From: an uncultured Bacteroidaceae bacterium
Lineage (GTDB): Bacteria; Bacillota; Clostridia; Christensenellales; CAG-917
NCBI GenBank assembly: GCA_964637515.1
Contig: CAZWUI010000001.1
Coordinates: 45,739 to 109,738, forward strand
Direction of reading: 5' to 3'
DNA length: 64,000 bases
The notes beneath the pieces were generated by a model. The model saw nothing but the letters and a program-made list of their open reading frames with translations, searched no databases and was not told where the DNA came from. A program made the translations under genes and the position numbers. How positions within the stretch are numbered: the stretch's first letter is position 1; each line of letters starts with the position of its first letter. This document shows positions 1 to 64,000 of this stretch, piece after piece.

Positions 1-19
1 GTGTGTGTCGATGAGCATA

Positions 20-1957
20 CTATCTGACGGTTGCGCCCGACGGCACTTTCTTTTCGGGAGATACCAGCACGACTTGGTCGTCCGTGCAAGCGCAAAGGAG
101 CATACCCTGACTTTCGATTCCGCAGAGTTTTGCGGGTTTCAAGTTGCTGACTACGACGACTTGTTTGCCGAGCATTTCTTCGGGAGTGTAGTATTGTGCG
201 ATACCGCTGACGATAGTGCGGGTTTCCTCCCCTATTTTCACGGAGAATTTGAGAAGTTTTTTTGCTTTTTGGACTTTTTCCGCCTCGACGATTTCCCCAA
301 CTCTCAACTGCACTTTTGCAAAGTCTTCGATACCGATTTCGGAAATTTCGACGACGTTTTCGGGTTTCTTCTCTTCCTTGGGTTTTCTTGCATCGTACAT
401 TGCCTGAACCTTTTCGTTGACTTCTTTTGCGTCAAATCTATGGAAAAGGATTTCGGGGGTTTCGGTGACTTTAGTCCCATTCGGGAGAAGTCCGAAAGTG
501 TCGAGCGTATCGAACTTGCGTGCGGATGCGTTAAATTCCGCATAGACCTTTTTCGCAGTTTCGGGAATGAAGCATTCGAGCATACTCGTACCCATGAGAA
601 TAGTTTCTGCAAGGTTGTAAAGCACTGTTGCCAGTCTATCTTGTTTGGTTTCGTCCTTTGCGAGCGCCCAAGGCATAGTTTCATCAACGTACTTATTTGC
701 TCTGCGGAACACGCCGATGATTTCGGAGAGTGCATCTGCGACCTTATATTCGTCCACTTTCGCACAAACTTTCTTGTATGCGGAAGTTGCGACTTCTTTG
801 AGTTCGTCGTCGACGGGTTCGCTAACGTTCTTGTTTTCAAGGACTCCCCCGAAATACTTGTTCGCCATTGCGAGCGTGCGATTGACGAGATTGCCGAATA
901 CGTTTGCAAGTTCACCGTTCACGGTGTCCGTCACCATATCCCAACCGATGAGTCCGTCGTTTTCTTGTGGCATTTGCGCAAGAAGGAAGTATCTCACCGC
1001 GTCCACGCCGTAGATAGACACAAGGTCGTCTGCGTAGATGACGTTGCCTTTGCTCTTCGACATTTTTCCGCCGTCCTGCAAAAGCCAAGGATGACCGAAA
1101 ACTTGTTTGGGAAGCGGTTCACCGAGTGCCATAAGGAAGATAGGCCAATAGATCGTGTGGAAACGCACGATATCTTTGCCGATGACGTGCACGTCCGCGG
1201 GCCAATACTTACCGTAAAGCTCACCGTGGTTGCCGTCCGCATCGTAGCCAAGACCGGTGATATAGTTGGTGAGTGCATCAAGCCATACGTAGACGACGTG
1301 TTTGTCGTCAAAACTGACGGGGATACCCCATTTGAAAGAGGTACGCGACACGCACAAATCTTGAAGACCGGGTTTCAAGAAGTTGTTTACCATTTCGTTC
1401 TTTCTTGACACGGGAACGATAAAATCAGGGTGTTCATCGTAATATTTGAGCAGTTTATCTGCATATTTGGACATTTTGAAGAAGTACGCTTCTTCTTCCG
1501 CTACGTGAACTTCGCGACCGCAGTCGGGGCATTTGCCGTTCACGAGTTGGCTTTCGGTCAGGAAGGATTCGCAGGGAGTGCAGTACCAACCCTTGTATGA
1601 GCCTTTGTATATATCGCCTTGGTCGTAAAGACGTTTGAAGATTTTTTGGACTTGCTTTTCGTGGTCCGTATCGGTGGTGCGGATGAATTTGTCGTAAGAG
1701 ATATTCATCATATCCCATATGGATTTGATTTCTCCTGCGACTCCGTCGACGAATTGTTTGGGAGTGGTGTCTGCCGCCGCCGCTTTCAACTCAATTTTTT
1801 CACCGTGCTCGTCGGTGCCCGTTTGAAAGCGCACGTCGTAACCTTGCGCACGTTTGAAGCGTGCAAGAAAATCGGTCAAAACGATTTCATACACGTTGCC
1901 GATATGGGGTTTGCCCGAAGTGTAGGCTATTGCGGTTGTAACGTAATATTTTTCCAT
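20..1957 (-). CDS. metG: methionine--tRNA ligase with C-terminal tRNA-binding (EMAP/Trbp111-like) domain
   Basis: Translation of ORF 20..1990 shows the class I aaRS HIGH-type motif (KPHIGNVYE), KMSKS (GGKMSKSKGN) and Zn knuckles (CTPCE..CPDCG). The C-terminal tRNA-binding domain is present (VVSNLKPAKLCGIESQGMLL). Start moved to ATG 1957 (MEKYYVTT, SD GAGAGGTG just upstream) instead of the track's GTG at 1990. Confidence 0.95.
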   Translation of the reverse strand: MEKYYVTTAIAYTSGKPHIGNVYEIVLTDFLARFKRAQGYDVRFQTGTDEHGEKIELKAAAADTTPKQFVDGVAGEIKSIWDMMNISYDKFIRTTDTDHEKQVQKIFKRLYDQGDIYKGSYKGWYCTPCESFLTESQLVNGKCPDCGREVHVAEEEAYFFKMSKYADKLLKYYDEHPDFIVPVSRKNEMVNNFLKPGLQDLCVSRTSFKWGIPVSFDDKHVVYVWLDALTNYITGLGYDADGNHGELYGKYWPADVHVIGKDIVRFHTIYWPIFLMALGEPLPKQVFGHPWLLQDGGKMSKSKGNVIYADDLVSIYGVDAVRYFLLAQMPQENDGLIGWDMVTDTVNGELANVFGNLVNRTLAMANKYFGGVLENKNVSEPVDDELKEVATSAYKKVCAKVDEYKVADALSEIIGVFRRANKYVDETMPWALAKDETKQDRLATVLYNLAETILMGTSMLECFIPETAKKVYAEFNASARKFDTLDTFGLLPNGTKVTETPEILFHRFDAKEVNEKVQAMYDARKPKEEKKPENVVEISEIGIEDFAKVQLRVGEIVEAEKVQKAKKLLKFSVKIGEETRTIVSGIAQYYTPEEMLGKQVVVVSNLKPAKLCGIESQGMLLCACTDDQVVLVSPEKKVPSGATVR

Positions 1958-2075
1958 ATTCACCTCTCGAAAGACGAATGAGTCTTTCACGTAATAGTAT
2001 ATAGATTATACAACTTATAAAGGGTTTTGTAAACAAAAAGCGCATTATCCCGCTCTATAGGACGTAAAATATGGC

Positions 2076-2630
2076 GTGAATACCGCATTTTCTTTGATAG
2101 CAATAGTATCTCTCGTCGCACTAATCGTCATATCCCCCGAAAAAGCGTTTCCGACGATGATAGACGGAGTGCAGGGCGCAGTGCAACTCGTGATAAAACT
2201 CACCGCAGTATACGCAGTGTGGTTGTCCGTCTTGAAAATGGCGGAAAAATCCGGACTCGACAAAAAATTATCCGGCATGCTCCGACCTATTGTCAAAAGA
2301 ATATTCAAGGGTGAGAGCGAGAGCGCATACGAGCGCATCTCCGTAAACCTTGCATCTAACGTGCTTGGTATGGGCGGTGCGGCTACCCCCGCAGGAATGG
2401 ACGCTATGGCACTCATGCAGGACGGCAGTGAATACGCAACAGACAATATGATTATGCTTCTCATCATCAATGCGACTAGCATACAACTAATACCCGCGAC
2501 CGTGGTTGCACTGCGCGCAGCGGCAGGGAGCGAAACCGCCGGGGATATAATTCTGCCAACTCTCATATCATCGTCAATCGCAACGGTCGTCGGAATGATA
2601 CTATGCAAAGTATTCCAAAAGAAAAAATGA
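2076..2630 (+). CDS. spmA: spore maturation protein A (nucleoside-recognition/Gate-domain membrane protein)
   Basis: 184-aa polytopic protein that aligns by eye with B. subtilis SpmA (LKMAEKSGL, NVLGMGGAATPAGMDAM, SIQLIPATVVALR). GTG start without a strong SD, so the 5' end is uncertain. Confidence 0.8.
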   Translation: MNTAFSLIAIVSLVALIVISPEKAFPTMIDGVQGAVQLVIKLTAVYAVWLSVLKMAEKSGLDKKLSGMLRPIVKRIFKGESESAYERISVNLASNVLGMGGAATPAGMDAMALMQDGSEYATDNMIMLLIINATSIQLIPATVVALRAAAGSETAGDIILPTLISSSIATVVGMILCKVFQKKK

Positions 2631-3133
2631 GCGCATACCTTCTCCCCGTGCTTATCCTACTCGTCGTCGCATATTGCCTTGTCAAGCGGATAAAAATCTA
2701 CGACTGTTTTCTGGACGGCGCAAAAGAAAGTCTATCTCTTGTGGGGACCATATTCCCCTATATCGCAACCGTATTCATCGCAATAGAGTTATTCAAGGCA
2801 AGCGGACTGTCTGCAATGGTTGCAAACCTTCTCAAAACACCACTATCCTATCTCGGCATACCGTCCGAAGTCGCGGAGTTGCTACTTCTCGTTCCAATCA
2901 GCGGAAACGGCACGACCGCACTTTTGGAGCGCATCGTAAACGACTACGGAGCAGATAGTTATATCTCTCGATGTGCATCCGTCATAGCGGGCGGAACTGA
3001 AACAATATTCTACATATCGGCAGTTTATCTGTCAAAAACGAAAGCTAAACACTTGAAACGTGCAATTCCCATTTCGTTATTCTGCACTCTACTCGGCGCA
3101 GTCGTGGGGTGTGCGCTTTGCAGAATTATGTGA
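2627..3133 (+). CDS. spmB: spore maturation protein B
   Basis: MSAYLLPVL...; SpmB-like blocks (VPISGNGTTALL, GGTETIFYISAVY). ATG 2627 overlaps the spmA stop (ATGA), the usual spmA-spmB coupling. The track start at 2603 lies inside spmA and was rejected. Confidence 0.8.
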   Translation: MSAYLLPVLILLVVAYCLVKRIKIYDCFLDGAKESLSLVGTIFPYIATVFIAIELFKASGLSAMVANLLKTPLSYLGIPSEVAELLLLVPISGNGTTALLERIVNDYGADSYISRCASVIAGGTETIFYISAVYLSKTKAKHLKRAIPISLFCTLLGAVVGCALCRIM

Positions 3134-3280
3134 AAAAACAAAAATCATAAGTGGTTGAAAGTGGCAAAAATAAGCGGATATAAACTCACAAAATCAACCG
3201 ACAAAAACAACAAAACAAAGGGGAAAAACAAGACGGACGGACAACACAAGGCAACGAAACATGCCAATGCAAAAGCACAA

Positions 3281-3318
3281 AAAAACGACGGCAACGCTCA
3301 TTATGCCGTCGTTTTTTC
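3281..3318. terminator. bidirectional rho-independent terminator between convergent spmB and XRE/cupin gene
   Basis: Stem acgacggca (3285-3293) pairs with tgccgtcgt (3304-3312). It is flanked by an A-run upstream and a T-run (3312-3317) downstream. Confidence 0.6.
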
Positions 3319-3357
3319 GATTGATTAAGTTGATGACTCCGTGAGAGAAAACGAAAA

Positions 3358-3903
3358 TCACTCGTTGATTATGGTCAAGAATTTTGCCTCTTTTCCGCCC
3401 ATTGCAAGTTGCGCATGTGGCAATTCGGGATTGAAGTAAAGACTGTCCCCCGCTCTCAAGAAGTAGTCGTTATCTCCGACGATAACTCTCAATTCACCTT
3501 CGAGAACGTAGTTGAATTCCTGTCCGCCGTGCGCGACGAGTTCAGGCGTGTCCGACGGGGAAATCGTGACTAGCATGGGATTCATCGTCTTTTGTTTGAA
3601 GTCCCACGCAAGGGATGAAAAGGAATAACCTTCATATCTCTTCACGGACATTCCGTTGCCGTCGTAGACGACCTGCGCCGTGTTTGTGGACGGCATCTTG
3701 CCCGTCATAACGTAGGCGGGCTCGGTGTCGAGAACGGACGCAAAACGGTAGATTACGTTGATCGGTGCTTCCAACTCACCGCTCTCGTAAGATATATATT
3801 CTTTCTCGTCTATGCCGAGTTTGTCCGCCATTTCGGCGGTGGAATAGTCAGAGAAAGTGCGCAATTCGACAAGTCGTTTTGCGACTTCGTTGTTTACGCT
3901 CAT
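3358..3903 (-). CDS. XRE-family HTH transcriptional regulator with C-terminal cupin domain
   Basis: N-terminal HTH_3-like segment (VAKRLVELRTFSDYSTAEMADKLGIDEKEYISYESG). C-terminal cupin (HGGQEFNYVLEGELRVIVGD..GDSLYFNPELPH). SD GGAGG lies 6 nt before ATG 3903. Confidence 0.85.
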   Translation of the reverse strand: MSVNNEVAKRLVELRTFSDYSTAEMADKLGIDEKEYISYESGELEAPINVIYRFASVLDTEPAYVMTGKMPSTNTAQVVYDGNGMSVKRYEGYSFSSLAWDFKQKTMNPMLVTISPSDTPELVAHGGQEFNYVLEGELRVIVGDNDYFLRAGDSLYFNPELPHAQLAMGGKEAKFLTIINE

Positions 3904-3915
3904 CGTAGCCTCCGA

Positions 3916-4119
3916 TTATTTGCCGATAGTTTCGTTGAGGTCCTTCAAGAGTTTGTCGATATCAACGCCGTGCACGACTGCGATGTCACCTACGGTTTCT
4001 TGATGCGCGAATGCGCAACCAAGACAGTGAAGTCCTGCGTCTTGAAGAATTTTTGCGACCATTTCGGGATTGCCGATTTGGATTGCGTCGATGATGAGAG
4101 TGTCCTTTGTGATTTGCAT
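3916..4119 (-). CDS. DUF1858 / hybrid-cluster-protein-associated redox-disulfide-type small protein
   Basis: 67 aa, MQITKDTLIIDAIQIGNPEMVAKILQDAGLHCLGCAFAHQETVGDIAVVHGVDIDKLLKDLN; the GxHCxGC core is typical of DUF1858. Start set at ATG 4119 with SD GGAGGT; the track's 4188 start overlaps the upstream gene. Confidence 0.75.
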   Translation of the reverse strand: MQITKDTLIIDAIQIGNPEMVAKILQDAGLHCLGCAFAHQETVGDIAVVHGVDIDKLLKDLNETIGK

Positions 4120-4130
4120 ATTTACCTCCG

Positions 4131-5189
4131 TTAGCCTATATAGCCTAAATAAAATAGTATTGCCGTGATTATTCCTGCGAGTGCGCACAGTCCAAGCAAA
4201 ACTGCACTACACACGCGCGGGACGGACTTGGGGTATTTGCCCGTCGATTTACCCGTCCTACCATTGACGATGAAGCGGTAGTTTTTGTCCTTATACTTGT
4301 AACCGCACACCCAGAGCGGAAGGAGTGTATGATTGAATGCAACCGTCGGATATTCGGTGTCGACGTGCAATTCGCCGACGACGTCGTAGGTGTACTTTGC
4401 GAGAATTTCGGAGCGGATTTTTTTGTCCATTTGGGATTTGGCAACCCCGAAACAGTCCTCTATATCCGTGTCGTATCTCTCTGCATAGAATCCCGCAAGG
4501 TATTCCGCCTGATACCCTTCCGAATTTTCGGTATCGTAGGGAAGAATTGCATTGAGTTCTTTTTGTTCGAGCAGTTTGCTTGCCTCGACAAGCACGTCCG
4601 AGAAAAAGCGCGTATGCGTACCGCTGATACTAAACCATCTGATACGCCTTTCCCGTCTTGTTTCCTTGCCGACCTTGACGGTCACGTAGTAGTATTCCCC
4701 AAGTCGACCGTGATAATGACTGATAGTGTCCGACGAAAACGAGAAAGACGGAAAATACGTACCGCTGAAATTATCCGCTTTGAAGTCCTTTTTGATTTTC
4801 GACGGAGCAAATAACTTCTTTTTTATCCAATGCTTGCCCGCCTCAAACGCCTCTTTCTTCGAGTATGCAACGGGAAGAATGGCATCGGGGCGCAGTCCGT
4901 GGATATTTTCGCGTTTTACGATATTGGTTGCGTTGCAAAAGGGGCATTTTGTGGTCGTTGCGAAGTTTTCGACGACGACTTCTCCCCCGCAATTCGGGCA
5001 TTTATACACGTCGCGCACGTCCACTACGTCGCAGAGATTCTTCTCTTTGTAGTAGTTGCGCTTGCCGACGGACAGTTTATTTATGCGTTTGACAGATTCG
5101 CAATACGGGCAATAGAGTGCCGCCCTTTCGGGAGAATACACCATATCCGCACCGCAACCGTCGCATTTTACAACGCTAACACCTGACAT
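4131..5189 (-). CDS. double zinc-ribbon protein with C-terminal transmembrane anchor (YdjG-like)
   Basis: Two CxxC..CxxC ribbons (CDGCG..CPYC; CPNCGG..CPFC) and a C-terminal TM helix (VCSAVLLGLCALAGIITAILFYL). ATG 5189 lies 1 nt after the stop of the SPFH gene, indicating translational coupling. Confidence 0.6.
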   Translation of the reverse strand: MSGVSVVKCDGCGADMVYSPERAALYCPYCESVKRINKLSVGKRNYYKEKNLCDVVDVRDVYKCPNCGGEVVVENFATTTKCPFCNATNIVKRENIHGLRPDAILPVAYSKKEAFEAGKHWIKKKLFAPSKIKKDFKADNFSGTYFPSFSFSSDTISHYHGRLGEYYYVTVKVGKETRRERRIRWFSISGTHTRFFSDVLVEASKLLEQKELNAILPYDTENSEGYQAEYLAGFYAERYDTDIEDCFGVAKSQMDKKIRSEILAKYTYDVVGELHVDTEYPTVAFNHTLLPLWVCGYKYKDKNYRFIVNGRTGKSTGKYPKSVPRVCSAVLLGLCALAGIITAILFYLGYIG

Positions 5190-5190
5190 A

Positions 5191-6315
5191 TCACTTTATT
5201 TTCGCACCGCAGTTGGGGCAGAATTTCGTACCTGCTTTGACACTTGCGCTGCATTTAGGGCAAGTTGCAACGAGCGATTGACCGCATTCCGTGCAGAATT
5301 TGGAGCCGTCTTTGACGCTCGCACCGCATTTAGGACAACTAATCGTGCCGGCGACGCTCACTTTTTCGCCGCATTCGGGGCAGAATTTTGCCTTTGCGGA
5401 TATTTCTTTTCCGCATTTTGCGCACTTGATTTTGCTTTCGGCGGGTTTTGAAATCTCGTCGATGTTCGCTGCAAATCCTGCGCCTACCCTTGCGCCTGCG
5501 CCAAGTCCTACGCCCATAGCGGCAAACGAACCGCCTGCGCCGGGATTTTTCGCTGCATCGCGCATTGCTCCGACGGATTCGTATTGTGCGTATTCGGACA
5601 TTTTGTCCCCAAACACACCCAGAGTCGTGCGTTTGTCCATTGCCTGTTCGACTGCTTCGGGCAGTTTCAAATTCTTGATGATGATTTCATCAACCGCAAG
5701 ACCGAGTTTTCCGAACTTCTCACACGCTTTGTCGCGCGCCGTATCGCCAAGTTCACGATAGTTTGCGGCAAGTTCAAGCGCGGGAATTTCGCATTCTCCC
5801 ATGAGGTCGGTGATTTCCATCAACACGATGCTCTTGAGATAACTCGTGATTTCGTAGGTCGTGCATGCCTTGACAGTGCCAAAACACTCTTTCATGAAAA
5901 TTTCGGGGTTGCACACGTGGAAGGAATATTCGCCGTGGCCCGAAATTCTGACCATGCCGAAGTCCTTATCTCTCATCATAATGGGATTGGCGGTGCCCCA
6001 CTTCAAACCCACGAATTGTTTGAGATTGACGAAGTATATATCGCATTTGCGTGGCATTTCAAAGTCGTATTTCCACGATGCGATTTTGGACAATATGGGA
6101 AGGTTTTTGGTTTCAAGGTCCCATCTGCCCGCAGTGAAAACGTCCGCAATTTGCCCTTCGTGAACAAAGATAGCCGCTTGCGACTCTCTGACGATAAGTT
6201 GAGAGCCTTGCATAATCTCGTAGCGGTCGGGACACTCGAATTTATAGACCATATCGTTGCTGCCTGCGTCCGTCCATTCTACGACTTTGAGCAAATTTTT
6301 TCTGATGAATCCCAT
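5191..6315 (-). CDS. SPFH/band-7 superfamily protein, YdjI-like, with triple C-terminal zinc ribbons
   Basis: N-terminus MGFIRKNLLKVVEWTDAGSNDMVYKF..IVRESQAAIFVHEGQ..YFVNLKQF.. matches the B. subtilis YdjI family by eye. The tail carries three CxxC-x(10-12)-CxxC ribbons (CAKCG..CPECG, CPKCG..CTECG, CPKCS..CPNCG). Start ATG 6315 with SD GGAGG; the track's TTG 6327 was rejected. Confidence 0.8.
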   Translation of the reverse strand: MGFIRKNLLKVVEWTDAGSNDMVYKFECPDRYEIMQGSQLIVRESQAAIFVHEGQIADVFTAGRWDLETKNLPILSKIASWKYDFEMPRKCDIYFVNLKQFVGLKWGTANPIMMRDKDFGMVRISGHGEYSFHVCNPEIFMKECFGTVKACTTYEITSYLKSIVLMEITDLMGECEIPALELAANYRELGDTARDKACEKFGKLGLAVDEIIIKNLKLPEAVEQAMDKRTTLGVFGDKMSEYAQYESVGAMRDAAKNPGAGGSFAAMGVGLGAGARVGAGFAANIDEISKPAESKIKCAKCGKEISAKAKFCPECGEKVSVAGTISCPKCGASVKDGSKFCTECGQSLVATCPKCSASVKAGTKFCPNCGAKIK

Positions 6316-6382
6316 AGCATCCTCCAAATTATTTTCTAAATTCTATTATATCATTCCTATTCGATTATTTCAAGAGAGTTGC

Positions 6383-7426
6383 CTACAATTTTACGGACAC
6401 CAACAACATAAGTATGGGTATGGTCACGATTGAGAACAACGTGGACAACAAAATCGAATTAGCGGCGGTTTTTTGATCCGCACCGTAAAGTTCCGCAAGG
6501 TTCAAGTTGACGGATGCGGACGGCATTCCGCAAAGTATGACGAGAGTCGCAAAAAGCAACGGATCGAGATCAAACGGATATAGCACCGCAAACACGAGAA
6601 TGGGGAAAATCAAAGTCTTTATGAGAGTGGATACGTAGATTTTCCAATCCGTGAACAATTCGTGCATAGGCGCAACCGCAAAACGCATGCCGAGCACTAT
6701 CATACAAAGGGGCGTCGTCATGTTCGCAAGATAGCCTATGACTGTGACCACGACGTCGGGAAGATCTCCGAGCGTAACCCCCGAAAAATAGAGCGGAAGC
6801 GCAACGAAAAGCGTGAGTACGGGCGGATTGACGAACGCCTTTTTCAAGGACATGTATTTCTTGTTGCCCGTCAGGACGTACGAACCGACCGACCAACACA
6901 TGACGTTCATCGTCACGATCATGATTGCGGAATAAATCACCGCTTCGGGATGGTCGGGGAAAAGAAATTGCAGGATCGGAACGCCGAAAAAGCCTACATT
7001 GCCAAAGGTGGACACGCACACCATAACGCGATATGCCCTACCCCTTCTCGTATTTACGATTTGGAGTTTGAGACCTTCGTCGTTGGTGAACGCACTGCCG
7101 TCGAGAAAGCCTTCTTCTTGCAGGTGTTCGGTGATTTCGGGTTCGTCGAATTTCTTTTTGAGAACGAGCCAAAGCACGCCGAAAATCAATCCCTGTGCGA
7201 TGATCGAAAAGCCAAAAACTATGCCGATATTGACGAGCATATCCCGTGAATATTGCACTTTCAAGAATGATTGCAGGGATAGAAAAGGTTGACTGACGTA
7301 CAAAAGGACGGCGGAGAAAAACGCCATAGCGGTCGGCTTGACAAGTTTGACTTTCATCAAAATGAAGCCCGGAATTGCCATTGCGACAAGAAGTAATACG
7401 TTTATAGCCGTGGTTGCAAAATTCAT
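6383..7426 (-). CDS. AEC-family (auxin efflux carrier-like) membrane transporter
   Basis: 347 aa with about 10 hydrophobic helices in two halves separated by a charged central loop (KKKFDEPEITEHLQEEG..). This is the typical Mem_trans layout. Confidence 0.8.
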   Translation of the reverse strand: MNFATTAINVLLLVAMAIPGFILMKVKLVKPTAMAFFSAVLLYVSQPFLSLQSFLKVQYSRDMLVNIGIVFGFSIIAQGLIFGVLWLVLKKKFDEPEITEHLQEEGFLDGSAFTNDEGLKLQIVNTRRGRAYRVMVCVSTFGNVGFFGVPILQFLFPDHPEAVIYSAIMIVTMNVMCWSVGSYVLTGNKKYMSLKKAFVNPPVLTLFVALPLYFSGVTLGDLPDVVVTVIGYLANMTTPLCMIVLGMRFAVAPMHELFTDWKIYVSTLIKTLIFPILVFAVLYPFDLDPLLFATLVILCGMPSASVNLNLAELYGADQKTAANSILLSTLFSIVTIPILMLLVSVKL

Positions 7427-7460
7427 ATCCGCCGCCGAAAATTAGTTTGATTATAAGTTA

Positions 7461-7484
7461 GTGGAGACGCTTTCGCGTCTCCAC
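7461..7484 (-). terminator. perfect 10-bp hairpin with GAAA tetraloop 20 nt after the giant-gene stop (terminator or processing/stabiliser hairpin)
   Basis: Minus-strand reading is gtggagacgc-GAAA-gcgtctccac. It is followed by taacTTATAATc rather than a U-tract, so termination may be partial. The TATAAT (7450-7455) could serve the AEC gene. Confidence 0.5.
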
Positions 7485-7503
7485 TTGCTTATTGAGTTGT
7501 TTT

Positions 7504-10500
7504 TCATCGACCGTTGACGGTGATGACGTAAGGATTGTTGCTATTCACAGTGCCGTTGCCGTAGACCGCTTGTCCGTTCGGGATTTCTTGTCCGACGCTG
7601 ACGACGTTGATCGTGCTTCCGCCGACGGAGATAGAGCCCTTAGTTGCGGTTGCTATCGTGGTGTCGAGCACTCTGGACGCAGAGTCGACGGGTGTGCCGA
7701 CGCATGCATACAGATAGTAGACGACCTTTCTTCCGCTAGGAGTGGAAAGCGCGTAGGTGCCCGTATCGGATGCGAACATTACGGAGTGGTGCGTGAGATA
7801 TGCGCCGGTGATGTCGTAGACGACTGCGGTACCGTACCAGACGACAGGCACTCCGCCGATCTTGGTGTTGAGAGCGGTTCCGGTATAGCTAGGTGCAGTG
7901 GTAACGGTCGTACCGGACACGGTGAACGGAATCGTGATACGTTCACCGGTGCCGAGTTGGATAGTTGCGTTCTTCGCAGTGCTCATACCGCTCTTGAGAA
8001 GGTCTGCCGTGAGTGAGAAGCCACCGGGCATGGAGACCATTACGTAAGTGAACACTTTGCTATTCTTGGATCCGTTCGCGTGAGATGCCCAACCGGTGCC
8101 TTCGGTGGTGGTAGTCCAGCTCGTTACCTTGCCGTTGGTGACGACGGGGTTGGAAATCGTGAAGGTCACCTTGTACGCTTGAGGAATGCTGTAGCTTGCA
8201 GTGTTGTTCGCAGAGATCGTGTAGTTGCTTGCAACGGAGTTCGTCACGGTTGCGGTGTAAGGCGCCGCACTGTAACGTGCACTCGTGATAGTTGCGCTTG
8301 CGACACGTTCTTCATCGAGTTTGAACACGGTGGTCAACGCATTTGCGTACATTCTCTGGACGAGGAACGGAATCTCAAATTCTTGAGCGGTTCCGTCAGG
8401 TCCGGTGAGTTCTGCGATGAGGTAGATGATACCGCCTTCGTAGGTGGGATTGAACTTGCTGAAGTTCCATTCGAGAGAATATCCGTCCGCTGCGCCGAAG
8501 GTCTTGGTTTCGGTTGCAGTCGTGCCGTCGCCCTTGGTCACGTTGACGGTGAGGGTTTCGGGGAGTTTGACGTCCTTGGAGAGATATTCATAGGGGTTGA
8601 TGTAGGTTTGCGTACCGCTGGTGACGTAGAAACCGGTGTTGCCGGTCAAAGTGGTGTTGCCTGCCGCAAGACTCGTGACCTTTCTGGGATTGATGACGAG
8701 GTGTGCGACCACGACTTGATCTTTGACTCCGTCGCCCTTGACGGTTGCTCTGATGACGAAGGTGCCGCCTTCATAGGAGACCTTGCTTGCGCCGAAGTTC
8801 CAAGTGACTTCTTTATTGACGGAGGTGCCGGTTTCGGTGACGACGGTCATGGATTGCGGGAAGTACTTGTAGCCGACGAGTTCGTATTTTTGTCCGTCGT
8901 ATTGAACGAGTTCTTCAGCGGAGAGTTCGACGTACTTGCCGTTTTCGAGCTTGTACGTGCCGTTTGCGCTTGCGGAGAAGATTTGTTCAAAGACGTCGGG
9001 CGTGGTGTACGGATCGAAGGTGAATTCGTAGACGCCGTCGGAGTTCTTCGCTGCATGAGATGCATCTGCACCTGCGACGAAGTCGCTGTTTGCGATATTG
9101 ACGGTGCTAATGGTCGCATCGTTGACTTCGATAGGCACACGGACTGTTGCGGTTGCATTGTTTGCAACGCCTTCGACTATGGTGACGGGACTGGTCACGA
9201 TTGCTTCGACGTAGGACGTTCCGCCGACCACGCTGACAACGGTATCGGAAGTATCCCACGTTGCGTTCAAGGTTTGACGTACGGTGAACATGAAGACGTA
9301 GGTGTTTTCCTTATCCGAGATGACGGTGGTGTTGAGAGCGGTATACGTTCTGCCCTTCACGTTGTATTGATAGTAGTAAGGAGTACCGATACGATTGCCG
9401 TTTGCGGTTGCGACTTCGCCGTTTGCGGACACGGTGCCGTTGCCAAGGAGTTTGTAGAGATACTTGGAGCTGTCGCCGAGCCACTTGACAGACGCGTATT
9501 CACCGTCTTCATATTCTTTGACGGAGATAAACTTGCCGTCGGGATAGAAGGTGAAGGTGTCTGCGTAGTTTGCGGTGTTGTATGCGCTTGCCGCGTCGGT
9601 ATTTTCGGTGTAGACCTCGAATCCGGTATAGTTAAGGTCGCCGGTCGAGAGTTTGGAGGATGCGACGTCGCTGTTGAATCTGGTGACGTCGGTCTTCTTG
9701 ATGGTGACTTTGACCTTGAGAGCGGACTTGCCGTTGAGATAAATCTCAAACTCTTTCGCTTCGGTGGGATACACGTGGAGGATGACGTCGTTGGAGACGT
9801 TTTCGGTCACGTCGATCTTGCCGAAGAATTGAGTGAAGCCCTCGGTTTCGAGATAGTAGCGTCTGACTTCGCCGGTGCCGTCGAAGGTGACGTCAAGGTA
9901 CTTGGGCAACGAAGGATTGCCGAAGGAGTATGCGTTGTAGAAGACGACTTCTTCGGGGAGATTGGTATCGTTGTCGTAGACGACGTCGATGACGTTGCCG
10001 AGATTTGCGTCCTTGCTGCCGTAGGTCACGGAGTGCGAAGAGTAAGAGCTCTTGCTGTTTTCGGATTGTTTTTCAAATCCGTCGAAGACGAATTCCGCCT
10101 TTTCTGCCGCTCTGGTGAGAACCATCAAAGGCATGGTGACGTATTGCGTTGCGCCCTTGGAGTAGCGGACTCCGACGTAATCTTCGATACCTTCGATAGA
10201 CACGTAGCGAGGATTGTCGATATCGTCGTCGGTGAGGTCTGCAATGCCGTAGGTGCCGTTTGCGTCTTCATAGTAGTAAGTGAACGCTACCTTGTAGTTT
10301 GCGTTGAAGTAGCCCTTGCTCGAAATGATGCTATCGTCGGGCCATTCGGGTACGAGGTTGAAGTTCGTGCTACCGTCTTTGAGGGTTACGCCGAGGGTGA
10401 GCGGGAGATTGAGACCGCCTTCTCTGAACGTATCGTTGTAGAACGGGTCGATGGTGATCGAGCGATATGCAGGATCGGTGACCTTCTTGATAGTTCTGTC

Positions 10501-13500
10501 AAGGACATGTGCGGTGATCTGTTTGACTTCGCTACCGCCGGGATAGGTGAGAGTGACGTCAAGTGCAATGTCCTTGCCGAAGTATGCCGCCGTGTTGGTG
10601 AAGAAGTCTGCGGGCAACTCGTAGGTTGCGACTGCGGATGCAGTGCCGCCGCCCACGGTGTTGACGGTGACGGTGCTACCGGATGCGAACATGGTGTTGT
10701 CCACGCCGAACGGATCGATATTGACGTCGCCTTCGATTGCGATGCTATCGATTGCCACGCCTTCGACGGTGAGAGTGAGTGCGATAGTGGTGATTCTATC
10801 TTGTCCTCTCATGAGATCGACGTTGACGGTGCCGTCTTCGTTGAGACCGCTCGTGATATTGCCGTCCTTGTCATAGGTGACGTTCCAGACGAGGCCGACG
10901 GTCATTCTTCTATTCGATGATTCTTCGGATCCGATGACTGCGGTTGCAGTGGTGGGCAAGCCGTTGAAGAAGTTATCCGCAGAGAGCGTGTAACCGTTGA
11001 TGATTGCGTTGACGCCTTCTTCGATTTCGATGACATAGTTCGTGTAGACGGTGAACGTCTTGGTGATTCTTGCAAGGTCGGAGCCGACGTATGCGATACG
11101 AGTGAAGCTACCCGCACTGATTTCTTCGTCGGTAGGTCTTGCATAGTTGTTCCACACGACAGGGATATTTTCGTCGATGGCGCCGCCTTCGAACGTCACT
11201 GTTGCGGAGTTGAAGTTGCCGAGCATCCAATCGGAGAACACCGAGTAGTAGTTGTTGTTTTCGGTGAAGCCGTTGATTGTTGCACTTCTGACGTTTGCCG
11301 CAAGGTCGTCAACAGAACCGCTGTCGCCGACGAGATAGATCTTGACTCTGAACGCATCTCTATTCGGATAGACGAAGTCTTCCTTGTTGTAGAGAGTGAA
11401 GGAGCGGTAGACGTACTTGCCGTTTTCGTCCGAACGATAGACCATATTGCCTTCGCCGTCGTCGATGAAGTCATCTGCGATCATACCGGGAGCGCTGTAG
11501 TCGATCCATGCGATTGCGCCGACTGCGGACACTTCGTTGATGCCGAGGTTATTGTTGAGAGTTGCGTAGGTAGGCAACGACCAACCCTTCTTGACGTTGT
11601 ATTCGAAGGAATGCGAAGTGAGTTCGCCGTTCATGAATCTGACGTCGGTTGCGGTGGTTTGACCGCCGAAGAAGCGGAGAGTACCGCCGTTTGCGTTGTT
11701 GAGATCGAGTGCGATGCTAGACACGCTCATCGAAGGCACGTTGAGAGTGGTTTCGATGGTTTGATTGCCGACCGAGAAGGAAACCTTTCTGACACTGCCC
11801 TGTGCGGTGAACGCGAGTGCGCCGATATTCCATGCGTTGACGAACACGATTTCTTCATATTCGACACCGCCGATGGTGTAGGTGACGAGGACGGAAGTAC
11901 CGTTTCTGTAATCGCCCCATTCGCCGACCTTGAAGTATGCGGACGGATCGGACACGTAGACGTAAGGCATGACGTTGTATTCGACGCCGCTTGCGCTATC
12001 GATATATTGCGCGGCGTAGCTGCTTGCAACGTACTTGGACTTGTCTGCGAGAACGGATTCGTCGATGGTGTTGATGAGACCGCTACCGTAAATATCCTTA
12101 CCGCCTTGGATTGCTCCGTCGTAGAAGAACTTGTAGGAAGTGATCTTCTTGACGGGGACGGAGAGTTTCAAGCGGATGGTTTGAGAAACGCTTTCGCCGT
12201 TTTCGTCGACGTAGTTGCCGATGACGTTGCCTTCTGCATCCTTGCAAACTGCTTCGACGGTTGCGTAGATAGTGCCACCGCTATAGATATTGTCGATAGA
12301 TCTTGTGTAAGTCGAGTTGGAGAAGTACTTGACGGTGCTCCAATCGGGATACATAGTCTTTGCAGTCGTACCGCGTTCGCTGAACTGGACGTTCAAGGAT
12401 TCGTAAGCGGAGACTTCGTACCATTCGGGGTTGAATACGTCTGCGACGTCCACTTTGACAAGAGTTTGAACTGCGGTCATAGAGGACATATTGATCTTGA
12501 CGTAGGTGGTTTGCAAACCGCTGACGGAGTTGCCGAAGGTGAACTTGCCGTAGAGGTCTTTACCGCTGTAACCCGCGAAGGAGTATTCGTTGGACTGTAC
12601 GTCGGTTGCTTTGACAAACGTATCGCCGTTCTTGTAGTAAGGTGCGTCGAGGCTCAAGACGTCGCCGATCGTGACGTTGGTCGCCTTGTCGATACCCTTG
12701 AAGTTGACTTTGAAGGTATTGCCGAAGGATTCCGCGGTGATTTCGTCGTTTGCATAGACGTCGAAGGTGAGTTCGTTTTCGAGACCTTCGAATTCTCTGC
12801 CTGCGATATAGATACGGACGGGCACTGCTTGTGCGATATAGCCTGCGGATGCGAAGTTGCTTGAAGTGGAACCGCTACCCACGAAACCGTAAGTCGGGTT
12901 GCCTTCTTCGTCGTATCCAGTGACGTACTTAAATTCGTTACCGCCGACGTAAGCAGTGACGGTGACGTCGATACCCTTGTAGTAGTCGTAGCCGGTGATT
13001 TCGCCGTCTTCTCCGACAACTGCGAGTTCTTTGAGTCTTGCTTCGAGAGCGGAGAGATCCCACTTGACCGAGAAGTCTTTGAAGCTAGACGAACTGCTGC
13101 CCGCGGTGTACTTACCGCTGACGGTGGTGAAGCCCTTGACGTACTCTGCGATGCTGTAGTGGTTGCTTGCATTCAAGAAGGATGCGAGACCGAATGCGTC
13201 GAGAGTGGTCATGCTCTTGGTGGTGTGGCCGTTATCTCCGCGAGTGAAGAGAGTGAGCGAACCGATTTCGTTGCCTGCAAGAGCAATGGACACGGTGTCT
13301 TTGATTTCGCTCGAGAAGCCCCATTGATAAGTGAATCCGAGATCAATCGTACCGGTGGACCAGTTGTACTTGAAGTCGTCGGTGTTCCACTTGATCCAAC
13401 CTGCGGGGAACGCCTTGCCGGAAGGCAACTTGGTGTAATCGAGTTTGGCGTATTGAGTGTCAACACCTGCGGTGGTTACGGTTTCGGTTTGGACCTTGTA

Positions 13501-16500
13501 GTAGGTGACCGAGCCGTCAGTCTTTGCGACTCCACTGACCTTGGCGTATCTGTCGCCGTCCTTGGTGAAGAGCGGCCATACGCTTTCGGGGCCGTTAAAT
13601 GCGGTGATATCCTCTGCGGTTGCATTGACGTAGGTCACGCCTGCGATATATGCAGGAATGAGCTTGTAGATGTTGCCGTCGCTGTTGGTGATTGCTTCGC
13701 CTGCGGAGTTGTTGCCGAGCGTAACCTTGTTGCCGTTCTTGTAAGAGATTGCGTAGAGTATATCTCCGTTCTTATCGGTGAGAGGCACGCCGAAGGTCAA
13801 GTTGCCGTTGACGAAACTGAGTCTTGCAAGGTCGGGCAGGTCGACGTTCTGCTTGTTCTTGGAATTGGTCATATCAATTGCAAGAGTCTTCGCAGAGTAA
13901 CTGTTGCCGCTCTTGACGTAACCCTTGATTTCGGTGAGTGCGTACGCGGAAGTCACGTAGACGGGGATTGCGTAGACGACGACGTTGAGTGCGTAGCCGT
14001 AGACGTAACCTGCAAGGTATCTTCCGTCGCTTTCGAGAGTTGCTGCGGCGAAGTCAACCGAGCTTGCGTCCCAAGTGATGAACGTACCGCCCATATAGTC
14101 TTTGTCGCTCATATCGGTGACGCCTGCTGCAGAAGTAAATCCGTTGAGCGTCCAAGTGACGTCTGCTTTTTGCGGGAAGTAGTTCTTATTCTCGAGATAG
14201 GTTTCATTGAGAATGATACTCTTTCCGCCCGCCGTACCTTCTCTGGTCGCAGGATCGGTGATGACGATTTCGGTGGGTGCTTCCACTTCGCCGTCCATGA
14301 GTGTTGCGTTTTCGCCTTCGAGGAAGCCGAGCATTGCAGTATTAATGGACGAGTTGCTATGTGACAACGGGGTTATTCTGAGTGCGAGATAATCCCATCC
14401 GTCGGGACCGCCGTTTTCTCCTTCTTCTCCGACTTTGCCCAATGCGCCGTTATTCTCCGTGACCGTTCCGGTATACGTGTAGGTTTGGCCGGTGGAGATG
14501 CCCGACGTATTTCTTGCATAGGTCTTAACCGTTGCACCCGGATTGACCTTTTCTGCGTTGACGTAGAGTTCGATTGCTTGGATGCCTCTGTACATCGTCT
14601 TATCGTTGCCAAGTGCGTAGTCGCCGTTCTTCGGCGCAAGGTCGATATAGATGTTCGCGGTAGGATCGCATGAGAAGCTGTTTGCGAAAGGCAACGGCAA
14701 GATACCGGCGATAAGGTGACCGAGGTTTTCGAGCGTATCCGCCGCAACGGAGCCTGCCAAGGAGTTGATGTCGATACCGCCGGCGAGCGCAGGAAGCATA
14801 TCTTTGATCAAATATTGATAGATATACACAGGAATACTACGCACGTAAGGTTCGAGCAAGTCAACTCTTTCTTTCGTGGTCTTTTTGCCGTCGAGTTCTC
14901 GGAACAAATTGTAGATTATGTTCTTGCCGTTTCCGCCCAAGGTGTAATCACCGATACCTTGTCCTCTTCCTTTGTTCAAGCCGAGTTTGTTGATATCTGC
15001 AAAGTATCTGGTGTTGTTTGCGTTTGCGTTGACGTCTGCCGCGAAGAGTCCGAGCAAGATGACGTTGATCATGATCATCAATTCGTTGAATGCATCTTTG
15101 CCGAAGGTTATCTTCAAGGAGATATAACGCGTGTCGTCGGATGCGGACGAATCGAGCGCTTTCATTCCGCTATAGTACGGAATATATCCGTTGCTGTTGA
15201 AGAGATTGACTTCGAGTTTCTTGATGAGACCGGTCAAATCCGCGGAGTACGAGTAATTGCTGTAGTCGACGTCGGACGACGTTGCTTCGTTTGCAGGATA
15301 TGCGTAAGTGCCGTTGTCGCCGTCTTCGTGACTCGTCAAATTGATCATCGAACCGTAGGGGTTGAGAGTTGCATCCGCAGTTCCTGCGATTGCGATACCG
15401 CCGACGGTGTCGTTGATGAGGTCGTTCAACAAGCCGGAGGACAAGTCGACGTCTTTGATGAAGATATTGAAGTTGTTGATTGCAACGCCTGCGTTAAGGT
15501 TCGTGCCACTGCCTGCGTGTTTCCACGGGTGGTTGACGAGCAAGCTTGCATAGAGTTTGAACGGGTTGTTACCGCCGCCCCACGTCTTGACTTGTCTGGA
15601 GAGTGCAAGTTCTGCGTGAGTGGTGTTGTAGTAGGACATGACTTTGGTTTCACTGCTTAACCAAGAAACGCTACTGCTCCAACCGGTGTCTGCCATCCAA
15701 ACCTTTCTGTCGATATCAATCTTGAGTGCAGGATTGATGTTGTCGAGCAAGTTGTTGATGAGTGCGGAAGTGCCTGCCGTACCCGAGTAGGTCAAACCTG
15801 CGTAGCCGTATTCGACTTCGCCGATCTTGTCTTGGACGTTGATCTTGTTCTTGCCGATTTCGATGCTGAGATCTTTGATTTCGAGAGCGAGCATCGTGCC
15901 TACGCTATCGAGAACTGCGGTTACGCCGAGTTTTTCGATACCGGTGCGGAAGTCGTACAAGAATTCAACGGATGCGGACTGCAACGGCATTGCGTTGAGA
16001 TCGATTCCGCTACCCGACAAGTCGAGTCCGAGAATGCCGAGGAGTGCGCTGATGAAGTTCATGTCGATATTGAGAGCAAGACGACCTTCTTCAACGTCGA
16101 TATTGAGAGCGAGTTTGCTGTTTACGCCCGCACTGCTCGTCGCTTCGGTGGACAAGGAATCGGAGGATGCGCCCGCAGCGTTGTATTCATAGTTCTCTGC
16201 GTATTTTTGTTTTGCGCCGAGAATGCCTGCAAAGCCTTGGAACTTGATCTTGCCGAGACCGAGACCGCTTGCGTCGATATAGAGTGCATCGTTGATTGCG
16301 GTGCCGACCATTTCGGTGGTGAGTTCGTAGATATTGCCTGCTTTCTGGAGTCTGGACGAACCGAGATAGTAGACAGACAAGAATTTCTCACTCATCAATT
16401 CACCAATGGTAATGTCGAGTGCTATATCACTATAAAGGATACCCGAGATACCGTACATGAGAATTGCGCCGAGATTGATATCCGCCGAGAGTGCGATGTC

Positions 16501-19500
16501 GATCGTGAGCGGACGTTTCGGGAAGTTGAGTTGAATGTCCGCCATTGTGAACTTGTACGCACCGTTCTTATCTTTTTGATAAGTGCCGTCCTCAAGTTTC
16601 GTGTAACGAGTTCCTTCGAAGCCCGATTCCGCTTCGGTGAACGTGCCGAGCAACGACGTACCTTCAAGGAGTCCGCCAAGGAGGTCGATAACCCATGCGA
16701 TGAAGGAGTTTTCATAGCCTGTTTCGCCCTTCTTCAAGCCTGCGGAAGTGATGGTCATGCTGATGGTGGTGCTCAAGCTAATTGTGGACAGACCGATTTC
16801 GCCGGTTTCAACGTTGTACGCTTCTGCATAAGGAATGTAGTACGCGCCGTTCAAGCTTTGTTCGTAGTGTTCTTCTACGTACATATATGCGCCGTTTTCT
16901 GCGGTGTCGTAAGTGCCGTCCGCGCGTCTGGTGTAACGTTGTCCATCGTATTCGTCGTCGGTAATTTCAACGTATCCGCCTGCGACCTTGTTGTATCTCT
17001 TTGCAGATTGCCAAGTTTCGTCCGCTTCGGTGACTGCGTTGTATTCTTTGAACAGATTGTCAACGGCGTAGCCCTTCGTGATATGGCGGTCGAGTCCGAG
17101 TTCGACGACGTCAAGGGATGCGTAGAAGCCTTCACTGAACTTCGCGGACAAGCTGAACACGAAATCTCTGCTATCAGAATGATAGTAGGTCGTGGTTGCC
17201 GAGAGAGTGTCGCCGTTATATACGGTGTAAGTGTCGCCGTTCTTCACGTAGACGGTGCCTGCGAACTTGCCTTGGTTGAACAGAGCAATATCGTTTGCAC
17301 TCATTTCGATGAAGGTGTTGGGCACGTAGCCGTAGCTTTCGATGAGAATGTCGCCGAGGTTCGGGACAAGGTCTTTGAGTTCTTTACCTTGACGTTCGTA
17401 GATCTTGTTTGCGACTGCGTTGATGACTGCCATGGACAAGCCGATCGAGAAGTATTGCGGGTGGATCAACGCTTCGAGATATGCGTAGTCGTGGAGATCC
17501 ATTCCGCCTGCGGTTTCGGAGTTTGCCGCAAGTGCGTCGCTTGCATCCGCACTGCCCGCTTCGGTCGTGCCGAGTACGCTACCGAGTGCGCCTTCGATGA
17601 GTTCACTGAGTCCGAGTCCGCTCAAGTACAACTTCGCACTTTCGCCGAGCAAGTGGCTTGCATCGATGTAGACGTTGTCGCCGTAGAGATATGCTGCAAG
17701 GATAGGTTCGGTGTTGAGGATTCCGTTGTCGTCGTATTGCAAGATTTCGAGCATGACTTGCATTGCACTGAAATCGGTGAAGTCAAGGAATGCACTGAGA
17801 TTGATACGTGCAGACGGATAATCCTTGTTGCCGAGGTTGTTGGTTATGTTGATATTGAGGTCGGATCCGGAGAGATCGCTTTCGGGATTGATGAGTCCGA
17901 GAACGAGGTCAAGGATTTCGCCGAGTTCAACGACGTTGTTGGAGCCGTCGGCAAGTTTCGCACCGCCGTAGTAGGACAGGTCGATACCGATGCTCAAATT
18001 CAACGAAGATTTCTTGATGTCCGCATAGTCGGTGACCGCCATACCGTCTTCGTCAAGGTAGGTATGCGTGCCGTCCGCGTTCATTCTGACGTGGTCTTTT
18101 CCGACGTTCATCGTTTCTTGGTTTGCCCAGAGTCCGAGACCGTGGAGTTTGATTTGGAGTGCGAGATCGCCGATTGCGATATAGTCGCCCGCCGTCGTAA
18201 CGTTGTAAGTGTTCGTCGTGGTTGCGTTGAACGGGCTTGCGCCGAGTCTGTTGTAGGTTGCAATCAACGTGTACTTCGTCGTGCCGTCGGTGACGATTGC
18301 GCCGTTTGCGTTGAGTTTTTCGTATGCGCTATCCGATTCGGTGATGACCATGTACGCGCCCATACCGTATGCGTTGACCGCGAAGGTATTGTTGCTCGTC
18401 GCAGAATCGAACACCTTGGTGAACTTGTATTCACCGTTTTCGTCGATACCCGTGAAGTTGTAGCGGTCGCCCGTCCAAGAGGACACCCAATCACCTTCGG
18501 TGAAGTCACCGTGTGCGGGAGTTGCCGCCGCACCGTATGCGTAGTTTGCAAGTGCGTATTCTTCGGTTTCAAGAAGTACGTATTGTCCGCTTTCGGATAC
18601 GCTGTAAGTGCCGTCCGAATTCTTTTGATAGGTTGCGCCCGTCCAGTTGATTGCGTGCGTGTCTCTCAAATCGTCAAGAGTTACCCACGATTCCATGCCT
18701 GCAACGAAGCCAAGGTTGATGAGGATGCTGGGTGCGCCACCGCCAAGGTCTAAAACAAGACCGCTGGTGTTAATATCGGTGGTTTGCGTGAGTTTGGGCA
18801 GATAATCGGTGACGTCCGCAAGGTCTGCGACGAGCATACCGACGAGGTCGCCGATAAGGCTATCGTTAAGACCGATTGCGACGATGTCGTTCGCGACGAG
18901 AATTTGTCCGATGATCATACCGATGATATTCCAGACGCTTTCGCCCACGAGGTCGCCGATAAGTCCCATATTTGCTTCGTCCGCACTTGCCTTTGCCGCA
19001 CTTGCTTCAAACGCCGCACTATCAGAGCCAAGGAGTCCGCCGAGATCGAGTCCTTCGAGTTTGAGTTTGCCGAAGAAGTCGCCCATGCCGACGATGTCGT
19101 TCATATCTTCGAGGTTGAGATAGAGATTGAGTTTTCCGCCGACGATTTGCGCCCAGAGTTCGGCGATTGCGGTGTTAAATTCGCCCGCTGCGTCCGAGCC
19201 GTGGAAGTTGGTGTCGTATTCAATTCTGATATACGCTTCAAGGCCGTTGAGTGCATCCATGAGAGATCCGCCGTTGACAATGTAGTTGACAAGGTTTTGG
19301 ATGTTCAGACGTGCTTTGATGTCGATGCCTGCGCCGATCGTGCTTTCGAATGCGTTGTTTCTCCAGCTCATTGACGCGAGAATAAATTCAAAGTAATCGT
19401 ACAGGTCGGTCGAGATGAACTTGGTCATCTGTTCGGTCCAGTTGATGACGTCGCTGAGTTTGAGAGAGAGATCGAGAGAGAGATCGATTTCCGCACTTTC

Positions 19501-22500
19501 AAGGTCGCCAAGGAGAGATTCGATATCAAGGTCCGCTCCGCCGAGCAAGTCGCCGAGATTGAGGGACATAATTCTCGAATAGTTGGTGAAGTCGGAGGTG
19601 GGTTTGTAGTATACTCCGCCCTCTTCAACTTTCACGCTGACGCCGTCGACGAGTGCGAGATCGTCGATTTCTGCGAATTGTCCTGCGACTCCGCTACCAA
19701 CGTACTTGTAGAGTGCGCCCTTGACGGAGCTATCCCAAACGTTGCCGTCTTCGTCGTAGAGTTTTTCGTCAAGCACGCGCACGAACTTGGTTTCGCAACG
19801 CTTGAATACCCACACGCCGTTTGCGACTGCATTGTTGAATGCCGCTTCGTTTGCGTAGACGGTGGTTGCTTTGACGTAGTACTTGTCGTCGACTTTGACA
19901 ACGTCGATACCGTTTGCGGACTTCGCATTGCCCACTTTGATATATGCGTCCGCAAATGCGGTGCTATCGTCGCGGGTGAAGTTTGCATAGTAGAATGCGT
20001 AGTTATCTGCGATATCGGGATCGGTGTCGTAGGAGTTTTGATAGGTGGTATTGCGCTCGTTGAAGCTTTCAACCGTACCGAAGTCGATAACAGAGCTATC
20101 TTCGGTGCCGTTGAAGAGTTGAAGCTTGATGAGCAAGTCAAGCACGCCCTTCGTGCCGTCTTCGTTGAAGAGTGCGAGATCGATACCGATCGAGTACGGG
20201 CTGAGCTTGAAGTCAAGACCGACGGTGAAGTTCGGGAGAATATCTTCATCGAGGTCGAGTCCGAGCAATCCGAGGAGCAAGTTCACGAATCCCTTTGTAA
20301 CCTTGAGAGCAAGAGTACGAGTGTAGAGATTGACGAATATGCCGGAGATTTCGGGGTTTGCGTATGCGTTGACGAGTCTGTCGCCATCTGCAGATGCGAG
20401 TGCATCGCTTGACGCACCGAGAGAAATGGAGCCGTCAAGGAGTCCTGCGACGAGTTCTTCAACAGAATATTGACTGAGATCAACGGAAAGTTTCGCGCCT
20501 TCGCCAAGGAGCCATTCAAGGTCGAGATTGAGTCCTGCAACGCCGGTGTCTTCATCGCGGTTGTAGTACAAGCCGAGCATATGAGTGAGAGTGCCGTCTG
20601 CGCCTGCCGCCGCATCGTTTTCTCTGCGCCATGCGTCGATTGCAAGGTCAATGTCGAAGATGTTCATCTTGATTTCGGGCAAGAAGTCGAGTCTGAACGA
20701 CAAACCGATCTTGATCTCGAAGAGAACTTCGCCACTGAAACTTTCAAGGACTTGGAGTGCGATTCCGTCAAGGTCGCCAAGGAGTCCGCCAAGGACTTCG
20801 GCAACGTTGGTTTCAACGCCGGTGGAATAGAGCACGTAGTCGTTTGCGCTGAGGCCATCCCCTGCTGCGAGTTGCTTGTAGCCGCCTTGATACATGGTGT
20901 ATCTGTGTTCGGGTGCAACGTAGACTTCGGATGCGCTGTTATTGAGGTCTGCGAGAGTGTAGCTGCCGCCGGTTGCGTTGAGAATGTCGAGATATTCGTT
21001 CACCGATACGTAATCGTAGTAACCCGTGGTGTAGATTCCGCCGCGGATGGTGAGCGAGATGTAGAACATATCGTCGGTGTCGACGTAGGAGATAGCCTTG
21101 CTACCGTCGTAGAGGGACATGCTCGTGACGGCTTCCTTGGTTGCGACGAAGTCGTTCGTCCAATCGTTGGAATCGAAGTTATCTGCGAGATAATCCGCAA
21201 GTTTGACGTAGGTTCTGTTCCATTCGTCGTAGACGTAGTAGTTGATTTGTTCTGCGGTGTAGCGAGGCATGCTTGCAAGTTCCGCACCTGCGCTTGCATA
21301 GAGAACGAATACTTCGTTTGCGTAATCCCAAACGTATTCGCCCGTGCCGTCGACTTGGACGGTTTCATATGCGTTGCTTGCCTTTTCGATGATATTCTTG
21401 CCGGTTGCGCGGACGAAGAGATCCGCATCGGTGAGTTCACCGACACCGTATTTCTCACGATTGTCCGCGGTATTTCTCACGTAGACGTCACGATACTTCT
21501 CTCTCTTGTAGAGAGTGTCGGATTCGAGCTTGATACGAGGAGAATATCCGAGTTCGGTGATTTCGAGTTGCAGATAGAAGTTGTAGCCTTCTTCCACACT
21601 GCGACCGAAGCTCGTGCCTGCGGTGAAGTCGATCATTTGACCGTTTGCATAGTCAACGGTGGTGAAGTAATCCTTGACGTTCGTATACTTGCCGTCTGCG
21701 TACACGTACAAGTCTTCGGCGAGAATAGGATAGTATTCGCCGTGGTAGTACATATAACGGACGTTGTCGAGATAGTTGTCATAGACGTCTACACCGTGGT
21801 CTTGCGAGCCGTTGGGCATACCTTCGATCCATTGATCGGAAGTGTTCACATCACCGATGAAGGTGTAGAGATAATCGTCGACCTTGAAGTATTTTGCGCC
21901 TTCGGGAGCCGCTTCGCCGTATGCGGTTTCATACTCTGCGGGAGTGATGTATTCTTGCTCTCTTGCACCGAATTCGGGGAATCCGATATTGATGCCGAGT
22001 TCATATTCCCACAGATAGAGCATGACGGACAAGAAGGGTTTTCTGACGCCTTCTTCCTTCGCGGAAACGAGCATTTCGTTGTATGCGATTTGTTCAAATA
22101 CGTAGTAGACTTCGACGGGTGAATCCGCGGTCGCTCTTTCGTATTGACCGTCGCCGACGTGATAGTATACATCGGTTGCGGAAGTTGCGTCTTTTCTGAG
22201 ATAGTACTTGTAATCGCCGGTGGTCAGGTCTTTTTCAGCACTGGACTTCTCGAAAGGAGTCGCCTTGGTGAGAAGTTGATAATAATCCGAACCGCTGTTG
22301 ACAATCTTGATATACGCTTCGTAAGTTGCGAGCGTGTAGTAGAACTTCGTGCCTGCGGTCACTTGTGCTTCGTAGTCTGCGATTTCCGCTTCGGTGAGTC
22401 TGTCTGCCATTTCGGACTTGAGATAGTAGACGGTCTTGCCTGCGCTTTCGACTGCGAAGTAAGTGCCGGTTGCATTGTTCTTCTCATAGCTGAAACGGAA

Positions 22501-25500
22501 GTCGGATTGTCTTCTTTCCGCCTCGGTCGTATCGGCGTGTTCTTTGTAGAGATACGTCGAACGGTCGGTGTTGATTTGGACGTAAGGTTGCTTTTCGAAG
22601 TTGTAGTTGAATTGCAAGCTGTCTTCACCGAGCAAGAGCTTGAGAAGTGCGTTGATATAGTCCGCTTGCACGATTGCACGGACATAGGTGTTGGTGATTC
22701 TGATACCCCAAACGAATGCGGTAACGTATGCCGCGATGTCGTCGCTCAAGAGCGGGAGTTCCGCAGTTGCGGTTGCGGTGCTGCCTGCCGCGAGTGCATC
22801 GGATTCGCTTTCTCCGCCGAAGACACCGGGAAGGAGATTGCTTGCGATGTCACGGAGGGAGTAGGAATTGATGTACACGCTCGGGATCGAGAAGTAGCTC
22901 AAATCGAGATACAGACCGCCTTTGACGCGTTTGTAGGTGCCGTAGTTGTTTTGATAGAAGTAAGAGGAGTCGTAACTGTATCTCTTGTTGCCGTAGAGCA
23001 TCAAGTCGGTGTTTGCGGTTACGAGTTTGTATTCGCCATCCGCGGAGTCATAGTAATAGTCACCGCTCTTCGCAACGAAGTAGTGGCTATATCTTTCTTC
23101 GGGTGCGATATATTCGTCGCTTGCGGGGTTGGTTTCAGATGCCGTGAGTTTTTCAAATTCACCGCCGATCATGTAGATACCAAGGAGAGTACGGGTTTCA
23201 CTCTTCGCGATAGAAGAGTCGTGCTCTTGTTTATCCATTGCGGTGGAATTCAAGATAGCGGACACGTTGATGAAACTGAGCAAGTCGCCGATATTGAGTT
23301 GTTCACTGCCGAATGCGTTGATGATGACGTTGAACAGGTCGATGATGGAGATATCTTCGTCAAGGTCGCTGAAGTCAACGTTGACGTCGAATTGACGGAA
23401 GTAGTTGACGAGTGCCGCAAACTTGATTTCGACGTTAAGGATGAGTTCCATCTTTCTGTCGAGGTCACCGTTCATATCCGAAACGGCGGAGATTTGTGCT
23501 TTGAGAGAGTCGGGATCGACGTCGGGGAAGAGCATTTCAAGCACTTCGCTCAAGTCGATATCCGCATCCTTCTTGAAGGAAGTCGTGATGTCAATGACTT
23601 CGGTGAGAGTGATACGGTCGAGTTCGGTGATTTCTTCATATTCGGAGAGTTCTTCCGCCGAGAGAGTGTAGTCGTGTTCGGTGGTGAAATCAAGGGATAC
23701 GTTGCGGACGCCGACGAGCAAACTGAGTTCTGCATCGTAGCCGTTGCCGTTTGCGGCGTAGCCCGCTTGACGACGATAGACTACGGAGCCTTCTTCTCTG
23801 CCGCCTTCATAGTCGTTTCTGGCGTATCTTCTTTCTTGAGAAACGGTTTCGTTGGGTGCGAGTTCGCGATAAGAACCGTCGTCGAGACGATAGAAGTTGC
23901 CGTCGTTATTTTGAGTGAAGTAGTAGTCGCCTTCGATCTTGTTCGCTTCGTCCTTGACAACGGGAGTTACACCGTCTGCAAGTGCGACGTAGCGGTCGCC
24001 TTCGATGGAAACGGTTGCGCCGATTTCGACGTTCAAACCGTCGTTGATATCAAGGTTGACGTCTGCGCCAAAGATCAAATCATCAGGGATATAATCGCTG
24101 AGATCAAGGCCCTCGATGAGCATTTCGATGATCGTGCGGAGGAATCTGTTTGCGATGCTGACAGAGAGTGCGCGTCTGTTGATGAGCAACAACACGTCAA
24201 CGTTGTTTGCATTGACTTCCGCCGCTGCGAATGCGTCGCTAGAAGAATCGCCTTCGGGGAGTTCGGTGTCTGCGTAAGCATTGTCGAAGATACCGCCGAG
24301 ATATTGTTCGATGAGTCCCGAAACTATGGTCGAAGTGATGCTGAGTTTGGGCATGCCGAGGAACGGAATGTCAATGTAGAAGACGTTCTGCACGTAGTAT
24401 GCGGCAAGCCAAATGTTCTCTGCGCCGGTTTCAGAGATGTTGATGAGTTCGAGTTTGATCTCGGAGTTGAGAAGCTCGGAGAAGTCGAGCATGATGCCCA
24501 CGTCGAGACGGAAGTGTGCGGAAGAGTAACCCTTCGCGGTGGAAGGAATGTCAATCTTGACGCCTTCGAGGTTGCCGAGCACTTGTGCGAAGATCATTCC
24601 GAAGTCGATTTCACCTTCGGTGATACCGAATTCGAGTTCAAGCGAGAGATTGAGAGATACGGTTGCCTCATAGAAAGGTGCGAGTGCGACGTATTCTTTG
24701 CCGTCTCTGCTCTTTTCTTCAAGTATGTAAGAAGGCATGAGAGAATCGCTTGCACCGAATCCGATGTCAAGACCGTTCAGTTTGAGACCGATATCAATTG
24801 CGTTTGCGGTGATATTGAGCCCGATACCGAATTGATTGAGCTTGGTGAAGTAGTCAGGTTGTCTGTAGAAGGTGCCTTCCTTGTCTTGCACGTAGCCGAA
24901 GTATCTGTCTGCGAAGGTGTCAACTTTGGTATATCCACCTGCGTAGATATAGTAACTTTCGCTAATATCGTAGCCGTTTTGAGCGATTTCGAGCGCATCT
25001 ACGGGTTCAAAGTTGATGCCGTTTCTGACGTACACGGTGTAACGCTCGGTGTCGAAATGTTCCGCTTTTGCTTGGAGAGAGTATCTCTTGCCGTCGTAGC
25101 TTTCGCCTGCGCCGATGAGTACGTATGCGTCGCCGACTTTCTTGTAGGTGCCTGCGTCGTCAAGGACGTATTCGGTTTCGGTGAGAGAAACGATGGTTGC
25201 GTATCTGCCGTGAGTCTTATTCTCTTTCCAGACGATTTCGTCGTAGTAGGAATATCTCTCGCTGGTGGGCATGATGAGAATGTAGCTGTCGTTGGTCGTG
25301 CCGCCGCTGACGTAGGTGCTGTGCTTGTAGTAAGCAGTATCCCAAACGTCTTCGGGAGTGGTGTCGTCGGCTTTTGCGAAGGTAACGTCATATCTCGTTG
25401 CACCTGCGGGGATTTCCGCATCGGTTTCTGCGAAGATATAGTAACTTCTGCTATTCTCTGCCTTACCGTTGAGATTGATACTTTCGATATAATATCTGCC

Positions 25501-28500
25501 CTCTGCGTTTTCGGTTGCGGACACTACGTAGTAGGCGTCGCCGTCGTTCACGTCTTTGATGGACGCTGCGGTATCCTTTGCGAAGTCAACGTATGCGTAC
25601 TTGCCGGTTTCAAAGTCGAGAGAAACTTCGAGTTTGTTGAAGATTTCGTCAAGAGAACCAAGATCGGGAAGAAGTGCGCCGACAAGGAGGGAGATGATGG
25701 ATTTGGTGATGACGATTTGAGTTGCGACGTCGGAAAGAATGAGTTCGATGATTGCAGTTCTTTCCACCGTGTAATCGCCTGCCACGGGATTTTCGCCTGC
25801 AGGATCAATACCTTCGTCGGTTGCCGCAAGTGCTTCGCCTTGTCCCGCTGCGTTGGTGCTGTCTCCGCCGAGAAGTTCGAGGAGCATATCAACGAAGTTG
25901 GGAATATAGGAGTAACCGTCCGTAACGTTGAAGAGTTCTACGCCGTTAAGGTACAAGTTGCCGTTGTAGAGATAGATACCGCCTTTGACGTTGTAATTTC
26001 CGTTTGCGTCGACGGTGACGTTGCCTTCGTTGTCGGTGTCAAGAATTTCGAGTGCGACTTCGAGAGTGGTCAAATCACTGTTTGCAAGGAATGCGTTCAT
26101 ATCTCCGCCGATAAGGGAGGATACGTCAAGGGAGTTGAGATCGAGTTTCACGCCGACTCTGACTGCGACTCCGTCGTGGAATGCAGAACCCGTCTTTGCA
26201 TTGATGACCATATCTCTGATGTAGTTTTCGACAAGACCGCCGAGTTCGAGAGTGTCGATATCGTTGCTGTCGAAATACAAGCTGAGATTGAGTCCGAGAT
26301 AGATGTTTTGAGTGCCTGCGTTTTCACCCGAAGCAGTGCCGTTGATCATGGACATAATGTTTTCGACGTAGTCGGTTATGTCGATGAAGTCGGATTTTTC
26401 GAGTTCGGACAAAGGTCTGGTGTAATCGGTGTCCGCAAGGGTAATATCAAAGCCTACGCCGAGTTTGAGTGCGACGTTGATACCCGTGAGAGTGCTGAGT
26501 CTGATGCCCAAGGAAAGTTTGTCGTCAAGGTCCGCATCCTTCCAAGTGAGGAAGAGTCCGCTTTCCGTGTCGTCAAGGTTGAGCATGCCGAGGTCGATGT
26601 TTTGTCCGGTGATTGCGCTGACGAGTCCGGTGATGAATGTGGAGTTGACGAGAATATCAAGGCTATCCCAGTTGTCATACCAATATTCGCCGTTTCTGTA
26701 GACGGTGGAGCATCTGAAGATGATGCGTTTGATGATCATATTGATATAGTCGAGAATGCCGAGTTCGCCGTCTGCCGCCGCAACCGCTGCACTTGAGCTA
26801 CCGCCGCCGATAAGGTCGATAATGAAGTCGAGTCCGAGAGTGAGTCTGGGTCCGCCGAGTTCGCCGAGATCAACGTAGAGTTGACCGTCCATGAGATAGA
26901 TACCGATCATGACTTCGTTCTTCTCACCCTTGTTCATGACGAGTTGTACGCCGACTTCGAGTGCGGAGAGTATGGTGTCGAGATCGAAGTTGAAGTCATC
27001 GAATTGTGCGTCCAAAATGGAGTCGAATCCGAGTTTTTCAAGGTCGATTGCGCCGAAGATCTTGACAACGATATCGTCGTCGAGCGGGTCGTTCAGATAG
27101 ATGTTCAGACCAAGTCTTTCAAGGAGTGCACTGACAATATTCTTGAGAGTGCCTTCTTCGAGTCCGCTGATTGCGTTCTTGATTGCGTCAAGGCTCAAGA
27201 TTGCGTCGATGAGATCACCGAGTTCGATAGGATCTTTTATGTACAATCCGTTCGGATCTTGCACGTATCTGCCGTCCGAAGTACGCTTGGAGTAGCGTTC
27301 GTCATCGGGATAGAGGCTTGCCGCTTCTTCGTCTACGAGAGTGAAGGTCGGGTTCAAGCTATATTCGAGCACGAGTTCAAGGGAGAAGGACACGATCTTG
27401 CTGTCGCGATACTTGTTGAAACGATTTTCTGCCGCTTCACCGGTGTATCTGTAATAGGTGGTGCCTTCTACGTAAGTGCCTTCTTCGTTGAGTGCATACG
27501 CGCCATCCTTATAAATATACGCGTGCGCGGGATCGAGATAGTTTGCATTGCCTTCGACTTTTTCGTCGTCGGTGAGCACTCTGTAGTTGCCCGAGTGTTG
27601 AGGTTGTTTCAGTGCGTTTTCGATGGTCGCGCTGACGGATGCAAACTCTTTGCCTGCGGTTACGCAAGGTTGTTTGACGTAAACACCGAGATTGAGGAGG
27701 GTGCTTGCGATTTCGATTGCAACTTGACTGTTTTCAAAGTCAATGCCTGCACTGAGTTCAAGACCGAGATCGGGCAAGCGGTCAAGAGATTCGCCGATAT
27801 TGCCGGTCGTGCCTTCTGCGGACACGAGATCAACGATGAACGCAATGAGAGTGAGTATGACTTTTTGGCTGATGACCAAAGAGATGTTTTCGTTTGCGAT
27901 GCCAAGGACGATTTCGAGTGCGTCTGCCGCGCTAACCGCTCTGCCCTCTTCTTCCGCCGCCATTGCTTCGGATCCGGAAGTTTCTTCACCGAGCAGATTT
28001 CTGATCATACCGACAAGATATTCGAGAAGGAACGTATCTTCGATGAGTACGTCTTCGTCGGACAAGATGCCCATATCGATCATGATGGTGCTTTCAAAGA
28101 GATAGATACCGAGAATGTTTTCGCCTTTGATAAGATTTCTGAGTTCGAGAACGATTTCGGTTTCGATCGGGTTTTCAAGATTGAGATTTGCACCGAGATA
28201 GAGTTCCGCGTCAAGGACGATGTCCTTTTCGATTTCGATACCCGCAGAGAGCAGGAAGTCTGCGATGAATGCGGACACGAGATCGTTGACGGGGAGTTCT
28301 TTGTTGGGTTGATCTTGAGTGTCGAGCAATTCGAGCTTGAGTTCAAGAGCAAGTTCAAGTGCGATAACGTCAAAGTTATCCTTGCTGATATATTCGTCGG
28401 GGTTGATTGCGTAGTATTTGCTCACGACGGAGTTTGCATCGGAGAAACCAATGCTGAGTCCGCTGAGAGTGAGTCCTACGTTGAAGGGATCAATGCCGAC

Positions 28501-31500
28501 TGCAAGGTCGAGTTTGTAAGGATTGAATCCGATACGGATATAGCTTTCGGCCGCATTGAGTGCGATGAAGTTCGTCGCAAGGTCTGCCGAGCCGTAGTTG
28601 CCGTCTTTGCTTTCGACGTAAGATACGCTTTCGTCTGCGCCCACTATTCTATTGAAACGCGCGCCCGTGTACGTACCCGCTTCGGTTGCGGTGAGTGCAA
28701 CGTAGTTGTAAGACACTCTGTAAGTGCCGCTTTCGCTTTCCACGTAGTTGCCGTCAACGAGTTCGTATCTGGTGCCTTCATAGCTTGCGTCCGCAATGAC
28801 GTAGCTTGCTTCGCGTCTATAAGTGCCTGCGGTGGAAGAATAGTACTTGCCGTTGATTCTTTCAAATCTTTCACCGGTGTAAGTGCCGATTTCTTCCGCG
28901 GTAAGTTCACGATACGCCATATCGGGACTGAGAAGTTCGATGACGGTTGCGATGAGTCCGCTTGCAAGATAGACGGTGATGCTTTCGCTGTTTGCATTGA
29001 GTCCGCCGAGTGCTCCACCGAGAATATTAACGAGAGTGCCGAGAATATCGCTACCGCCGCTTTCTTCGGTGGTTTCACCTTCCGCCGCCGCGAGTGCAGC
29101 AGAACCCGAACCGCTTTCTTCGGAAGATCCGCCGATGAGTGCGCCAAGGTTGAAGTCCGCGATTGCAATGTGCAAATCGTCGACTATATCCATGTTTCCG
29201 TCTATGTAAAGCGTGCCCGTGGAAAGGCCGGTGGGTTGAGAAGGATCGTCGCAAAGGAGAGTGATTGCAAGTGCTCTCGTGGTCGCTCCGCTTGCGATTG
29301 CCGCTTCGTCGTAAACACCGCTATATATTTCGATAGCAATATCAGAGTGAGAGAGAATGTAGTTAATATCCGCTATATCTGCGGGGTTGAATCTGAGTTT
29401 CACCGCGATACGGAAGCCGAGATATTCAGCCACGTCGTAAGGAATGTCGAAAGCAATCATAAGTCTTTCGAGAAGTCCCGCAACGCCTTCGTTCAGAGAG
29501 TCTTCGGACAAGAACAAGGAAACCCAATCGCCGATAGGCCAGTTGTCTGCATTGCTATACGCCTTGAGATTGATAGTTCCGCAGAGTTCGAGATAGACTT
29601 GTTCAAGGCTGATTTGCATATTGCCATTCTCATCGTAGCCAAGCAAGCTGATGAGAGTGTAGGCGTCGTCACCGCTGGTGGTAAGTCCCGCCAAAGGTTC
29701 GTCCGCAGAAGATCCGAACGGATGAATGGGTTGTGCAGTGTGATCAATGCTGATACCGGGGTGTTTGATCGTGACGTCCAAACTGCCGGTTACGTTGTTG
29801 TTTGCGTCTTTGACTTGGAGTCCAATTCCGAGGAGATTGTCGCTTGCAAGGTCGGACCAAGCAAGGTCGAGTGCAACGTCAACAATTGCTGCGTTGATGC
29901 CCACTTTGTCCCAAAGGAGTTCCGCAAGACCTTGCAACAACTTGACGCTGAGTGCGCCGTCGGAGATGACGAGAGATGCAAGAAGTGCAATGTCGAATCT
30001 CGTCGGATCGTAAGTCATATCGTCGCTTGCGACGAGTGCCGCACTGCCTGCAGTCGTAGGATTGACTTCCGCATTTTCACCAACGATAAGGCTCATGATG
30101 AGTTCCATCAAATCAAGGTCGATTGCGACTTTTTCAATGCCGAAGTTCTCCGCATCGAGATAAACTTTTCCGCCCGCATAGTAGATGCCAAGGATAAGAG
30201 TGTCGCTCTCCCCTGCCTTCGTCGCATTCTTGACGAGTTCGATGAGAATTTGAGAATTGTTGCCTTCGGTGTAAACCTTATTTGCACCGAGCAAGTAGTC
30301 GATGAGAGGTTTGAGATCGAGTCCCGCTTCGATTTTGAGGGTGTAGTCGAGTGCTATGTCTTCTTCAAACACGAGATTTCCGCCTGCGCTCAAAGGAGTG
30401 TTGCCTGCGTTCATCGTCGCATCGAGACCGAGTTCGAGACCGAGATACACGTTGGGAGTTTCAAAAATATTCACCCAATCGTAGTCGGGAGGAGTGAGCA
30501 TTGAGCTTGCGGGCACTTCGTTGAGTCCGAGATTGAGTTCGCCAAGCGCAATGGAAAGTTCGAAACCGTTGCCGATTCCGAGATATACGAGAAGTTCTAG
30601 TTCGGTGAGATTGAGTCCGTCTGCGAGAGTGATACGGACGCCACCGTGAGTCTTTTCGTCGATAAGGTTGCTGGTCACGTCGGTGCCGACGAGCTTGTAG
30701 TAGGTATTGCCTTCGACAAGTGCGCCTTCAACGATGGTGATAACGCCGTGTTCGTCTGCTTCGAAAACGGTTTCGGTGAACGTGCCTTGATTGTAGCCCA
30801 CGATTTCTTCGGGAGTGAGTTCCGCAAAGTCTTCAAGACTGGTGGTCACGCCGAGAAGTTCAAACACCTTGGAGATAAGGTTGTTGACAAGTGCGATTTC
30901 AAGGTAGTTGTTGCCGAGAGTTACACCGCTAAGGAGTCCCGCAACGACGGAGATGATTTGACTGGTGTCTGCGCCTTCGGTGCCTTCACCTTCGGTGGTT
31001 TCGCCTTCCGCCGCAAGTGCTTCGGATGCGCCTTCACTGCCGCCCGAGATAAGTCCCATTATGACGTCCGCGGGGATTGCAATGTCCATACCACCGAGAA
31101 CGTCGTCTCTGGTGTGGAGATAAATAGTGCCGCCCGAGAGCCAAATATCAATGCCGTTTTCGGATTTGTCGGTGTTGCCGAGCCCGATATGGAAATCGGA
31201 TTCGAGAAGTCCTGCTATATTGAACGCGCCGTTTTCGTCAAGGAGTTTGCCGAGATCGAGACCGACGTTCGCTTCGATGACGAGTTTGCTCGTTTGATCG
31301 AAGGTGTTCGCAAACGCTACGAACGCTTGAATAAGCAAGCTGTTGTTGCTTGCGATTTCAAGGTTGCCGAGTTGTCCTTCGAGTGCGTAAAGACCAATGG
31401 TTGCACTCAAAGATACGTATACGGTGTCGAGAGCAGACAAGAGTGCATCGACGAGAGCACCGCCGACGTCGTCCGTACCCGAAATGATTTCTACAATGTC

Positions 31501-33519
31501 AAAGGTGATATAGTTCGCCTTATCCGCACTGATTGCGTTGAGTTTTGCATCGTACGCTTCTTTGTTTGCAATAGAACCAAACCTGAGATCAAGGCCGACT
31601 TTGACACCGACGACGGTTTCGTCTTTGCCGAGTCCGAGGGTTATGTCGAGATTCTTATTCTCCGCAAATCCTTCGTTGAAGTATTCGACTTTCGCTACGG
31701 TGACGGGGATTCTTCCGCCGTTGTAGTTGCCGTCCGCATCTTTGAATATCATCGTCCACAAATAGTCGAGGACTGCTTGGGTGATGACGATATTGAGATT
31801 GGTGATATTGAAAATCGTACCGCTCTTGATGAGAGTGGTGTTTTCGAGAATTGCGCCGATGAGTCCGAACAAATCGGTGATTTCGCCGTCTTCCGCCGCA
31901 GAAGGAGCGGAGGTTACGATGATTTCACCGTTTGCCATCTTGTCGCGAACTTCATACATTGCGGCGGCAAATTCTTCGTTTGCCATCGCTTCGGTGAGCG
32001 CTTCGGAAGAAGAAGTCGAGTTGAGAACACTGCCGATAAGTCCGCCGAGAAGTTCGTTGAGATTGATGTTGGGAATGACGATTTTCCCGGTGCCGACAAG
32101 ACCGTTCAGGTCAATATACAACGCTTCGTCCGCACCGATATAGTATGCGCCGAGTCTGAGAACGTTGTTGTCGCCGAGAAGTTCGATAGCTGCGGTGGTT
32201 TCCGCAGCGTTGCGAGTGTTGATATCCGCTTGGAGATGCAGATACAACGGATAATTATTGTTTCCGTCGAGATCTATCGCAAGGTCCCACAATGGGCTGT
32301 CTTCGCCGATAAGTCCCGAGAGAAGTCCCGACAAGAGAGTCCCGAATTCTTGGGATATTCCGCCGAGAGTCATGGTTTTGTCTCTGGTGTTCAGAAGAAG
32401 ATTAAGAGTGATGTCGAAGTTGAGAAGAGAGTATTCTGCAAGTTCGTCAAGGTTTATTCCGCGCTCGTTGAGTCTTTCTTTAACACTGATCGCACTTTCA
32501 GTGAAACCGCCTCTGAGAGCAAGCTTTTCAACGCCGAGAGAAATCTCGACTTCGTTCTTGATTTGACCGTATTCCTCGTCACCGTCTTCGGTGGAGTCAA
32601 ACTTGACGTTGATGTCCGCAGACATTCCGACGAGTTCGCCGTCCTTGATGGTGGACACGAGATCGACGCCGAATTCGGAGATCAATCTCATCTTGTTGAG
32701 GTCCATACCAAGCGCCGTATTCACCAAGTCGAATATAGCGTCAAGGTCGAAACTGAGGCTCAAGCCGAACGTTTCGAGGAGACTGAATATCGAAGAAGGA
32801 TCTTCGAACACGCCCAACAAAATATCAAGGCTCAAAGGCATCGTGAGGCGTTGTACGCCGCCGCCGAGATCTTCGAGGATGCCGACAGACAAAATCATAC
32901 CCAAGATACCCGAAACAGTCTTATCGTTGAGAAGTTCGACTATCGTAGAAGCAAGTGATTCGTCGCCGAGCAGTCCTGCAAGGAGATTTCCGACTTCGTC
33001 CGCAACCGCGGTCATGTTTATATCAGACGTCTTGACTGCATAACTGCCCGCTTTCAGCCCCGTCAAATCGAACACGATCGTCTCGTCAACATAATAAAAG
33101 CCCATAAGACACTCCGTATCAGAGGTGCCTTTGGGCGTTTTGAGAAGTTCTACGAGAATTTCGGTATCCTTGTCGTCTTCGGCAATTGCGCCGGCAAGTC
33201 TAATCTTGAAATCGTTGCCGGTGTTGTCTTTGACGTAGTTCAAGTCGATGATCAAGTCGAAGTCAACGATGGGTCTGACGCCGTTGCCTGCGGCGAGTGC
33301 CGCTTGACTGAACAGCGAGAGAGCATCCTTGCTTCCGATCATGACCTTGCCCGATTCGGGGATGTCCTGCGGTTTATCTTGCTCGCCGGGGTTTACGGTA
33401 ACACCGTCGGGGTTGATCGGATCGATAGTGGGAGCTTCTTCGCTTTGGTTACATGCGACGAAACACGCTATCAAACAGACGGCGAGAAGAATGACTAGTG
33501 CGATTTTTACTTTCTTCAT
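7504..33519 (-). CDS. giant (8,671 aa) predicted lipoprotein; modular surface protein of unknown family
   Basis: Uninterrupted 26,016-nt ORF with SD GGAGG 6 nt before ATG 33519 and a signal peptide plus lipobox. Twelve linker-delimited mega-repeats are followed by an Ig-like repeat array. Only about 10 Cys occur after the signal peptide, and there is no C-terminal LPXTG or TM. Coding status is high confidence; function is unknown. Confidence 0.9.
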   Translation of the reverse strand: MKKVKIALVILLAVCLIACFVACNQSEEAPTIDPINPDGVTVNPGEQDKPQDIPESGKVMIGSKDALSLFSQAALAAGNGVRPIVDFDLIIDLNYVKDNTGNDFKIRLAGAIAEDDKDTEILVELLKTPKGTSDTECLMGFYYVDETIVFDLTGLKAGSYAVKTSDINMTAVADEVGNLLAGLLGDESLASTIVELLNDKTVSGILGMILSVGILEDLGGGVQRLTMPLSLDILLGVFEDPSSIFSLLETFGLSLSFDLDAIFDLVNTALGMDLNKMRLISEFGVDLVSTIKDGELVGMSADINVKFDSTEDGDEEYGQIKNEVEISLGVEKLALRGGFTESAISVKERLNERGINLDELAEYSLLNFDITLNLLLNTRDKTMTLGGISQEFGTLLSGLLSGLIGEDSPLWDLAIDLDGNNNYPLYLHLQADINTRNAAETTAAIELLGDNNVLRLGAYYIGADEALYIDLNGLVGTGKIVIPNINLNELLGGLIGSVLNSTSSSEALTEAMANEEFAAAMYEVRDKMANGEIIVTSAPSAAEDGEITDLFGLIGAILENTTLIKSGTIFNITNLNIVITQAVLDYLWTMIFKDADGNYNGGRIPVTVAKVEYFNEGFAENKNLDITLGLGKDETVVGVKVGLDLRFGSIANKEAYDAKLNAISADKANYITFDIVEIISGTDDVGGALVDALLSALDTVYVSLSATIGLYALEGQLGNLEIASNNSLLIQAFVAFANTFDQTSKLVIEANVGLDLGKLLDENGAFNIAGLLESDFHIGLGNTDKSENGIDIWLSGGTIYLHTRDDVLGGMDIAIPADVIMGLISGGSEGASEALAAEGETTEGEGTEGADTSQIISVVAGLLSGVTLGNNYLEIALVNNLISKVFELLGVTTSLEDFAELTPEEIVGYNQGTFTETVFEADEHGVITIVEGALVEGNTYYKLVGTDVTSNLIDEKTHGGVRITLADGLNLTELELLVYLGIGNGFELSIALGELNLGLNEVPASSMLTPPDYDWVNIFETPNVYLGLELGLDATMNAGNTPLSAGGNLVFEEDIALDYTLKIEAGLDLKPLIDYLLGANKVYTEGNNSQILIELVKNATKAGESDTLILGIYYAGGKVYLDAENFGIEKVAIDLDLMELIMSLIVGENAEVNPTTAGSAALVASDDMTYDPTRFDIALLASLVISDGALSVKLLQGLAELLWDKVGINAAIVDVALDLAWSDLASDNLLGIGLQVKDANNNVTGSLDVTIKHPGISIDHTAQPIHPFGSSADEPLAGLTTSGDDAYTLISLLGYDENGNMQISLEQVYLELCGTINLKAYSNADNWPIGDWVSLFLSEDSLNEGVAGLLERLMIAFDIPYDVAEYLGFRIAVKLRFNPADIADINYILSHSDIAIEIYSGVYDEAAIASGATTRALAITLLCDDPSQPTGLSTGTLYIDGNMDIVDDLHIAIADFNLGALIGGSSEESGSGSAALAAAEGETTEESGGSDILGTLVNILGGALGGLNANSESITVYLASGLIATVIELLSPDMAYRELTAEEIGTYTGERFERINGKYYSSTAGTYRREASYVIADASYEGTRYELVDGNYVESESGTYRVSYNYVALTATEAGTYTGARFNRIVGADESVSYVESKDGNYGSADLATNFIALNAAESYIRIGFNPYKLDLAVGIDPFNVGLTLSGLSIGFSDANSVVSKYYAINPDEYISKDNFDVIALELALELKLELLDTQDQPNKELPVNDLVSAFIADFLLSAGIEIEKDIVLDAELYLGANLNLENPIETEIVLELRNLIKGENILGIYLFESTIMIDMGILSDEDVLIEDTFLLEYLVGMIRNLLGEETSGSEAMAAEEEGRAVSAADALEIVLGIANENISLVISQKVILTLIAFIVDLVSAEGTTGNIGESLDRLPDLGLELSAGIDFENSQVAIEIASTLLNLGVYVKQPCVTAGKEFASVSATIENALKQPQHSGNYRVLTDDEKVEGNANYLDPAHAYIYKDGAYALNEEGTYVEGTTYYRYTGEAAENRFNKYRDSKIVSFSLELVLEYSLNPTFTLVDEEAASLYPDDERYSKRTSDGRYVQDPNGLYIKDPIELGDLIDAILSLDAIKNAISGLEEGTLKNIVSALLERLGLNIYLNDPLDDDIVVKIFGAIDLEKLGFDSILDAQFDDFNFDLDTILSALEVGVQLVMNKGEKNEVMIGIYLMDGQLYVDLGELGGPRLTLGLDFIIDLIGGGSSSAAVAAADGELGILDYINMIIKRIIFRCSTVYRNGEYWYDNWDSLDILVNSTFITGLVSAITGQNIDLGMLNLDDTESGLFLTWKDADLDDKLSLGIRLSTLTGINVALKLGVGFDITLADTDYTRPLSELEKSDFIDITDYVENIMSMINGTASGENAGTQNIYLGLNLSLYFDSNDIDTLELGGLVENYIRDMVINAKTGSAFHDGVAVRVGVKLDLNSLDVSSLIGGDMNAFLANSDLTTLEVALEILDTDNEGNVTVDANGNYNVKGGIYLYNGNLYLNGVELFNVTDGYSYIPNFVDMLLELLGGDSTNAAGQGEALAATDEGIDPAGENPVAGDYTVERTAIIELILSDVATQIVITKSIISLLVGALLPDLGSLDEIFNKLEVSLDFETGKYAYVDFAKDTAASIKDVNDGDAYYVVSATENAEGRYYIESINLNGKAENSRSYYIFAETDAEIPAGATRYDVTFAKADDTTPEDVWDTAYYKHSTYVSGGTTNDSYILIMPTSERYSYYDEIVWKENKTHGRYATIVSLTETEYVLDDAGTYKKVGDAYVLIGAGESYDGKRYSLQAKAEHFDTERYTVYVRNGINFEPVDALEIAQNGYDISESYYIYAGGYTKVDTFADRYFGYVQDKEGTFYRQPDYFTKLNQFGIGLNITANAIDIGLKLNGLDIGFGASDSLMPSYILEEKSRDGKEYVALAPFYEATVSLNLSLELEFGITEGEIDFGMIFAQVLGNLEGVKIDIPSTAKGYSSAHFRLDVGIMLDFSELLNSEIKLELINISETGAENIWLAAYYVQNVFYIDIPFLGMPKLSITSTIVSGLIEQYLGGIFDNAYADTELPEGDSSSDAFAAAEVNANNVDVLLLINRRALSVSIANRFLRTIIEMLIEGLDLSDYIPDDLIFGADVNLDINDGLNVEIGATVSIEGDRYVALADGVTPVVKDEANKIEGDYYFTQNNDGNFYRLDDGSYRELAPNETVSQERRYARNDYEGGREEGSVVYRRQAGYAANGNGYDAELSLLVGVRNVSLDFTTEHDYTLSAEELSEYEEITELDRITLTEVIDITTSFKKDADIDLSEVLEMLFPDVDPDSLKAQISAVSDMNGDLDRKMELILNVEIKFAALVNYFRQFDVNVDFSDLDEDISIIDLFNVIINAFGSEQLNIGDLLSFINVSAILNSTAMDKQEHDSSIAKSETRTLLGIYMIGGEFEKLTASETNPASDEYIAPEERYSHYFVAKSGDYYYDSADGEYKLVTANTDLMLYGNKRYSYDSSYFYQNNYGTYKRVKGGLYLDLSYFSIPSVYINSYSLRDIASNLLPGVFGGESESDALAAGSTATATAELPLLSDDIAAYVTAFVWGIRITNTYVRAIVQADYINALLKLLLGEDSLQFNYNFEKQPYVQINTDRSTYLYKEHADTTEAERRQSDFRFSYEKNNATGTYFAVESAGKTVYYLKSEMADRLTEAEIADYEAQVTAGTKFYYTLATYEAYIKIVNSGSDYYQLLTKATPFEKSSAEKDLTTGDYKYYLRKDATSATDVYYHVGDGQYERATADSPVEVYYVFEQIAYNEMLVSAKEEGVRKPFLSVMLYLWEYELGINIGFPEFGAREQEYITPAEYETAYGEAAPEGAKYFKVDDYLYTFIGDVNTSDQWIEGMPNGSQDHGVDVYDNYLDNVRYMYYHGEYYPILAEDLYVYADGKYTNVKDYFTTVDYANGQMIDFTAGTSFGRSVEEGYNFYLQLEITELGYSPRIKLESDTLYKREKYRDVYVRNTADNREKYGVGELTDADLFVRATGKNIIEKASNAYETVQVDGTGEYVWDYANEVFVLYASAGAELASMPRYTAEQINYYVYDEWNRTYVKLADYLADNFDSNDWTNDFVATKEAVTSMSLYDGSKAISYVDTDDMFYISLTIRGGIYTTGYYDYVSVNEYLDILNATGGSYTLADLNNSASEVYVAPEHRYTMYQGGYKQLAAGDGLSANDYVLYSTGVETNVAEVLGGLLGDLDGIALQVLESFSGEVLFEIKIGLSFRLDFLPEIKMNIFDIDLAIDAWRRENDAAAGADGTLTHMLGLYYNRDEDTGVAGLNLDLEWLLGEGAKLSVDLSQYSVEELVAGLLDGSISLGASSDALASADGDRLVNAYANPEISGIFVNLYTRTLALKVTKGFVNLLLGLLGLDLDEDILPNFTVGLDFKLSPYSIGIDLALFNEDGTKGVLDLLIKLQLFNGTEDSSVIDFGTVESFNERNTTYQNSYDTDPDIADNYAFYYANFTRDDSTAFADAYIKVGNAKSANGIDVVKVDDKYYVKATTVYANEAAFNNAVANGVWVFKRCETKFVRVLDEKLYDEDGNVWDSSVKGALYKYVGSGVAGQFAEIDDLALVDGVSVKVEEGGVYYKPTSDFTNYSRIMSLNLGDLLGGADLDIESLLGDLESAEIDLSLDLSLKLSDVINWTEQMTKFISTDLYDYFEFILASMSWRNNAFESTIGAGIDIKARLNIQNLVNYIVNGGSLMDALNGLEAYIRIEYDTNFHGSDAAGEFNTAIAELWAQIVGGKLNLYLNLEDMNDIVGMGDFFGKLKLEGLDLGGLLGSDSAAFEASAAKASADEANMGLIGDLVGESVWNIIGMIIGQILVANDIVAIGLNDSLIGDLVGMLVADLADVTDYLPKLTQTTDINTSGLVLDLGGGAPSILINLGFVAGMESWVTLDDLRDTHAINWTGATYQKNSDGTYSVSESGQYVLLETEEYALANYAYGAAATPAHGDFTEGDWVSSWTGDRYNFTGIDENGEYKFTKVFDSATSNNTFAVNAYGMGAYMVITESDSAYEKLNANGAIVTDGTTKYTLIATYNRLGASPFNATTTNTYNVTTAGDYIAIGDLALQIKLHGLGLWANQETMNVGKDHVRMNADGTHTYLDEDGMAVTDYADIKKSSLNLSIGIDLSYYGGAKLADGSNNVVELGEILDLVLGLINPESDLSGSDLNINITNNLGNKDYPSARINLSAFLDFTDFSAMQVMLEILQYDDNGILNTEPILAAYLYGDNVYIDASHLLGESAKLYLSGLGLSELIEGALGSVLGTTEAGSADASDALAANSETAGGMDLHDYAYLEALIHPQYFSIGLSMAVINAVANKIYERQGKELKDLVPNLGDILIESYGYVPNTFIEMSANDIALFNQGKFAGTVYVKNGDTYTVYNGDTLSATTTYYHSDSRDFVFSLSAKFSEGFYASLDVVELGLDRHITKGYAVDNLFKEYNAVTEADETWQSAKRYNKVAGGYVEITDDEYDGQRYTRRADGTYDTAENGAYMYVEEHYEQSLNGAYYIPYAEAYNVETGEIGLSTISLSTTISMTITSAGLKKGETGYENSFIAWVIDLLGGLLEGTSLLGTFTEAESGFEGTRYTKLEDGTYQKDKNGAYKFTMADIQLNFPKRPLTIDIALSADINLGAILMYGISGILYSDIALDITIGELMSEKFLSVYYLGSSRLQKAGNIYELTTEMVGTAINDALYIDASGLGLGKIKFQGFAGILGAKQKYAENYEYNAAGASSDSLSTEATSSAGVNSKLALNIDVEEGRLALNIDMNFISALLGILGLDLSGSGIDLNAMPLQSASVEFLYDFRTGIEKLGVTAVLDSVGTMLALEIKDLSIEIGKNKINVQDKIGEVEYGYAGLTYSGTAGTSALINNLLDNINPALKIDIDRKVWMADTGWSSSVSWLSSETKVMSYYNTTHAELALSRQVKTWGGGNNPFKLYASLLVNHPWKHAGSGTNLNAGVAINNFNIFIKDVDLSSGLLNDLINDTVGGIAIAGTADATLNPYGSMINLTSHEDGDNGTYAYPANEATSSDVDYSNYSYSADLTGLIKKLEVNLFNSNGYIPYYSGMKALDSSASDDTRYISLKITFGKDAFNELMIMINVILLGLFAADVNANANNTRYFADINKLGLNKGRGQGIGDYTLGGNGKNIIYNLFRELDGKKTTKERVDLLEPYVRSIPVYIYQYLIKDMLPALAGGIDINSLAGSVAADTLENLGHLIAGILPLPFANSFSCDPTANIYIDLAPKNGDYALGNDKTMYRGIQAIELYVNAEKVNPGATVKTYARNTSGISTGQTYTYTGTVTENNGALGKVGEEGENGGPDGWDYLALRITPLSHSNSSINTAMLGFLEGENATLMDGEVEAPTEIVITDPATREGTAGGKSIILNETYLENKNYFPQKADVTWTLNGFTSAAGVTDMSDKDYMGGTFITWDASSVDFAAATLESDGRYLAGYVYGYALNVVVYAIPVYVTSAYALTEIKGYVKSGNSYSAKTLAIDMTNSKNKQNVDLPDLARLSFVNGNLTFGVPLTDKNGDILYAISYKNGNKVTLGNNSAGEAITNSDGNIYKLIPAYIAGVTYVNATAEDITAFNGPESVWPLFTKDGDRYAKVSGVAKTDGSVTYYKVQTETVTTAGVDTQYAKLDYTKLPSGKAFPAGWIKWNTDDFKYNWSTGTIDLGFTYQWGFSSEIKDTVSIALAGNEIGSLTLFTRGDNGHTTKSMTTLDAFGLASFLNASNHYSIAEYVKGFTTVSGKYTAGSSSSSFKDFSVKWDLSALEARLKELAVVGEDGEITGYDYYKGIDVTVTAYVGGNEFKYVTGYDEEGNPTYGFVGSGSTSSNFASAGYIAQAVPVRIYIAGREFEGLENELTFDVYANDEITAESFGNTFKVNFKGIDKATNVTIGDVLSLDAPYYKNGDTFVKATDVQSNEYSFAGYSGKDLYGKFTFGNSVSGLQTTYVKINMSSMTAVQTLVKVDVADVFNPEWYEVSAYESLNVQFSERGTTAKTMYPDWSTVKYFSNSTYTRSIDNIYSGGTIYATVEAVCKDAEGNVIGNYVDENGESVSQTIRLKLSVPVKKITSYKFFYDGAIQGGKDIYGSGLINTIDESVLADKSKYVASSYAAQYIDSASGVEYNVMPYVYVSDPSAYFKVGEWGDYRNGTSVLVTYTIGGVEYEEIVFVNAWNIGALAFTAQGSVRKVSFSVGNQTIETTLNVPSMSVSSIALDLNNANGGTLRFFGGQTTATDVRFMNGELTSHSFEYNVKKGWSLPTYATLNNNLGINEVSAVGAIAWIDYSAPGMIADDFIDDGEGNMVYRSDENGKYVYRSFTLYNKEDFVYPNRDAFRVKIYLVGDSGSVDDLAANVRSATINGFTENNNYYSVFSDWMLGNFNSATVTFEGGAIDENIPVVWNNYARPTDEEISAGSFTRIAYVGSDLARITKTFTVYTNYVIEIEEGVNAIINGYTLSADNFFNGLPTTATAVIGSEESSNRRMTVGLVWNVTYDKDGNITSGLNEDGTVNVDLMRGQDRITTIALTLTVEGVAIDSIAIEGDVNIDPFGVDNTMFASGSTVTVNTVGGGTASAVATYELPADFFTNTAAYFGKDIALDVTLTYPGGSEVKQITAHVLDRTIKKVTDPAYRSITIDPFYNDTFREGGLNLPLTLGVTLKDGSTNFNLVPEWPDDSIISSKGYFNANYKVAFTYYYEDANGTYGIADLTDDDIDNPRYVSIEGIEDYVGVRYSKGATQYVTMPLMVLTRAAEKAEFVFDGFEKQSENSKSSYSSHSVTYGSKDANLGNVIDVVYDNDTNLPEEVVFYNAYSFGNPSLPKYLDVTFDGTGEVRRYYLETEGFTQFFGKIDVTENVSNDVILHVYPTEAKEFEIYLNGKSALKVKVTIKKTDVTRFNSDVASSKLSTGDLNYTGFEVYTENTDAASAYNTANYADTFTFYPDGKFISVKEYEDGEYASVKWLGDSSKYLYKLLGNGTVSANGEVATANGNRIGTPYYYQYNVKGRTYTALNTTVISDKENTYVFMFTVRQTLNATWDTSDTVVSVVGGTSYVEAIVTSPVTIVEGVANNATATVRVPIEVNDATISTVNIANSDFVAGADASHAAKNSDGVYEFTFDPYTTPDVFEQIFSASANGTYKLENGKYVELSAEELVQYDGQKYELVGYKYFPQSMTVVTETGTSVNKEVTWNFGASKVSYEGGTFVIRATVKGDGVKDQVVVAHLVINPRKVTSLAAGNTTLTGNTGFYVTSGTQTYINPYEYLSKDVKLPETLTVNVTKGDGTTATETKTFGAADGYSLEWNFSKFNPTYEGGIIYLIAELTGPDGTAQEFEIPFLVQRMYANALTTVFKLDEERVASATITSARYSAAPYTATVTNSVASNYTISANNTASYSIPQAYKVTFTISNPVVTNGKVTSWTTTTEGTGWASHANGSKNSKVFTYVMVSMPGGFSLTADLLKSGMSTAKNATIQLGTGERITIPFTVSGTTVTTAPSYTGTALNTKIGGVPVVWYGTAVVYDITGAYLTHHSVMFASDTGTYALSTPSGRKVVYYLYACVGTPVDSASRVLDTTIATATKGSISVGGSTINVVSVGQEIPNGQAVYGNGTVNSNNPYVITVNGR
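7507..14290 (-). repeat. giant protein C-terminal ~2,260 aa: array of roughly 20 Ig-like (beta-sandwich-type) repeats
   Basis: At least 14 recurrences of a (V/L)-x-W-(N/D/T) strand motif (ADVTWTLNG, FSVKWDLSA, IPVVWNNYA, VGLVWNVTY, KEVTWNFGASKVSYEGG, YSLEWNFSKFNPTYEGG, VPVVWYGTA ...). Each is followed about 60-100 aa later by an alternating V-x-V-x-V closing strand. Fold assignment is inference. Confidence 0.5.
14291..16125 (-). other. giant protein aa ~5799-6410: Trp-rich non-linker region, probably a 13th degenerate module / junction domain
   Basis: Distinct composition (KVWMADTGWSSSVSWLSS, KTWGGGNNPFKLYASLLVNHPWKH). It still ends with a module-type ANIYIDLAPKNGDY element at about 14625-14680, but has no ALAA linker. 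Borders are approximate. Confidence 0.4.
16126..16182 (-). repeat. giant protein inter-module linker L12 (aa 5780-5798, most degenerate)
   Basis: NAAGASSDSLSTEATSSAG, preceded by NDALYIDASGLGLGKIKFQGFAGILG and followed by KLALNIDVEEGRLALNIDMNFISALLGILG. Confidence 0.55.
17503..17571 (-). repeat. giant protein inter-module linker L11 (aa 5317-5339)
   Basis: GTTEAGSADASDALAANSETAGG, preceded by LAAYLYGDNVYIDASHLLG..LIEGALGSVL. Confidence 0.8.
18970..19029 (-). repeat. giant protein inter-module linker L10 (aa 4831-4850)
   Basis: GSDSAAFEASAAKASADEAN, preceded by GGKLNLYLNLEDMND..LEGLDLGGLL. Confidence 0.7.
20380..20418 (-). repeat. giant protein inter-module linker L9 (aa 4368-4380)
   Basis: GASSDALASADGD, preceded by MLGLYYNRDEDTGVAGLNLDL..LVAGLLDGSISL. 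Confidence 0.75.
22753..22818 (-). repeat. giant protein inter-module linker L8 (aa 3568-3589)
   Basis: GGESESDALAAGSTATATAELP, preceded by VKGGLYLDLSYFSIPSVYI..LLPGVF. Confidence 0.8.
24202..24264 (-). repeat. giant protein inter-module linker L7 (aa 3086-3106)
   Basis: ELPEGDSSSDAFAAAEVNANN, preceded by WLAAYYVQNVFYIDIPFLG..IEQYLGG. Confidence 0.7.
25777..25869 (-). repeat. giant protein inter-module linker L6 (aa 2551-2581)
   Basis: GGDSTNAAGQGEALAATDEGIDPAGENPVAG, preceded by GGIYLYNGNLYLNGVEL..MLLELL. Confidence 0.8.
26764..26808 (-). repeat. giant protein inter-module linker L5 (aa 2238-2252)
   Basis: GGGSSSAAVAAADGE, preceded by MIGIYLMDGQLYVDLGELGGPRLTLGLDFIIDLI. Confidence 0.75.
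27919..27990 (-). repeat. giant protein inter-module linker L4 (aa 1844-1867)
   Basis: GEETSGSEAMAAEEEGRAVSAADA, preceded by ILGIYLFESTIMIDMG..MIRNLL. Confidence 0.75.
29050..29127 (-). repeat. giant protein inter-module linker L3 (aa 1465-1490)
   Basis: SSEESGSGSAALAAAEGETTEESGGS, preceded by GTLYIDGNMDIV..NLGALIGG. It shares a 25-nt near-identical DNA stretch with L2 (gcggcggaaggYgaaaccaccgaag). Confidence 0.8.
30961..31038 (-). repeat. giant protein inter-module linker L2 (aa 828-853)
   Basis: SEGASEALAAEGETTEGEGTEGADTS, preceded by IWLSGGTIYLHTRDD..IMGLISGG. Confidence 0.8.
31960..32019 (-). repeat. giant protein inter-module linker L1 (aa 501-520)
   Basis: STSSSEALTEAMANEEFAAA, preceded by LGAYYIGADEALYIDLNGL..LLGGLIGSVLN. 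Confidence 0.7.
33283..33309 (-). repeat. giant protein linker-like motif L0 (aa 71-79)
   Basis: SQAALAAGN, a short copy of the ALAA core immediately before the first module (VRPIVDFDLIIDL...). Confidence 0.5.
33451..33519 (-). other. signal peptide with lipobox of the giant protein
   Basis: MKKVKIALVILLAVCLIACFVAC|NQSEE has a basic n-region and a hydrophobic core. Two candidate lipoboxes are present: LIAC (Cys19) and FVAC (Cys23). Other lipoproteins in the window use LVAC|D and LVGC|D. Confidence 0.75.
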
Positions 33520-33581
33520 AATCTTCCTCCAGGCTACGCATACGCGAATGCGCGTGCAAGCATAGAATTATATACGATAAG

Positions 33582-33610
33582 ATTTTAGCGTGTGATACAA
33601 GAAAAGTCAA
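33582..33610 (-). promoter_or_regulatory. near-consensus sigma-A type promoter of the giant gene
   Basis: Minus strand reads TTGACT (33610-33605), a 17-nt spacer, then TAAAAT (33587-33582). This lies about 62 nt upstream of ATG 33519. The leader contains a small hairpin (acgcg-catt-cgcgt) and then GGAGG. Confidence 0.6.
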
Positions 33611-33814
33611 TAGTATTTTGAAAAAAACGGCAGCTGTAAAATTTTCTCAATCGGGTTTGAAAATCGAAAATTAGCAACTTCGTTGCTAAATTTTTTGGCT
33701 CACCGCAGTATATTGGGGTGTGCCGAGTCGTACGACCACAATATAAAGCGTATCAAAAAATTCTCGTTTTCGCTAAATTTCGCAAATTTTATGCAAAATT
33801 TTTTTCGGTTTTGC

Positions 33815-33854
33815 ATAAAAAACGGCGCCCTTTTCAGTAGTCGAAAGGGGCGCC
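33815..33854 (-). terminator. rho-independent terminator of the upstream (mutarotase-like) gene, insulating the giant gene
   Basis: Minus strand has a 12-bp GC-rich stem ggcgcccctttc/gaaaagggcgcc (33843-33854 / 33824-33835) followed by gTTTTTTat. A second AT-rich hairpin (atgcaaaa/ttttgcat) lies at about 33790-33818. Confidence 0.75.
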
Positions 33855-33874
33855 GCGATGAAATTTTTTTGTGC

Positions 33875-34732
33875 TTAATCAAAAAATTCGGGGGTGTCGA
33901 TTATCTCGAATTTTTGTACTAACGACATTTCGCTTTTGCCGTCGTTGCACTCGCCGAGCCATTCTACTTCGAGAATGTGTTGGTTGGTATAGGTCTCAAA
34001 ATTGCATCCGAAATCGCTATATTTTCCGTCTGCGGAAGGAGGTGAAACCGTCCATTTTAGAGTCTTGTTTCCGACGGAATAATACGCTCTGCCCTTTTTG
34101 GAATACAGACCGAGTTTCAATGCTTCCGGCTTGCTTGTTTGACTTACTTCAAGCAAATCGTGAGTGAGTTTTACCCTCTCGTCACGCAAGTCGTTATATG
34201 GCCAAATGACGATATTTTGGGAGGGATTCAAGTCGTCCACGGGGTCATTGAGCGGGACGTGCAATACGCCGTTTTTTGCAACGACGGTCAACGCCCAAAC
34301 GAAGAACTTTTGACCAGAAAAACGACTTAAAACATCGTTTTTGACACTTAAACCGCCGTTTTCGTCCATTTTGACGGTTATCTTATACGAGAATTTTTTG
34401 GAGGCTTCGGAGTGGAAAACTCCGCCGAAACCGTCGTCGTCTATCTCGTGATGGACGGGGTAATTGTCGGGGGTGTAAGTCGCCATATCTTCGGGGGACT
34501 TCCACACGCGATGACCGCCGTAGAGATACCAAGTTTCACCGGGTTTATACTCCTCGTCGAAGTAAGGACCGCTCTTGTTTACGTTGCGCTCGATATCCTC
34601 GTTCATAAAGTTGAAATCGGGAGTGCCGTAGTAGATGATACGCGGCCCCAAATCAACGGTCACGAGAGCGATGAGACCGCCCCTTTCAAACTTCGCGCAT
34701 TTGCCGTAGTTTTTGTAATTTACGTATTGCAT
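33875..34732 (-). CDS. galactose-mutarotase-like / DUF4380-like beta-sandwich protein (function uncertain)
   Basis: 285 aa with no signal peptide, beginning MQYVNYKNYGKCAKFERGGLIALVTVDLGPRIIYYG..GGHRVWKSPED.., which resembles DUF4380/aldose-epimerase-like proteins. Start ATG 34732 with SD AAAGGTGG; track start 34747 rejected. Confidence 0.45.
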   Translation of the reverse strand: MQYVNYKNYGKCAKFERGGLIALVTVDLGPRIIYYGTPDFNFMNEDIERNVNKSGPYFDEEYKPGETWYLYGGHRVWKSPEDMATYTPDNYPVHHEIDDDGFGGVFHSEASKKFSYKITVKMDENGGLSVKNDVLSRFSGQKFFVWALTVVAKNGVLHVPLNDPVDDLNPSQNIVIWPYNDLRDERVKLTHDLLEVSQTSKPEALKLGLYSKKGRAYYSVGNKTLKWTVSPPSADGKYSDFGCNFETYTNQHILEVEWLGECNDGKSEMSLVQKFEIIDTPEFFD

Positions 34733-35007
34733 AATACCACCTTTCATCGCAGGGGGTGCGACGGCTATGATTTTCTGACATTAGGAAAACTCTTGCATTT
34801 TCTCACGAGCGCATTTCAAAAAAGCAGCAATTCTCGCCGTTTTCAATTCACTATTGTAAATTGCTACACGGCTTGTCGCAAAAATAGTGCGCTTATGGGT
34901 TTTGCATTCAAAACACTTTCGCCCTTAATTCTTTTGCGAAAAGCGTTTTAGCTTATATCTCTTTTTGTAGCAATCGTTTTGCTCAAAAGCTTTTTGGTAG
35001 TTTTGTT

Positions 35008-36537
35008 TTAGAGTTTTCTACCCTTTTGCGCTTTCAAGGCGTTGATTGCGGATTTTATCGCAACCACGTCGAGTGCGTTGAGTCCGAATTTTATCGTGCT
35101 CCAAGCACCCTTAAACGGATTGGGGTTTGAATCTTTCAATTCCGCGAAAGTCTTGTCTTCCGCCTGCATAATTCCGAGGACGTTGAGGAGTCTATCTTCA
35201 AAGTCTGAATAATTCTTTTCTCCGTCATACCAACCGCTTTCTGCGACCGCTATAACACGCGGAAACGCTTGATAGTAAAGTTTCTCGACGGTGGGGACGT
35301 ATTCAGTCCAAAGAGGGCATTCGACGCCTATGACGTTTTTCTTTTCCTCATCCGAGAAAAGTTCGGTTGGGTTATACTTGTAAGTGTCCTTTACCGACGT
35401 CATACCGTAGGTGTAATCAAGGTAATACGGCAGGCATTTGCTGACGATGACTTTGCGCCCCTTTCTCAAAGCGCGAGCAACTCTTTCCGCTCTCTTTCCG
35501 TCCGACCAATATTGGCAAGTCGCGCTCTCGTCGAGAGTGCCGGAATAGATAGCCTCATTCCACACAATCGGGGTTTTACCGTGCGATTTCAGCATATTAA
35601 TCACTCGATTTGTGAAATAACCTTGCAACTCTTCAAAGTTTTTCAAGTTCTCGGTTTTGAGTTTTTCTTTGCATTTATCGCAATTTTCCCAATGCGTTTT
35701 CGGCACTTCGTCTCCGCCCAAATGGAAGTATTTTGACGGGAATAATTCGATGACTTCGGCAATGAGTTTTTCAAGAAATTCATAGTTCTCTTCCTTGCCC
35801 GCACACATAATTCTTTCGTCTATTCCAAAGCGTTCTCCCACTTCGTATTGTTCCCCCGTACACCCTAGTTCGGGCATTGCTGCAAGCAGCGCAAGGGTGT
35901 GTCCTGGAAGGTCGATTTCGGGGATGATTTCAATATATCTGTCCGCTGCATATTTTACGATTTCGTGCACGTCGTCTTGCGTGAAATATCCGCCTACGGG
36001 AATGCCGTCCCCGCGGGTGCATTTACGCATGCTTCCCTTTTCGTTTAAGACGGGAAAAACTTTGCTTTCAAGTCTATATCCTTGATTGTCACTCAAGTGC
36101 AAATGAAATTTGTTCACTTTGATGAGCGCAAGGGAATCTATGAGTCCCAAGATGACGTCCTTGTCGAAGAAATGTCTGACTACGTCGAGCATAAAGCTTC
36201 TATATTCAAAGCGCGGTTTGTCCTTTACGACACAGTTTTCAATGGTGGCGACGCCGTCCTTATATCCGTCGAAAATCAACTGTTTGAGAGTCATCGCGCC
36301 GTGGAAAAGACCTTCGTCGGTGTTTGCGATGACTTTTATTGAACCGTCAACGATCAATTCGTAGTCGTAGTCCGTCTTTGCGATTTCAAAAACTGCGGTA
36401 TTTTCGTCGCATTTTTCGTAGTCAAGGAAGGCAAGCGCACCTTTGATCACGTCGTTTGCGACAACTGCCGTCGAAGCGGAAAAACGTGTCTGCCCCGATT
36501 TTTGCGTGTAAGAATATGGTTTTGGAACTATTTTCAT
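35008..36537 (-). CDS. GH20 beta-N-acetylhexosaminidase
   Basis: Shows RSFMLDVVRHFF, KFHLHLSDNQGYRLE and the catalytic HLGGDEV block, plus a GH20b-like N-domain (MKIVPKPYSYTQ). Start ATG 36537 with SD AGAGGTGA; the track's 87-aa N-terminal extension was rejected. Confidence 0.9.
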   Translation of the reverse strand: MKIVPKPYSYTQKSGQTRFSASTAVVANDVIKGALAFLDYEKCDENTAVFEIAKTDYDYELIVDGSIKVIANTDEGLFHGAMTLKQLIFDGYKDGVATIENCVVKDKPRFEYRSFMLDVVRHFFDKDVILGLIDSLALIKVNKFHLHLSDNQGYRLESKVFPVLNEKGSMRKCTRGDGIPVGGYFTQDDVHEIVKYAADRYIEIIPEIDLPGHTLALLAAMPELGCTGEQYEVGERFGIDERIMCAGKEENYEFLEKLIAEVIELFPSKYFHLGGDEVPKTHWENCDKCKEKLKTENLKNFEELQGYFTNRVINMLKSHGKTPIVWNEAIYSGTLDESATCQYWSDGKRAERVARALRKGRKVIVSKCLPYYLDYTYGMTSVKDTYKYNPTELFSDEEKKNVIGVECPLWTEYVPTVEKLYYQAFPRVIAVAESGWYDGEKNYSDFEDRLLNVLGIMQAEDKTFAELKDSNPNPFKGAWSTIKFGLNALDVVAIKSAINALKAQKGRKL

Positions 36538-36659
36538 AATATTCACCTCTTGATTTATTTTATCAAAACCGCATATATAAGTCAATATATGACTTTTAAA
36601 TTCTTCTATCGCGCGCAGGCAAAATTGACAACTCATACGTTTCGTGCTATCCTTGAAGA

Positions 36660-37157
36660 ATGAAAGCAGGCGGATTTCTTCTCGGTAGTACGCTGACGGC
36701 GGCATTGGGCGTCGGTTGGAAAGTCGTAAAATTTCTCGCAGAATGGCTCGGGAAGGCGATTTACTATTTCGGCTTGTACTATCCCCTGCTCTACGCAATA
36801 TACGGAGTGTTGCTCTATTTCATCTTCGGGCTCAACCCCTTCGACCTGACAACAGACGGCAGACTGTACATATTCGGTTTTGCATTGTCGGTGGTTGCGT
36901 GCGTTATACAGGCAGTGAAAAACCTGATCGTGAAACCCTACCGCAAATACTTCAAGAAGACGGATATAATCGAATATAGTGCGGATGACAAACTCTCGAA
37001 AAACGCACCCGAAGCACCGAAAATCTACAAAAGCAGGAGCAGCGACTATATAGTCTACGAATACGAAAACCGCTACGACTTGTACGAAGATACCGAAGAC
37101 GGCGCGCGCTACGTGAAGACGGAATACAAGCAAAAAGCAAAAGGAAAAAGATGGTGA
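36660..37157 (+). CDS. hypothetical membrane protein (3 TM) with Tyr/acidic cytoplasmic tail
   Basis: Hydrophobic N-half and a charged tail (IYKSRSSDYIVYEYENRYDLYEDTEDGARYVKTEY). Its stop overlaps the start of the next gene (ATGgTGA). No family recognised. Confidence 0.5.
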   Translation: MKAGGFLLGSTLTAALGVGWKVVKFLAEWLGKAIYYFGLYYPLLYAIYGVLLYFIFGLNPFDLTTDGRLYIFGFALSVVACVIQAVKNLIVKPYRKYFKKTDIIEYSADDKLSKNAPEAPKIYKSRSSDYIVYEYENRYDLYEDTEDGARYVKTEYKQKAKGKRW

Positions 37158-38095
37158 CAAACGAAAACGTTGCGAATACGGTCGAAACGACGACAGAAAC
37201 TACGGACAAAACCGTAGGCATTTTGTCCTATCTCAAAACGCCTACGGCCAAAAAACGCATATGGGAGATAGATTTTCTCCGCGGTTTTTGTATATTCCTT
37301 ATGCTTTTCGACCACGCCGCACTTATGCTTGCAAGTTATTTCGGCCCGTCTTGGTACGGCGGACGAGCGGCGATGCACGCATCCGAATTGTTCGGTGCAA
37401 AACTCTGCACTCTTTGCGAAACTTACTACTATTATAGCACACTGCGCGAGATAGGACACCCTATCGTGCTGTTCATATTCTTCTCGATTTCGGGAATATC
37501 CTGTGCCTTTTCTCGCTCAAATTTGAAACGCGGAATACAACTTGCGGTGGTTTCACTCGTCTACACTCTCGTCACCTACGTGCTTGACGAAACGATGTCG
37601 CTTGGTTGTTTCACGACTTTCGGGGTGTTGCACTTCTATGCGTTTTGCATAATCTTCTGGGCGCTCGCAAGCAAAATGTGCAAGGATAACGTCATCGCAA
37701 AAACCATGATTAGCGGATTTATGGTTATGCTCGTGGCGGTGCTATACTACTGTTACACTCCCCCTGCGGACACTCCCGAATGGTTATTCTTCGTGTTCAG
37801 CCCCAAAAACGCGGACGGCACTCCCGTCGGATTCTATTCCCAAAGCGCAATGTCCCCGGGAGATTTATTCACGCTAATACCGTGGTCGGCATTCTTCTTT
37901 GCGGGCACGTTTTTGCAACCCTTCCTTTATTCGAAAAAGCGCAGCCTACTCCCCGCTCTCGACCACAAATGGAATAGACCTATGTGTTTCATCGGACGGC
38001 ACGCACTGCTCTTTTATATTCTGCACGTAGTCGTCATCGCAATCGTACTTATGCTCGTCAGTCAAATCTTCTTTGGAACGTGGGGGCTGATATAA
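37151..38095 (+). CDS. DUF1624 / heparan-alpha-glucosaminide N-acetyltransferase (HGSNAT)-like membrane acyltransferase
   Basis: Signature RIWEIDFLRGFCIFLMLFDHAALML followed by about 9 further TM helices. Confidence 0.7.
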   Translation: MVTNENVANTVETTTETTDKTVGILSYLKTPTAKKRIWEIDFLRGFCIFLMLFDHAALMLASYFGPSWYGGRAAMHASELFGAKLCTLCETYYYYSTLREIGHPIVLFIFFSISGISCAFSRSNLKRGIQLAVVSLVYTLVTYVLDETMSLGCFTTFGVLHFYAFCIIFWALASKMCKDNVIAKTMISGFMVMLVAVLYYCYTPPADTPEWLFFVFSPKNADGTPVGFYSQSAMSPGDLFTLIPWSAFFFAGTFLQPFLYSKKRSLLPALDHKWNRPMCFIGRHALLFYILHVVVIAIVLMLVSQIFFGTWGLI

Positions 38096-38221
38096 AACGC
38101 ATTCTTGCGAAAGCAGTTTTAATGAAATACGCGACTTCCGTCGCGTGTGATATACTTGCTTTGCAAGCATGATATATGTCACATTAATGCCAATACATTC
38201 CAAACGTCGCAAATAACAAAA

Positions 38222-38245
38222 ACGCCGTTTTATGCGGCGTTTTTT
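38222..38245. terminator. bidirectional terminator
   Basis: acgccg (38222-38227) pairs with cggcgt (38235-38240). It is flanked by an A-run and TTTTT(T), between convergent genes. Confidence 0.6.
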
Positions 38246-38284
38246 GATTTGTTAAGGGTTGATTTTGAGATTTGCGGTGAAAAA

Positions 38285-38869
38285 TCAGATTTGCGTGGTG
38301 CGGTGTTTTTTGCCACCTGCGGGGACGAGTTGCAACATAAAGTTTCTTGCGTTGTCGCTCTCTTTTCTCGACACTTGACGAGTCAAACATTGCACGAATC
38401 TGCTCGGTTGCGTGATGCCTTTGATGAGCACCGGATCGGATGCGTCGGTGTAGATTTCAACCGTGCCGTATCCAAACAATCTTTCCATAAATCTTTGGTT
38501 GTATTTCACGCCCTTGATTTGTTCGAGCGGCATTTGCGCTTCAAACACGCCCATGCGTTTGTTGAGCATTCTCACCACAAATTTTTTGTCGGTGATGATA
38601 GCCTCTTTCTCGTATCTGAAAATACTCTCGATGACGAGCACCGCAAACACAAATGCGCCTGCGCCTATCATTGCGTATTTCAAAACGGTTTCCGAGAGAA
38701 TCGTTTTGCCAAGAAAGCCGTTTATCTCGTCCGTGAAAATCCAAAGCACCGCGATGATTCCGCCGAGAATTGCGGCAAGCAAAATTTCATGCCAAAAAAC
38801 CCAGCAACTGAATTTTGCCTTTGCAACTATACGTTCGGATTTTGAGTAGGTTTTTTCGAGAGTTCTCAT
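38285..38869 (-). CDS. bacterial PH-domain (bPH_2, YdbS/YdbT-like) membrane protein
   Basis: Two TM helices, then ..ITDKKFVVRMLNKRMGVFEAQMPLEQIKGVKYNQRFMERLFGYGTVEIYT..LIKGITQPSRF, the typical bPH_2 pattern. Confidence 0.7.
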   Translation of the reverse strand: MRTLEKTYSKSERIVAKAKFSCWVFWHEILLAAILGGIIAVLWIFTDEINGFLGKTILSETVLKYAMIGAGAFVFAVLVIESIFRYEKEAIITDKKFVVRMLNKRMGVFEAQMPLEQIKGVKYNQRFMERLFGYGTVEIYTDASDPVLIKGITQPSRFVQCLTRQVSRKESDNARNFMLQLVPAGGKKHRTTQI

Positions 38870-38900
38870 ATTCTTATTCTAAATCCTATCTCTGCGATTG

Positions 38901-40826
38901 TCAACCTTTGTAGCAAGGCGGAAATTGGCACATTCTGACCGAAGTGCATCCAAACGGCACGAAAGTGCGCTCGATGCTCTCTTCGGAGAAAGACGGTTTT
39001 CTGGGTATCGAGCAGTTTCCGGACGTGTCGAAATCCCAATTCGTCACGTTTTTGCACCTGACTTTGATTTCAAACGGCGGTCTTTCGTGGTCGTAGGGGA
39101 TTGCGCCTATATCGTTCACGAAAGTCTGCTCATTGTCGTAAAGGCGTCTGACTCCGTCTGCGGAGCGTTTGTCCACGACGGGTGTGAAATTCCAACGTTT
39201 TGCGAAATTTACGTAGTAGATATGTCTGTCCATACTCACTCTCGTTTCGCTTGCGATCTTCGATGCAAGAAGAACGTTGCCCTTGTACATTGAGAGCGTA
39301 CCGTCCTTATTTTCGAGCACCGAAAGGGGTATGTCGAGTTTGAGCATAAACGTACTGCCCGTTTTCAAAACGCACTTGACGGATATGACGTCGTCACCGC
39401 TTGCGACGACCTGACCGCCCGATATGAGTTGCATAGTCGTATGGGCGGGCACTCTGAAATTGATTTTGATTTCCGGATCGCCGTCCGCCTGTTCGACTTT
39501 GAAAACTATCGCATTGCGGAAAGGATAGGCAGTGTCTTCTTTTATCCTTATTCTGCTCCCCGAGACGACCGTATCAATCGTGCAAGGCGCATAAGTCAAG
39601 AAATTGAGCTCCTTATCTCTGGTCATACAAATGGACTTGATGAAAAGCGGATATGCGGAAATGAATGAAATTGCGCCCCTTGACAACAGTCCGCCGAAGT
39701 AGGCGTTGCCGTATTCGCATTCTTTGAGATTTTCTTTCATCTCTACGGACGCTTCGAGTTGGTTGGGGACTGCTATATCCTGCACCGCTCTGACGTCGTC
39801 GAAAGCGGAAGCGGGGATAAGGTTAAAGACGATTTTTTCAATCAAATCCGCGACTGTGAAATCACCGGTTTCCGCCAAGACTTCCACGAGCGACTCAACC
39901 GTTTCGACGGCAGATTCGACGTCGATACCGCGAGTCGGGGAAGTGCCTGCAAGACGGAAATCTGCAGAAAACGCACCCGTTGCGTTGCCGTGATACCTTT
40001 CGAGTGCGGAAATCATCTTGATAGAGAGATTTCTAAGCTCCGCATCCCCTATAAATCTGCCGTAAGTGCAAGGGTATTTTATTGCTTTTGCAATGCTCAC
40101 ACCGCTTGTTTCGACCGCCACTTGATGCGCACGTTTCTTCCATTCCGAGTTTGCCTTGTCCACGGACAAGGATTTGACGGAATCCGACGACGGATTCTCG
40201 TATTCTTCGATTTTTTTGCGCAACTTTTTGAGATGCAAGGTGTTTAGGTATCTTCCCGACGGGTGTTTGTAGCGGAATTTCACCGCAAGTTTGAACCAAT
40301 CGTTGCTTGCATCTCTCAACTTCTCGCCAAGGTCGTGCAACCATTCGCTATCCGTTTCCTTGAAAACGGCTTCGATTGCGGGGATTTCTTCGAGAAGTCT
40401 TGCGCGGGACTGATACCAACAAGGAGTCACCGAAAAGGTGTTGAACTGACTCTTGAAAAATTTCCGTAGGAAATTGAGCGCGCGTTCGTCACCCGTCAGC
40501 TCGAAGTAGGACAAAACCGTTTTCACCGCTTCGATTTTCGGTGAGATGAATTTGCCTTCGGGGCCGAAGTTTCCGCCTTCGTTTGCGCTTGCGAAAATAG
40601 GAGCAACGTAGCTTTCCGCTTTTTCGAGCAAAACCCTGTCCCCCGTCACGCCCGCAAGCAAAATCAGTCCACGCACGTATCGCGGAAATGCTTCGCCGTT
40701 CGTCCAAGCGCCGTCCGTCAACAATCCGTCCGTACCGCCAAGTCGCTTTTGCAAGTCGTTCGCAAGGCGGAGTTGGCTATATAACCAACCGTCCGGGCGT
40801 ATCGACCCGATGGGGAGCGTATTCAT
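38901..40826 (-). CDS. GH127/GH146-like (DUF1680-type) glycoside hydrolase, beta-L-arabinofuranosidase-like
   Basis: About 640 aa with no signal peptide. The N-terminal (alpha/alpha)6-like region (GEAFPRYVRGLILLAGVTGDRVLLEKAESYV..) and a beta-rich C-terminus resemble the HypBA1 family. Start ATG 40826 versus GTG 40883 is unresolved. Confidence 0.5.
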   Translation of the reverse strand: MNTLPIGSIRPDGWLYSQLRLANDLQKRLGGTDGLLTDGAWTNGEAFPRYVRGLILLAGVTGDRVLLEKAESYVAPIFASANEGGNFGPEGKFISPKIEAVKTVLSYFELTGDERALNFLRKFFKSQFNTFSVTPCWYQSRARLLEEIPAIEAVFKETDSEWLHDLGEKLRDASNDWFKLAVKFRYKHPSGRYLNTLHLKKLRKKIEEYENPSSDSVKSLSVDKANSEWKKRAHQVAVETSGVSIAKAIKYPCTYGRFIGDAELRNLSIKMISALERYHGNATGAFSADFRLAGTSPTRGIDVESAVETVESLVEVLAETGDFTVADLIEKIVFNLIPASAFDDVRAVQDIAVPNQLEASVEMKENLKECEYGNAYFGGLLSRGAISFISAYPLFIKSICMTRDKELNFLTYAPCTIDTVVSGSRIRIKEDTAYPFRNAIVFKVEQADGDPEIKINFRVPAHTTMQLISGGQVVASGDDVISVKCVLKTGSTFMLKLDIPLSVLENKDGTLSMYKGNVLLASKIASETRVSMDRHIYYVNFAKRWNFTPVVDKRSADGVRRLYDNEQTFVNDIGAIPYDHERPPFEIKVRCKNVTNWDFDTSGNCSIPRKPSFSEESIERTFVPFGCTSVRMCQFPPCYKG

Positions 40827-40970
40827 TTTTTGAACAATGAGTTTTGCCAAATCGTACCTCTTCCGTCGTGCGCACTCGCGCACGCTTGTATAATAAATCT
40901 ATCACACAAAATTGACAAATGCAAGAGTATGAATTAAACTTTAGAAAACAATGAATTTTCGGAGGCAATA

Positions 40971-42191
40971 ATGAAGTATGCGTTAGTGTTGGGCGACGGT
41001 ATGGCGGATTACCCCATAGACGCCCTCGGCGGAAAGACTCCGCTTGCGGTCGCAAACAAGCCTTATATGAATACGTTGGCAAAGTCGGGCAAAGTCGGAA
41101 TGGTGAAGACGGTCCCCGACGGAATGAAACCGGGAAGCGACGTCGCAAATCTCGGCGCTCTCGGCTACGACGCAAGAAAATGCTATACGGGGCGCAGTCC
41201 GCTCGAAGCGTTGTCGATCGGCATAGACCTTGCCGACGACGACCTTGCAATCCGAACGAATCTCGTGACGTTGTCCGACGACGAGCCGTTTGAAAGCAAA
41301 GTTATGCTCGACTACTCGGCGGGAGAAATCACGACGGAAGAAAGCACCGAACTAATCAATTTCATCGGCGAAAAACTTGGAAGCGAACTTGTGAAATTCT
41401 ATCCGGGCGTTAGTTATCGTCATTGCCTTATCGTGTCGAAATTCTCACCCGAAAACGCAAGCAAAATCACTTTCACACCGCCCCACGACATAAGCGGAAA
41501 AGTCATCGGAAACTATCTGCCGACGGGGCTTATGAGTGAAAAATTCGAAGACCTTATGCGCCGCTCAAACGAACTGCTCACAAATCATCCGATAAACCAA
41601 AAACGCATTTTATCCGGCAAAAAACCTGCAAACAACCTATGGTTTTGGGGACAAGGCACAAAACCTGTGCTTGAAAACTTCAAGGGAAAATACGGCAAAA
41701 ACGGCGGCATGATTTCGGCGGTCGATCTGCTCAAAGGCATTGCGATAGGATCGGGAATGACAAGCGTTGACGTCGTCGGTGCGACAGGCACTCTCGACTC
41801 GAATTTCGACGGAAAAGCGCAAGCTGCAATCGATCTTTTCAAGAAGGGTACGGACTTTGTTTTCATTCATCTCGAAGCACCCGACGAATGCGGTCATCAA
41901 GGTGATTTGCAAGGCAAAATCAAGGCTATCGAAACAATCGACGAAAAGATTTTGAAACCCGTCTACGACTATTTGAAAGATAGCGGAGAGGACTTTGCAA
42001 TTCTCGTGATGCCCGACCACCGCACCCCCCTTGCTATTCGCACACACTCATCTGAGCCTGTGCCATTCCTTATGTATTCTTCGATGAGCAACCTTGGCGG
42101 AGCGGACGGATATGATGAATTTGTTGCCGAAAACGGCGACTACTTCCCTTCCCCGGACCTACTTTTGAACGAACTGTTTTCGCGCAACTGA
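40971..42191 (+). CDS. apgM: cofactor-independent phosphoglycerate mutase, archaeal/ApgM type
   Basis: MKYALVLGDGMADYP..GKTPL..ANKPYMN.LA..G..G.V.TVP.GM.PGSDVANL..LGYD, plus ..HLEAPDECGHQGD.. and ..VMPDHRTP.., all hallmarks of this metalloenzyme family. SD GGAGG precedes the start. Confidence 0.85.
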   Translation: MKYALVLGDGMADYPIDALGGKTPLAVANKPYMNTLAKSGKVGMVKTVPDGMKPGSDVANLGALGYDARKCYTGRSPLEALSIGIDLADDDLAIRTNLVTLSDDEPFESKVMLDYSAGEITTEESTELINFIGEKLGSELVKFYPGVSYRHCLIVSKFSPENASKITFTPPHDISGKVIGNYLPTGLMSEKFEDLMRRSNELLTNHPINQKRILSGKKPANNLWFWGQGTKPVLENFKGKYGKNGGMISAVDLLKGIAIGSGMTSVDVVGATGTLDSNFDGKAQAAIDLFKKGTDFVFIHLEAPDECGHQGDLQGKIKAIETIDEKILKPVYDYLKDSGEDFAILVMPDHRTPLAIRTHSSEPVPFLMYSSMSNLGGADGYDEFVAENGDYFPSPDLLLNELFSRN

Positions 42192-42202
42192 TACCTACAA
42201 AC

Positions 42203-42235
42203 GAAAAAACGGAGTGCGTTTGCACTCCGTTTTTG
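42203..42235. terminator. bidirectional rho-independent terminator
   Basis: cggagtgc (42210-42217) pairs with gcactccg (42222-42229), with a gttt loop. It is flanked by AAAAAA and TTTTT. Confidence 0.7.
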
Positions 42236-42254
42236 TTCTATTTGAAAAATCTTT

Positions 42255-42965
42255 TTACTCTGTTTTTTCGTTTTTGACGGTTTCACCGTCGGGAGTTTTG
42301 TCTTCTGCGGTTTTGTTCTCTTGATTTGCGCTTGCCTTTTCGTGAGCGTATAGATGAGTGGTGGGCGCATCCGTTTCGGTGTGATAGATTTTCGACAAAA
42401 CTTTCGCTCTGAATTTGTCGTTTTTGCTCTTGCCGTTGACGAACGTCACCGCTTGCACGACCATATTTTTGCCCCTACGTTTCATCACTGCTTTCATCAC
42501 GATGAGTGCGATTTGGATTGCAAGTTGGACGATTGCGACAATCAGATAGACCACGACGATTGCGATTTCTTTCGCGCCCTCAAGACCGCCTTGCCTTGCG
42601 ATACCCGTCATGGAAACGATTGTGATGACAAGGAAAAGAATGTTGACGAGATATTTGAATATTTTTATGCCCTTTTTGTAAATTCCGAGCGCTTTTCGAC
42701 CGCCTTTTGCGTCGCGATTGTTGATTGCGATTGCGATAATCACGATGAAAACCACCACCCACACGACGAGAAGCACGACGAGCGCAACGCTAAATTCAGA
42801 CGGCACCCACTTGCGCGATATGAAAAATATCACCATAGCAATGGTGTAAATCACGCTTATAACCGACCAGACGAAGCCGAAATTTTCCGTCACTTTTTGG
42901 GGGCGGTAGACCTTCGTAACTTCGAGAGCGTCTGCGGGTTGAGTTTTATCCTTTTGCTTTTTCAT
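42255..42965 (-). CDS. hypothetical 4-TM membrane protein
   Basis: 236 aa with four long hydrophobic helices and Lys-rich loops. Its start overlaps the last 20 nt of the upstream condensation-like gene. No family recognised. Confidence 0.55.
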   Translation of the reverse strand: MKKQKDKTQPADALEVTKVYRPQKVTENFGFVWSVISVIYTIAMVIFFISRKWVPSEFSVALVVLLVVWVVVFIVIIAIAINNRDAKGGRKALGIYKKGIKIFKYLVNILFLVITIVSMTGIARQGGLEGAKEIAIVVVYLIVAIVQLAIQIALIVMKAVMKRRGKNMVVQAVTFVNGKSKNDKFRAKVLSKIYHTETDAPTTHLYAHEKASANQENKTAEDKTPDGETVKNEKTE

Positions 42966-44241
42966 ACTCTATCAACTCGTCGATATTTTTCTCAAGAATA
43001 TCGAAAAATTTATTGATGATTTTGTCGTCGTCTTCGTTTCCGCAGATTGCAATTGAAAACGTCACTGCATTTTCAAACGTTATCAATGCAAGTTGCATAT
43101 ACGGTTTGCTTTTGATTGCGCCCGTATACCAACCGTCGTAGGGAAGAAAATTTCCCATGCGATATTGCTCGGGTTTTATAGAGCCGATATTGCTCATGCC
43201 GATATACGGATTCGTATACCCTATCTTTATTGCGGTTTCGCTCAAAAAATGCGGAAGAATGGTGTAGGCAAGATTGAGAAGGGGTATGCCGTAGAGCCCC
43301 AAAAACTTGTCAGTCTTGTTGTCTTTCATCGCAAGAGCGACTTTCATCAAAGTTTCTTCGACGTCCTTGCCCACTCCGTCAACCGTGCAAGACATAAACC
43401 CCGTATGGTTGGTGAGTCCTGTTTCCGCACCGCCGTTTTTCATATGACGACGAAGGTCAACCATGCTTTGTACGGTGAGAGAATCTCCGTCTGTCAAGCC
43501 TATGATTTCGTAGAGAGAGCGGAAATAGACGGCAAGCATAACGTCATTCAAGGTGTATCCCATACGCTTGCCCGCCATGCGAAGTGCACCGAATTTTTCA
43601 CCGTCAATCTTTCGTCTTATCACCCTATTGCAATCTCCGTCACGTTTTTCGGTGAGCGGGAAAAGGTGCTTGCATTTGACTGCGCTAACGTTCTTAAAAA
43701 GTCCCCTTGCGGTCTTTTCGTCCTCGTCGCTCATTGACGAATAAACCATAGCATAATCACGAGAACCGTGTTTTATCTGCAAGTTTTGGTCGCCTAAAGT
43801 CAGTTTTGTGTAATTTGCGCACAAAGTCGTGACGAAGTATTTGAAATCCCCGCCGTCAAAACACATATGGTTCGACACCATAACGAAAGCGGTCTTGTCG
43901 CCGTGATAGAAGAGTGCGATTTGCACTTGCACGTTCTTCTCGATAGGTATCCTTTGCGTGACGAATTTTTCGACTGCGCCATCAAGGTCGTCCACGTCTT
44001 TTGCGGTCAACACGTCCCATACGTCGAAGTCCACCGTCGTCCAATACGGTTTGATCGGATTGTTGTGATATAGGCTGTGCAGGACGGGCACATTGTCAAG
44101 CTGAAAGCGCAGGGCTTTTGCAAACAAGTCCTTGTCGATACGACCGTCGAAATACAAGACGCAGTGCATCATCCTGTCATAGTAGTTGCGGAAAAGATAT
44201 TGCGTTTTGTCCCAGAGTTCCGCCTTGAGTTTGTTCTTCAT
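42946..44241 (-). CDS. stand-alone condensation-domain-like acyltransferase (HxxxDG superfamily), paralogue 2
   Basis: 431 aa. The motif NHMCFDGGD (His125..Gly130, nt 43852-43869) is the HHxxxDG-type active site of the condensation/CAT/PapA5/WS-DGAT superfamily. Start ATG 44241 with SD AGGTG. Confidence 0.65.
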   Translation of the reverse strand: MKNKLKAELWDKTQYLFRNYYDRMMHCVLYFDGRIDKDLFAKALRFQLDNVPVLHSLYHNNPIKPYWTTVDFDVWDVLTAKDVDDLDGAVEKFVTQRIPIEKNVQVQIALFYHGDKTAFVMVSNHMCFDGGDFKYFVTTLCANYTKLTLGDQNLQIKHGSRDYAMVYSSMSDEDEKTARGLFKNVSAVKCKHLFPLTEKRDGDCNRVIRRKIDGEKFGALRMAGKRMGYTLNDVMLAVYFRSLYEIIGLTDGDSLTVQSMVDLRRHMKNGGAETGLTNHTGFMSCTVDGVGKDVEETLMKVALAMKDNKTDKFLGLYGIPLLNLAYTILPHFLSETAIKIGYTNPYIGMSNIGSIKPEQYRMGNFLPYDGWYTGAIKSKPYMQLALITFENAVTFSIAICGNEDDDKIINKFFDILEKNIDELIEYEKAKG

Positions 44242-44333
44242 ATATACACCTGAAAACTTATTTCCGTTAGCAATCAAATTTTAGCATAGCAACCGCATTT
44301 CGGCAAACAAAAATTGCACGCTTTGCGAGAGTA

Positions 44334-44358
44334 AAGAAAAAAGCCCTCTTTCGAGGGC
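44334..44358 (-). terminator. rho-independent terminator between the two condensation-like paralogues
   Basis: Minus strand reads gccctc-gaaa-gagggc followed by TTTTTTcttt. Confidence 0.65.
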
Positions 44359-44373
44359 GTTTTCCCACTGATA

Positions 44374-45675
44374 TTATTCGGATATTCTGCTTTCGTTGAG
44401 AGCGATGAAATCGTCCACGTTTTTGATGAGTATGTCGAAAAACTCGTTGACTTTCTCTTCGTCTCGGTCGTTGCCCCTGATTGCGACCGTCATCGTCACT
44501 TCACCGTATAAGGTCGTGAGTGCAAGTTGCATATAGGGTTTATATTTGACCGCGCCCGTCATGAATCCGTCCACTATGTTGCAATCGCCCATTTTCAATG
44601 CGCCGTCGTCGAGAAGTCCGATATTGCTCATGCCGATAAGGGGATTGAGATAACCGATTTTGATTGCGGTTTCGCTGATGATATAGGGAAATATCGCATA
44701 TGCAAGTTTGAGCAAAGGCAAACTGTATAATCCCATATACGGATCTTTTTTGGATTTGCGGACGGAGCGCAAGACTTCGACGAGAGTGTCGTTGATTGTC
44801 GCGCCCTTTTTCTCGGTGGAACACTGCATAAATCCGGTGTGATTGGTGAGTCCGGTTTCCGCACCGCCCCCAACGATATGACGGCGCAAGTCAACCATGC
44901 AAGGAATGGTCAGAGTTTCATCGTCCTTGAACATACCGATTTCGTAGAGAGAGCGGATATAGAAAGCAAGCATCATATCGTTGACGGTGACGTCGAGTGC
45001 TTTGCCGATTTTTCTGACCTTTGCAAACTTATCTCTCGTGATCTTGCGACGGACTATTCTCGTGACGTCGTCGCTTGACGGCTCGGTGAGAGGGAAGAAA
45101 TGTTCGTCCTTGACTTGACTGATATTTTTGTAGAGTTTTTTGGCGGTTTCTAGTTCTTCGCCGGTGAGCTTTGAATAGACCGCGTCGTAACTACGGCTAC
45201 CCGTCTTGATTGACAAACTTCTATCCCCCGCGATCAACTTGTTGTAGTTTTCGGCAAGTTTCTTCATGAAGTATTTCAAGTCCCCGCCGTCGCAACACAT
45301 ATGATTGATGATGATTGCGATAGTGTCCTTTCCGCCCGAGTGGAAGAGGGCAAAACGAAGTTGCACGTTGCTGTCAACCGGTATGCTTTGGCAGATGAAT
45401 GCGTTTATATCTTTTTCAAGGTCGTCGCTGTCCTTTTCGAGAAAGAAGTCGTTCAAGGAATAGTCTTCGACGGTCCAGTACGGCTCGACCGCATTGCCGT
45501 GGAAAGCACTGTGCAAGACGGGTTCTTTTTCGAGCGTCCAGATGAGGACTTGTTTCAAAGCGGACACGTTCAAAGCGCCGTCGTAATACTGCACGCAGTG
45601 CACCATTCTATCGTAGTAATTGCGGAATAGATATTGCATCTTGTCCCAAAGTTCTGCTTTCAATATTTTTTCCAT
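44374..45675 (-). CDS. stand-alone condensation-domain-like acyltransferase (HxxxDG superfamily), paralogue 1
   Basis: 433 aa, alignable end to end with 42946..44241 (KAELWDKxQYLFRNYYDRMxHCV..; NHMCCDGGD at nt 45286-45303; ..GLTNHTGFM..; ..YMQLAL..). Confidence 0.65.
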   Translation of the reverse strand: MEKILKAELWDKMQYLFRNYYDRMVHCVQYYDGALNVSALKQVLIWTLEKEPVLHSAFHGNAVEPYWTVEDYSLNDFFLEKDSDDLEKDINAFICQSIPVDSNVQLRFALFHSGGKDTIAIIINHMCCDGGDLKYFMKKLAENYNKLIAGDRSLSIKTGSRSYDAVYSKLTGEELETAKKLYKNISQVKDEHFFPLTEPSSDDVTRIVRRKITRDKFAKVRKIGKALDVTVNDMMLAFYIRSLYEIGMFKDDETLTIPCMVDLRRHIVGGGAETGLTNHTGFMQCSTEKKGATINDTLVEVLRSVRKSKKDPYMGLYSLPLLKLAYAIFPYIISETAIKIGYLNPLIGMSNIGLLDDGALKMGDCNIVDGFMTGAVKYKPYMQLALTTLYGEVTMTVAIRGNDRDEEKVNEFFDILIKNVDDFIALNESRISE

Positions 45676-45738
45676 AACACACCTTTAACGTTGCGTTTTG
45701 CACGCTTAAACTATAAGTTTTGCGATTTCAGTCGACGA

Positions 45739-46584
45739 TTAGTCTTTCCAAGTCGTGTAGTAAGACTCGTCTTCTTTGACGTGCTTCTTGTTGATTTTTT
45801 CGGTTTCTTTTTCCGCCTTGCGTTTGTTGCGGATTGCCACGAATGCGATCAGTTCACCGATGCCGAACAACACGCCGACAAGGCAGAGCAACCACAAAGG
45901 ATGCCACACGTGAGTCACGATTCCGAGAATGACGAAGAGCATAACCGAGAACACTTCGACAAAAACAGGAAGTTCGATATATCTGAATTTGTTCGAGGTC
46001 ACGAATGCGATTGCGGTGTCAACGCCAAGCACGAGAGCAACCATTGCAAGGAAGGTCATCCATGCGCCCGAAAGATTGACGACAAGTTGAAGAATCAAAA
46101 ACACGAACACGGATATGAGTATCTCCGCCACCGCCGCAAGCAGACGAAGCACAATATACTTTTTGTTCTTCATAAGTTTGGGAACGGTGAATCCCATGAT
46201 CGTGATGACGCCCGCGAACACTCCGCCCACCATGATGAGCCAAGTAGGATGCCACACGTGCGCCACAAAACCTACGATGAGATAGGTGAGAGTGAGCACC
46301 GCCGCCACCGCAAGAGAGATGACTGCGCCAAGACTGATTTTTCTCTTGACTGCATCCGTCTTGACTTCTCTTTCGTCAAATTCTTTGAGAGTTTCCGCGA
46401 AGTCGCCGAGTTCGTCTATGCAGGTGAGATAGATGAGTTCTTCGTCGTCGATACCCTTGATTTTGAGTTCTTGCGCTCTATCCATAAGGTTTGTAAGGGT
46501 TTCTTCGCGCAGTTGCATTGCCGCATACGTCGGACGGATTGCCCTGAATTGTTCTTCGAGATACTTTTTGAATTTCTCTTTCAT
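45739..46584 (-). CDS. hypothetical polytopic membrane protein with soluble helical N-domain and an internal duplication
   Basis: The N-terminal ~75 aa are helical (KYLEEQFRAIR..ELKIKGIDDEELIYLTCIDELGDFAETL). Two similar TM blocks then carry HVWHPTWLIMVGGVF and HVWHPLWLLCLVGVLF. Confidence 0.5.
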   Translation of the reverse strand: MKEKFKKYLEEQFRAIRPTYAAMQLREETLTNLMDRAQELKIKGIDDEELIYLTCIDELGDFAETLKEFDEREVKTDAVKRKISLGAVISLAVAAVLTLTYLIVGFVAHVWHPTWLIMVGGVFAGVITIMGFTVPKLMKNKKYIVLRLLAAVAEILISVFVFLILQLVVNLSGAWMTFLAMVALVLGVDTAIAFVTSNKFRYIELPVFVEVFSVMLFVILGIVTHVWHPLWLLCLVGVLFGIGELIAFVAIRNKRKAEKETEKINKKHVKEDESYYTTWKD

Positions 46585-46722
46585 TGTGGTTTTCCTCGTT
46601 TTGTAAGGTTGATTTCACTCTAAAAACGCACGAGTGCGAATTTGGTTACAGTATTTTTGAAAATTTTTATTTTTGTATTTTACGCGGATTTATCTTTTCA
46701 AAACCGCTTTGAAATTTCCACG

Positions 46723-46746
46723 AAAAAACGCTCCGTATAGAGCGTT
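46723..46746 (-). terminator. rho-independent terminator after the anti-sigma gene
   Basis: Minus strand has stem aacgctc/gagcgtt followed by TTTTTT. Confidence 0.6.
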
Positions 46747-46770
46747 TCCCCGTTTTATCGTACAAGTTTA

Positions 46771-47319
46771 TTATGCCTGTTCAACGTCGATCACCCTGAT
46801 TTCTCCCGTCCTTGAGTCGATTTCGATTTCAAGTTCGTATCCACCGGGTTGTTTCACTTCGATTTCGTACTTATAGTACGAACGAGCAAGATTGCTTTCG
46901 TAGACGACGTCTTTGTCGAAGTCGGTGACGAGAATTTTTTCAAGTCCGCTATCGCTATAATAGTTGTTTCTGTAATAGTCGATTGCGATTTCCTTTGCGT
47001 AATCCGCACCAATCGTCGCTTGTTTTTTTGCGGAGCCTATCGCAGTCCCGAACACTCCGCCGAGCACCGCACCCGCTACCACTATCAACACCGCCACGGA
47101 CACGATGAGCGCTCTCAACACCGATTTTACGTTGTGTTGTTTTTTCGCTTTTTTGATGCTATCGTCGTCCGCTTCTTCAAATTCTATGGGTTTCGCTTTT
47201 GACGCCTCGATGATTTCACCGAGTTTTCTTGCTTTTTCGATTTCTTCTTCTACGTAGGCGATTTCTTCATCTGTCGCCGTACCATTCATATACTTTTCAT
47301 ATAAGGTTTCAAAACTCAT
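46771..47319 (-). CDS. putative anti-sigma factor: single-pass membrane protein with extracytoplasmic PepSY domain
   Basis: Overlaps the sigma gene stop (ATGA). It has a cytoplasmic helix, a TM (VLRALIVSVAVLIVVAGAVLGGVFG) and a PepSY-like C-domain (GADYAKEIAIDYY..YKYEIEVKQPGGYELEIEIDSRTGEI). No zinc (HxxxCxxC) motif. Confidence 0.6.
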   Translation of the reverse strand: MSFETLYEKYMNGTATDEEIAYVEEEIEKARKLGEIIEASKAKPIEFEEADDDSIKKAKKQHNVKSVLRALIVSVAVLIVVAGAVLGGVFGTAIGSAKKQATIGADYAKEIAIDYYRNNYYSDSGLEKILVTDFDKDVVYESNLARSYYKYEIEVKQPGGYELEIEIDSRTGEIRVIDVEQA

Positions 47320-47798
47320 TTTTCGTTCTCCAATATTTTTTTCAGATTTTCTCTTGCCCTGTAAAGCAGGACTTTCACGTTGTCTTCAGTCTTCTCCGTG
47401 ACCGCTGCTATGTCTTTGATTTTGAGGTCCTCGAAGTAGAACAACAACACAACTTCTCTCTGCGAGTCGGGCAACAACTCTATCGCTTTATATAGTGCCT
47501 GATACTGCTCGTCACGGATGATTTTCTCGACCGCCTGTTCGCTCTCGTCGACGACGTCTTCGGAAAGGTCGGCGTATCGTTTCCGCTTTTTCAGTGTGTC
47601 GAAACAGACGTTTCTACACACCTTGATGAGCCACGGTTTGAAGTTTTTAATGTCGTCGTCCGCACTTCTCAACGCCTTGTAAAACGCAGTCGAAACGATC
47701 TCTTCCGCAAGGTGCTTGTTGGCGGTCAAAGACAGCGTGTAGAGCAGTGCGCCGTTATAATACTTCTTGAACAACTCCTCTACAACGTCGTTTCTCAT
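47316..47798 (-). CDS. ECF-type RNA polymerase sigma-70 family factor
   Basis: 160 aa. Region 2 (AEEIVSTAFYKAL..FKPWLIKVCRNVCFDTLKKRK) and region 4 (LPDSQREVVLLFYFEDLKIKDIAAVTEKTEDNVKVLLYRAR) are recognisable. Confidence 0.85.
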   Translation of the reverse strand: MRNDVVEELFKKYYNGALLYTLSLTANKHLAEEIVSTAFYKALRSADDDIKNFKPWLIKVCRNVCFDTLKKRKRYADLSEDVVDESEQAVEKIIRDEQYQALYKAIELLPDSQREVVLLFYFEDLKIKDIAAVTEKTEDNVKVLLYRARENLKKILENEK

Positions 47799-47803
47799 AG
47801 TCT

Positions 47804-48838
47804 TTAATCGTCGATCTCCTTTTCGACGGAGAGAATATCTCCGGTTTTTGCGTTAATCACGTATTCGTACTCGTAGCCGTCTGCCTTGAACTCGACTTCA
47901 TAGACGTACACGCCTTTCTTGACTTCGAGTTTTGCTTCCTTTCCGTAGATCGCGGATTCGGGGACTGCGGAGTGCGCTATTGCGATTGCGGTAGCGTTTT
48001 CTGCGCCTATGTTGCCTGCGGGAGCGGTCACGCTCTTATCCGTTTCGGTTTCCTTCTTGATTATCGTGCCAGATACCGCGTTGATTTCGTATTCGTATTC
48101 GACGGTGCCCGCAACGAATTTCACTTCGTAAACGTACTGACCGTATTCGGTGTCGAGCTTGACTTTCTCGAAGACTGCGGCGGCGGAGTCTATGCCACTA
48201 TCGGCAAGTGCGATTTCTTTTGCGCGGCCCACGGTGATGAACACTGTTTCGTCCGAAGTCGCAGGAAGTTTCGTGGTCACGTTGTCCACTTCGACCTTGT
48301 AGATTTCACCGCTTTCTGCGACGATTTCGTAGTCGTATTCTTTTCCGCCGTAAGTAAATTCGATTTTGTAGAGATATTTGCCGTCGTCGAAGTCAAATTT
48401 GCTCTCAAGTCCCAATACGTCCTGCGCGGCGCATCCGACGTCTTCAAACGCTATTTCTCTTGCGTGGTCGGCGCCGATATAGTTAGATGCGGGATTGGAC
48501 GGGGGGACGGGGACATCGTTTTTGTCGATTGCCTTGTCGTTTATCGCAACTTTCTCTATGTCTCCGTTTGCGGTGTTGATACGGTAGGTATATTTCACGC
48601 CCTCCACCGTAAATTCGACTTGATAGAACGTTCCGCCTTTTCTCTCTTCTGGGACGACGCTTGCATTCTGCACGTCCTCTGCGGGAAGTCCCGAGTGCTT
48701 AATCGCAATCTCTTTTGCTTGCGCCACCGTGACGTTGTAGGCATCGAAGCCTTTTTCACCGTCGCAAGCGACGAGAGCAATCGTAGCCGATGCGATTATC
48801 GCTATTGCAAGTATTATTATAATTGATTTTCTTTTCAT
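47804..48838 (-). CDS. lipoprotein with four tandem PepSY domains
   Basis: Signal peptide plus lipobox (IALVAC|DGEKG). Four repeats follow of the form ..A(K/R)EIA(I/L/F)..G....(V/A)......E.(D/K)(D/G)G.Y.YE(V/I)EF...G.EY.Y.I(N/V)A.(S/T)G.I. Start ATG 48838 is preferred over 48844 on SD spacing. Confidence 0.8.
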   Translation of the reverse strand: MKRKSIIIILAIAIIASATIALVACDGEKGFDAYNVTVAQAKEIAIKHSGLPAEDVQNASVVPEERKGGTFYQVEFTVEGVKYTYRINTANGDIEKVAINDKAIDKNDVPVPPSNPASNYIGADHAREIAFEDVGCAAQDVLGLESKFDFDDGKYLYKIEFTYGGKEYDYEIVAESGEIYKVEVDNVTTKLPATSDETVFITVGRAKEIALADSGIDSAAAVFEKVKLDTEYGQYVYEVKFVAGTVEYEYEINAVSGTIIKKETETDKSVTAPAGNIGAENATAIAIAHSAVPESAIYGKEAKLEVKKGVYVYEVEFKADGYEYEYVINAKTGDILSVEKEIDD

Positions 48839-49099
48839 TGTCATTACCCTTTTTTACGAGACGGTGCTCTTTTTATGCGCATTTCGTATATAAGACCGTT
48901 TTGAGCGGCAAAAGGTTACACTTTTTTCAGAAATTTTTTTGGAAAAACTTCTTGCGATGAGATTTTGTTTCTCAGCAACCGCCGAAAATTCACACGAAAT
49001 TTCCCGCGCATACGCAATCAAAATATCCGCATACGCACATATACGCTATACGTATATATAAAAATAAATACGATTTTTCAAAACAAATGCGTCAAATCG

Positions 49100-49128
49100 T
49101 TTGACAACCACCCCGCGAATGAGTATTA
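49100..49128 (+). promoter_or_regulatory. consensus sigma-A promoter of rplJ-rplL
   Basis: TTGACA (49100-49105), a 17-nt spacer, then TATTAT (49123-49128). Confidence 0.7.
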
Positions 49129-49280
49129 TATACTCGTTTCCAAAGACAGCAAGTGGACTCCGTCCGTAAGCATAGCGCTTGCCGAGGATGAACTGAATAC
49201 GTACTTGTATCGTGTGTCATTCCGTCTTTGGAGTGGCATTTTTAATATCCGACGCGGTCGGAAATAAATAGGAGGTAAAA
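49129..49280 (+). promoter_or_regulatory. structured ~145-nt 5' leader of rplJ (position and shape of an L10-leader autoregulatory element)
   Basis: Long-range helix tccaaagac (49138-49146) / gtctttgga (49223-49231) encloses internal stems. A small hairpin tccgac-gcg-gtcgga then sits just before the SD AGGAGGT. Family identity not verified. Confidence 0.45.
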
Positions 49281-49787
49281 ATGGCATCCAAAGAAATTCT
49301 TGAACAAAAGGCTCAACACGTTGAAGAAATCAAAAGCAAGATTTCAGCGGCAAAAGGTCTCGTCGTCATCGACTATATGGGACTCACCGTCGCAGAAGAC
49401 ACCGCTTTCCGCAAGGATATGAGAACCGCAGGTATCCACTACCAAGTCCTCAAAAACCGTCTTGTCCAACGCGCTTTCAATGAACTCGGCTACACCCAAT
49501 TCGACGAAGCACTCAACGGACCTACGGCAATCGCTTTCTCTGATAGCGACGCAACCGTCCCTGCAAAAGTCATCTTCGACAACATCAAAAAATTCAACAA
49601 GATGAAGGCAAAATGCGGTATGGTCGAAGGCGAATACCTCGACGATAAAGGCATCAAAGAAATCGCATCCATCCCTTCAAGAGAAATCCTTCTCTCCAAG
49701 ATGCTCGGAAGCATGCAAGCACCTATATCCGGTCTTGCTCGCGTGCTCAGCAGAATCGCGGAAGCAAAAGAACAAGCACAAGGCTAA
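49281..49787 (+). CDS. rplJ: 50S ribosomal protein L10
   Basis: MASKEILEQKAQHVEEIKSKISAAKGLVVIDYMGLTVAEDTAFRKDMRTAGIHYQVLKNRL.., canonical L10. Confidence 0.95.
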   Translation: MASKEILEQKAQHVEEIKSKISAAKGLVVIDYMGLTVAEDTAFRKDMRTAGIHYQVLKNRLVQRAFNELGYTQFDEALNGPTAIAFSDSDATVPAKVIFDNIKKFNKMKAKCGMVEGEYLDDKGIKEIASIPSREILLSKMLGSMQAPISGLARVLSRIAEAKEQAQG

Positions 49788-49850
49788 TACGCCACACTAC
49801 ACAAGTCGGGCTTACGCCCAAAATTATTAAAAATTAAGGAGTATATAACA

Positions 49851-50222
49851 ATGGCAGATATCCAAAAACTTATGGAAGAAATCAAAAGCATGACCGTTCT
49901 CGAACTCAACAACTTCGTGAAAGCACTTGAAGAAGAATTCGGCGTCAGCGCAGCAGCACCCGTAGCAGTCGTCGCAGGAGCAGCAGATGCAGCACCCGCA
50001 GAAGAAGAAAAGACCGAATTTGACGTCGTCCTCAAAGAAATCGGCGCAAACAAAGTTGCAGTCATCAAAGTCGTCAAAGAAATCACCGGACTCGGCCTTG
50101 TCGAAGCAAAGGCAGTCGTCGACGGAGCACCCAAGACCGTCAAAGAACAACTCCCGAAAGCAGACGCAGAAGCAATCGTCGAAAAGTTCAAAGCAGCCGG
50201 CGCAGTCGCAGAACTCAAGTAA
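49851..50222 (+). CDS. rplL: 50S ribosomal protein L7/L12
   Basis: N-terminal dimerisation helix, an Ala-rich hinge ([20 protein letters not shown]) and the C-domain ..[32 protein letters not shown].. Confidence 0.95.
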
Positions 50223-50243
50223 TTATCAATTCAACCAAAACAA

Positions 50244-50276
50244 AAAACCGCTTTCCTACGAAAGCGGTTTTTTTCT
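50244..50276 (+). terminator. rho-independent terminator after rplL
   Basis: aaccgctttc-ctac-gaaagcggtt followed by TTTTTT. Confidence 0.8.
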
Positions 50277-50360
50277 ACAACTCACGCACAACCTCGTCCG
50301 TGCATTCGATTTCCGAAAAACAATTCGGAAAATATTTTGCGTGTCTGCGCTATAAGAGAA

Positions 50361-50386
50361 AAGCACCGAAAAATCGGTGCTTTTTG
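50361..50386. terminator. bidirectional terminator downstream of rpsI (and second stop for rplJL read-through)
   Basis: gcaccga-aaaa-tcggtgc, with a T-run on both strands. Confidence 0.65.
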
Positions 50387-50413
50387 AATGGTATTTTTGG
50401 TGATAACGTGAAG

Positions 50414-50830
50414 TTAACGTTTGCTGAATTGAGGGGCTTTACGTGCTTTGTGGAGGCCGTATTTCTTACGTTCTTTCGCTCTGGGATCGCGGGTGAGGTA
50501 ACCTGCTTTCTTGAGTGCGGAGCGATATGCTTCGGTGTCTGCCACGCAAAGTGCTCTTGCGATACCGTGACGGATTGCGCCTGCTTGGCCGGTCATTCCG
50601 CCGCCGTAGACGTTGACTGCGACGTCAAACTTGTCTTTGGTGGAAGTGAGAACGAGGGGTTGTTCGACGATCATTCTCATGGTGTCCACGGGGAAGTAAT
50701 CTTCAAAGGTACGACCGTTGATGACGATGGTGCCTTCTCCGCCGGGGATAAGACGAACTCTTGCGATTGCTTTTTTACGTCTGCCGGTGCCGAGATATTG
50801 AACTTTTTTCGCTGCTTTTTTAGTCGCCAT
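50414..50830 (-). CDS. rpsI: 30S ribosomal protein S9
   Basis: ..[24 protein letters not shown]....YF.. and C-terminal ..[28 protein letters not shown]. Confidence 0.95.
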
Positions 50831-50840
50831 AATTCACCTC

Positions 50841-51305
50841 TTACTTCAATTCGAGAGTTTCAGGGCATTGTGCCTGATGATTGTGTTCGCTTCCCGCATA
50901 GGTACGGAGTTTCTTGAGCATTTGGGTGCCGAGAGTGTTCTTGGGGAGCATGCCTTTGACTGCTTTGTAGACGACGAATTCAGGTCTTTCTTTCATGAGT
51001 TTCTTGTATTGAATCTCTTTGAGACCGCCGACGAAACCGGAGTGATAACGATAGTATTTGTCTTCGAGTTTTTTGCCGGTGAGGACGACTTTGTCGCAGT
51101 TGATGACGATAACGTGATCGCCGCAGTCAACGTGAGGGGTATATTCGGGTTTGTTCTTGCCTTTGAGAATGGATGCGACTTGGGACGCGAGTCTACCGAG
51201 AACCATATCGGTTGCATCGACGACGTACCATTTGCTTTCCACTTCGCCGGGCTTTGCCATATAAGACTTATTGTTGTTTGCCATGTTGGACAAATCTTTG
51301 GCCAT
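50841..51305 (-). CDS. rplM: 50S ribosomal protein L13
   Basis: ..[55 protein letters not shown].. ATG 51305 is preceded by GGAGGT at 6 nt, which gives a ~12-aa N-terminal extension relative to typical L13. Confidence 0.9.
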
Positions 51306-51511
51306 AGCGGACCTCCAAATTTTTCAGTATTTTCTTTTGACCGATCGCGGTCGTGGGACGGAGTCCCTGTATATAGACTGCGGTTCAAGGGGCTAGTTCT
51401 CCCCGCAATAAACTTCTATAAGCTTTGTAATAATATAAAATAACAGAAAAGATGTCAAGCAATTTTCGACACCTTTTCGTTTTTTCCGAAATTTAGCGGT
51501 TGCCGCCACGC

Positions 51512-53557
51512 CTACGCACCGAAATTCACTTCGACAGGCGCACCGTCAAGGACGGCGTAATACAATTTCTCTCGTCCGTCACGTCCGATAAATGCGATTT
51601 TTAACTCCGTGCGTTTGCGGTTGTCTACGGGCGAAATCGTCAATCTATTCCCGCGGTTTGCAAACTCGATACCGCTTCCGTCGTCGTCACGCATAACGTA
51701 ACTATTCTCGCCCTCGTACACTCTGACTTCAAGGCAATCGAAAGATTGCGAGTTGCCTCTTCTGTCCGCTATCATAGGCACGATACCGCCGTCTTTCACG
51801 AAAACGGGTATGCGGTCAAGGGGGGATTTGATTTCGTAGACCTGTCCGCCGTCGTAGCGCTCTCCGGTGAAAAAGTCCGTCCAACCACCGCTTGGCAGAT
51901 AGACTTTCGTCACCGCCACTCCGTTTTTCATCGGGGACGTGACCGGTGCGACAAGCATCTCGCTTCCGAAGAAATATTCGTCCTTTGCCTTGTAGCCGTT
52001 TTTGGACTTGTCAAGGTAGTATATCGGCATCATCAAAGGCACGCCGTCCTTTGCGGTCGCTACGTTTGCGGTGTAGAGATAGGGCAAAAGTCTATGGCGC
52101 AATCTCAAAAAGTCTGTCGCGATTTTCTCCGCCTTATCGCCGTACAACCACGGCTCTTTGCTCCAAGATTTGTTGTTGGAGTGCAGCCTGTTGATGGGGG
52201 AAAACACCCCGAATTGTATCCATCTGGTGTATAATTCCGCATTTCCCTTGCCAAACAGGTGTCCGCCTATATCGTGCGACCACCAAGAATAGCCGACGTT
52301 TGAAGCGGTGGCGGTGAAGTAAGGCTGAATTTTAAGGCTCGCCCAAGTCACGCTCGTATCCCCCGAAAAACCGAGCGGATAACGATGAGATCCTACGCCT
52401 GCGTATCTCGACAACACGAGTGCTTTTCTGCCGTCCCTACCTGCGTCAAGCGTGTGATAGTGGTTGAGCGCCCAAAGCGGATCAAAACCTTTGAGTTTGG
52501 ATTTCGTGCCCTGTTGCCAATCTATCCACCAAAAATCCACACCTTCGTTTTCGTATGGGTGGTGCAAAACGTCGAAATACGATTTCACGTATCTCATAGA
52601 CGTGAAGTCAAATTCGATCTGCTTTTTGGTGTCGGGATTTACGCCGTTGGCTCTTGCCATTTCGGGATATTGTTTTTCAAAATATCTAACGCCGTCGCGA
52701 GGGTGCAAGTTCATCGTGATTGCAAGTCCATTGCCCTTGAGCGTATCGAACATTGCCTTGTAGTCTGGGAAGAGTTTTTCGTTGAACGTGTAGCCCGTCC
52801 AGCCCCTACCCTGAAAACTTTTGTACTCTGCATCTTTCGGGACGTCCTTGACGAGATGCCAATCCATATCTATTGTTGCGACGGTGAAAGGAATATCCTT
52901 TTTTTCGAACTCGCCCATAAGGTCGAGATATTCTTTTTGGGTGTATGCGTGGTAACGTGACCACCAGTTGCCGAGAGCGTATTTCGGGATGAGCGGAGTG
53001 TAACCCGTCAAGCCGTAAAACTCTTTGAGCCCGCCGAGATAGTCGTCGTCGAAAGCGAAAACGTACTTGTCCGTCACGCCGTATTCGCGCGGGGAAACAG
53101 TGCCGTCCGCATTCAAAAGCAAGGAGTGCGAATCGTCAAGCTCGGTGACTCCCGAAGTCGAAAAAAGCCCGTTTCCCATTCTGACGAAAAGGGTGTCGAG
53201 CTTGATCCAACCAAAACTGAAATCAAGGGTGCGTGCGGTGCCTTTGAGGTTTCTTCCGTGACGAGCGTCCCGCCAACCGTCCCCCTTTTTCACAAGCACG
53301 TTTGCGGTGTGTTTGTTGATGAAAAATTCCTTTTCTTTCGTCACAACACGTACTTCATCTTTCGTTTTTGTGTATGTAAACTGCGGATTTGCGAAATTTC
53401 TGCAAACGACCGACTGCGACGGTCTGTCCTCAAATTTTCCGCCGACAACGTGTTCAAGTCGAAGGATTCTGTCCGTGATAACGGTGATGCGGAAATCCCC
53501 GTCAACTATCGTATTTTCTGATTTTGCAGGGGCAAGAGATACGCCGAATCTGTCCAT
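51512..53557 (-). CDS. GH31-family glycoside hydrolase (specificity not assignable)
   Basis: 681 aa. The (beta/alpha)8 core has KDIPFTVATIDMDWH and GVDFWWIDWQQG (the variant of the GH31 W-x-D-M-N-E nucleophile block seen in non-glucosidase GH31 subfamilies) plus RYPLGFSGD. Confidence 0.8.
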   Translation of the reverse strand: MDRFGVSLAPAKSENTIVDGDFRITVITDRILRLEHVVGGKFEDRPSQSVVCRNFANPQFTYTKTKDEVRVVTKEKEFFINKHTANVLVKKGDGWRDARHGRNLKGTARTLDFSFGWIKLDTLFVRMGNGLFSTSGVTELDDSHSLLLNADGTVSPREYGVTDKYVFAFDDDYLGGLKEFYGLTGYTPLIPKYALGNWWSRYHAYTQKEYLDLMGEFEKKDIPFTVATIDMDWHLVKDVPKDAEYKSFQGRGWTGYTFNEKLFPDYKAMFDTLKGNGLAITMNLHPRDGVRYFEKQYPEMARANGVNPDTKKQIEFDFTSMRYVKSYFDVLHHPYENEGVDFWWIDWQQGTKSKLKGFDPLWALNHYHTLDAGRDGRKALVLSRYAGVGSHRYPLGFSGDTSVTWASLKIQPYFTATASNVGYSWWSHDIGGHLFGKGNAELYTRWIQFGVFSPINRLHSNNKSWSKEPWLYGDKAEKIATDFLRLRHRLLPYLYTANVATAKDGVPLMMPIYYLDKSKNGYKAKDEYFFGSEMLVAPVTSPMKNGVAVTKVYLPSGGWTDFFTGERYDGGQVYEIKSPLDRIPVFVKDGGIVPMIADRRGNSQSFDCLEVRVYEGENSYVMRDDDGSGIEFANRGNRLTISPVDNRKRTELKIAFIGRDGREKLYYAVLDGAPVEVNFGA

Positions 53558-53566
53558 ACGACCTCC

Positions 53567-54139
53567 TTATTCTTCTATTGCGCGAAGCACTATTGCGATG
53601 AATTTGCAGTCCTTTCCGCCGACGGCTATCATGCCGTGGGGTTGTCCGCTATCGTAGTACGCAGTGTCCCCTGCACGCAAAATTTCAGTCTTGCCGTTGA
53701 TGATGATTTTCAACTCACCGTCAAGGATATAATCCATTTCTTGTCCCTTGTGCGTGGACAGGGAAATGGGTTGTTCTTCCGCTTCTTTGCTGTACGGCAC
53801 GGACACCAAAAACGGATCTGCGGTGCGCCCGCGAAAGTTTTGCGCAAGGTGTTCGTATCTGAAAGAATGGCGCCTTTCGGTGAGCACGCCCTGCCCTGCA
53901 CGCACGATACTATAACTCGAAAGTTTGGGGGTATGACCGGTGAGCAGTGCGGTCACGTCCACTCCGAATTTGCCTGCGCAATTATACAAAAACGTGACTG
54001 AAAAATCCCTTTCACCGTTCTCGTATTCGAGATAAGTTTTCTCGTCTACGCCCGTGACGGCGCACATTTCTTCGACGGAAACTTCGGTGATTTCTCTCAA
54101 TGCTTTGAGTCTTTCTGCTATTTCTGCGGTCCTTGACAT
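53567..54139 (-). CDS. XRE-family HTH regulator with cupin domain (paralogue of 3358..3903)
   Basis: HTH (IAERLKALREITEVSVEEMCAVTGVDEKTYLEYENGE) and cupin (HKGQEMDYILDGELKIIINGK..GDTAYYDSGQPH). Start ATG 54139 with SD GGAGA; the track's TTG 54151 was rejected. It ends 10 nt upstream of the GH31 gene. Confidence 0.85.
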   Translation of the reverse strand: MSRTAEIAERLKALREITEVSVEEMCAVTGVDEKTYLEYENGERDFSVTFLYNCAGKFGVDVTALLTGHTPKLSSYSIVRAGQGVLTERRHSFRYEHLAQNFRGRTADPFLVSVPYSKEAEEQPISLSTHKGQEMDYILDGELKIIINGKTEILRAGDTAYYDSGQPHGMIAVGGKDCKFIAIVLRAIEE

Positions 54140-54252
54140 ACGTTTCTCCAAACGGCAACGGAGTGCCTTACTTTATTTCATAAAGTATTTTAGCAAACGC
54201 AACCACCGTTGTCAATAGCGGATGAGTTTTCATAGAATACTTCGGGTGTATT

Positions 54253-55968
54253 ATGTGCGGAATTATCGGAATTTCAGGAAAAGGCAAGGTTAAATCCCTA
54301 CTCTTAGACGGGCTTTCCGCCCTTGAATACCGCGGTTACGACAGTGCGGGTGTTGCTTTCGGCGGCGAGAATATCGACGTCTATAAGTGCGGCGAAAGAG
54401 TGGGTGCGCTATCAAAAATCATACCACAATCGTCGGACGGGAACGTGGGTATCGGGCATACACGTTGGGCAACACACGGCGAAGTGTGTGCGAAAAACGC
54501 TCATCCCCACCTATCTCCAAACGGAGAGTTTGCGATAGTACATAACGGTGTTGTCGAAAACTGCGACGAATTGAAAGAAATTCTGCTATCAAGCGGAAAA
54601 AGTTTTTCATCGGATACGGACAGCGAAATCATCGCTCACCTCCTTGAAAAAAACTACCGTGGGGATATGCTCTCCGCAGTCAAAGATACGGCGGATATGC
54701 TCGTCGGCTCGGCAACGTTCCTTGCAATCAAAAAAGGAGACGACAAGGTCTATTGTCACAAAAGGGGGACCGCTCTCGTCGTCGGAGAAAACGACTTCGG
54801 GGGATTCGCAAGTAGCGACGCTCTCGCCCTTCAAAACCACTGCGAAAACGAATGTGTGCTATCCGACGGAGATATTGCCGTCGTCGGTGCGGACGGAGTG
54901 AAAATTTACCGAAACGGCAAGGCGGTAGAATGCGAAAAGATACCATTCTTCCAAAAACCGCCCGCAAAGTGCGACTGCCATATGAAAAGCGAAATCGAAG
55001 AAATTCCCACCGCTCTTGAAAGCACTTTTGCGACTCCTATCCCCGGCGACTGCGTTTTGAAAATCAGGCAATCGGAGCGGATAGCGATTTTTGCGTGTGG
55101 GACGGCATACCATGCGGGGCTATACGGAAAGTGCGTTTTTGAAAAGATTGCGGGAATACCCACCGACGTTTACGTTGCAAGCGAAAGCGACGACGTCAAA
55201 TTTCTATCCCCTACGGTTTTCGCGATTTTCATCAGTCAGAGCGGGGAAACTGCGGATACTCTGCAAGCACTCAAAAAACTGAAAACTCTAGGACTCCCTA
55301 CCCTTGCAATCACCAACGCACCATTGAGCACGATAACTTTCGATGCTGACTATTCAATTATTACAGGGGCGGGTGCGGAAATTGCAGTTGCCGCCACAAA
55401 GTCGTATAATTGCCAGTTGCTATCTCTCTATCTACTATCGTCAAAAGTCGCCGGACGAAACAACACGTGTGCGGTCAGGGGAATGATTGCATCCGCAAGG
55501 GGAATGGTGCAATCAACAAAAATCACCGAAAGCGCAACCGCCAAAAAACTATTTTTCATAGGCAAGGGTGCGGACGGAATAACCGCAAAAGAAGGTGCGT
55601 TGAAATTTAAGGAAATCACTTACAAGATGACGGATGCCTATCCGTCGGGGGAATTAAAACACGGTGCGATTGCGCTAGTCGATGAGAGCGCACTCGTCGT
55701 TGCCATTGCGACAAACGTAGCAGACAAAGAGCGCACACAAGCGACGATAAAGGAATTGAAAACGAGAAAAGCAACCGTTGTAACTTTGTCTGCAATAGGT
55801 GATTTAGGCGGCGACGAAACAATACACCTACCCCCTATCGACGATGAAATTCTCTATCCGATTCTTGCAATAATACCCCTTCAAAAACTTGCGCTCGAAA
55901 CTTCGTTGTCCCTTGGGATAAACCCCGACAAACCGCGAAACCTTGCAAAAAGCGTGACAGTGATTTAG
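54253..55968 (+). CDS. glmS: glutamine--fructose-6-phosphate aminotransferase (isomerising)
   Basis: N-terminal MCGI(I/V)G nucleophile Cys, two SIS domains (..FISQSGETADTL.., ..EGALKFKEITY..AYPSGELKHG..) and C-terminal ..NLAKSVTVI. At 571 aa it is shorter than the usual ~600-610. Confidence 0.9.
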   Translation: MCGIIGISGKGKVKSLLLDGLSALEYRGYDSAGVAFGGENIDVYKCGERVGALSKIIPQSSDGNVGIGHTRWATHGEVCAKNAHPHLSPNGEFAIVHNGVVENCDELKEILLSSGKSFSSDTDSEIIAHLLEKNYRGDMLSAVKDTADMLVGSATFLAIKKGDDKVYCHKRGTALVVGENDFGGFASSDALALQNHCENECVLSDGDIAVVGADGVKIYRNGKAVECEKIPFFQKPPAKCDCHMKSEIEEIPTALESTFATPIPGDCVLKIRQSERIAIFACGTAYHAGLYGKCVFEKIAGIPTDVYVASESDDVKFLSPTVFAIFISQSGETADTLQALKKLKTLGLPTLAITNAPLSTITFDADYSIITGAGAEIAVAATKSYNCQLLSLYLLSSKVAGRNNTCAVRGMIASARGMVQSTKITESATAKKLFFIGKGADGITAKEGALKFKEITYKMTDAYPSGELKHGAIALVDESALVVAIATNVADKERTQATIKELKTRKATVVTLSAIGDLGGDETIHLPPIDDEILYPILAIIPLQKLALETSLSLGINPDKPRNLAKSVTVI

Positions 55969-56111
55969 CGAATTAGGCGGAGCGGCAAGCACATATGCCG
56001 TTGTTTTTGCAAACTGAAACAATGGTATATAAAATACAAAACACGAGGTTTATCGTTTGATTTTCAAAAGATAAACTCCGTGTTTGAATAATTATTACGT
56101 TTGCGTTATTA

Positions 56112-56858
56112 CTACTTTTGTAGGTCGCGAACCACTTTCGTCACGTCTTCGTGTATTGCAATTTCGGCAAGTCCGTCCGCATTTGTTTCCCCTTTGTTGA
56201 CTAGCACGAGATGCTTGCCTTCGAAAAATTCAACAAGGGATGCGGCGGGATAGACGACGAGAGAAGTCCCCACCACAAACATAACGTCCGCCTGGCTGAT
56301 TGCGTTTATCGCTCCGTCCAAAACAAAGCTGTCCAAATTCTCTTCGTATAGCACGACGTCGGGGTGTATCACTCCACCGCAAGCGTCGCATTTCGGCGCA
56401 CCGTCCGCACTCATCACGTAGTCAAGATTGAAAAATTTTCCACAGCGCATGCAGTGATTGCGATATACGCTTCCGTGCAATTCGTACACGTTTTTAGCAC
56501 CCGCCGCGGAGTGCAAACCGTCTATGTTTTGGGTGACGGTCGCAAGCAACTTCCCTTCCTTTTCAAGATTTGCGAAATACTTATGCGCTACGTTTGGTTT
56601 TGCGTTTCGGTAAATCATTTTGTTCTTGTAGAAGTCGTAGAAACCGTCGGTGTCGTAGGAAAAATAGGTGCGCGACAACATATACTCCGCACTGAATTTG
56701 CCATGGGAAGTGTTATACAATCCCCCTGCGCTGCGGAAGTCGGGTATGCCGCTGGGCACGGATATGCCCGCCCCCGTGAAAAGCACTCCGCATTTCATGT
56801 CGCGGACGACCGCTTTCAACTCTTCGATTTTGCTTTCGTATGATTTATCCATAACCAC
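56112..56858 (-). CDS. cobB: NAD-dependent protein deacylase, Sir2 family
   Basis: GAGISVPSGIPDFRSAGGLY, TQNIDGLH, Zn site CMRCG..CDACGG, and VVGTSLVVYPAA. Confidence 0.9.
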   Translation of the reverse strand: MVMDKSYESKIEELKAVVRDMKCGVLFTGAGISVPSGIPDFRSAGGLYNTSHGKFSAEYMLSRTYFSYDTDGFYDFYKNKMIYRNAKPNVAHKYFANLEKEGKLLATVTQNIDGLHSAAGAKNVYELHGSVYRNHCMRCGKFFNLDYVMSADGAPKCDACGGVIHPDVVLYEENLDSFVLDGAINAISQADVMFVVGTSLVVYPAASLVEFFEGKHLVLVNKGETNADGLAEIAIHEDVTKVVRDLQK

Positions 56859-56960
56859 CTCATTCCCATCATACCACCCTTTCTAAAATAATTCAACTCG
56901 TGAAATTATTCAACGCTTGATAAATAGTGTGATAAGTGATAACATAATGGAGAGGTAACT

Positions 56961-58157
56961 ATGAAAAACACTTTCAACGAAAAAATGTACGAACTCGGCT
57001 CTCATCGCAGCGTCATCAGAGAGTTGTTCGAATACGGCAAAAAGCGCGCGGAAGAAGTCGGAGCGGACAAAGTCTACGACTTCTCTCTCGGCAACCCCAA
57101 CGTGCCTGCGCCCGCGTGCGTAAACGAAGAAATCAGTCGCCTATCCACCCTTCCCGACAGCACCGCAATTCACGGCTATACGTCGGCACAAGGGGACGTC
57201 GTCGTGCGCAAGACGATAGCGGACGATTTGAACGGTCGTTTCAACGCACATTTTGACAAGGACTTCGTCTATATGACTTGCGGGGCCGCCGCCTCTCTCA
57301 CGATAACCCTACGCGCACTTGCAAACGCAGGGGATGAGTTTGTTGTATTCGCACCGTTTTTCCCCGAATACAGAGTGTTCATCGAAGGCGTAGGCGGAAA
57401 AGTCGTCGTCGTGCCTTTCGTAGAGCCCGATTTCACACCCGACTTCACTGCGTTTGAAAACGCTATCTCCAAGAATACGAAAGGCGTCATCGTCAACAGT
57501 CCCAACAATCCGTCGGGTGCGGTTTACGACGAAAACACGGTGAAAAAGATTGCAAAAATCATGCAGGATAAGCAAGAAGAGTTTTCGACAAATATCTTTC
57601 TCATCGCAGACGAGCCGTACCGCGAAATCGTCTACGACGGAAAAGTCGTGCCCTTCCTGCCCGAATATTACCCGAATACCGTCGTGTGCTACTCTTTCTC
57701 GAAATCCCTTTCCCTTCCCGGAGAGAGAATCGGATATATCGCACTCCCCGACTCCCTTGACGGCAAGGAAGAATTGTACCCCGCAATTTGCGGAGCGGGC
57801 AGAGTTTTAGGGTACGTCTGCGCGCCGAGCCTTATGCAAAAAGTAGTATCCGCCTGCATATCCGCCCGTCCCGACGTGGACGCATACAGAGAAAATCGCG
57901 ACCTACTCTACGGCGCACTCAACGAAATAGGCTACACTTGCGTGCACCCCGACGGAGCGTTTTATCTATTTGTCAAAGCACTTGAAGACGATGCCAACGC
58001 ATTCTCCGACCGCGCGAAAACTTTTGGGCTTCTCCTCGTCCCTGGCGACAGTTTCTCTGCACCGGGCTACGTGCGTGCATCCTACTGCGTAAGCGGAGAT
58101 ATGATTCGTCGCTCTATCCCCGCTTTCAAAGAACTTTTCGACAGTTATCAAAATTGA
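56961..58157 (+). CDS. pyridoxal-phosphate-dependent aminotransferase, class I (aspartate/aromatic-type)
   Basis: ..NSPNNPSGAVY.., ..YSFSKSLSLPGERIGY.. (PLP-Lys block), ..VRASY.. Substrate not assignable. Confidence 0.85.
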   Translation: MKNTFNEKMYELGSHRSVIRELFEYGKKRAEEVGADKVYDFSLGNPNVPAPACVNEEISRLSTLPDSTAIHGYTSAQGDVVVRKTIADDLNGRFNAHFDKDFVYMTCGAAASLTITLRALANAGDEFVVFAPFFPEYRVFIEGVGGKVVVVPFVEPDFTPDFTAFENAISKNTKGVIVNSPNNPSGAVYDENTVKKIAKIMQDKQEEFSTNIFLIADEPYREIVYDGKVVPFLPEYYPNTVVCYSFSKSLSLPGERIGYIALPDSLDGKEELYPAICGAGRVLGYVCAPSLMQKVVSACISARPDVDAYRENRDLLYGALNEIGYTCVHPDGAFYLFVKALEDDANAFSDRAKTFGLLLVPGDSFSAPGYVRASYCVSGDMIRRSIPAFKELFDSYQN

Positions 58158-58198
58158 TTGCGATTCAAAATAATCAATCAAAAAGCAGAGTATGAAAA

Positions 58199-58228
58199 AG
58201 CCCGTCGGTGAGACGGGCTTTCCTTTTG
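58199..58228. terminator. bidirectional rho-independent terminator
   Basis: agcccgtc-ggtga-gacgggct, flanked by AAAAA and ttccTTTT. Confidence 0.65.
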
Positions 58229-58239
58229 TGATTTTTGGT

Positions 58240-58596
58240 TTAGGCAAGAATTTCACTTTCTTTTTCAAGTATATTTGCGCAAGCGGTGCATGCGGGACAA
58301 TCACAATATTTTGCGCCGTCCTTTTTCAGCTGTTCCGCATGGAGCGCAAAACCTTCCGCCTTATCCCCGAAAATCTGTTTGCAGAGCGGAGAGCATGTGA
58401 ATGCAAGAAGTTCGTCTATGGTTTCGACGTCCTCTTTCAATTCTTGGATATATTTTTCTGTTTCCGCTTTTTCGTCCGCAGTGCCGACGGATGCAAGCCA
58501 TTTTTCTGCCGCCGCCTTGACTTCACTGCAAGCGGTCGGAGCGTTCAAAAGTGCGTGAGTTTGTTCGATAACGTAATTTTTGATTTCGTTCGTCAT
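58240..58596 (-). CDS. small Cys-rich hypothetical protein
   Basis: 118 aa, helical and acidic, with a C-terminal cluster YCDCPACTAC plus upstream C..C (FTCSPLC). Start ATG 58596 with SD GGAGA; the track's 27-aa extension was rejected. Confidence 0.5.
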   Translation of the reverse strand: MTNEIKNYVIEQTHALLNAPTACSEVKAAAEKWLASVGTADEKAETEKYIQELKEDVETIDELLAFTCSPLCKQIFGDKAEGFALHAEQLKKDGAKYCDCPACTACANILEKESEILA

Positions 58597-58636
58597 ATTT
58601 CTCCTAAAAGGACACGGCAAACCGTGTCCGAAATTT

Positions 58637-59566
58637 TTAGTTCTTTTTGATTTTGATGTTGGAGATGACTTCTTCAACCTCTTCGGTTATGCGTTTGCGA
58701 CGGGGTTTGCCCATGAAGAAGACGACGAATGCATTGTAGCCTGCGTTGCCCGATACAAGACGGTTGATATAACCGAATTTGATAGGCACGCCGCCCGCAA
58801 ATTCTTTCAGTTTTTCCGCGAGCAAATCCGCATCGGGTTGGTTGCAAGTATGCTCGATGAGAATGAAGTCGTTTGCGTCCGCATCGTAGTATTCCTTGAA
58901 GTGTTGCACCATTTCCGCAATAGCCTTTTTCCTGCCCAACGCTTTTCCGAGCAAACCGACCTTTCCGTTGTTGTCAAGCTCGAAAACGGGTTTTACCTGC
59001 ATAATCATGCCAAGTAAAGCTGCGATTGTGGAAATTCTTCCGCTATGTTTAAGGTTTTTTATGTCGTCCACGATGAAGATATTGTGGGAGTTGAGTTTGT
59101 TTTCTTCGAGCCATTCGATGACTTCATCCATGCTTGCGCCCGCATCCTGCATCTTCTTCGCGTAGTAAACGAGAAGCCCTTCACTGCCGGCGCCCGACAG
59201 AGTGTCTACGATTTCAAGACGGCGATCGGGGTATTCTTCTTTCAATCCGTTCAGGACTGCATACATGCTGTCGTAACTTCCGCTCATACCCGACGAAAAC
59301 GAGATGAACAACAAATCCTTTCCGCTTTCGTCAAGGACTTTTTTGAACATATCGTAGGCGGTCGCGCGGTTGACTTGTGCAGTGTTGACAAGGTGTCCTT
59401 CTTTCAAAAGTTGATAATACTCGGGGTAATCGGGGCACTCCTCTTCAAACTCGTAACTCTTGCCGTTGATTGTGAAAGGCATGGGAAGTCTTGTGGTGGG
59501 GTGCTCTTCGTAATAGCCGAAATAAAGGTCGGCGGCGTTGTCTGTGACGATGATATAATCGCTCAT
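58637..59566 (-). CDS. DegV-family fatty-acid-binding protein
   Basis: MSDYIIVTDNAADL..; ..TAQVN..; ..FISFSSGMSGSY.., the characteristic DegV pattern. It has an unusual basic C-terminal tail (KPRRKRITEEVEEVISNIKIKKN). Confidence 0.85.
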   Translation of the reverse strand: MSDYIIVTDNAADLYFGYYEEHPTTRLPMPFTINGKSYEFEEECPDYPEYYQLLKEGHLVNTAQVNRATAYDMFKKVLDESGKDLLFISFSSGMSGSYDSMYAVLNGLKEEYPDRRLEIVDTLSGAGSEGLLVYYAKKMQDAGASMDEVIEWLEENKLNSHNIFIVDDIKNLKHSGRISTIAALLGMIMQVKPVFELDNNGKVGLLGKALGRKKAIAEMVQHFKEYYDADANDFILIEHTCNQPDADLLAEKLKEFAGGVPIKFGYINRLVSGNAGYNAFVVFFMGKPRRKRITEEVEEVISNIKIKKN

Positions 59567-59731
59567 ATTTTCTCCCTTGCGCCCGCAGTTTTACACGGAC
59601 GGAGCATTTTTGTATATTGTATCACTTTCATCGGTTGTTGTCTACCCATTATTATCTATCCTTAAATTAAGGGTTCTGCCCGCGAAAAATTTCTCTTGCG
59701 GTTGCGTGCGCGTTATTATATAATATCTACT

Positions 59732-60502
59732 ATGAGAAAAGATAAGATAACCATAGACAACTTTCGCGACTTCGGCGCGCTCACGACGGGGGACGGCAGA
59801 CGTTTCAAAGAAGGCAAACTCTTCCGCTCCGCCGCCCTGAAAGCGAAAACCGCTGCGGACAAACATTTCTTGGACGGTCTTGGCTTGGACGTTATCTTCG
59901 ACTTCCGCACCCCTATCGAAATCGAAGAATCCCCCGACTATATCCCGAAAGGCGCAAGGCACGTAGCGATTTCCATCCTTGACAGTGCAGACACCGAGAA
60001 TACTATCGTCTTCACCAAAAAGTCAAAACTGCACCTGCTCACCGCCACCGAAGAAGAAATGCAAGGACTCATTCGTGTCGTATCCGACACCTACGTCGAT
60101 ATGCCGTTTTCGGACGGATATAAGCAAGTTTTCGACGCCATGGACAAAGGTGAAACTATCGCTTTCCACTGCACTGCAGGCAAGGATAGGACGGGCGTTT
60201 GCGCTATGATTATCGAATTTGCTTTCGGCAGAAAAATCGAAGACGTCAAGTACGAGTATATGCTTTCAAACGAATACCGAGCGGATACGAATAGAAAACT
60301 CTACAAGTTGATGAAATTCTTTCACGCTCCCGCCCACTCCGTGAATGCGTGTATGTATGCGCTCACCAACCACGAAGAAAACTTCGACCTAGCCGTCAAC
60401 ACGATTTTATCCCGCTACGGCACAATTGAAGACTACCTAGCAAAAACCTACGATATAACCCCCGACCGCATCGCCCTATGGTCGAAATACTACCTTGAAT
60501 AG
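59732..60502 (+). CDS. protein-tyrosine phosphatase (Y_phosphatase3 family)
   Basis: NFRDFG..G..FKEGKLFRSA.. and the CX5R P-loop HCTAGKDRTG. Start taken at ATG 59732; the track's TTG 59696 would overlap the promoter. Confidence 0.8.
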   Translation: MRKDKITIDNFRDFGALTTGDGRRFKEGKLFRSAALKAKTAADKHFLDGLGLDVIFDFRTPIEIEESPDYIPKGARHVAISILDSADTENTIVFTKKSKLHLLTATEEEMQGLIRVVSDTYVDMPFSDGYKQVFDAMDKGETIAFHCTAGKDRTGVCAMIIEFAFGRKIEDVKYEYMLSNEYRADTNRKLYKLMKFFHAPAHSVNACMYALTNHEENFDLAVNTILSRYGTIEDYLAKTYDITPDRIALWSKYYLE

Positions 60503-60505
60503 TCA

Positions 60506-60536
60506 AAAACCGCCTTCATCCGAAAGCGGTTTTTTA
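60506..60536 (+). terminator. rho-independent terminator after the phosphatase gene
   Basis: aaccgcctt-catcc-gaaagcggtt followed by TTTTT. Confidence 0.75.
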
Positions 60537-60854
60537 ATGATATATGCGATTGTTATTTTCGCTTTTGTCCCCGTCCCCAAGAGGAAATCGACTGCTACAT
60601 AAAGCAAGTGCGTATTAACTCTCGCTTATAGCGAGTGAAAAACCGCACGAAAAAATTTCCGGCGTGGGTATTCCACCCGCTTTAATACCAAAACGAAAAT
60701 TTTGCGAAATACGAATTGAGTGACAGATTATGCACGAGTTGTAGCAAAAAATTTTCGTGCGGTAGAAGTTGCGTTACAGGCGCCGTCTGAACGGTTGCGC
60801 AGATAACCGCCGACGGCAACGACGCATAAGAAACTTGGATGCTGAACAAGGAAA

Positions 60855-60905
60855 CAAAAAATCCGACGACCGAAACGTACTTGTGTACGTGAGGGTGTCG
60901 GATTT
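60855..60905 (-). terminator. rho-independent terminator after the PrsA-like lipoprotein gene
   Basis: Minus strand has aatccgac..(inner stem acgtac/gtacgt)..gtcggatt followed by TTTTTTg. Confidence 0.65.
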
Positions 60906-60941
60906 TGCAGTTGACACTGTTATGCGCCAAATAGCGCCGTT

Positions 60942-63266
60942 TTAGTCGAGGTCTTTCCAAAGGGACTTATACACCTTCTCGTGATATTGAATGGTGTCCG
61001 CATATTTGAGTCCCATGTTGTTGGCTCTTTGGTTGTAAAGGTCGGATTGTTTGCCTTCGGTGAGGTCGTTTTTGACTTGTTCGCCGACGGTTACGTTGTC
61101 ATCCGCAGTTGCGCCGTAGGACAGGATATAGTCGCCGGGAAGGACTCCGCTGCCGTCTTCATTTGCGGTCAAAACGTTGCCGGTGCAGGCGTTGTATGCA
61201 TCCTTATCCCACGCTTTGTAGGAGCACATCAAAATGAAGATACCCGCATATGCGTTGGAGGTCGAACCGCTTTCGATGAAGGAGTCTGCAAAGCAATAGA
61301 AGTTGCCTTGAGTTGCGGTGCCGTCCACGGAGTAGGTGCCTGCGCCTTTCTTGATAAGACCGCGAGCGAGGTCGGTAAATTCGGAGAGATAACTGCTATC
61401 TTCGCCGTCGGGGGTGATGAGATAACCAAGACCGCCGTTGTTGCTGTCAGAGGAAGTCATACCGCCGTCGTCGCCCACAAGATATACCCAAGCGGTTGCG
61501 ACTTTGTTGAGCCAGTAGATGCCTTGACCGTAGGTGAGTTCGCCTGCGGTGACGAACGCTTTGACGGATTCAAAGCTGTTGTAGATTTGTTCAACGATAC
61601 CGTTTGTGCCGAGAGCAGAAACCGTTTCAATCATATAAGGCATCGAAGGGCATTCGCTGACGTTGTAGGTGATTGCGAAGTTGCCGTCCGCATCCTTTCC
61701 AAAGGAAAGAATATTTGCATAGTTGTTTCCGCCTTCCTTTTGATAGGTCGCATCGGGGGTTTTGGTGCCTTTGCCGTCCGCGGTGTAATCGTTGTAGGGG
61801 TTGGCGGGATCGGTCATAGGATCGACTATGGTGACGTCTTCGCCGTAGTTGATTTCGGCTTCGGGATCGTATTCGGGGTTGGAAACGTTCACTTTGATTG
61901 CGGAGAGTTTTTGGTCACGGAGAGTGAGAATATTCTCTTTGGGCAAAGTGCCTTCTTTCACGAGATTGACGAGATAATCGGTGTCTTCTTGGCTGAGCTT
62001 GAGAAGAATGTTTTGCACGAAACCGTAACCACTATTGTTCTCGTCCACGGTGAATTTGTGGAAGTAGGTGGTGGAAAGGGAGCTTGTGAGTGCGGAGCTA
62101 TAAGAAGATTCGCTTGCACTGAAAGTTTCCTTGTTGTCCTTGACGAGTTTTGCAAATCTTGCATTGACTTCGGATTCGGACACGTTGACTTCGTTGCCGA
62201 TATAGCGTTCGAGTTTCGTGATGAGAATGGTCTTCATCTCGGAAGTGAGATAATAGTCGTAATCACGGAAGTTGGATTTGATATTCTTTTTGAGTTCTGC
62301 GATGCCTCTATCAACGTAGGTTGCGAAATCTTCGTCCTTGATTTCGGTATCGATATCGAGTTCGATTTCTTTGGATTTGATTTTTGCGACGTAGGATTCG
62401 ATTGCGTTGAAGTCCTTGTCGAAGAATCTTTCGCTGACGGTGACGTCTTCGCTATCGGGATCGTAGTCGTCTTTTTCTTCTTCTTCGGGCATGGTCGCTC
62501 TTGCGGTCAAGCTCTTAACCCATTTTGCGTAAAGGGTGACGGATTTGTCGATTGCGGTGTTGTCGAAATCGAACTTCGTGCCCCAATCACCGTCGACGGA
62601 GCCGTTTTTGGTGAACCAACCGTAGAACGCATAACCGCTATAAGTGGGAGCGGTGGGAGCGGTGGTTTTTTGACCTTTTTGAATGGTAACGGTTTCGACT
62701 TCGCTGCCGCCCAAGGATTCGTATCTGACCTTGACGGGATCGGTGACTTCGACGGTTTCTTCGATTTCTTCCTCTTCGGCGTTGTTGTAACTGTCGTCAA
62801 GGACGAGGTTTTCGATGAGCGTCGCAAGGGAAGAATTCATATCGGCGTTCGTCTCGTCGATTGCCTTGGATAGTTCGCTCTTCGTGAGAAGTTGCTCGAA
62901 AGTGACGAGTTCGGGGACGGAGCCTGCGGGGAGTTTGCCTGCGGCGACGTACGCCTTGGTGATTTCGTCTTTTGCAAACAAAACAAGAAGTTCACGTTGT
63001 GCAAGGGACTTCACGATATAGTCCGCAGTTTCTTGATAGGACATGCCGTAGTAGTTCACGTAAGTGTAGGCATAATTGTTGAAACTTGCGGTCAATTCAC
63101 CTTTGGACACCGTTGCGGTCTGATTTCCGTAAGTGACGGTGGCTACGATTTGATTTGCATCTCTTTCGTCGTTTTTCTTGAAAATCTCATCACAGCCGAC
63201 GAGGGTGCCGACTATGAAGGAAATCGTGAGTACGAATACGAGTGCAAGGATTAGTCTTTTTTTCAT
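60942..63266 (-). CDS. 774-aa lipoprotein: SurA-N/PrsA-like putative foldase with inserted Listeria-Bacteroides (Flg_new) repeat
   Basis: Lipobox GTLVGC|DE (Cys25). SurA_N-like start (IVATVTYGNQTATVSKGEL..). Flg_new repeat at aa 178-249 (nt 62520-62735: YESLGGSEV..YSGYAFYGWFTKNG..VTLYAKW). There are possible degenerate parvulin remnants (GFVQNILLK ... SNNGGLGYLI..YLSEFTDLARGL). It sits immediately downstream of mfd, as prsA-like genes do in Clostridia. Confidence 0.6.
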   Translation of the reverse strand: MKKRLILALVFVLTISFIVGTLVGCDEIFKKNDERDANQIVATVTYGNQTATVSKGELTASFNNYAYTYVNYYGMSYQETADYIVKSLAQRELLVLFAKDEITKAYVAAGKLPAGSVPELVTFEQLLTKSELSKAIDETNADMNSSLATLIENLVLDDSYNNAEEEEIEETVEVTDPVKVRYESLGGSEVETVTIQKGQKTTAPTAPTYSGYAFYGWFTKNGSVDGDWGTKFDFDNTAIDKSVTLYAKWVKSLTARATMPEEEEKDDYDPDSEDVTVSERFFDKDFNAIESYVAKIKSKEIELDIDTEIKDEDFATYVDRGIAELKKNIKSNFRDYDYYLTSEMKTILITKLERYIGNEVNVSESEVNARFAKLVKDNKETFSASESSYSSALTSSLSTTYFHKFTVDENNSGYGFVQNILLKLSQEDTDYLVNLVKEGTLPKENILTLRDQKLSAIKVNVSNPEYDPEAEINYGEDVTIVDPMTDPANPYNDYTADGKGTKTPDATYQKEGGNNYANILSFGKDADGNFAITYNVSECPSMPYMIETVSALGTNGIVEQIYNSFESVKAFVTAGELTYGQGIYWLNKVATAWVYLVGDDGGMTSSDSNNGGLGYLITPDGEDSSYLSEFTDLARGLIKKGAGTYSVDGTATQGNFYCFADSFIESGSTSNAYAGIFILMCSYKAWDKDAYNACTGNVLTANEDGSGVLPGDYILSYGATADDNVTVGEQVKNDLTEGKQSDLYNQRANNMGLKYADTIQYHEKVYKSLWKDLD

Positions 63267-63369
63267 AATTTATCTCCGTGTGCGGATATAATTTTACAAT
63301 AGTATAGACATTATACACGCAAGAGCGCGCATACGCAAGCGTTTTTTCAAGGTTGCGCGCATTTCAAGC

Positions 63370-64000
63370 TCAATCGAGAGCGGAAAGGAAGAAATCCAAC
63401 ACCTTATCTATCCGCTCCTCAGGAGACAATCCGTTCACGTCGAAGACGAGCGTAGGCGGTATCGTGGACGTCAAAACGGTGTCCGTAGCGTGAGTTGCGA
63501 CCGCTCGCATAAGTCCTTCGTTTTTGAAGACGTCCGCATCGTAAAAACTTGCTCCCGCTCCCCTTCTGTCTATGGTTATTTTGGATACGCCGAAATTTTT
63601 GGCGGTATTTTTGAGCAAGGATACGCCGATGAGATTGAGTAGCGGTTTGTCGGGTGCGCCGTAAACGTCGGTGAGTTTTTCGACGAGCGCGTCCCTCGAC
63701 GACGGCGATTGTACGCTTGCGATTTCCTTGTATATCCGCATTTTGTCCCTACCCGACACGTAGCCTTCTCGGATATAGGCGGGAGCGTCGACGCGCATAA
63801 CGACGTCTTTGACTTCCTTTTTTGCGGTGCCGGTGCGAAGTTCTTCGATTGTTTCGTTGAGAAGTTCGATATACATTTCGTAGCCGACCTTTTCAACGTG
63901 TCCGTGTTGCTCTGCACCGAGCATATTGCCCGCTCCGCGTATGCTCAAATCGCTGAGTGCAACCTTGAATCCACTGCCGATTTCCACGTTGTCAAGCAAA
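63370..64000 (-). CDS. mfd: transcription-repair coupling factor, C-terminal part (gene continues beyond window)
   Basis: ..DLSIRGAGNMLGAEQHGHVEKVGYEMYIELLNETIEEL.. is the end of the helicase motif VI region, followed by the TRCF C-terminal domain. The ORF is open to the window edge. Confidence 0.9.
   Translation of the reverse strand, partial: LLDNVEIGSGFKVALSDLSIRGAGNMLGAEQHGHVEKVGYEMYIELLNETIEELRTGTAKKEVKDVVMRVDAPAYIREGYVSGRDKMRIYKEIASVQSPSSRDALVEKLTDVYGAPDKPLLNLIGVSLLKNTAKNFGVSKITIDRRGAGASFYDADVFKNEGLMRAVATHATDTVLTSTIPPTLVFDVNGLSPEERIDKVLDFFLSALD

Follow-up and report, generated by a model that had tools for sequence, protein, structure and literature searches.

A giant predicted lipoprotein of uncultured gut Clostridia contains an ancient tandem array of fourteen diverged beta-rich units

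We find that a single chromosomal gene in the window (the whole 64,000-nucleotide stretch of metagenome-derived DNA analysed here) encodes an 8,671-aa protein of ~0.9 MDa, in which residues 63-5768 consist of 14 homologous beta-rich units duplicated in tandem long ago, the first being a C-terminal half-unit. We think that this giant is most likely, though with only moderate confidence, a fast-evolving, segmented cell-surface fibre or an adhesin-like/envelope-scaffold protein. A sequence-only reading had proposed that twelve conserved linkers divide the span 16126-33309 into mega-repeats; that span corresponds to aa 71-5798 inside a single ORF (Table 1). In 20 independent assemblies the orthologous ORF runs uninterrupted over 4,700 aa or more, and the gene occupies ~1.6% of a ~1.65-Mb genome, the size being that of one complete related chromosome (CP091723).

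Table 1. Features of the giant gene and its product; positions are those of the window, residue numbers those of the 8,671-aa protein.
Feature	Position	Strand	Remarks
Whole gene, 8,671 codons + stop	7504..33519	minus	single uninterrupted ORF
Promoter-like TTGACT-17-TAAAAT	33582..33610	minus	putative, consensus match only
Lipoprotein signal peptide, aa 1-23 (MKKVKIALVILLAVCLIACFVAC)	33451..33519	minus	predicted; lipobox FVAC with Cys23
Pro/Asp/Gln-rich stretch after lipid anchor, aa 24-62	33334..33450	minus	possible tether
Unit 0 (half-unit), aa 63-190	32950..33333	minus	closing (C-terminal) half only, profile positions 179-275
Unit 1, aa 191-505	32005..32949	minus	profile match
Unit 2, aa 535-827	31039..31917	minus	profile match
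Unit 3, aa 832-1155	30055..31026	minus	profile match; modelled with AlphaFold2
Unit 4, aa 1159-1466	29122..30045	minus	profile match and hhalign; fused with unit 3 in the sequence-only reading
Unit 5, aa 1473-1849	27973..29103	minus	profile match; Tyr-rich island of ~110 aa
Unit 6, aa 1850-2240	26800..27972	minus	profile match
Unit 7, aa 2243-2559	25843..26793	minus	profile match
Unit 8, aa 2561-3082	24274..25839	minus	profile match; island-expanded
Unit 9, aa 3083-3572	22804..24273	minus	profile match; island-expanded
Unit 10, aa 3573-4370	20410..22803	minus	profile halves at 3573-3896 and 4042-4370
Unit 11, aa 4371-4832	19024..20409	minus	profile match
Unit 12, aa 4840-5322	17554..19002	minus	profile match
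Unit 13, aa 5323-5768	16216..17553	minus	weakest profile match, E 6e-4
Linker core SEALTEA, aa 505	31987..32007	minus	strict pattern; only in closest relatives
Linker core SEALAAE, aa 832	31006..31026	minus	strict pattern
Linker core SAALVAS, aa 1159 (TAGSAALVASDD)	30025..30045	minus	relaxed pattern; overlooked in the sequence-only reading
Linker core SAALAAA, aa 1473	29083..29103	minus	strict pattern
Linker core SEAMAAE, aa 1850	27952..27972	minus	strict pattern
Linker core SAAVAAA, aa 2243	26773..26793	minus	strict pattern
Linker core GEALAAT, aa 2561	25819..25839	minus	strict pattern
Linker core SDAFAAA, aa 3094	24220..24240	minus	strict pattern
Linker core SDALAAG, aa 3573	22783..22803	minus	strict pattern
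Linker core SDALASA, aa 4371	20389..20409	minus	strict pattern
Linker core SAAFEAS, aa 4834	19000..19020	minus	strict pattern
Linker core SDALAAN, aa 5327	17521..17541	minus	strict pattern
Degenerate last linker SDSLSTE, aa 5790	16132..16152	minus	placed at aa 5780 in the sequence-only reading
C-terminal region, aa 5790-8671	7507..16152	minus	Thr/Val/Ser/Asn-rich
Terminator-like G+C-rich hairpin, 11-bp stem	7460..7485	not assigned	19 nt past stop codon

The array emerges from profile comparisons. An HMM built from the orthologues of one module alone matches the giant protein in 8 places, and after 3 iterations this single-unit-seeded profile tiles aa 63-5768, a tandem arrangement of homologous units like that of giant repeat adhesins; locally shuffled controls give 0-2 matches. 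The profile matches number 15 rather than 14, as an insertion divides one unit in two. Similarity between the segments that separate the linkers had been set beforehand as the test of the repeat proposal, and hhalign comparison of orthologue-derived module profiles gave probabilities of 98.7% for M2-M3 (E 1.7e-16, 278 columns), 97.8% for M3-M6 (E 1e-12), and 96% for both M0-M2 and M2-M6. The proposal of mega-repeats of 313-800 aa was thus right about homology and needs revision as to size. The unit core is ~270 aa, lean relatives have units of 230-320 aa that lack islands, and the duplicated unit as judged from them is ~250-320 aa, with anything beyond that due to insertions, the Tyr-rich ones extending units up to 800 aa. 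In unit 10 the two halves are separated and stretched by large Tyr-rich insertions, and a supposed module of 637 aa resolves into two units, 3 and 4, with a linker at aa 1159 between them.

Alignments and predicted secondary structure bear out the module order that had been described from the translation, in which a hydrophobic restart segment is followed by a Tyr/Gly/Thr island, a long beta region of alternating hydrophobicity and a closing element. This IYL..LYIDL closing element, of GIYL..LYID type, lies 22-41 aa upstream of the linker core at 9 of the 12 sites under a stringent pattern, and it is present at every boundary in the aligned boundary regions. We find no sub-repeat within the unit, including no ~5-strand internal repeat, and a search for an additional N-terminal half-unit past the last linker gave nothing significant. 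Since the array opens with a C-terminal half-unit, the linker may lie within the structural module and not at its end. A DG.Y(4-8)G.Y hairpin motif occurs 11 times against 0.7 expected; a candidate island motif, LT.EE...Y.G.RY, was dropped with only 3 occurrences.

As the sequence-only reading had observed, no repeat is visible at the DNA level, the sole trace being GGTATCTATCTC (GIYL), which occurs three times. Its suggestion of an ancient serial duplication is supported by the positional orthology of the units. In a ~30%-identical relative, a unit's top match is the unit at the same position, with a score 5-30 times that of the second best, and this unit-by-unit orthology means that the array is old. 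Full-length relatives of 5.6-7.9 kaa have 13-16 profile matches each, and ~500 unit copies are spread across only 99 proteins. Word-indexed homology searching yielded just 3 + 3 proteins, also when given a 21-sequence profile, and an exhaustive search of representatives was used instead; among 1.84 billion cluster representatives, only 100 match the unit. All of the matches inspected belong to this same family of 5.6-8.7 kaa lipoproteins, every one named "hypothetical", and come from gut Clostridia/Christensenellaceae-labelled MAGs. Among uncultured gut Clostridia, 26 or more species-level lineages have kept the family. Close relatives of the gene are at 95%, 79% and 69% identity. The giant evidently evolves faster than the genes around it, with identities of 28-41% against 50-75% for the adjacent genes. 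Conserved neighbours were considered as functional partners and rejected, the two-sided synteny reflecting a general collinearity of these genomes.

The giant gene is apparently its own transcription unit, judging from the promoter-like site, a GGAGG ribosome-binding site immediately 5' of the ATG at 33519, and the terminator-like hairpin. The hairpin scan assigned the latter to the plus strand, but its stem is a perfect palindrome and so the hairpin forms in the giant gene's own transcript too. The protein begins with the signal-peptide features of a bacterial lipoprotein (Lgt/LspA substrate), namely a positively charged n-region, then a hydrophobic h-region and finally a lipobox (MKKVKIALVILLAVCLIACFVAC, then N), from which we infer export and lipidation. 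Among 21 relatives longer than 5,000 aa, 17 have the lipobox pattern ([LVI][ASTVI][GAS]-C) and a further 2 carry a Cys at the equivalent place; the remaining 2 begin differently, one of them being N-terminally truncated. The giant is very acidic (net charge -671) and almost Cys-free (9 Cys after the signal peptide), a composition that fits an extracellular protein. It contains no LPXTG, SLH or other wall-anchoring motif.

Searches of sequence and fold databases uphold the expectation that the module has no well-annotated family. Neither Pfam nor NCBIfam has a family at threshold anywhere in the 8,671 aa, including the known stalk and adhesive families (Ig-like Big_x, SdrD_B, Cadherin, FIVAR and others). 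Pfam at E up to 10, applied to 26 separate units, gives no recurrent weak family, PHROGs profiles give no match above their curated threshold, and PDB sequence searches with the unit profile and with the C-terminal region return nothing. An AlphaFold2 model of a single unit (pLDDT 69) is beta-rich with 14-residue strands, and its C-terminal half exceeds 85; a three-unit model reached a pLDDT of 49, so it was used for secondary structure only and not for fold search. With the single-unit model, the best Foldseek match in the PDB has E 0.2 and TM <0.17, and nothing falls below E 0.18 across the PDB and BFVD, whether solved or viral predicted folds. Weak top matches to TcdB, porins and vitellogenin were discounted, none being significant. 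The unit is thus a candidate new domain family, with a modelled fold that has no detectable solved relative, and our literature search found no description of this giant lipoprotein family.

Beyond the array, the final ~2,900 aa form a beta-rich region without repeats, BLAST self-comparison of these C-terminal 2,880 aa revealing none. The lone domain signal there is Big_4 at about aa 8219-8262 (E 0.003, under its cut-off), and the C-terminal part of a distant family member contains CarboxypepD_reg together with a Big_1 match below threshold. Such beta-sandwich domains fit the surface-fibre reading. With closer family members this region has ~25-32% C-terminal identity, and a metagenome scan with a 3-sequence C-terminal alignment found 3 loci only.

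The lipoprotein signal peptide should hold the giant by its N-terminus on the outside of the cell membrane (a monoderm host is assumed). In predicted secondary structure each unit begins with a 'restart' of one helix and two short strands, continues through an optional Tyr-rich insertion of variable length into a meander of long amphipathic strands, and closes with an amphipathic helix preceded by the GIYL..LYID strand pair; the connection to the next unit is a short disordered Ser/Gly/acidic loop. If the giant is a surface fibre or adhesin-like protein, with an expected length of order 100 nm, the unit array would form a cell-proximal stalk, and the variable islands and the C-terminal region would provide fast-evolving interaction surfaces. 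With the three-unit model at low confidence, the units may be either beads on a string or one continuous structure. Counting against this reading are the lack of any known adhesive or stalk family at threshold, the missing wall-anchoring motifs and the half-unit at the start of the array. What this reading leaves unexplained is the conservation of the linkers, which exceeds the needs of a flexible hinge.

The linkers do recur, as had been claimed. A strict pattern for the core finds 11 sites and, with Val allowed at one position, 12, adding aa 1159; these 12 matches lie between aa 505 and aa 5327, and none falls in the C-terminal 2,880 aa. When the protein was shuffled 1,000 times, the mean was 0.5 matches and the maximum 5. 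The strict pattern recovers 11 of the twelve linkers originally listed; that list omitted aa 1159, its site at aa 5780 is degenerate, and an AALAAG at aa 73 proves to be an ordinary conserved segment in the orthologue alignment and not a linker. The consensus is [ED]-A-h-[ATV]-A-[AS]-[DE], with a conserved Ala-x-x-Ala (Ala at i and i+3). Across 9 linkers in 18 distant orthologues, these two Ala reach identities of 94% and 75%, compared with 32% overall and 8-30% for flanking positions. Family-wide, 240 of 497 unit ends are followed by the motif, which is present in only 9% of random windows; the key Ala stands at 96%. The core thus appears to be under strong purifying selection. In the single-unit model the linkers are predicted to be disordered (pLDDT ~40), as short, exposed Ser/Gly/acidic loops, and some relatives tolerate Cys-rich mini-insertions in them.

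Conservation so far above what a spacer needs speaks for an alternative that we nonetheless regard as unlikely, in which the giant is a processed polyprotein with the linker core as its protease site. Some 12 cuts would then yield fragments of 30-80 kDa that remain associated or build a surface layer, and the cutter could be a dedicated surface protease or a type I signal-peptidase-like activity, the latter suggested because [ATV]-A-[AS] with [DE] next in line satisfies the -3/-1 rule. The motif does lie in predicted disordered acidic loops, always with an amphipathic hydrophobic helix upstream, and the multi-site cleavage of P97/P102 in M. hyopneumoniae provides a precedent among large surface adhesins. 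However, the best-conserved Ala are at i and i+3, unlike the classic A-x-A, and the giant gene has no protease gene next to it, or none at any rate that is conserved there. About half of the family's unit junctions also lack the motif, as does the junction after unit 0, which has no acidic linker downstream. The linker motif could be a site of cleavage, modification or docking, and it is conceivable, if rather improbable, that processing or docking at the cores turns a lipid-anchored precursor into about a dozen related subunits of a lineage-specific envelope layer or fibre, which small-genome gut Clostridia would build from a fold that has no solved relative.

Far more doubtful is the idea that the giant is a bridge-like conduit for lipid or hydrophobic cargo, its amphipathic strands forming a continuous groove that the acidic linkers cross as loops. 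The strands are indeed long and strongly amphipathic, with Leu/Val/Ile alternating with Gly/Asp/Glu/Thr, disordered loops recur at regular positions, and a half-unit at the start of the array would suit one continuous structure. Yet AsmA, AsmA_2, TamB/DUF490, DUF3971, Chorein_N and related families have no match, either in 26 units at E up to 10 or in the whole protein, and both the Foldseek result against solved structures and the missing ~5-strand repeat count against a groove of this kind. Clostridia/Christensenellaceae-labelled MAGs presumably also have no outer membrane to bridge to, and a protein of this length greatly overshoots any periplasm-scale gap. Finally, the notion that only low-complexity linkers recur, by compositional convergence between unrelated segments, is hardly credible: module-to-module BLAST is weak (five pairs, E 6e-7 to 3e-3) and paralogous units are just 16-24% identical, but the profile-profile probabilities, the 8 places found by a one-unit HMM against none in shuffled controls, and the shared element order and closing element all contradict it.

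A 0.9-MDa protein with no annotated residue past its signal peptide is an unusually large blind spot. The giant probably dominates the cell surface and, if so, bears on attachment, phage interaction and host recognition of widespread uncultivated gut bacteria.

Giant genes encoding more than 10,000 to 85,000 aa have been described in Omnitrophota and in gut Oscillospiraceae/Clostridia, with RCC1, Listeria-Bacteroides repeat, YG-repeat, dockerin or SecA-like domains and many transmembrane segments (bioRxiv 10.1101/2023.11.21.568195). The giant lipoprotein resembles them in being metagenome-recovered and largely unannotated, and some of them likewise come from mammalian gut Clostridia, but by Pfam and NCBIfam it has neither their domains nor many transmembrane segments. 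With RBG/AsmA-like proteins (TamB, YhdP, VPS13) it shares a long array of amphipathic beta-meanders with helices and disordered loops between; it differs in having no sequence or structural match to them, no ~5-strand sub-repeat in its unit, a Clostridia-labelled host, and a lipoprotein anchor where they have an N-terminal transmembrane helix. Adhesins of the Mycoplasma hyopneumoniae P97/P102 family are cleaved at short S/T-X-F↓X-D/E motifs in disordered regions. Like the giant, they are large surface proteins with short conserved motifs hundreds of residues apart in disordered acidic stretches, but their motif differs from the [ED]-A-h-[ATV]-A-[AS]-[DE] found here, the sequences are unrelated, and cleavage of the giant is only hypothesised. 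Also close in kind are the giant repetitive surface adhesins, among them Ebh of Staphylococcus. Others are SiiE of Salmonella, MpIBP of Marinomonas and a 7,651-residue adhesin of Mobiluncus mulieris (PMC6272769, PMC4083281, PMC10619420). Like all of these, the giant is a single very large exported protein, the largest of its genome, acidic, with tandem beta-rich repeats making up most of it and a terminal region that stands apart, and presumed to extend away from the cell surface. Their repeats are ~90-110 aa, Ig-like or helical, Pfam-recognisable and often near-identical, and their anchoring or secretion goes through a type I secretion system or LPXTG, whereas the giant lipoprotein has an N-terminal lipobox and units of ~270 aa (up to 800) that are 16-24% identical as paralogues and have no Pfam, PDB or Foldseek match. 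Its units make up a new repeat family, while the protein itself is of a familiar kind, the giant surface proteins.

The segments between the linkers of the giant protein are homologous to one another, and the evidence for this comes from profiles. Pairwise BLAST between modules was weakly positive. Orthologous ORFs from 21 loci were aligned, the alignment was split at the linkers, and the resulting module profiles were compared by hhalign, which scored modules M2 and M3 at 98.7% (E 1.7e-16, 278 columns), M3 and M6 at 97.8%, M0-M2 and M2-M6 at 96%, and many further pairs above 90%. An HMM built from orthologues of a single module (aa 1473-1849) matched the giant protein at eight places and a locally shuffled control at none; by the third iteration its matches, 15 in all, tile aa 63-5768, against 0-2 in shuffles. 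We count these as 14 units because an insertion divides the one at aa 3573-4370. Both lines of evidence bear out the homology proposed by the sequence-only reading, and we reject the scenario in which only the linkers recur. That reading had also described mega-repeats of 313-800 aa; the repetition stands, while the unit size does not. The profile core spans about 276 positions, and units of lean relatives, which have no Tyr-rich islands, measure 230-320 aa, so the modules of the window protein are cores of about 270 aa enlarged by insertions. Module M2 (641 aa) holds two units, the first unit (aa 63-190) is a C-terminal half alone, and no internal sub-repeat was found within the unit. At the DNA level no repeat is visible, as claimed, apart from GGTATCTATCTC, a GIYL-coding sequence present three times.

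The array is old. Compared with a relative of about 30% identity, each unit best matches the unit at the same position, with scores 5-30 times the runner-up. The array therefore predates that divergence, and the proposed ancient serial duplication is upheld by this positional orthology. Relatives further away have diverged too much for units to be assigned by single sequence. Scanning one genome for each GTDB species yielded 26 loci, one of them 95% identical, nearly all in uncultured gut MAGs with labels such as Clostridia, Clostridiales, Christensenella sp., Firmicutes bacterium CAG:238 and CAG:475. Loci L001-L003, L008 and L026 are among MAGs titled 'uncultured Bacteroidaceae' or 'Bacteroides sp.', labels that look wrong since gene content and nearest relatives alike point to clostridia. 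In the 20 loci with enough sequence, the orthologous ORF runs without a stop for 4,700 aa or more. In L018, a 1.65-Mb complete long-read MAG chromosome (CP091723.1), the longest open stretch is 2,645 aa and a neighbouring GH127-like gene is also split, which suggests assembly frameshift errors rather than a pseudogene. An exhaustive HMMER search of 1.84 billion cluster representatives with a 26-row unit profile returned 100 proteins at E ≤ 0.001, and all inspected members belong to the giant-lipoprotein family. Full-length relatives carry 13-16 profile matches each, and the longer ones found by HMMER reach 17 matched stretches and 7,924 aa. A lipobox pattern is present in 17 of 21 relatives longer than 5,000 aa, with a Cys at the same place in two more. 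Public names, where given, are 'hypothetical protein', apart from one distant relative named for a carboxypeptidase-regulatory-like domain.

The unit belongs to no described repeat family, as the sequence-only reading had supposed. The whole protein is without a match in Pfam, NCBIfam and PHROGs, Pfam searches of single units gave no recurrent weak match, PDB sequence searches with the unit profile and with the C-terminal region were empty, and Foldseek with the unit model found nothing in PDB (best E 0.2, TM <0.17) or BFVD. That model (AlphaFold2, aa 832-1155, 26 paralogous and orthologous rows) has pLDDT 69 and pTM 0.52, with the C-terminal half above 85. The predicted order is a disordered linker, a helix, two short strands, a helix and a hairpin-rich island, which would be followed by a meander of strands of at most 14 residues, closing strands and a terminal helix. 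In a low-confidence three-unit model (aa 832-1849, 13 rows, pLDDT 49) the secondary-structure pattern recurs in each unit. The islands are rich in a hairpin-like motif, DG.Y(4-8)G.Y (11 matches, 0.7 expected). Net charge is -671, and there are nine Cys in total beyond the signal peptide. The C-terminal 2,880 aa are rich in Thr, Val, Ser and Asn, with a sub-threshold Big_4 match and no repeats detected by BLAST; in a distant member, the C-terminal part contains a CarboxypepD_reg domain together with a Big_1 match below threshold.

Coordinates of the giant gene, its neighbours and related features
Feature	Position	Strand	Remark
Giant gene	window 7504-33519	-	one open reading frame, 8,671 codons
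Mem_trans carrier, SPFH (Band_7_1) protein, 352-aa zinc-ribbon protein	window 4131-7426	-	directly downstream, conserved order
Same trio at relatives' loci L028/L029	11475-14740		51-71% identical where giant protein is 31%
Gene of 290-aa protein	window 33875-34747	-	immediately upstream
HGSNAT/DUF1624-like membrane acyltransferase gene	window 37151-38095	+	
Antisense ORFs	window 8080-32958	+	up to 1,550 aa
Examples of antisense ORFs	22144-26796, 26881-30504, 15832-18753, 8080-10920	+	
Antisense ORF opposite L028 orthologue	6776-10903		1,375 aa
Cys-rich linker insertions, relative's protein P0003	aa about 890-960 and 1560-1590		
Cys-rich linker insertions, loci L006 and L017	equivalents of window aa 1473 and 2243		

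The giant gene is preceded by a promoter-like TTGACT-17-TAAAAT and a GGAGG ribosome-binding site, its product begins with a lipoprotein signal peptide of typical form (MKKVKIALVILLAVCLIACFVAC/N), and a G+C-rich hairpin lies 3' of the stop codon. Its G+C content is 0.50-0.53 (50-53%; window 8000-32000), versus 0.46-0.48 in the flanks, with a strong uniform GC skew of +0.06 to +0.19 on the plus strand and a negative AT skew. The very long antisense ORFs opposite the giant gene are not genes but most likely a codon-usage by-product; reverse-complement stops are few because codons end in C. The giant gene lies among ordinary genes of the chromosome (methionyl-tRNA synthetase, SPFH/zinc-ribbon pair, Mem_trans carrier, GH20, HGSNAT-like acyltransferase), and gene order is kept on either side in relatives. 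At 28-41% identity, against 50-75% for the neighbours at the same loci, the giant protein evolves markedly faster than they do. The SPFH protein carries multiple C-terminal zinc ribbons. The 290-aa protein, which has no Pfam match, is 51-97% identical in eight closer loci. Upstream of the giant gene, the divergently oriented neighbour in 23 of 26 loci is the acyltransferase gene, directly so in L008-L026, while the 290-aa-protein and GH20 genes intervene in the window's closer relatives; this adjacency could reflect simple synteny, or the two could be linked in function, for instance through acetylation of surface glycans.

The linker observation is confirmed, with corrections, and the canonical linkers number 12. 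A strict core pattern recovers 11 of the 12 sites first reported, at aa 505, 832, 1473, 1850, 2243, 2561, 3094, 3573, 4371, 4834 and 5327, and allowing Val at one position adds an overlooked linker at aa 1159 (TAGSAALVASDD). In 1,000 shuffles 0.5 matches are expected (maximum 5), and the last 2,880 aa contain no match to the relaxed core pattern. The degenerate aa 5780 site (SDSLSTE) and the aa 73 AALAAG, an ordinary conserved segment in orthologues, are not counted, and the aa 505 linker is limited to the closest relatives. Under a stringent pattern, the reported closing element, of GIYL..LYID type, precedes nine of the 12 cores by 22-41 aa; in alignments it is seen at every boundary, where an amphipathic helix comes after it. 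Across 99 family proteins the motif G-S-S-[ED]-A-[LVI]-[ATS]-[ATS]-A-[DE] occurs within 70 aa after 240 of 497 unit ends (9% of random windows), its first Ala being present in 96% of those 240. Over nine linkers in 18 distant orthologues, the Ala pair agrees with the window protein in 94% and 75% of cases, against an identity of 32% overall and 8-30% for the Ser/Gly/acidic flanks, which vary in length. Selection acts on the linker core as a motif, which a plain spacer would not require. Cys-rich insertions (C..H.D...DG.CD.CG, also C.EH.D...(T)PDG.CD.CG), sometimes doubled, sit inside the linkers of one sub-clade and look like small metal-binding knuckles; that they are accommodated marks the linkers as permissive, exposed loops.

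From the sequence, the giant protein is well supported as a putative lipid-anchored, exported, acidic, beta-rich protein in which an ancient 14-unit array of novel type is joined to a distinct C-terminal region. As to function, we infer with moderate confidence a segmented fibre at the cell surface or an adhesin-like envelope protein, in either case evolving fast, a model that leaves the conserved linker core unaccounted for. It is this core that keeps alive the unlikely reading of a processed polyprotein with linkers as processing sites; the motif end, [ATV]-A-[AS]/[DE], would suit a signal-peptidase-I-type site by the -3/-1 rule. A lipid bridge like AsmA or VPS13, attractive for its amphipathic strands, found no support in the Pfam, Foldseek and sub-repeat searches and is highly improbable. 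For protein-family and gut-microbiome specialists, the unit defines a new repeat or domain family, and the protein a new architecture among giant bacterial surface proteins, themselves a known kind.
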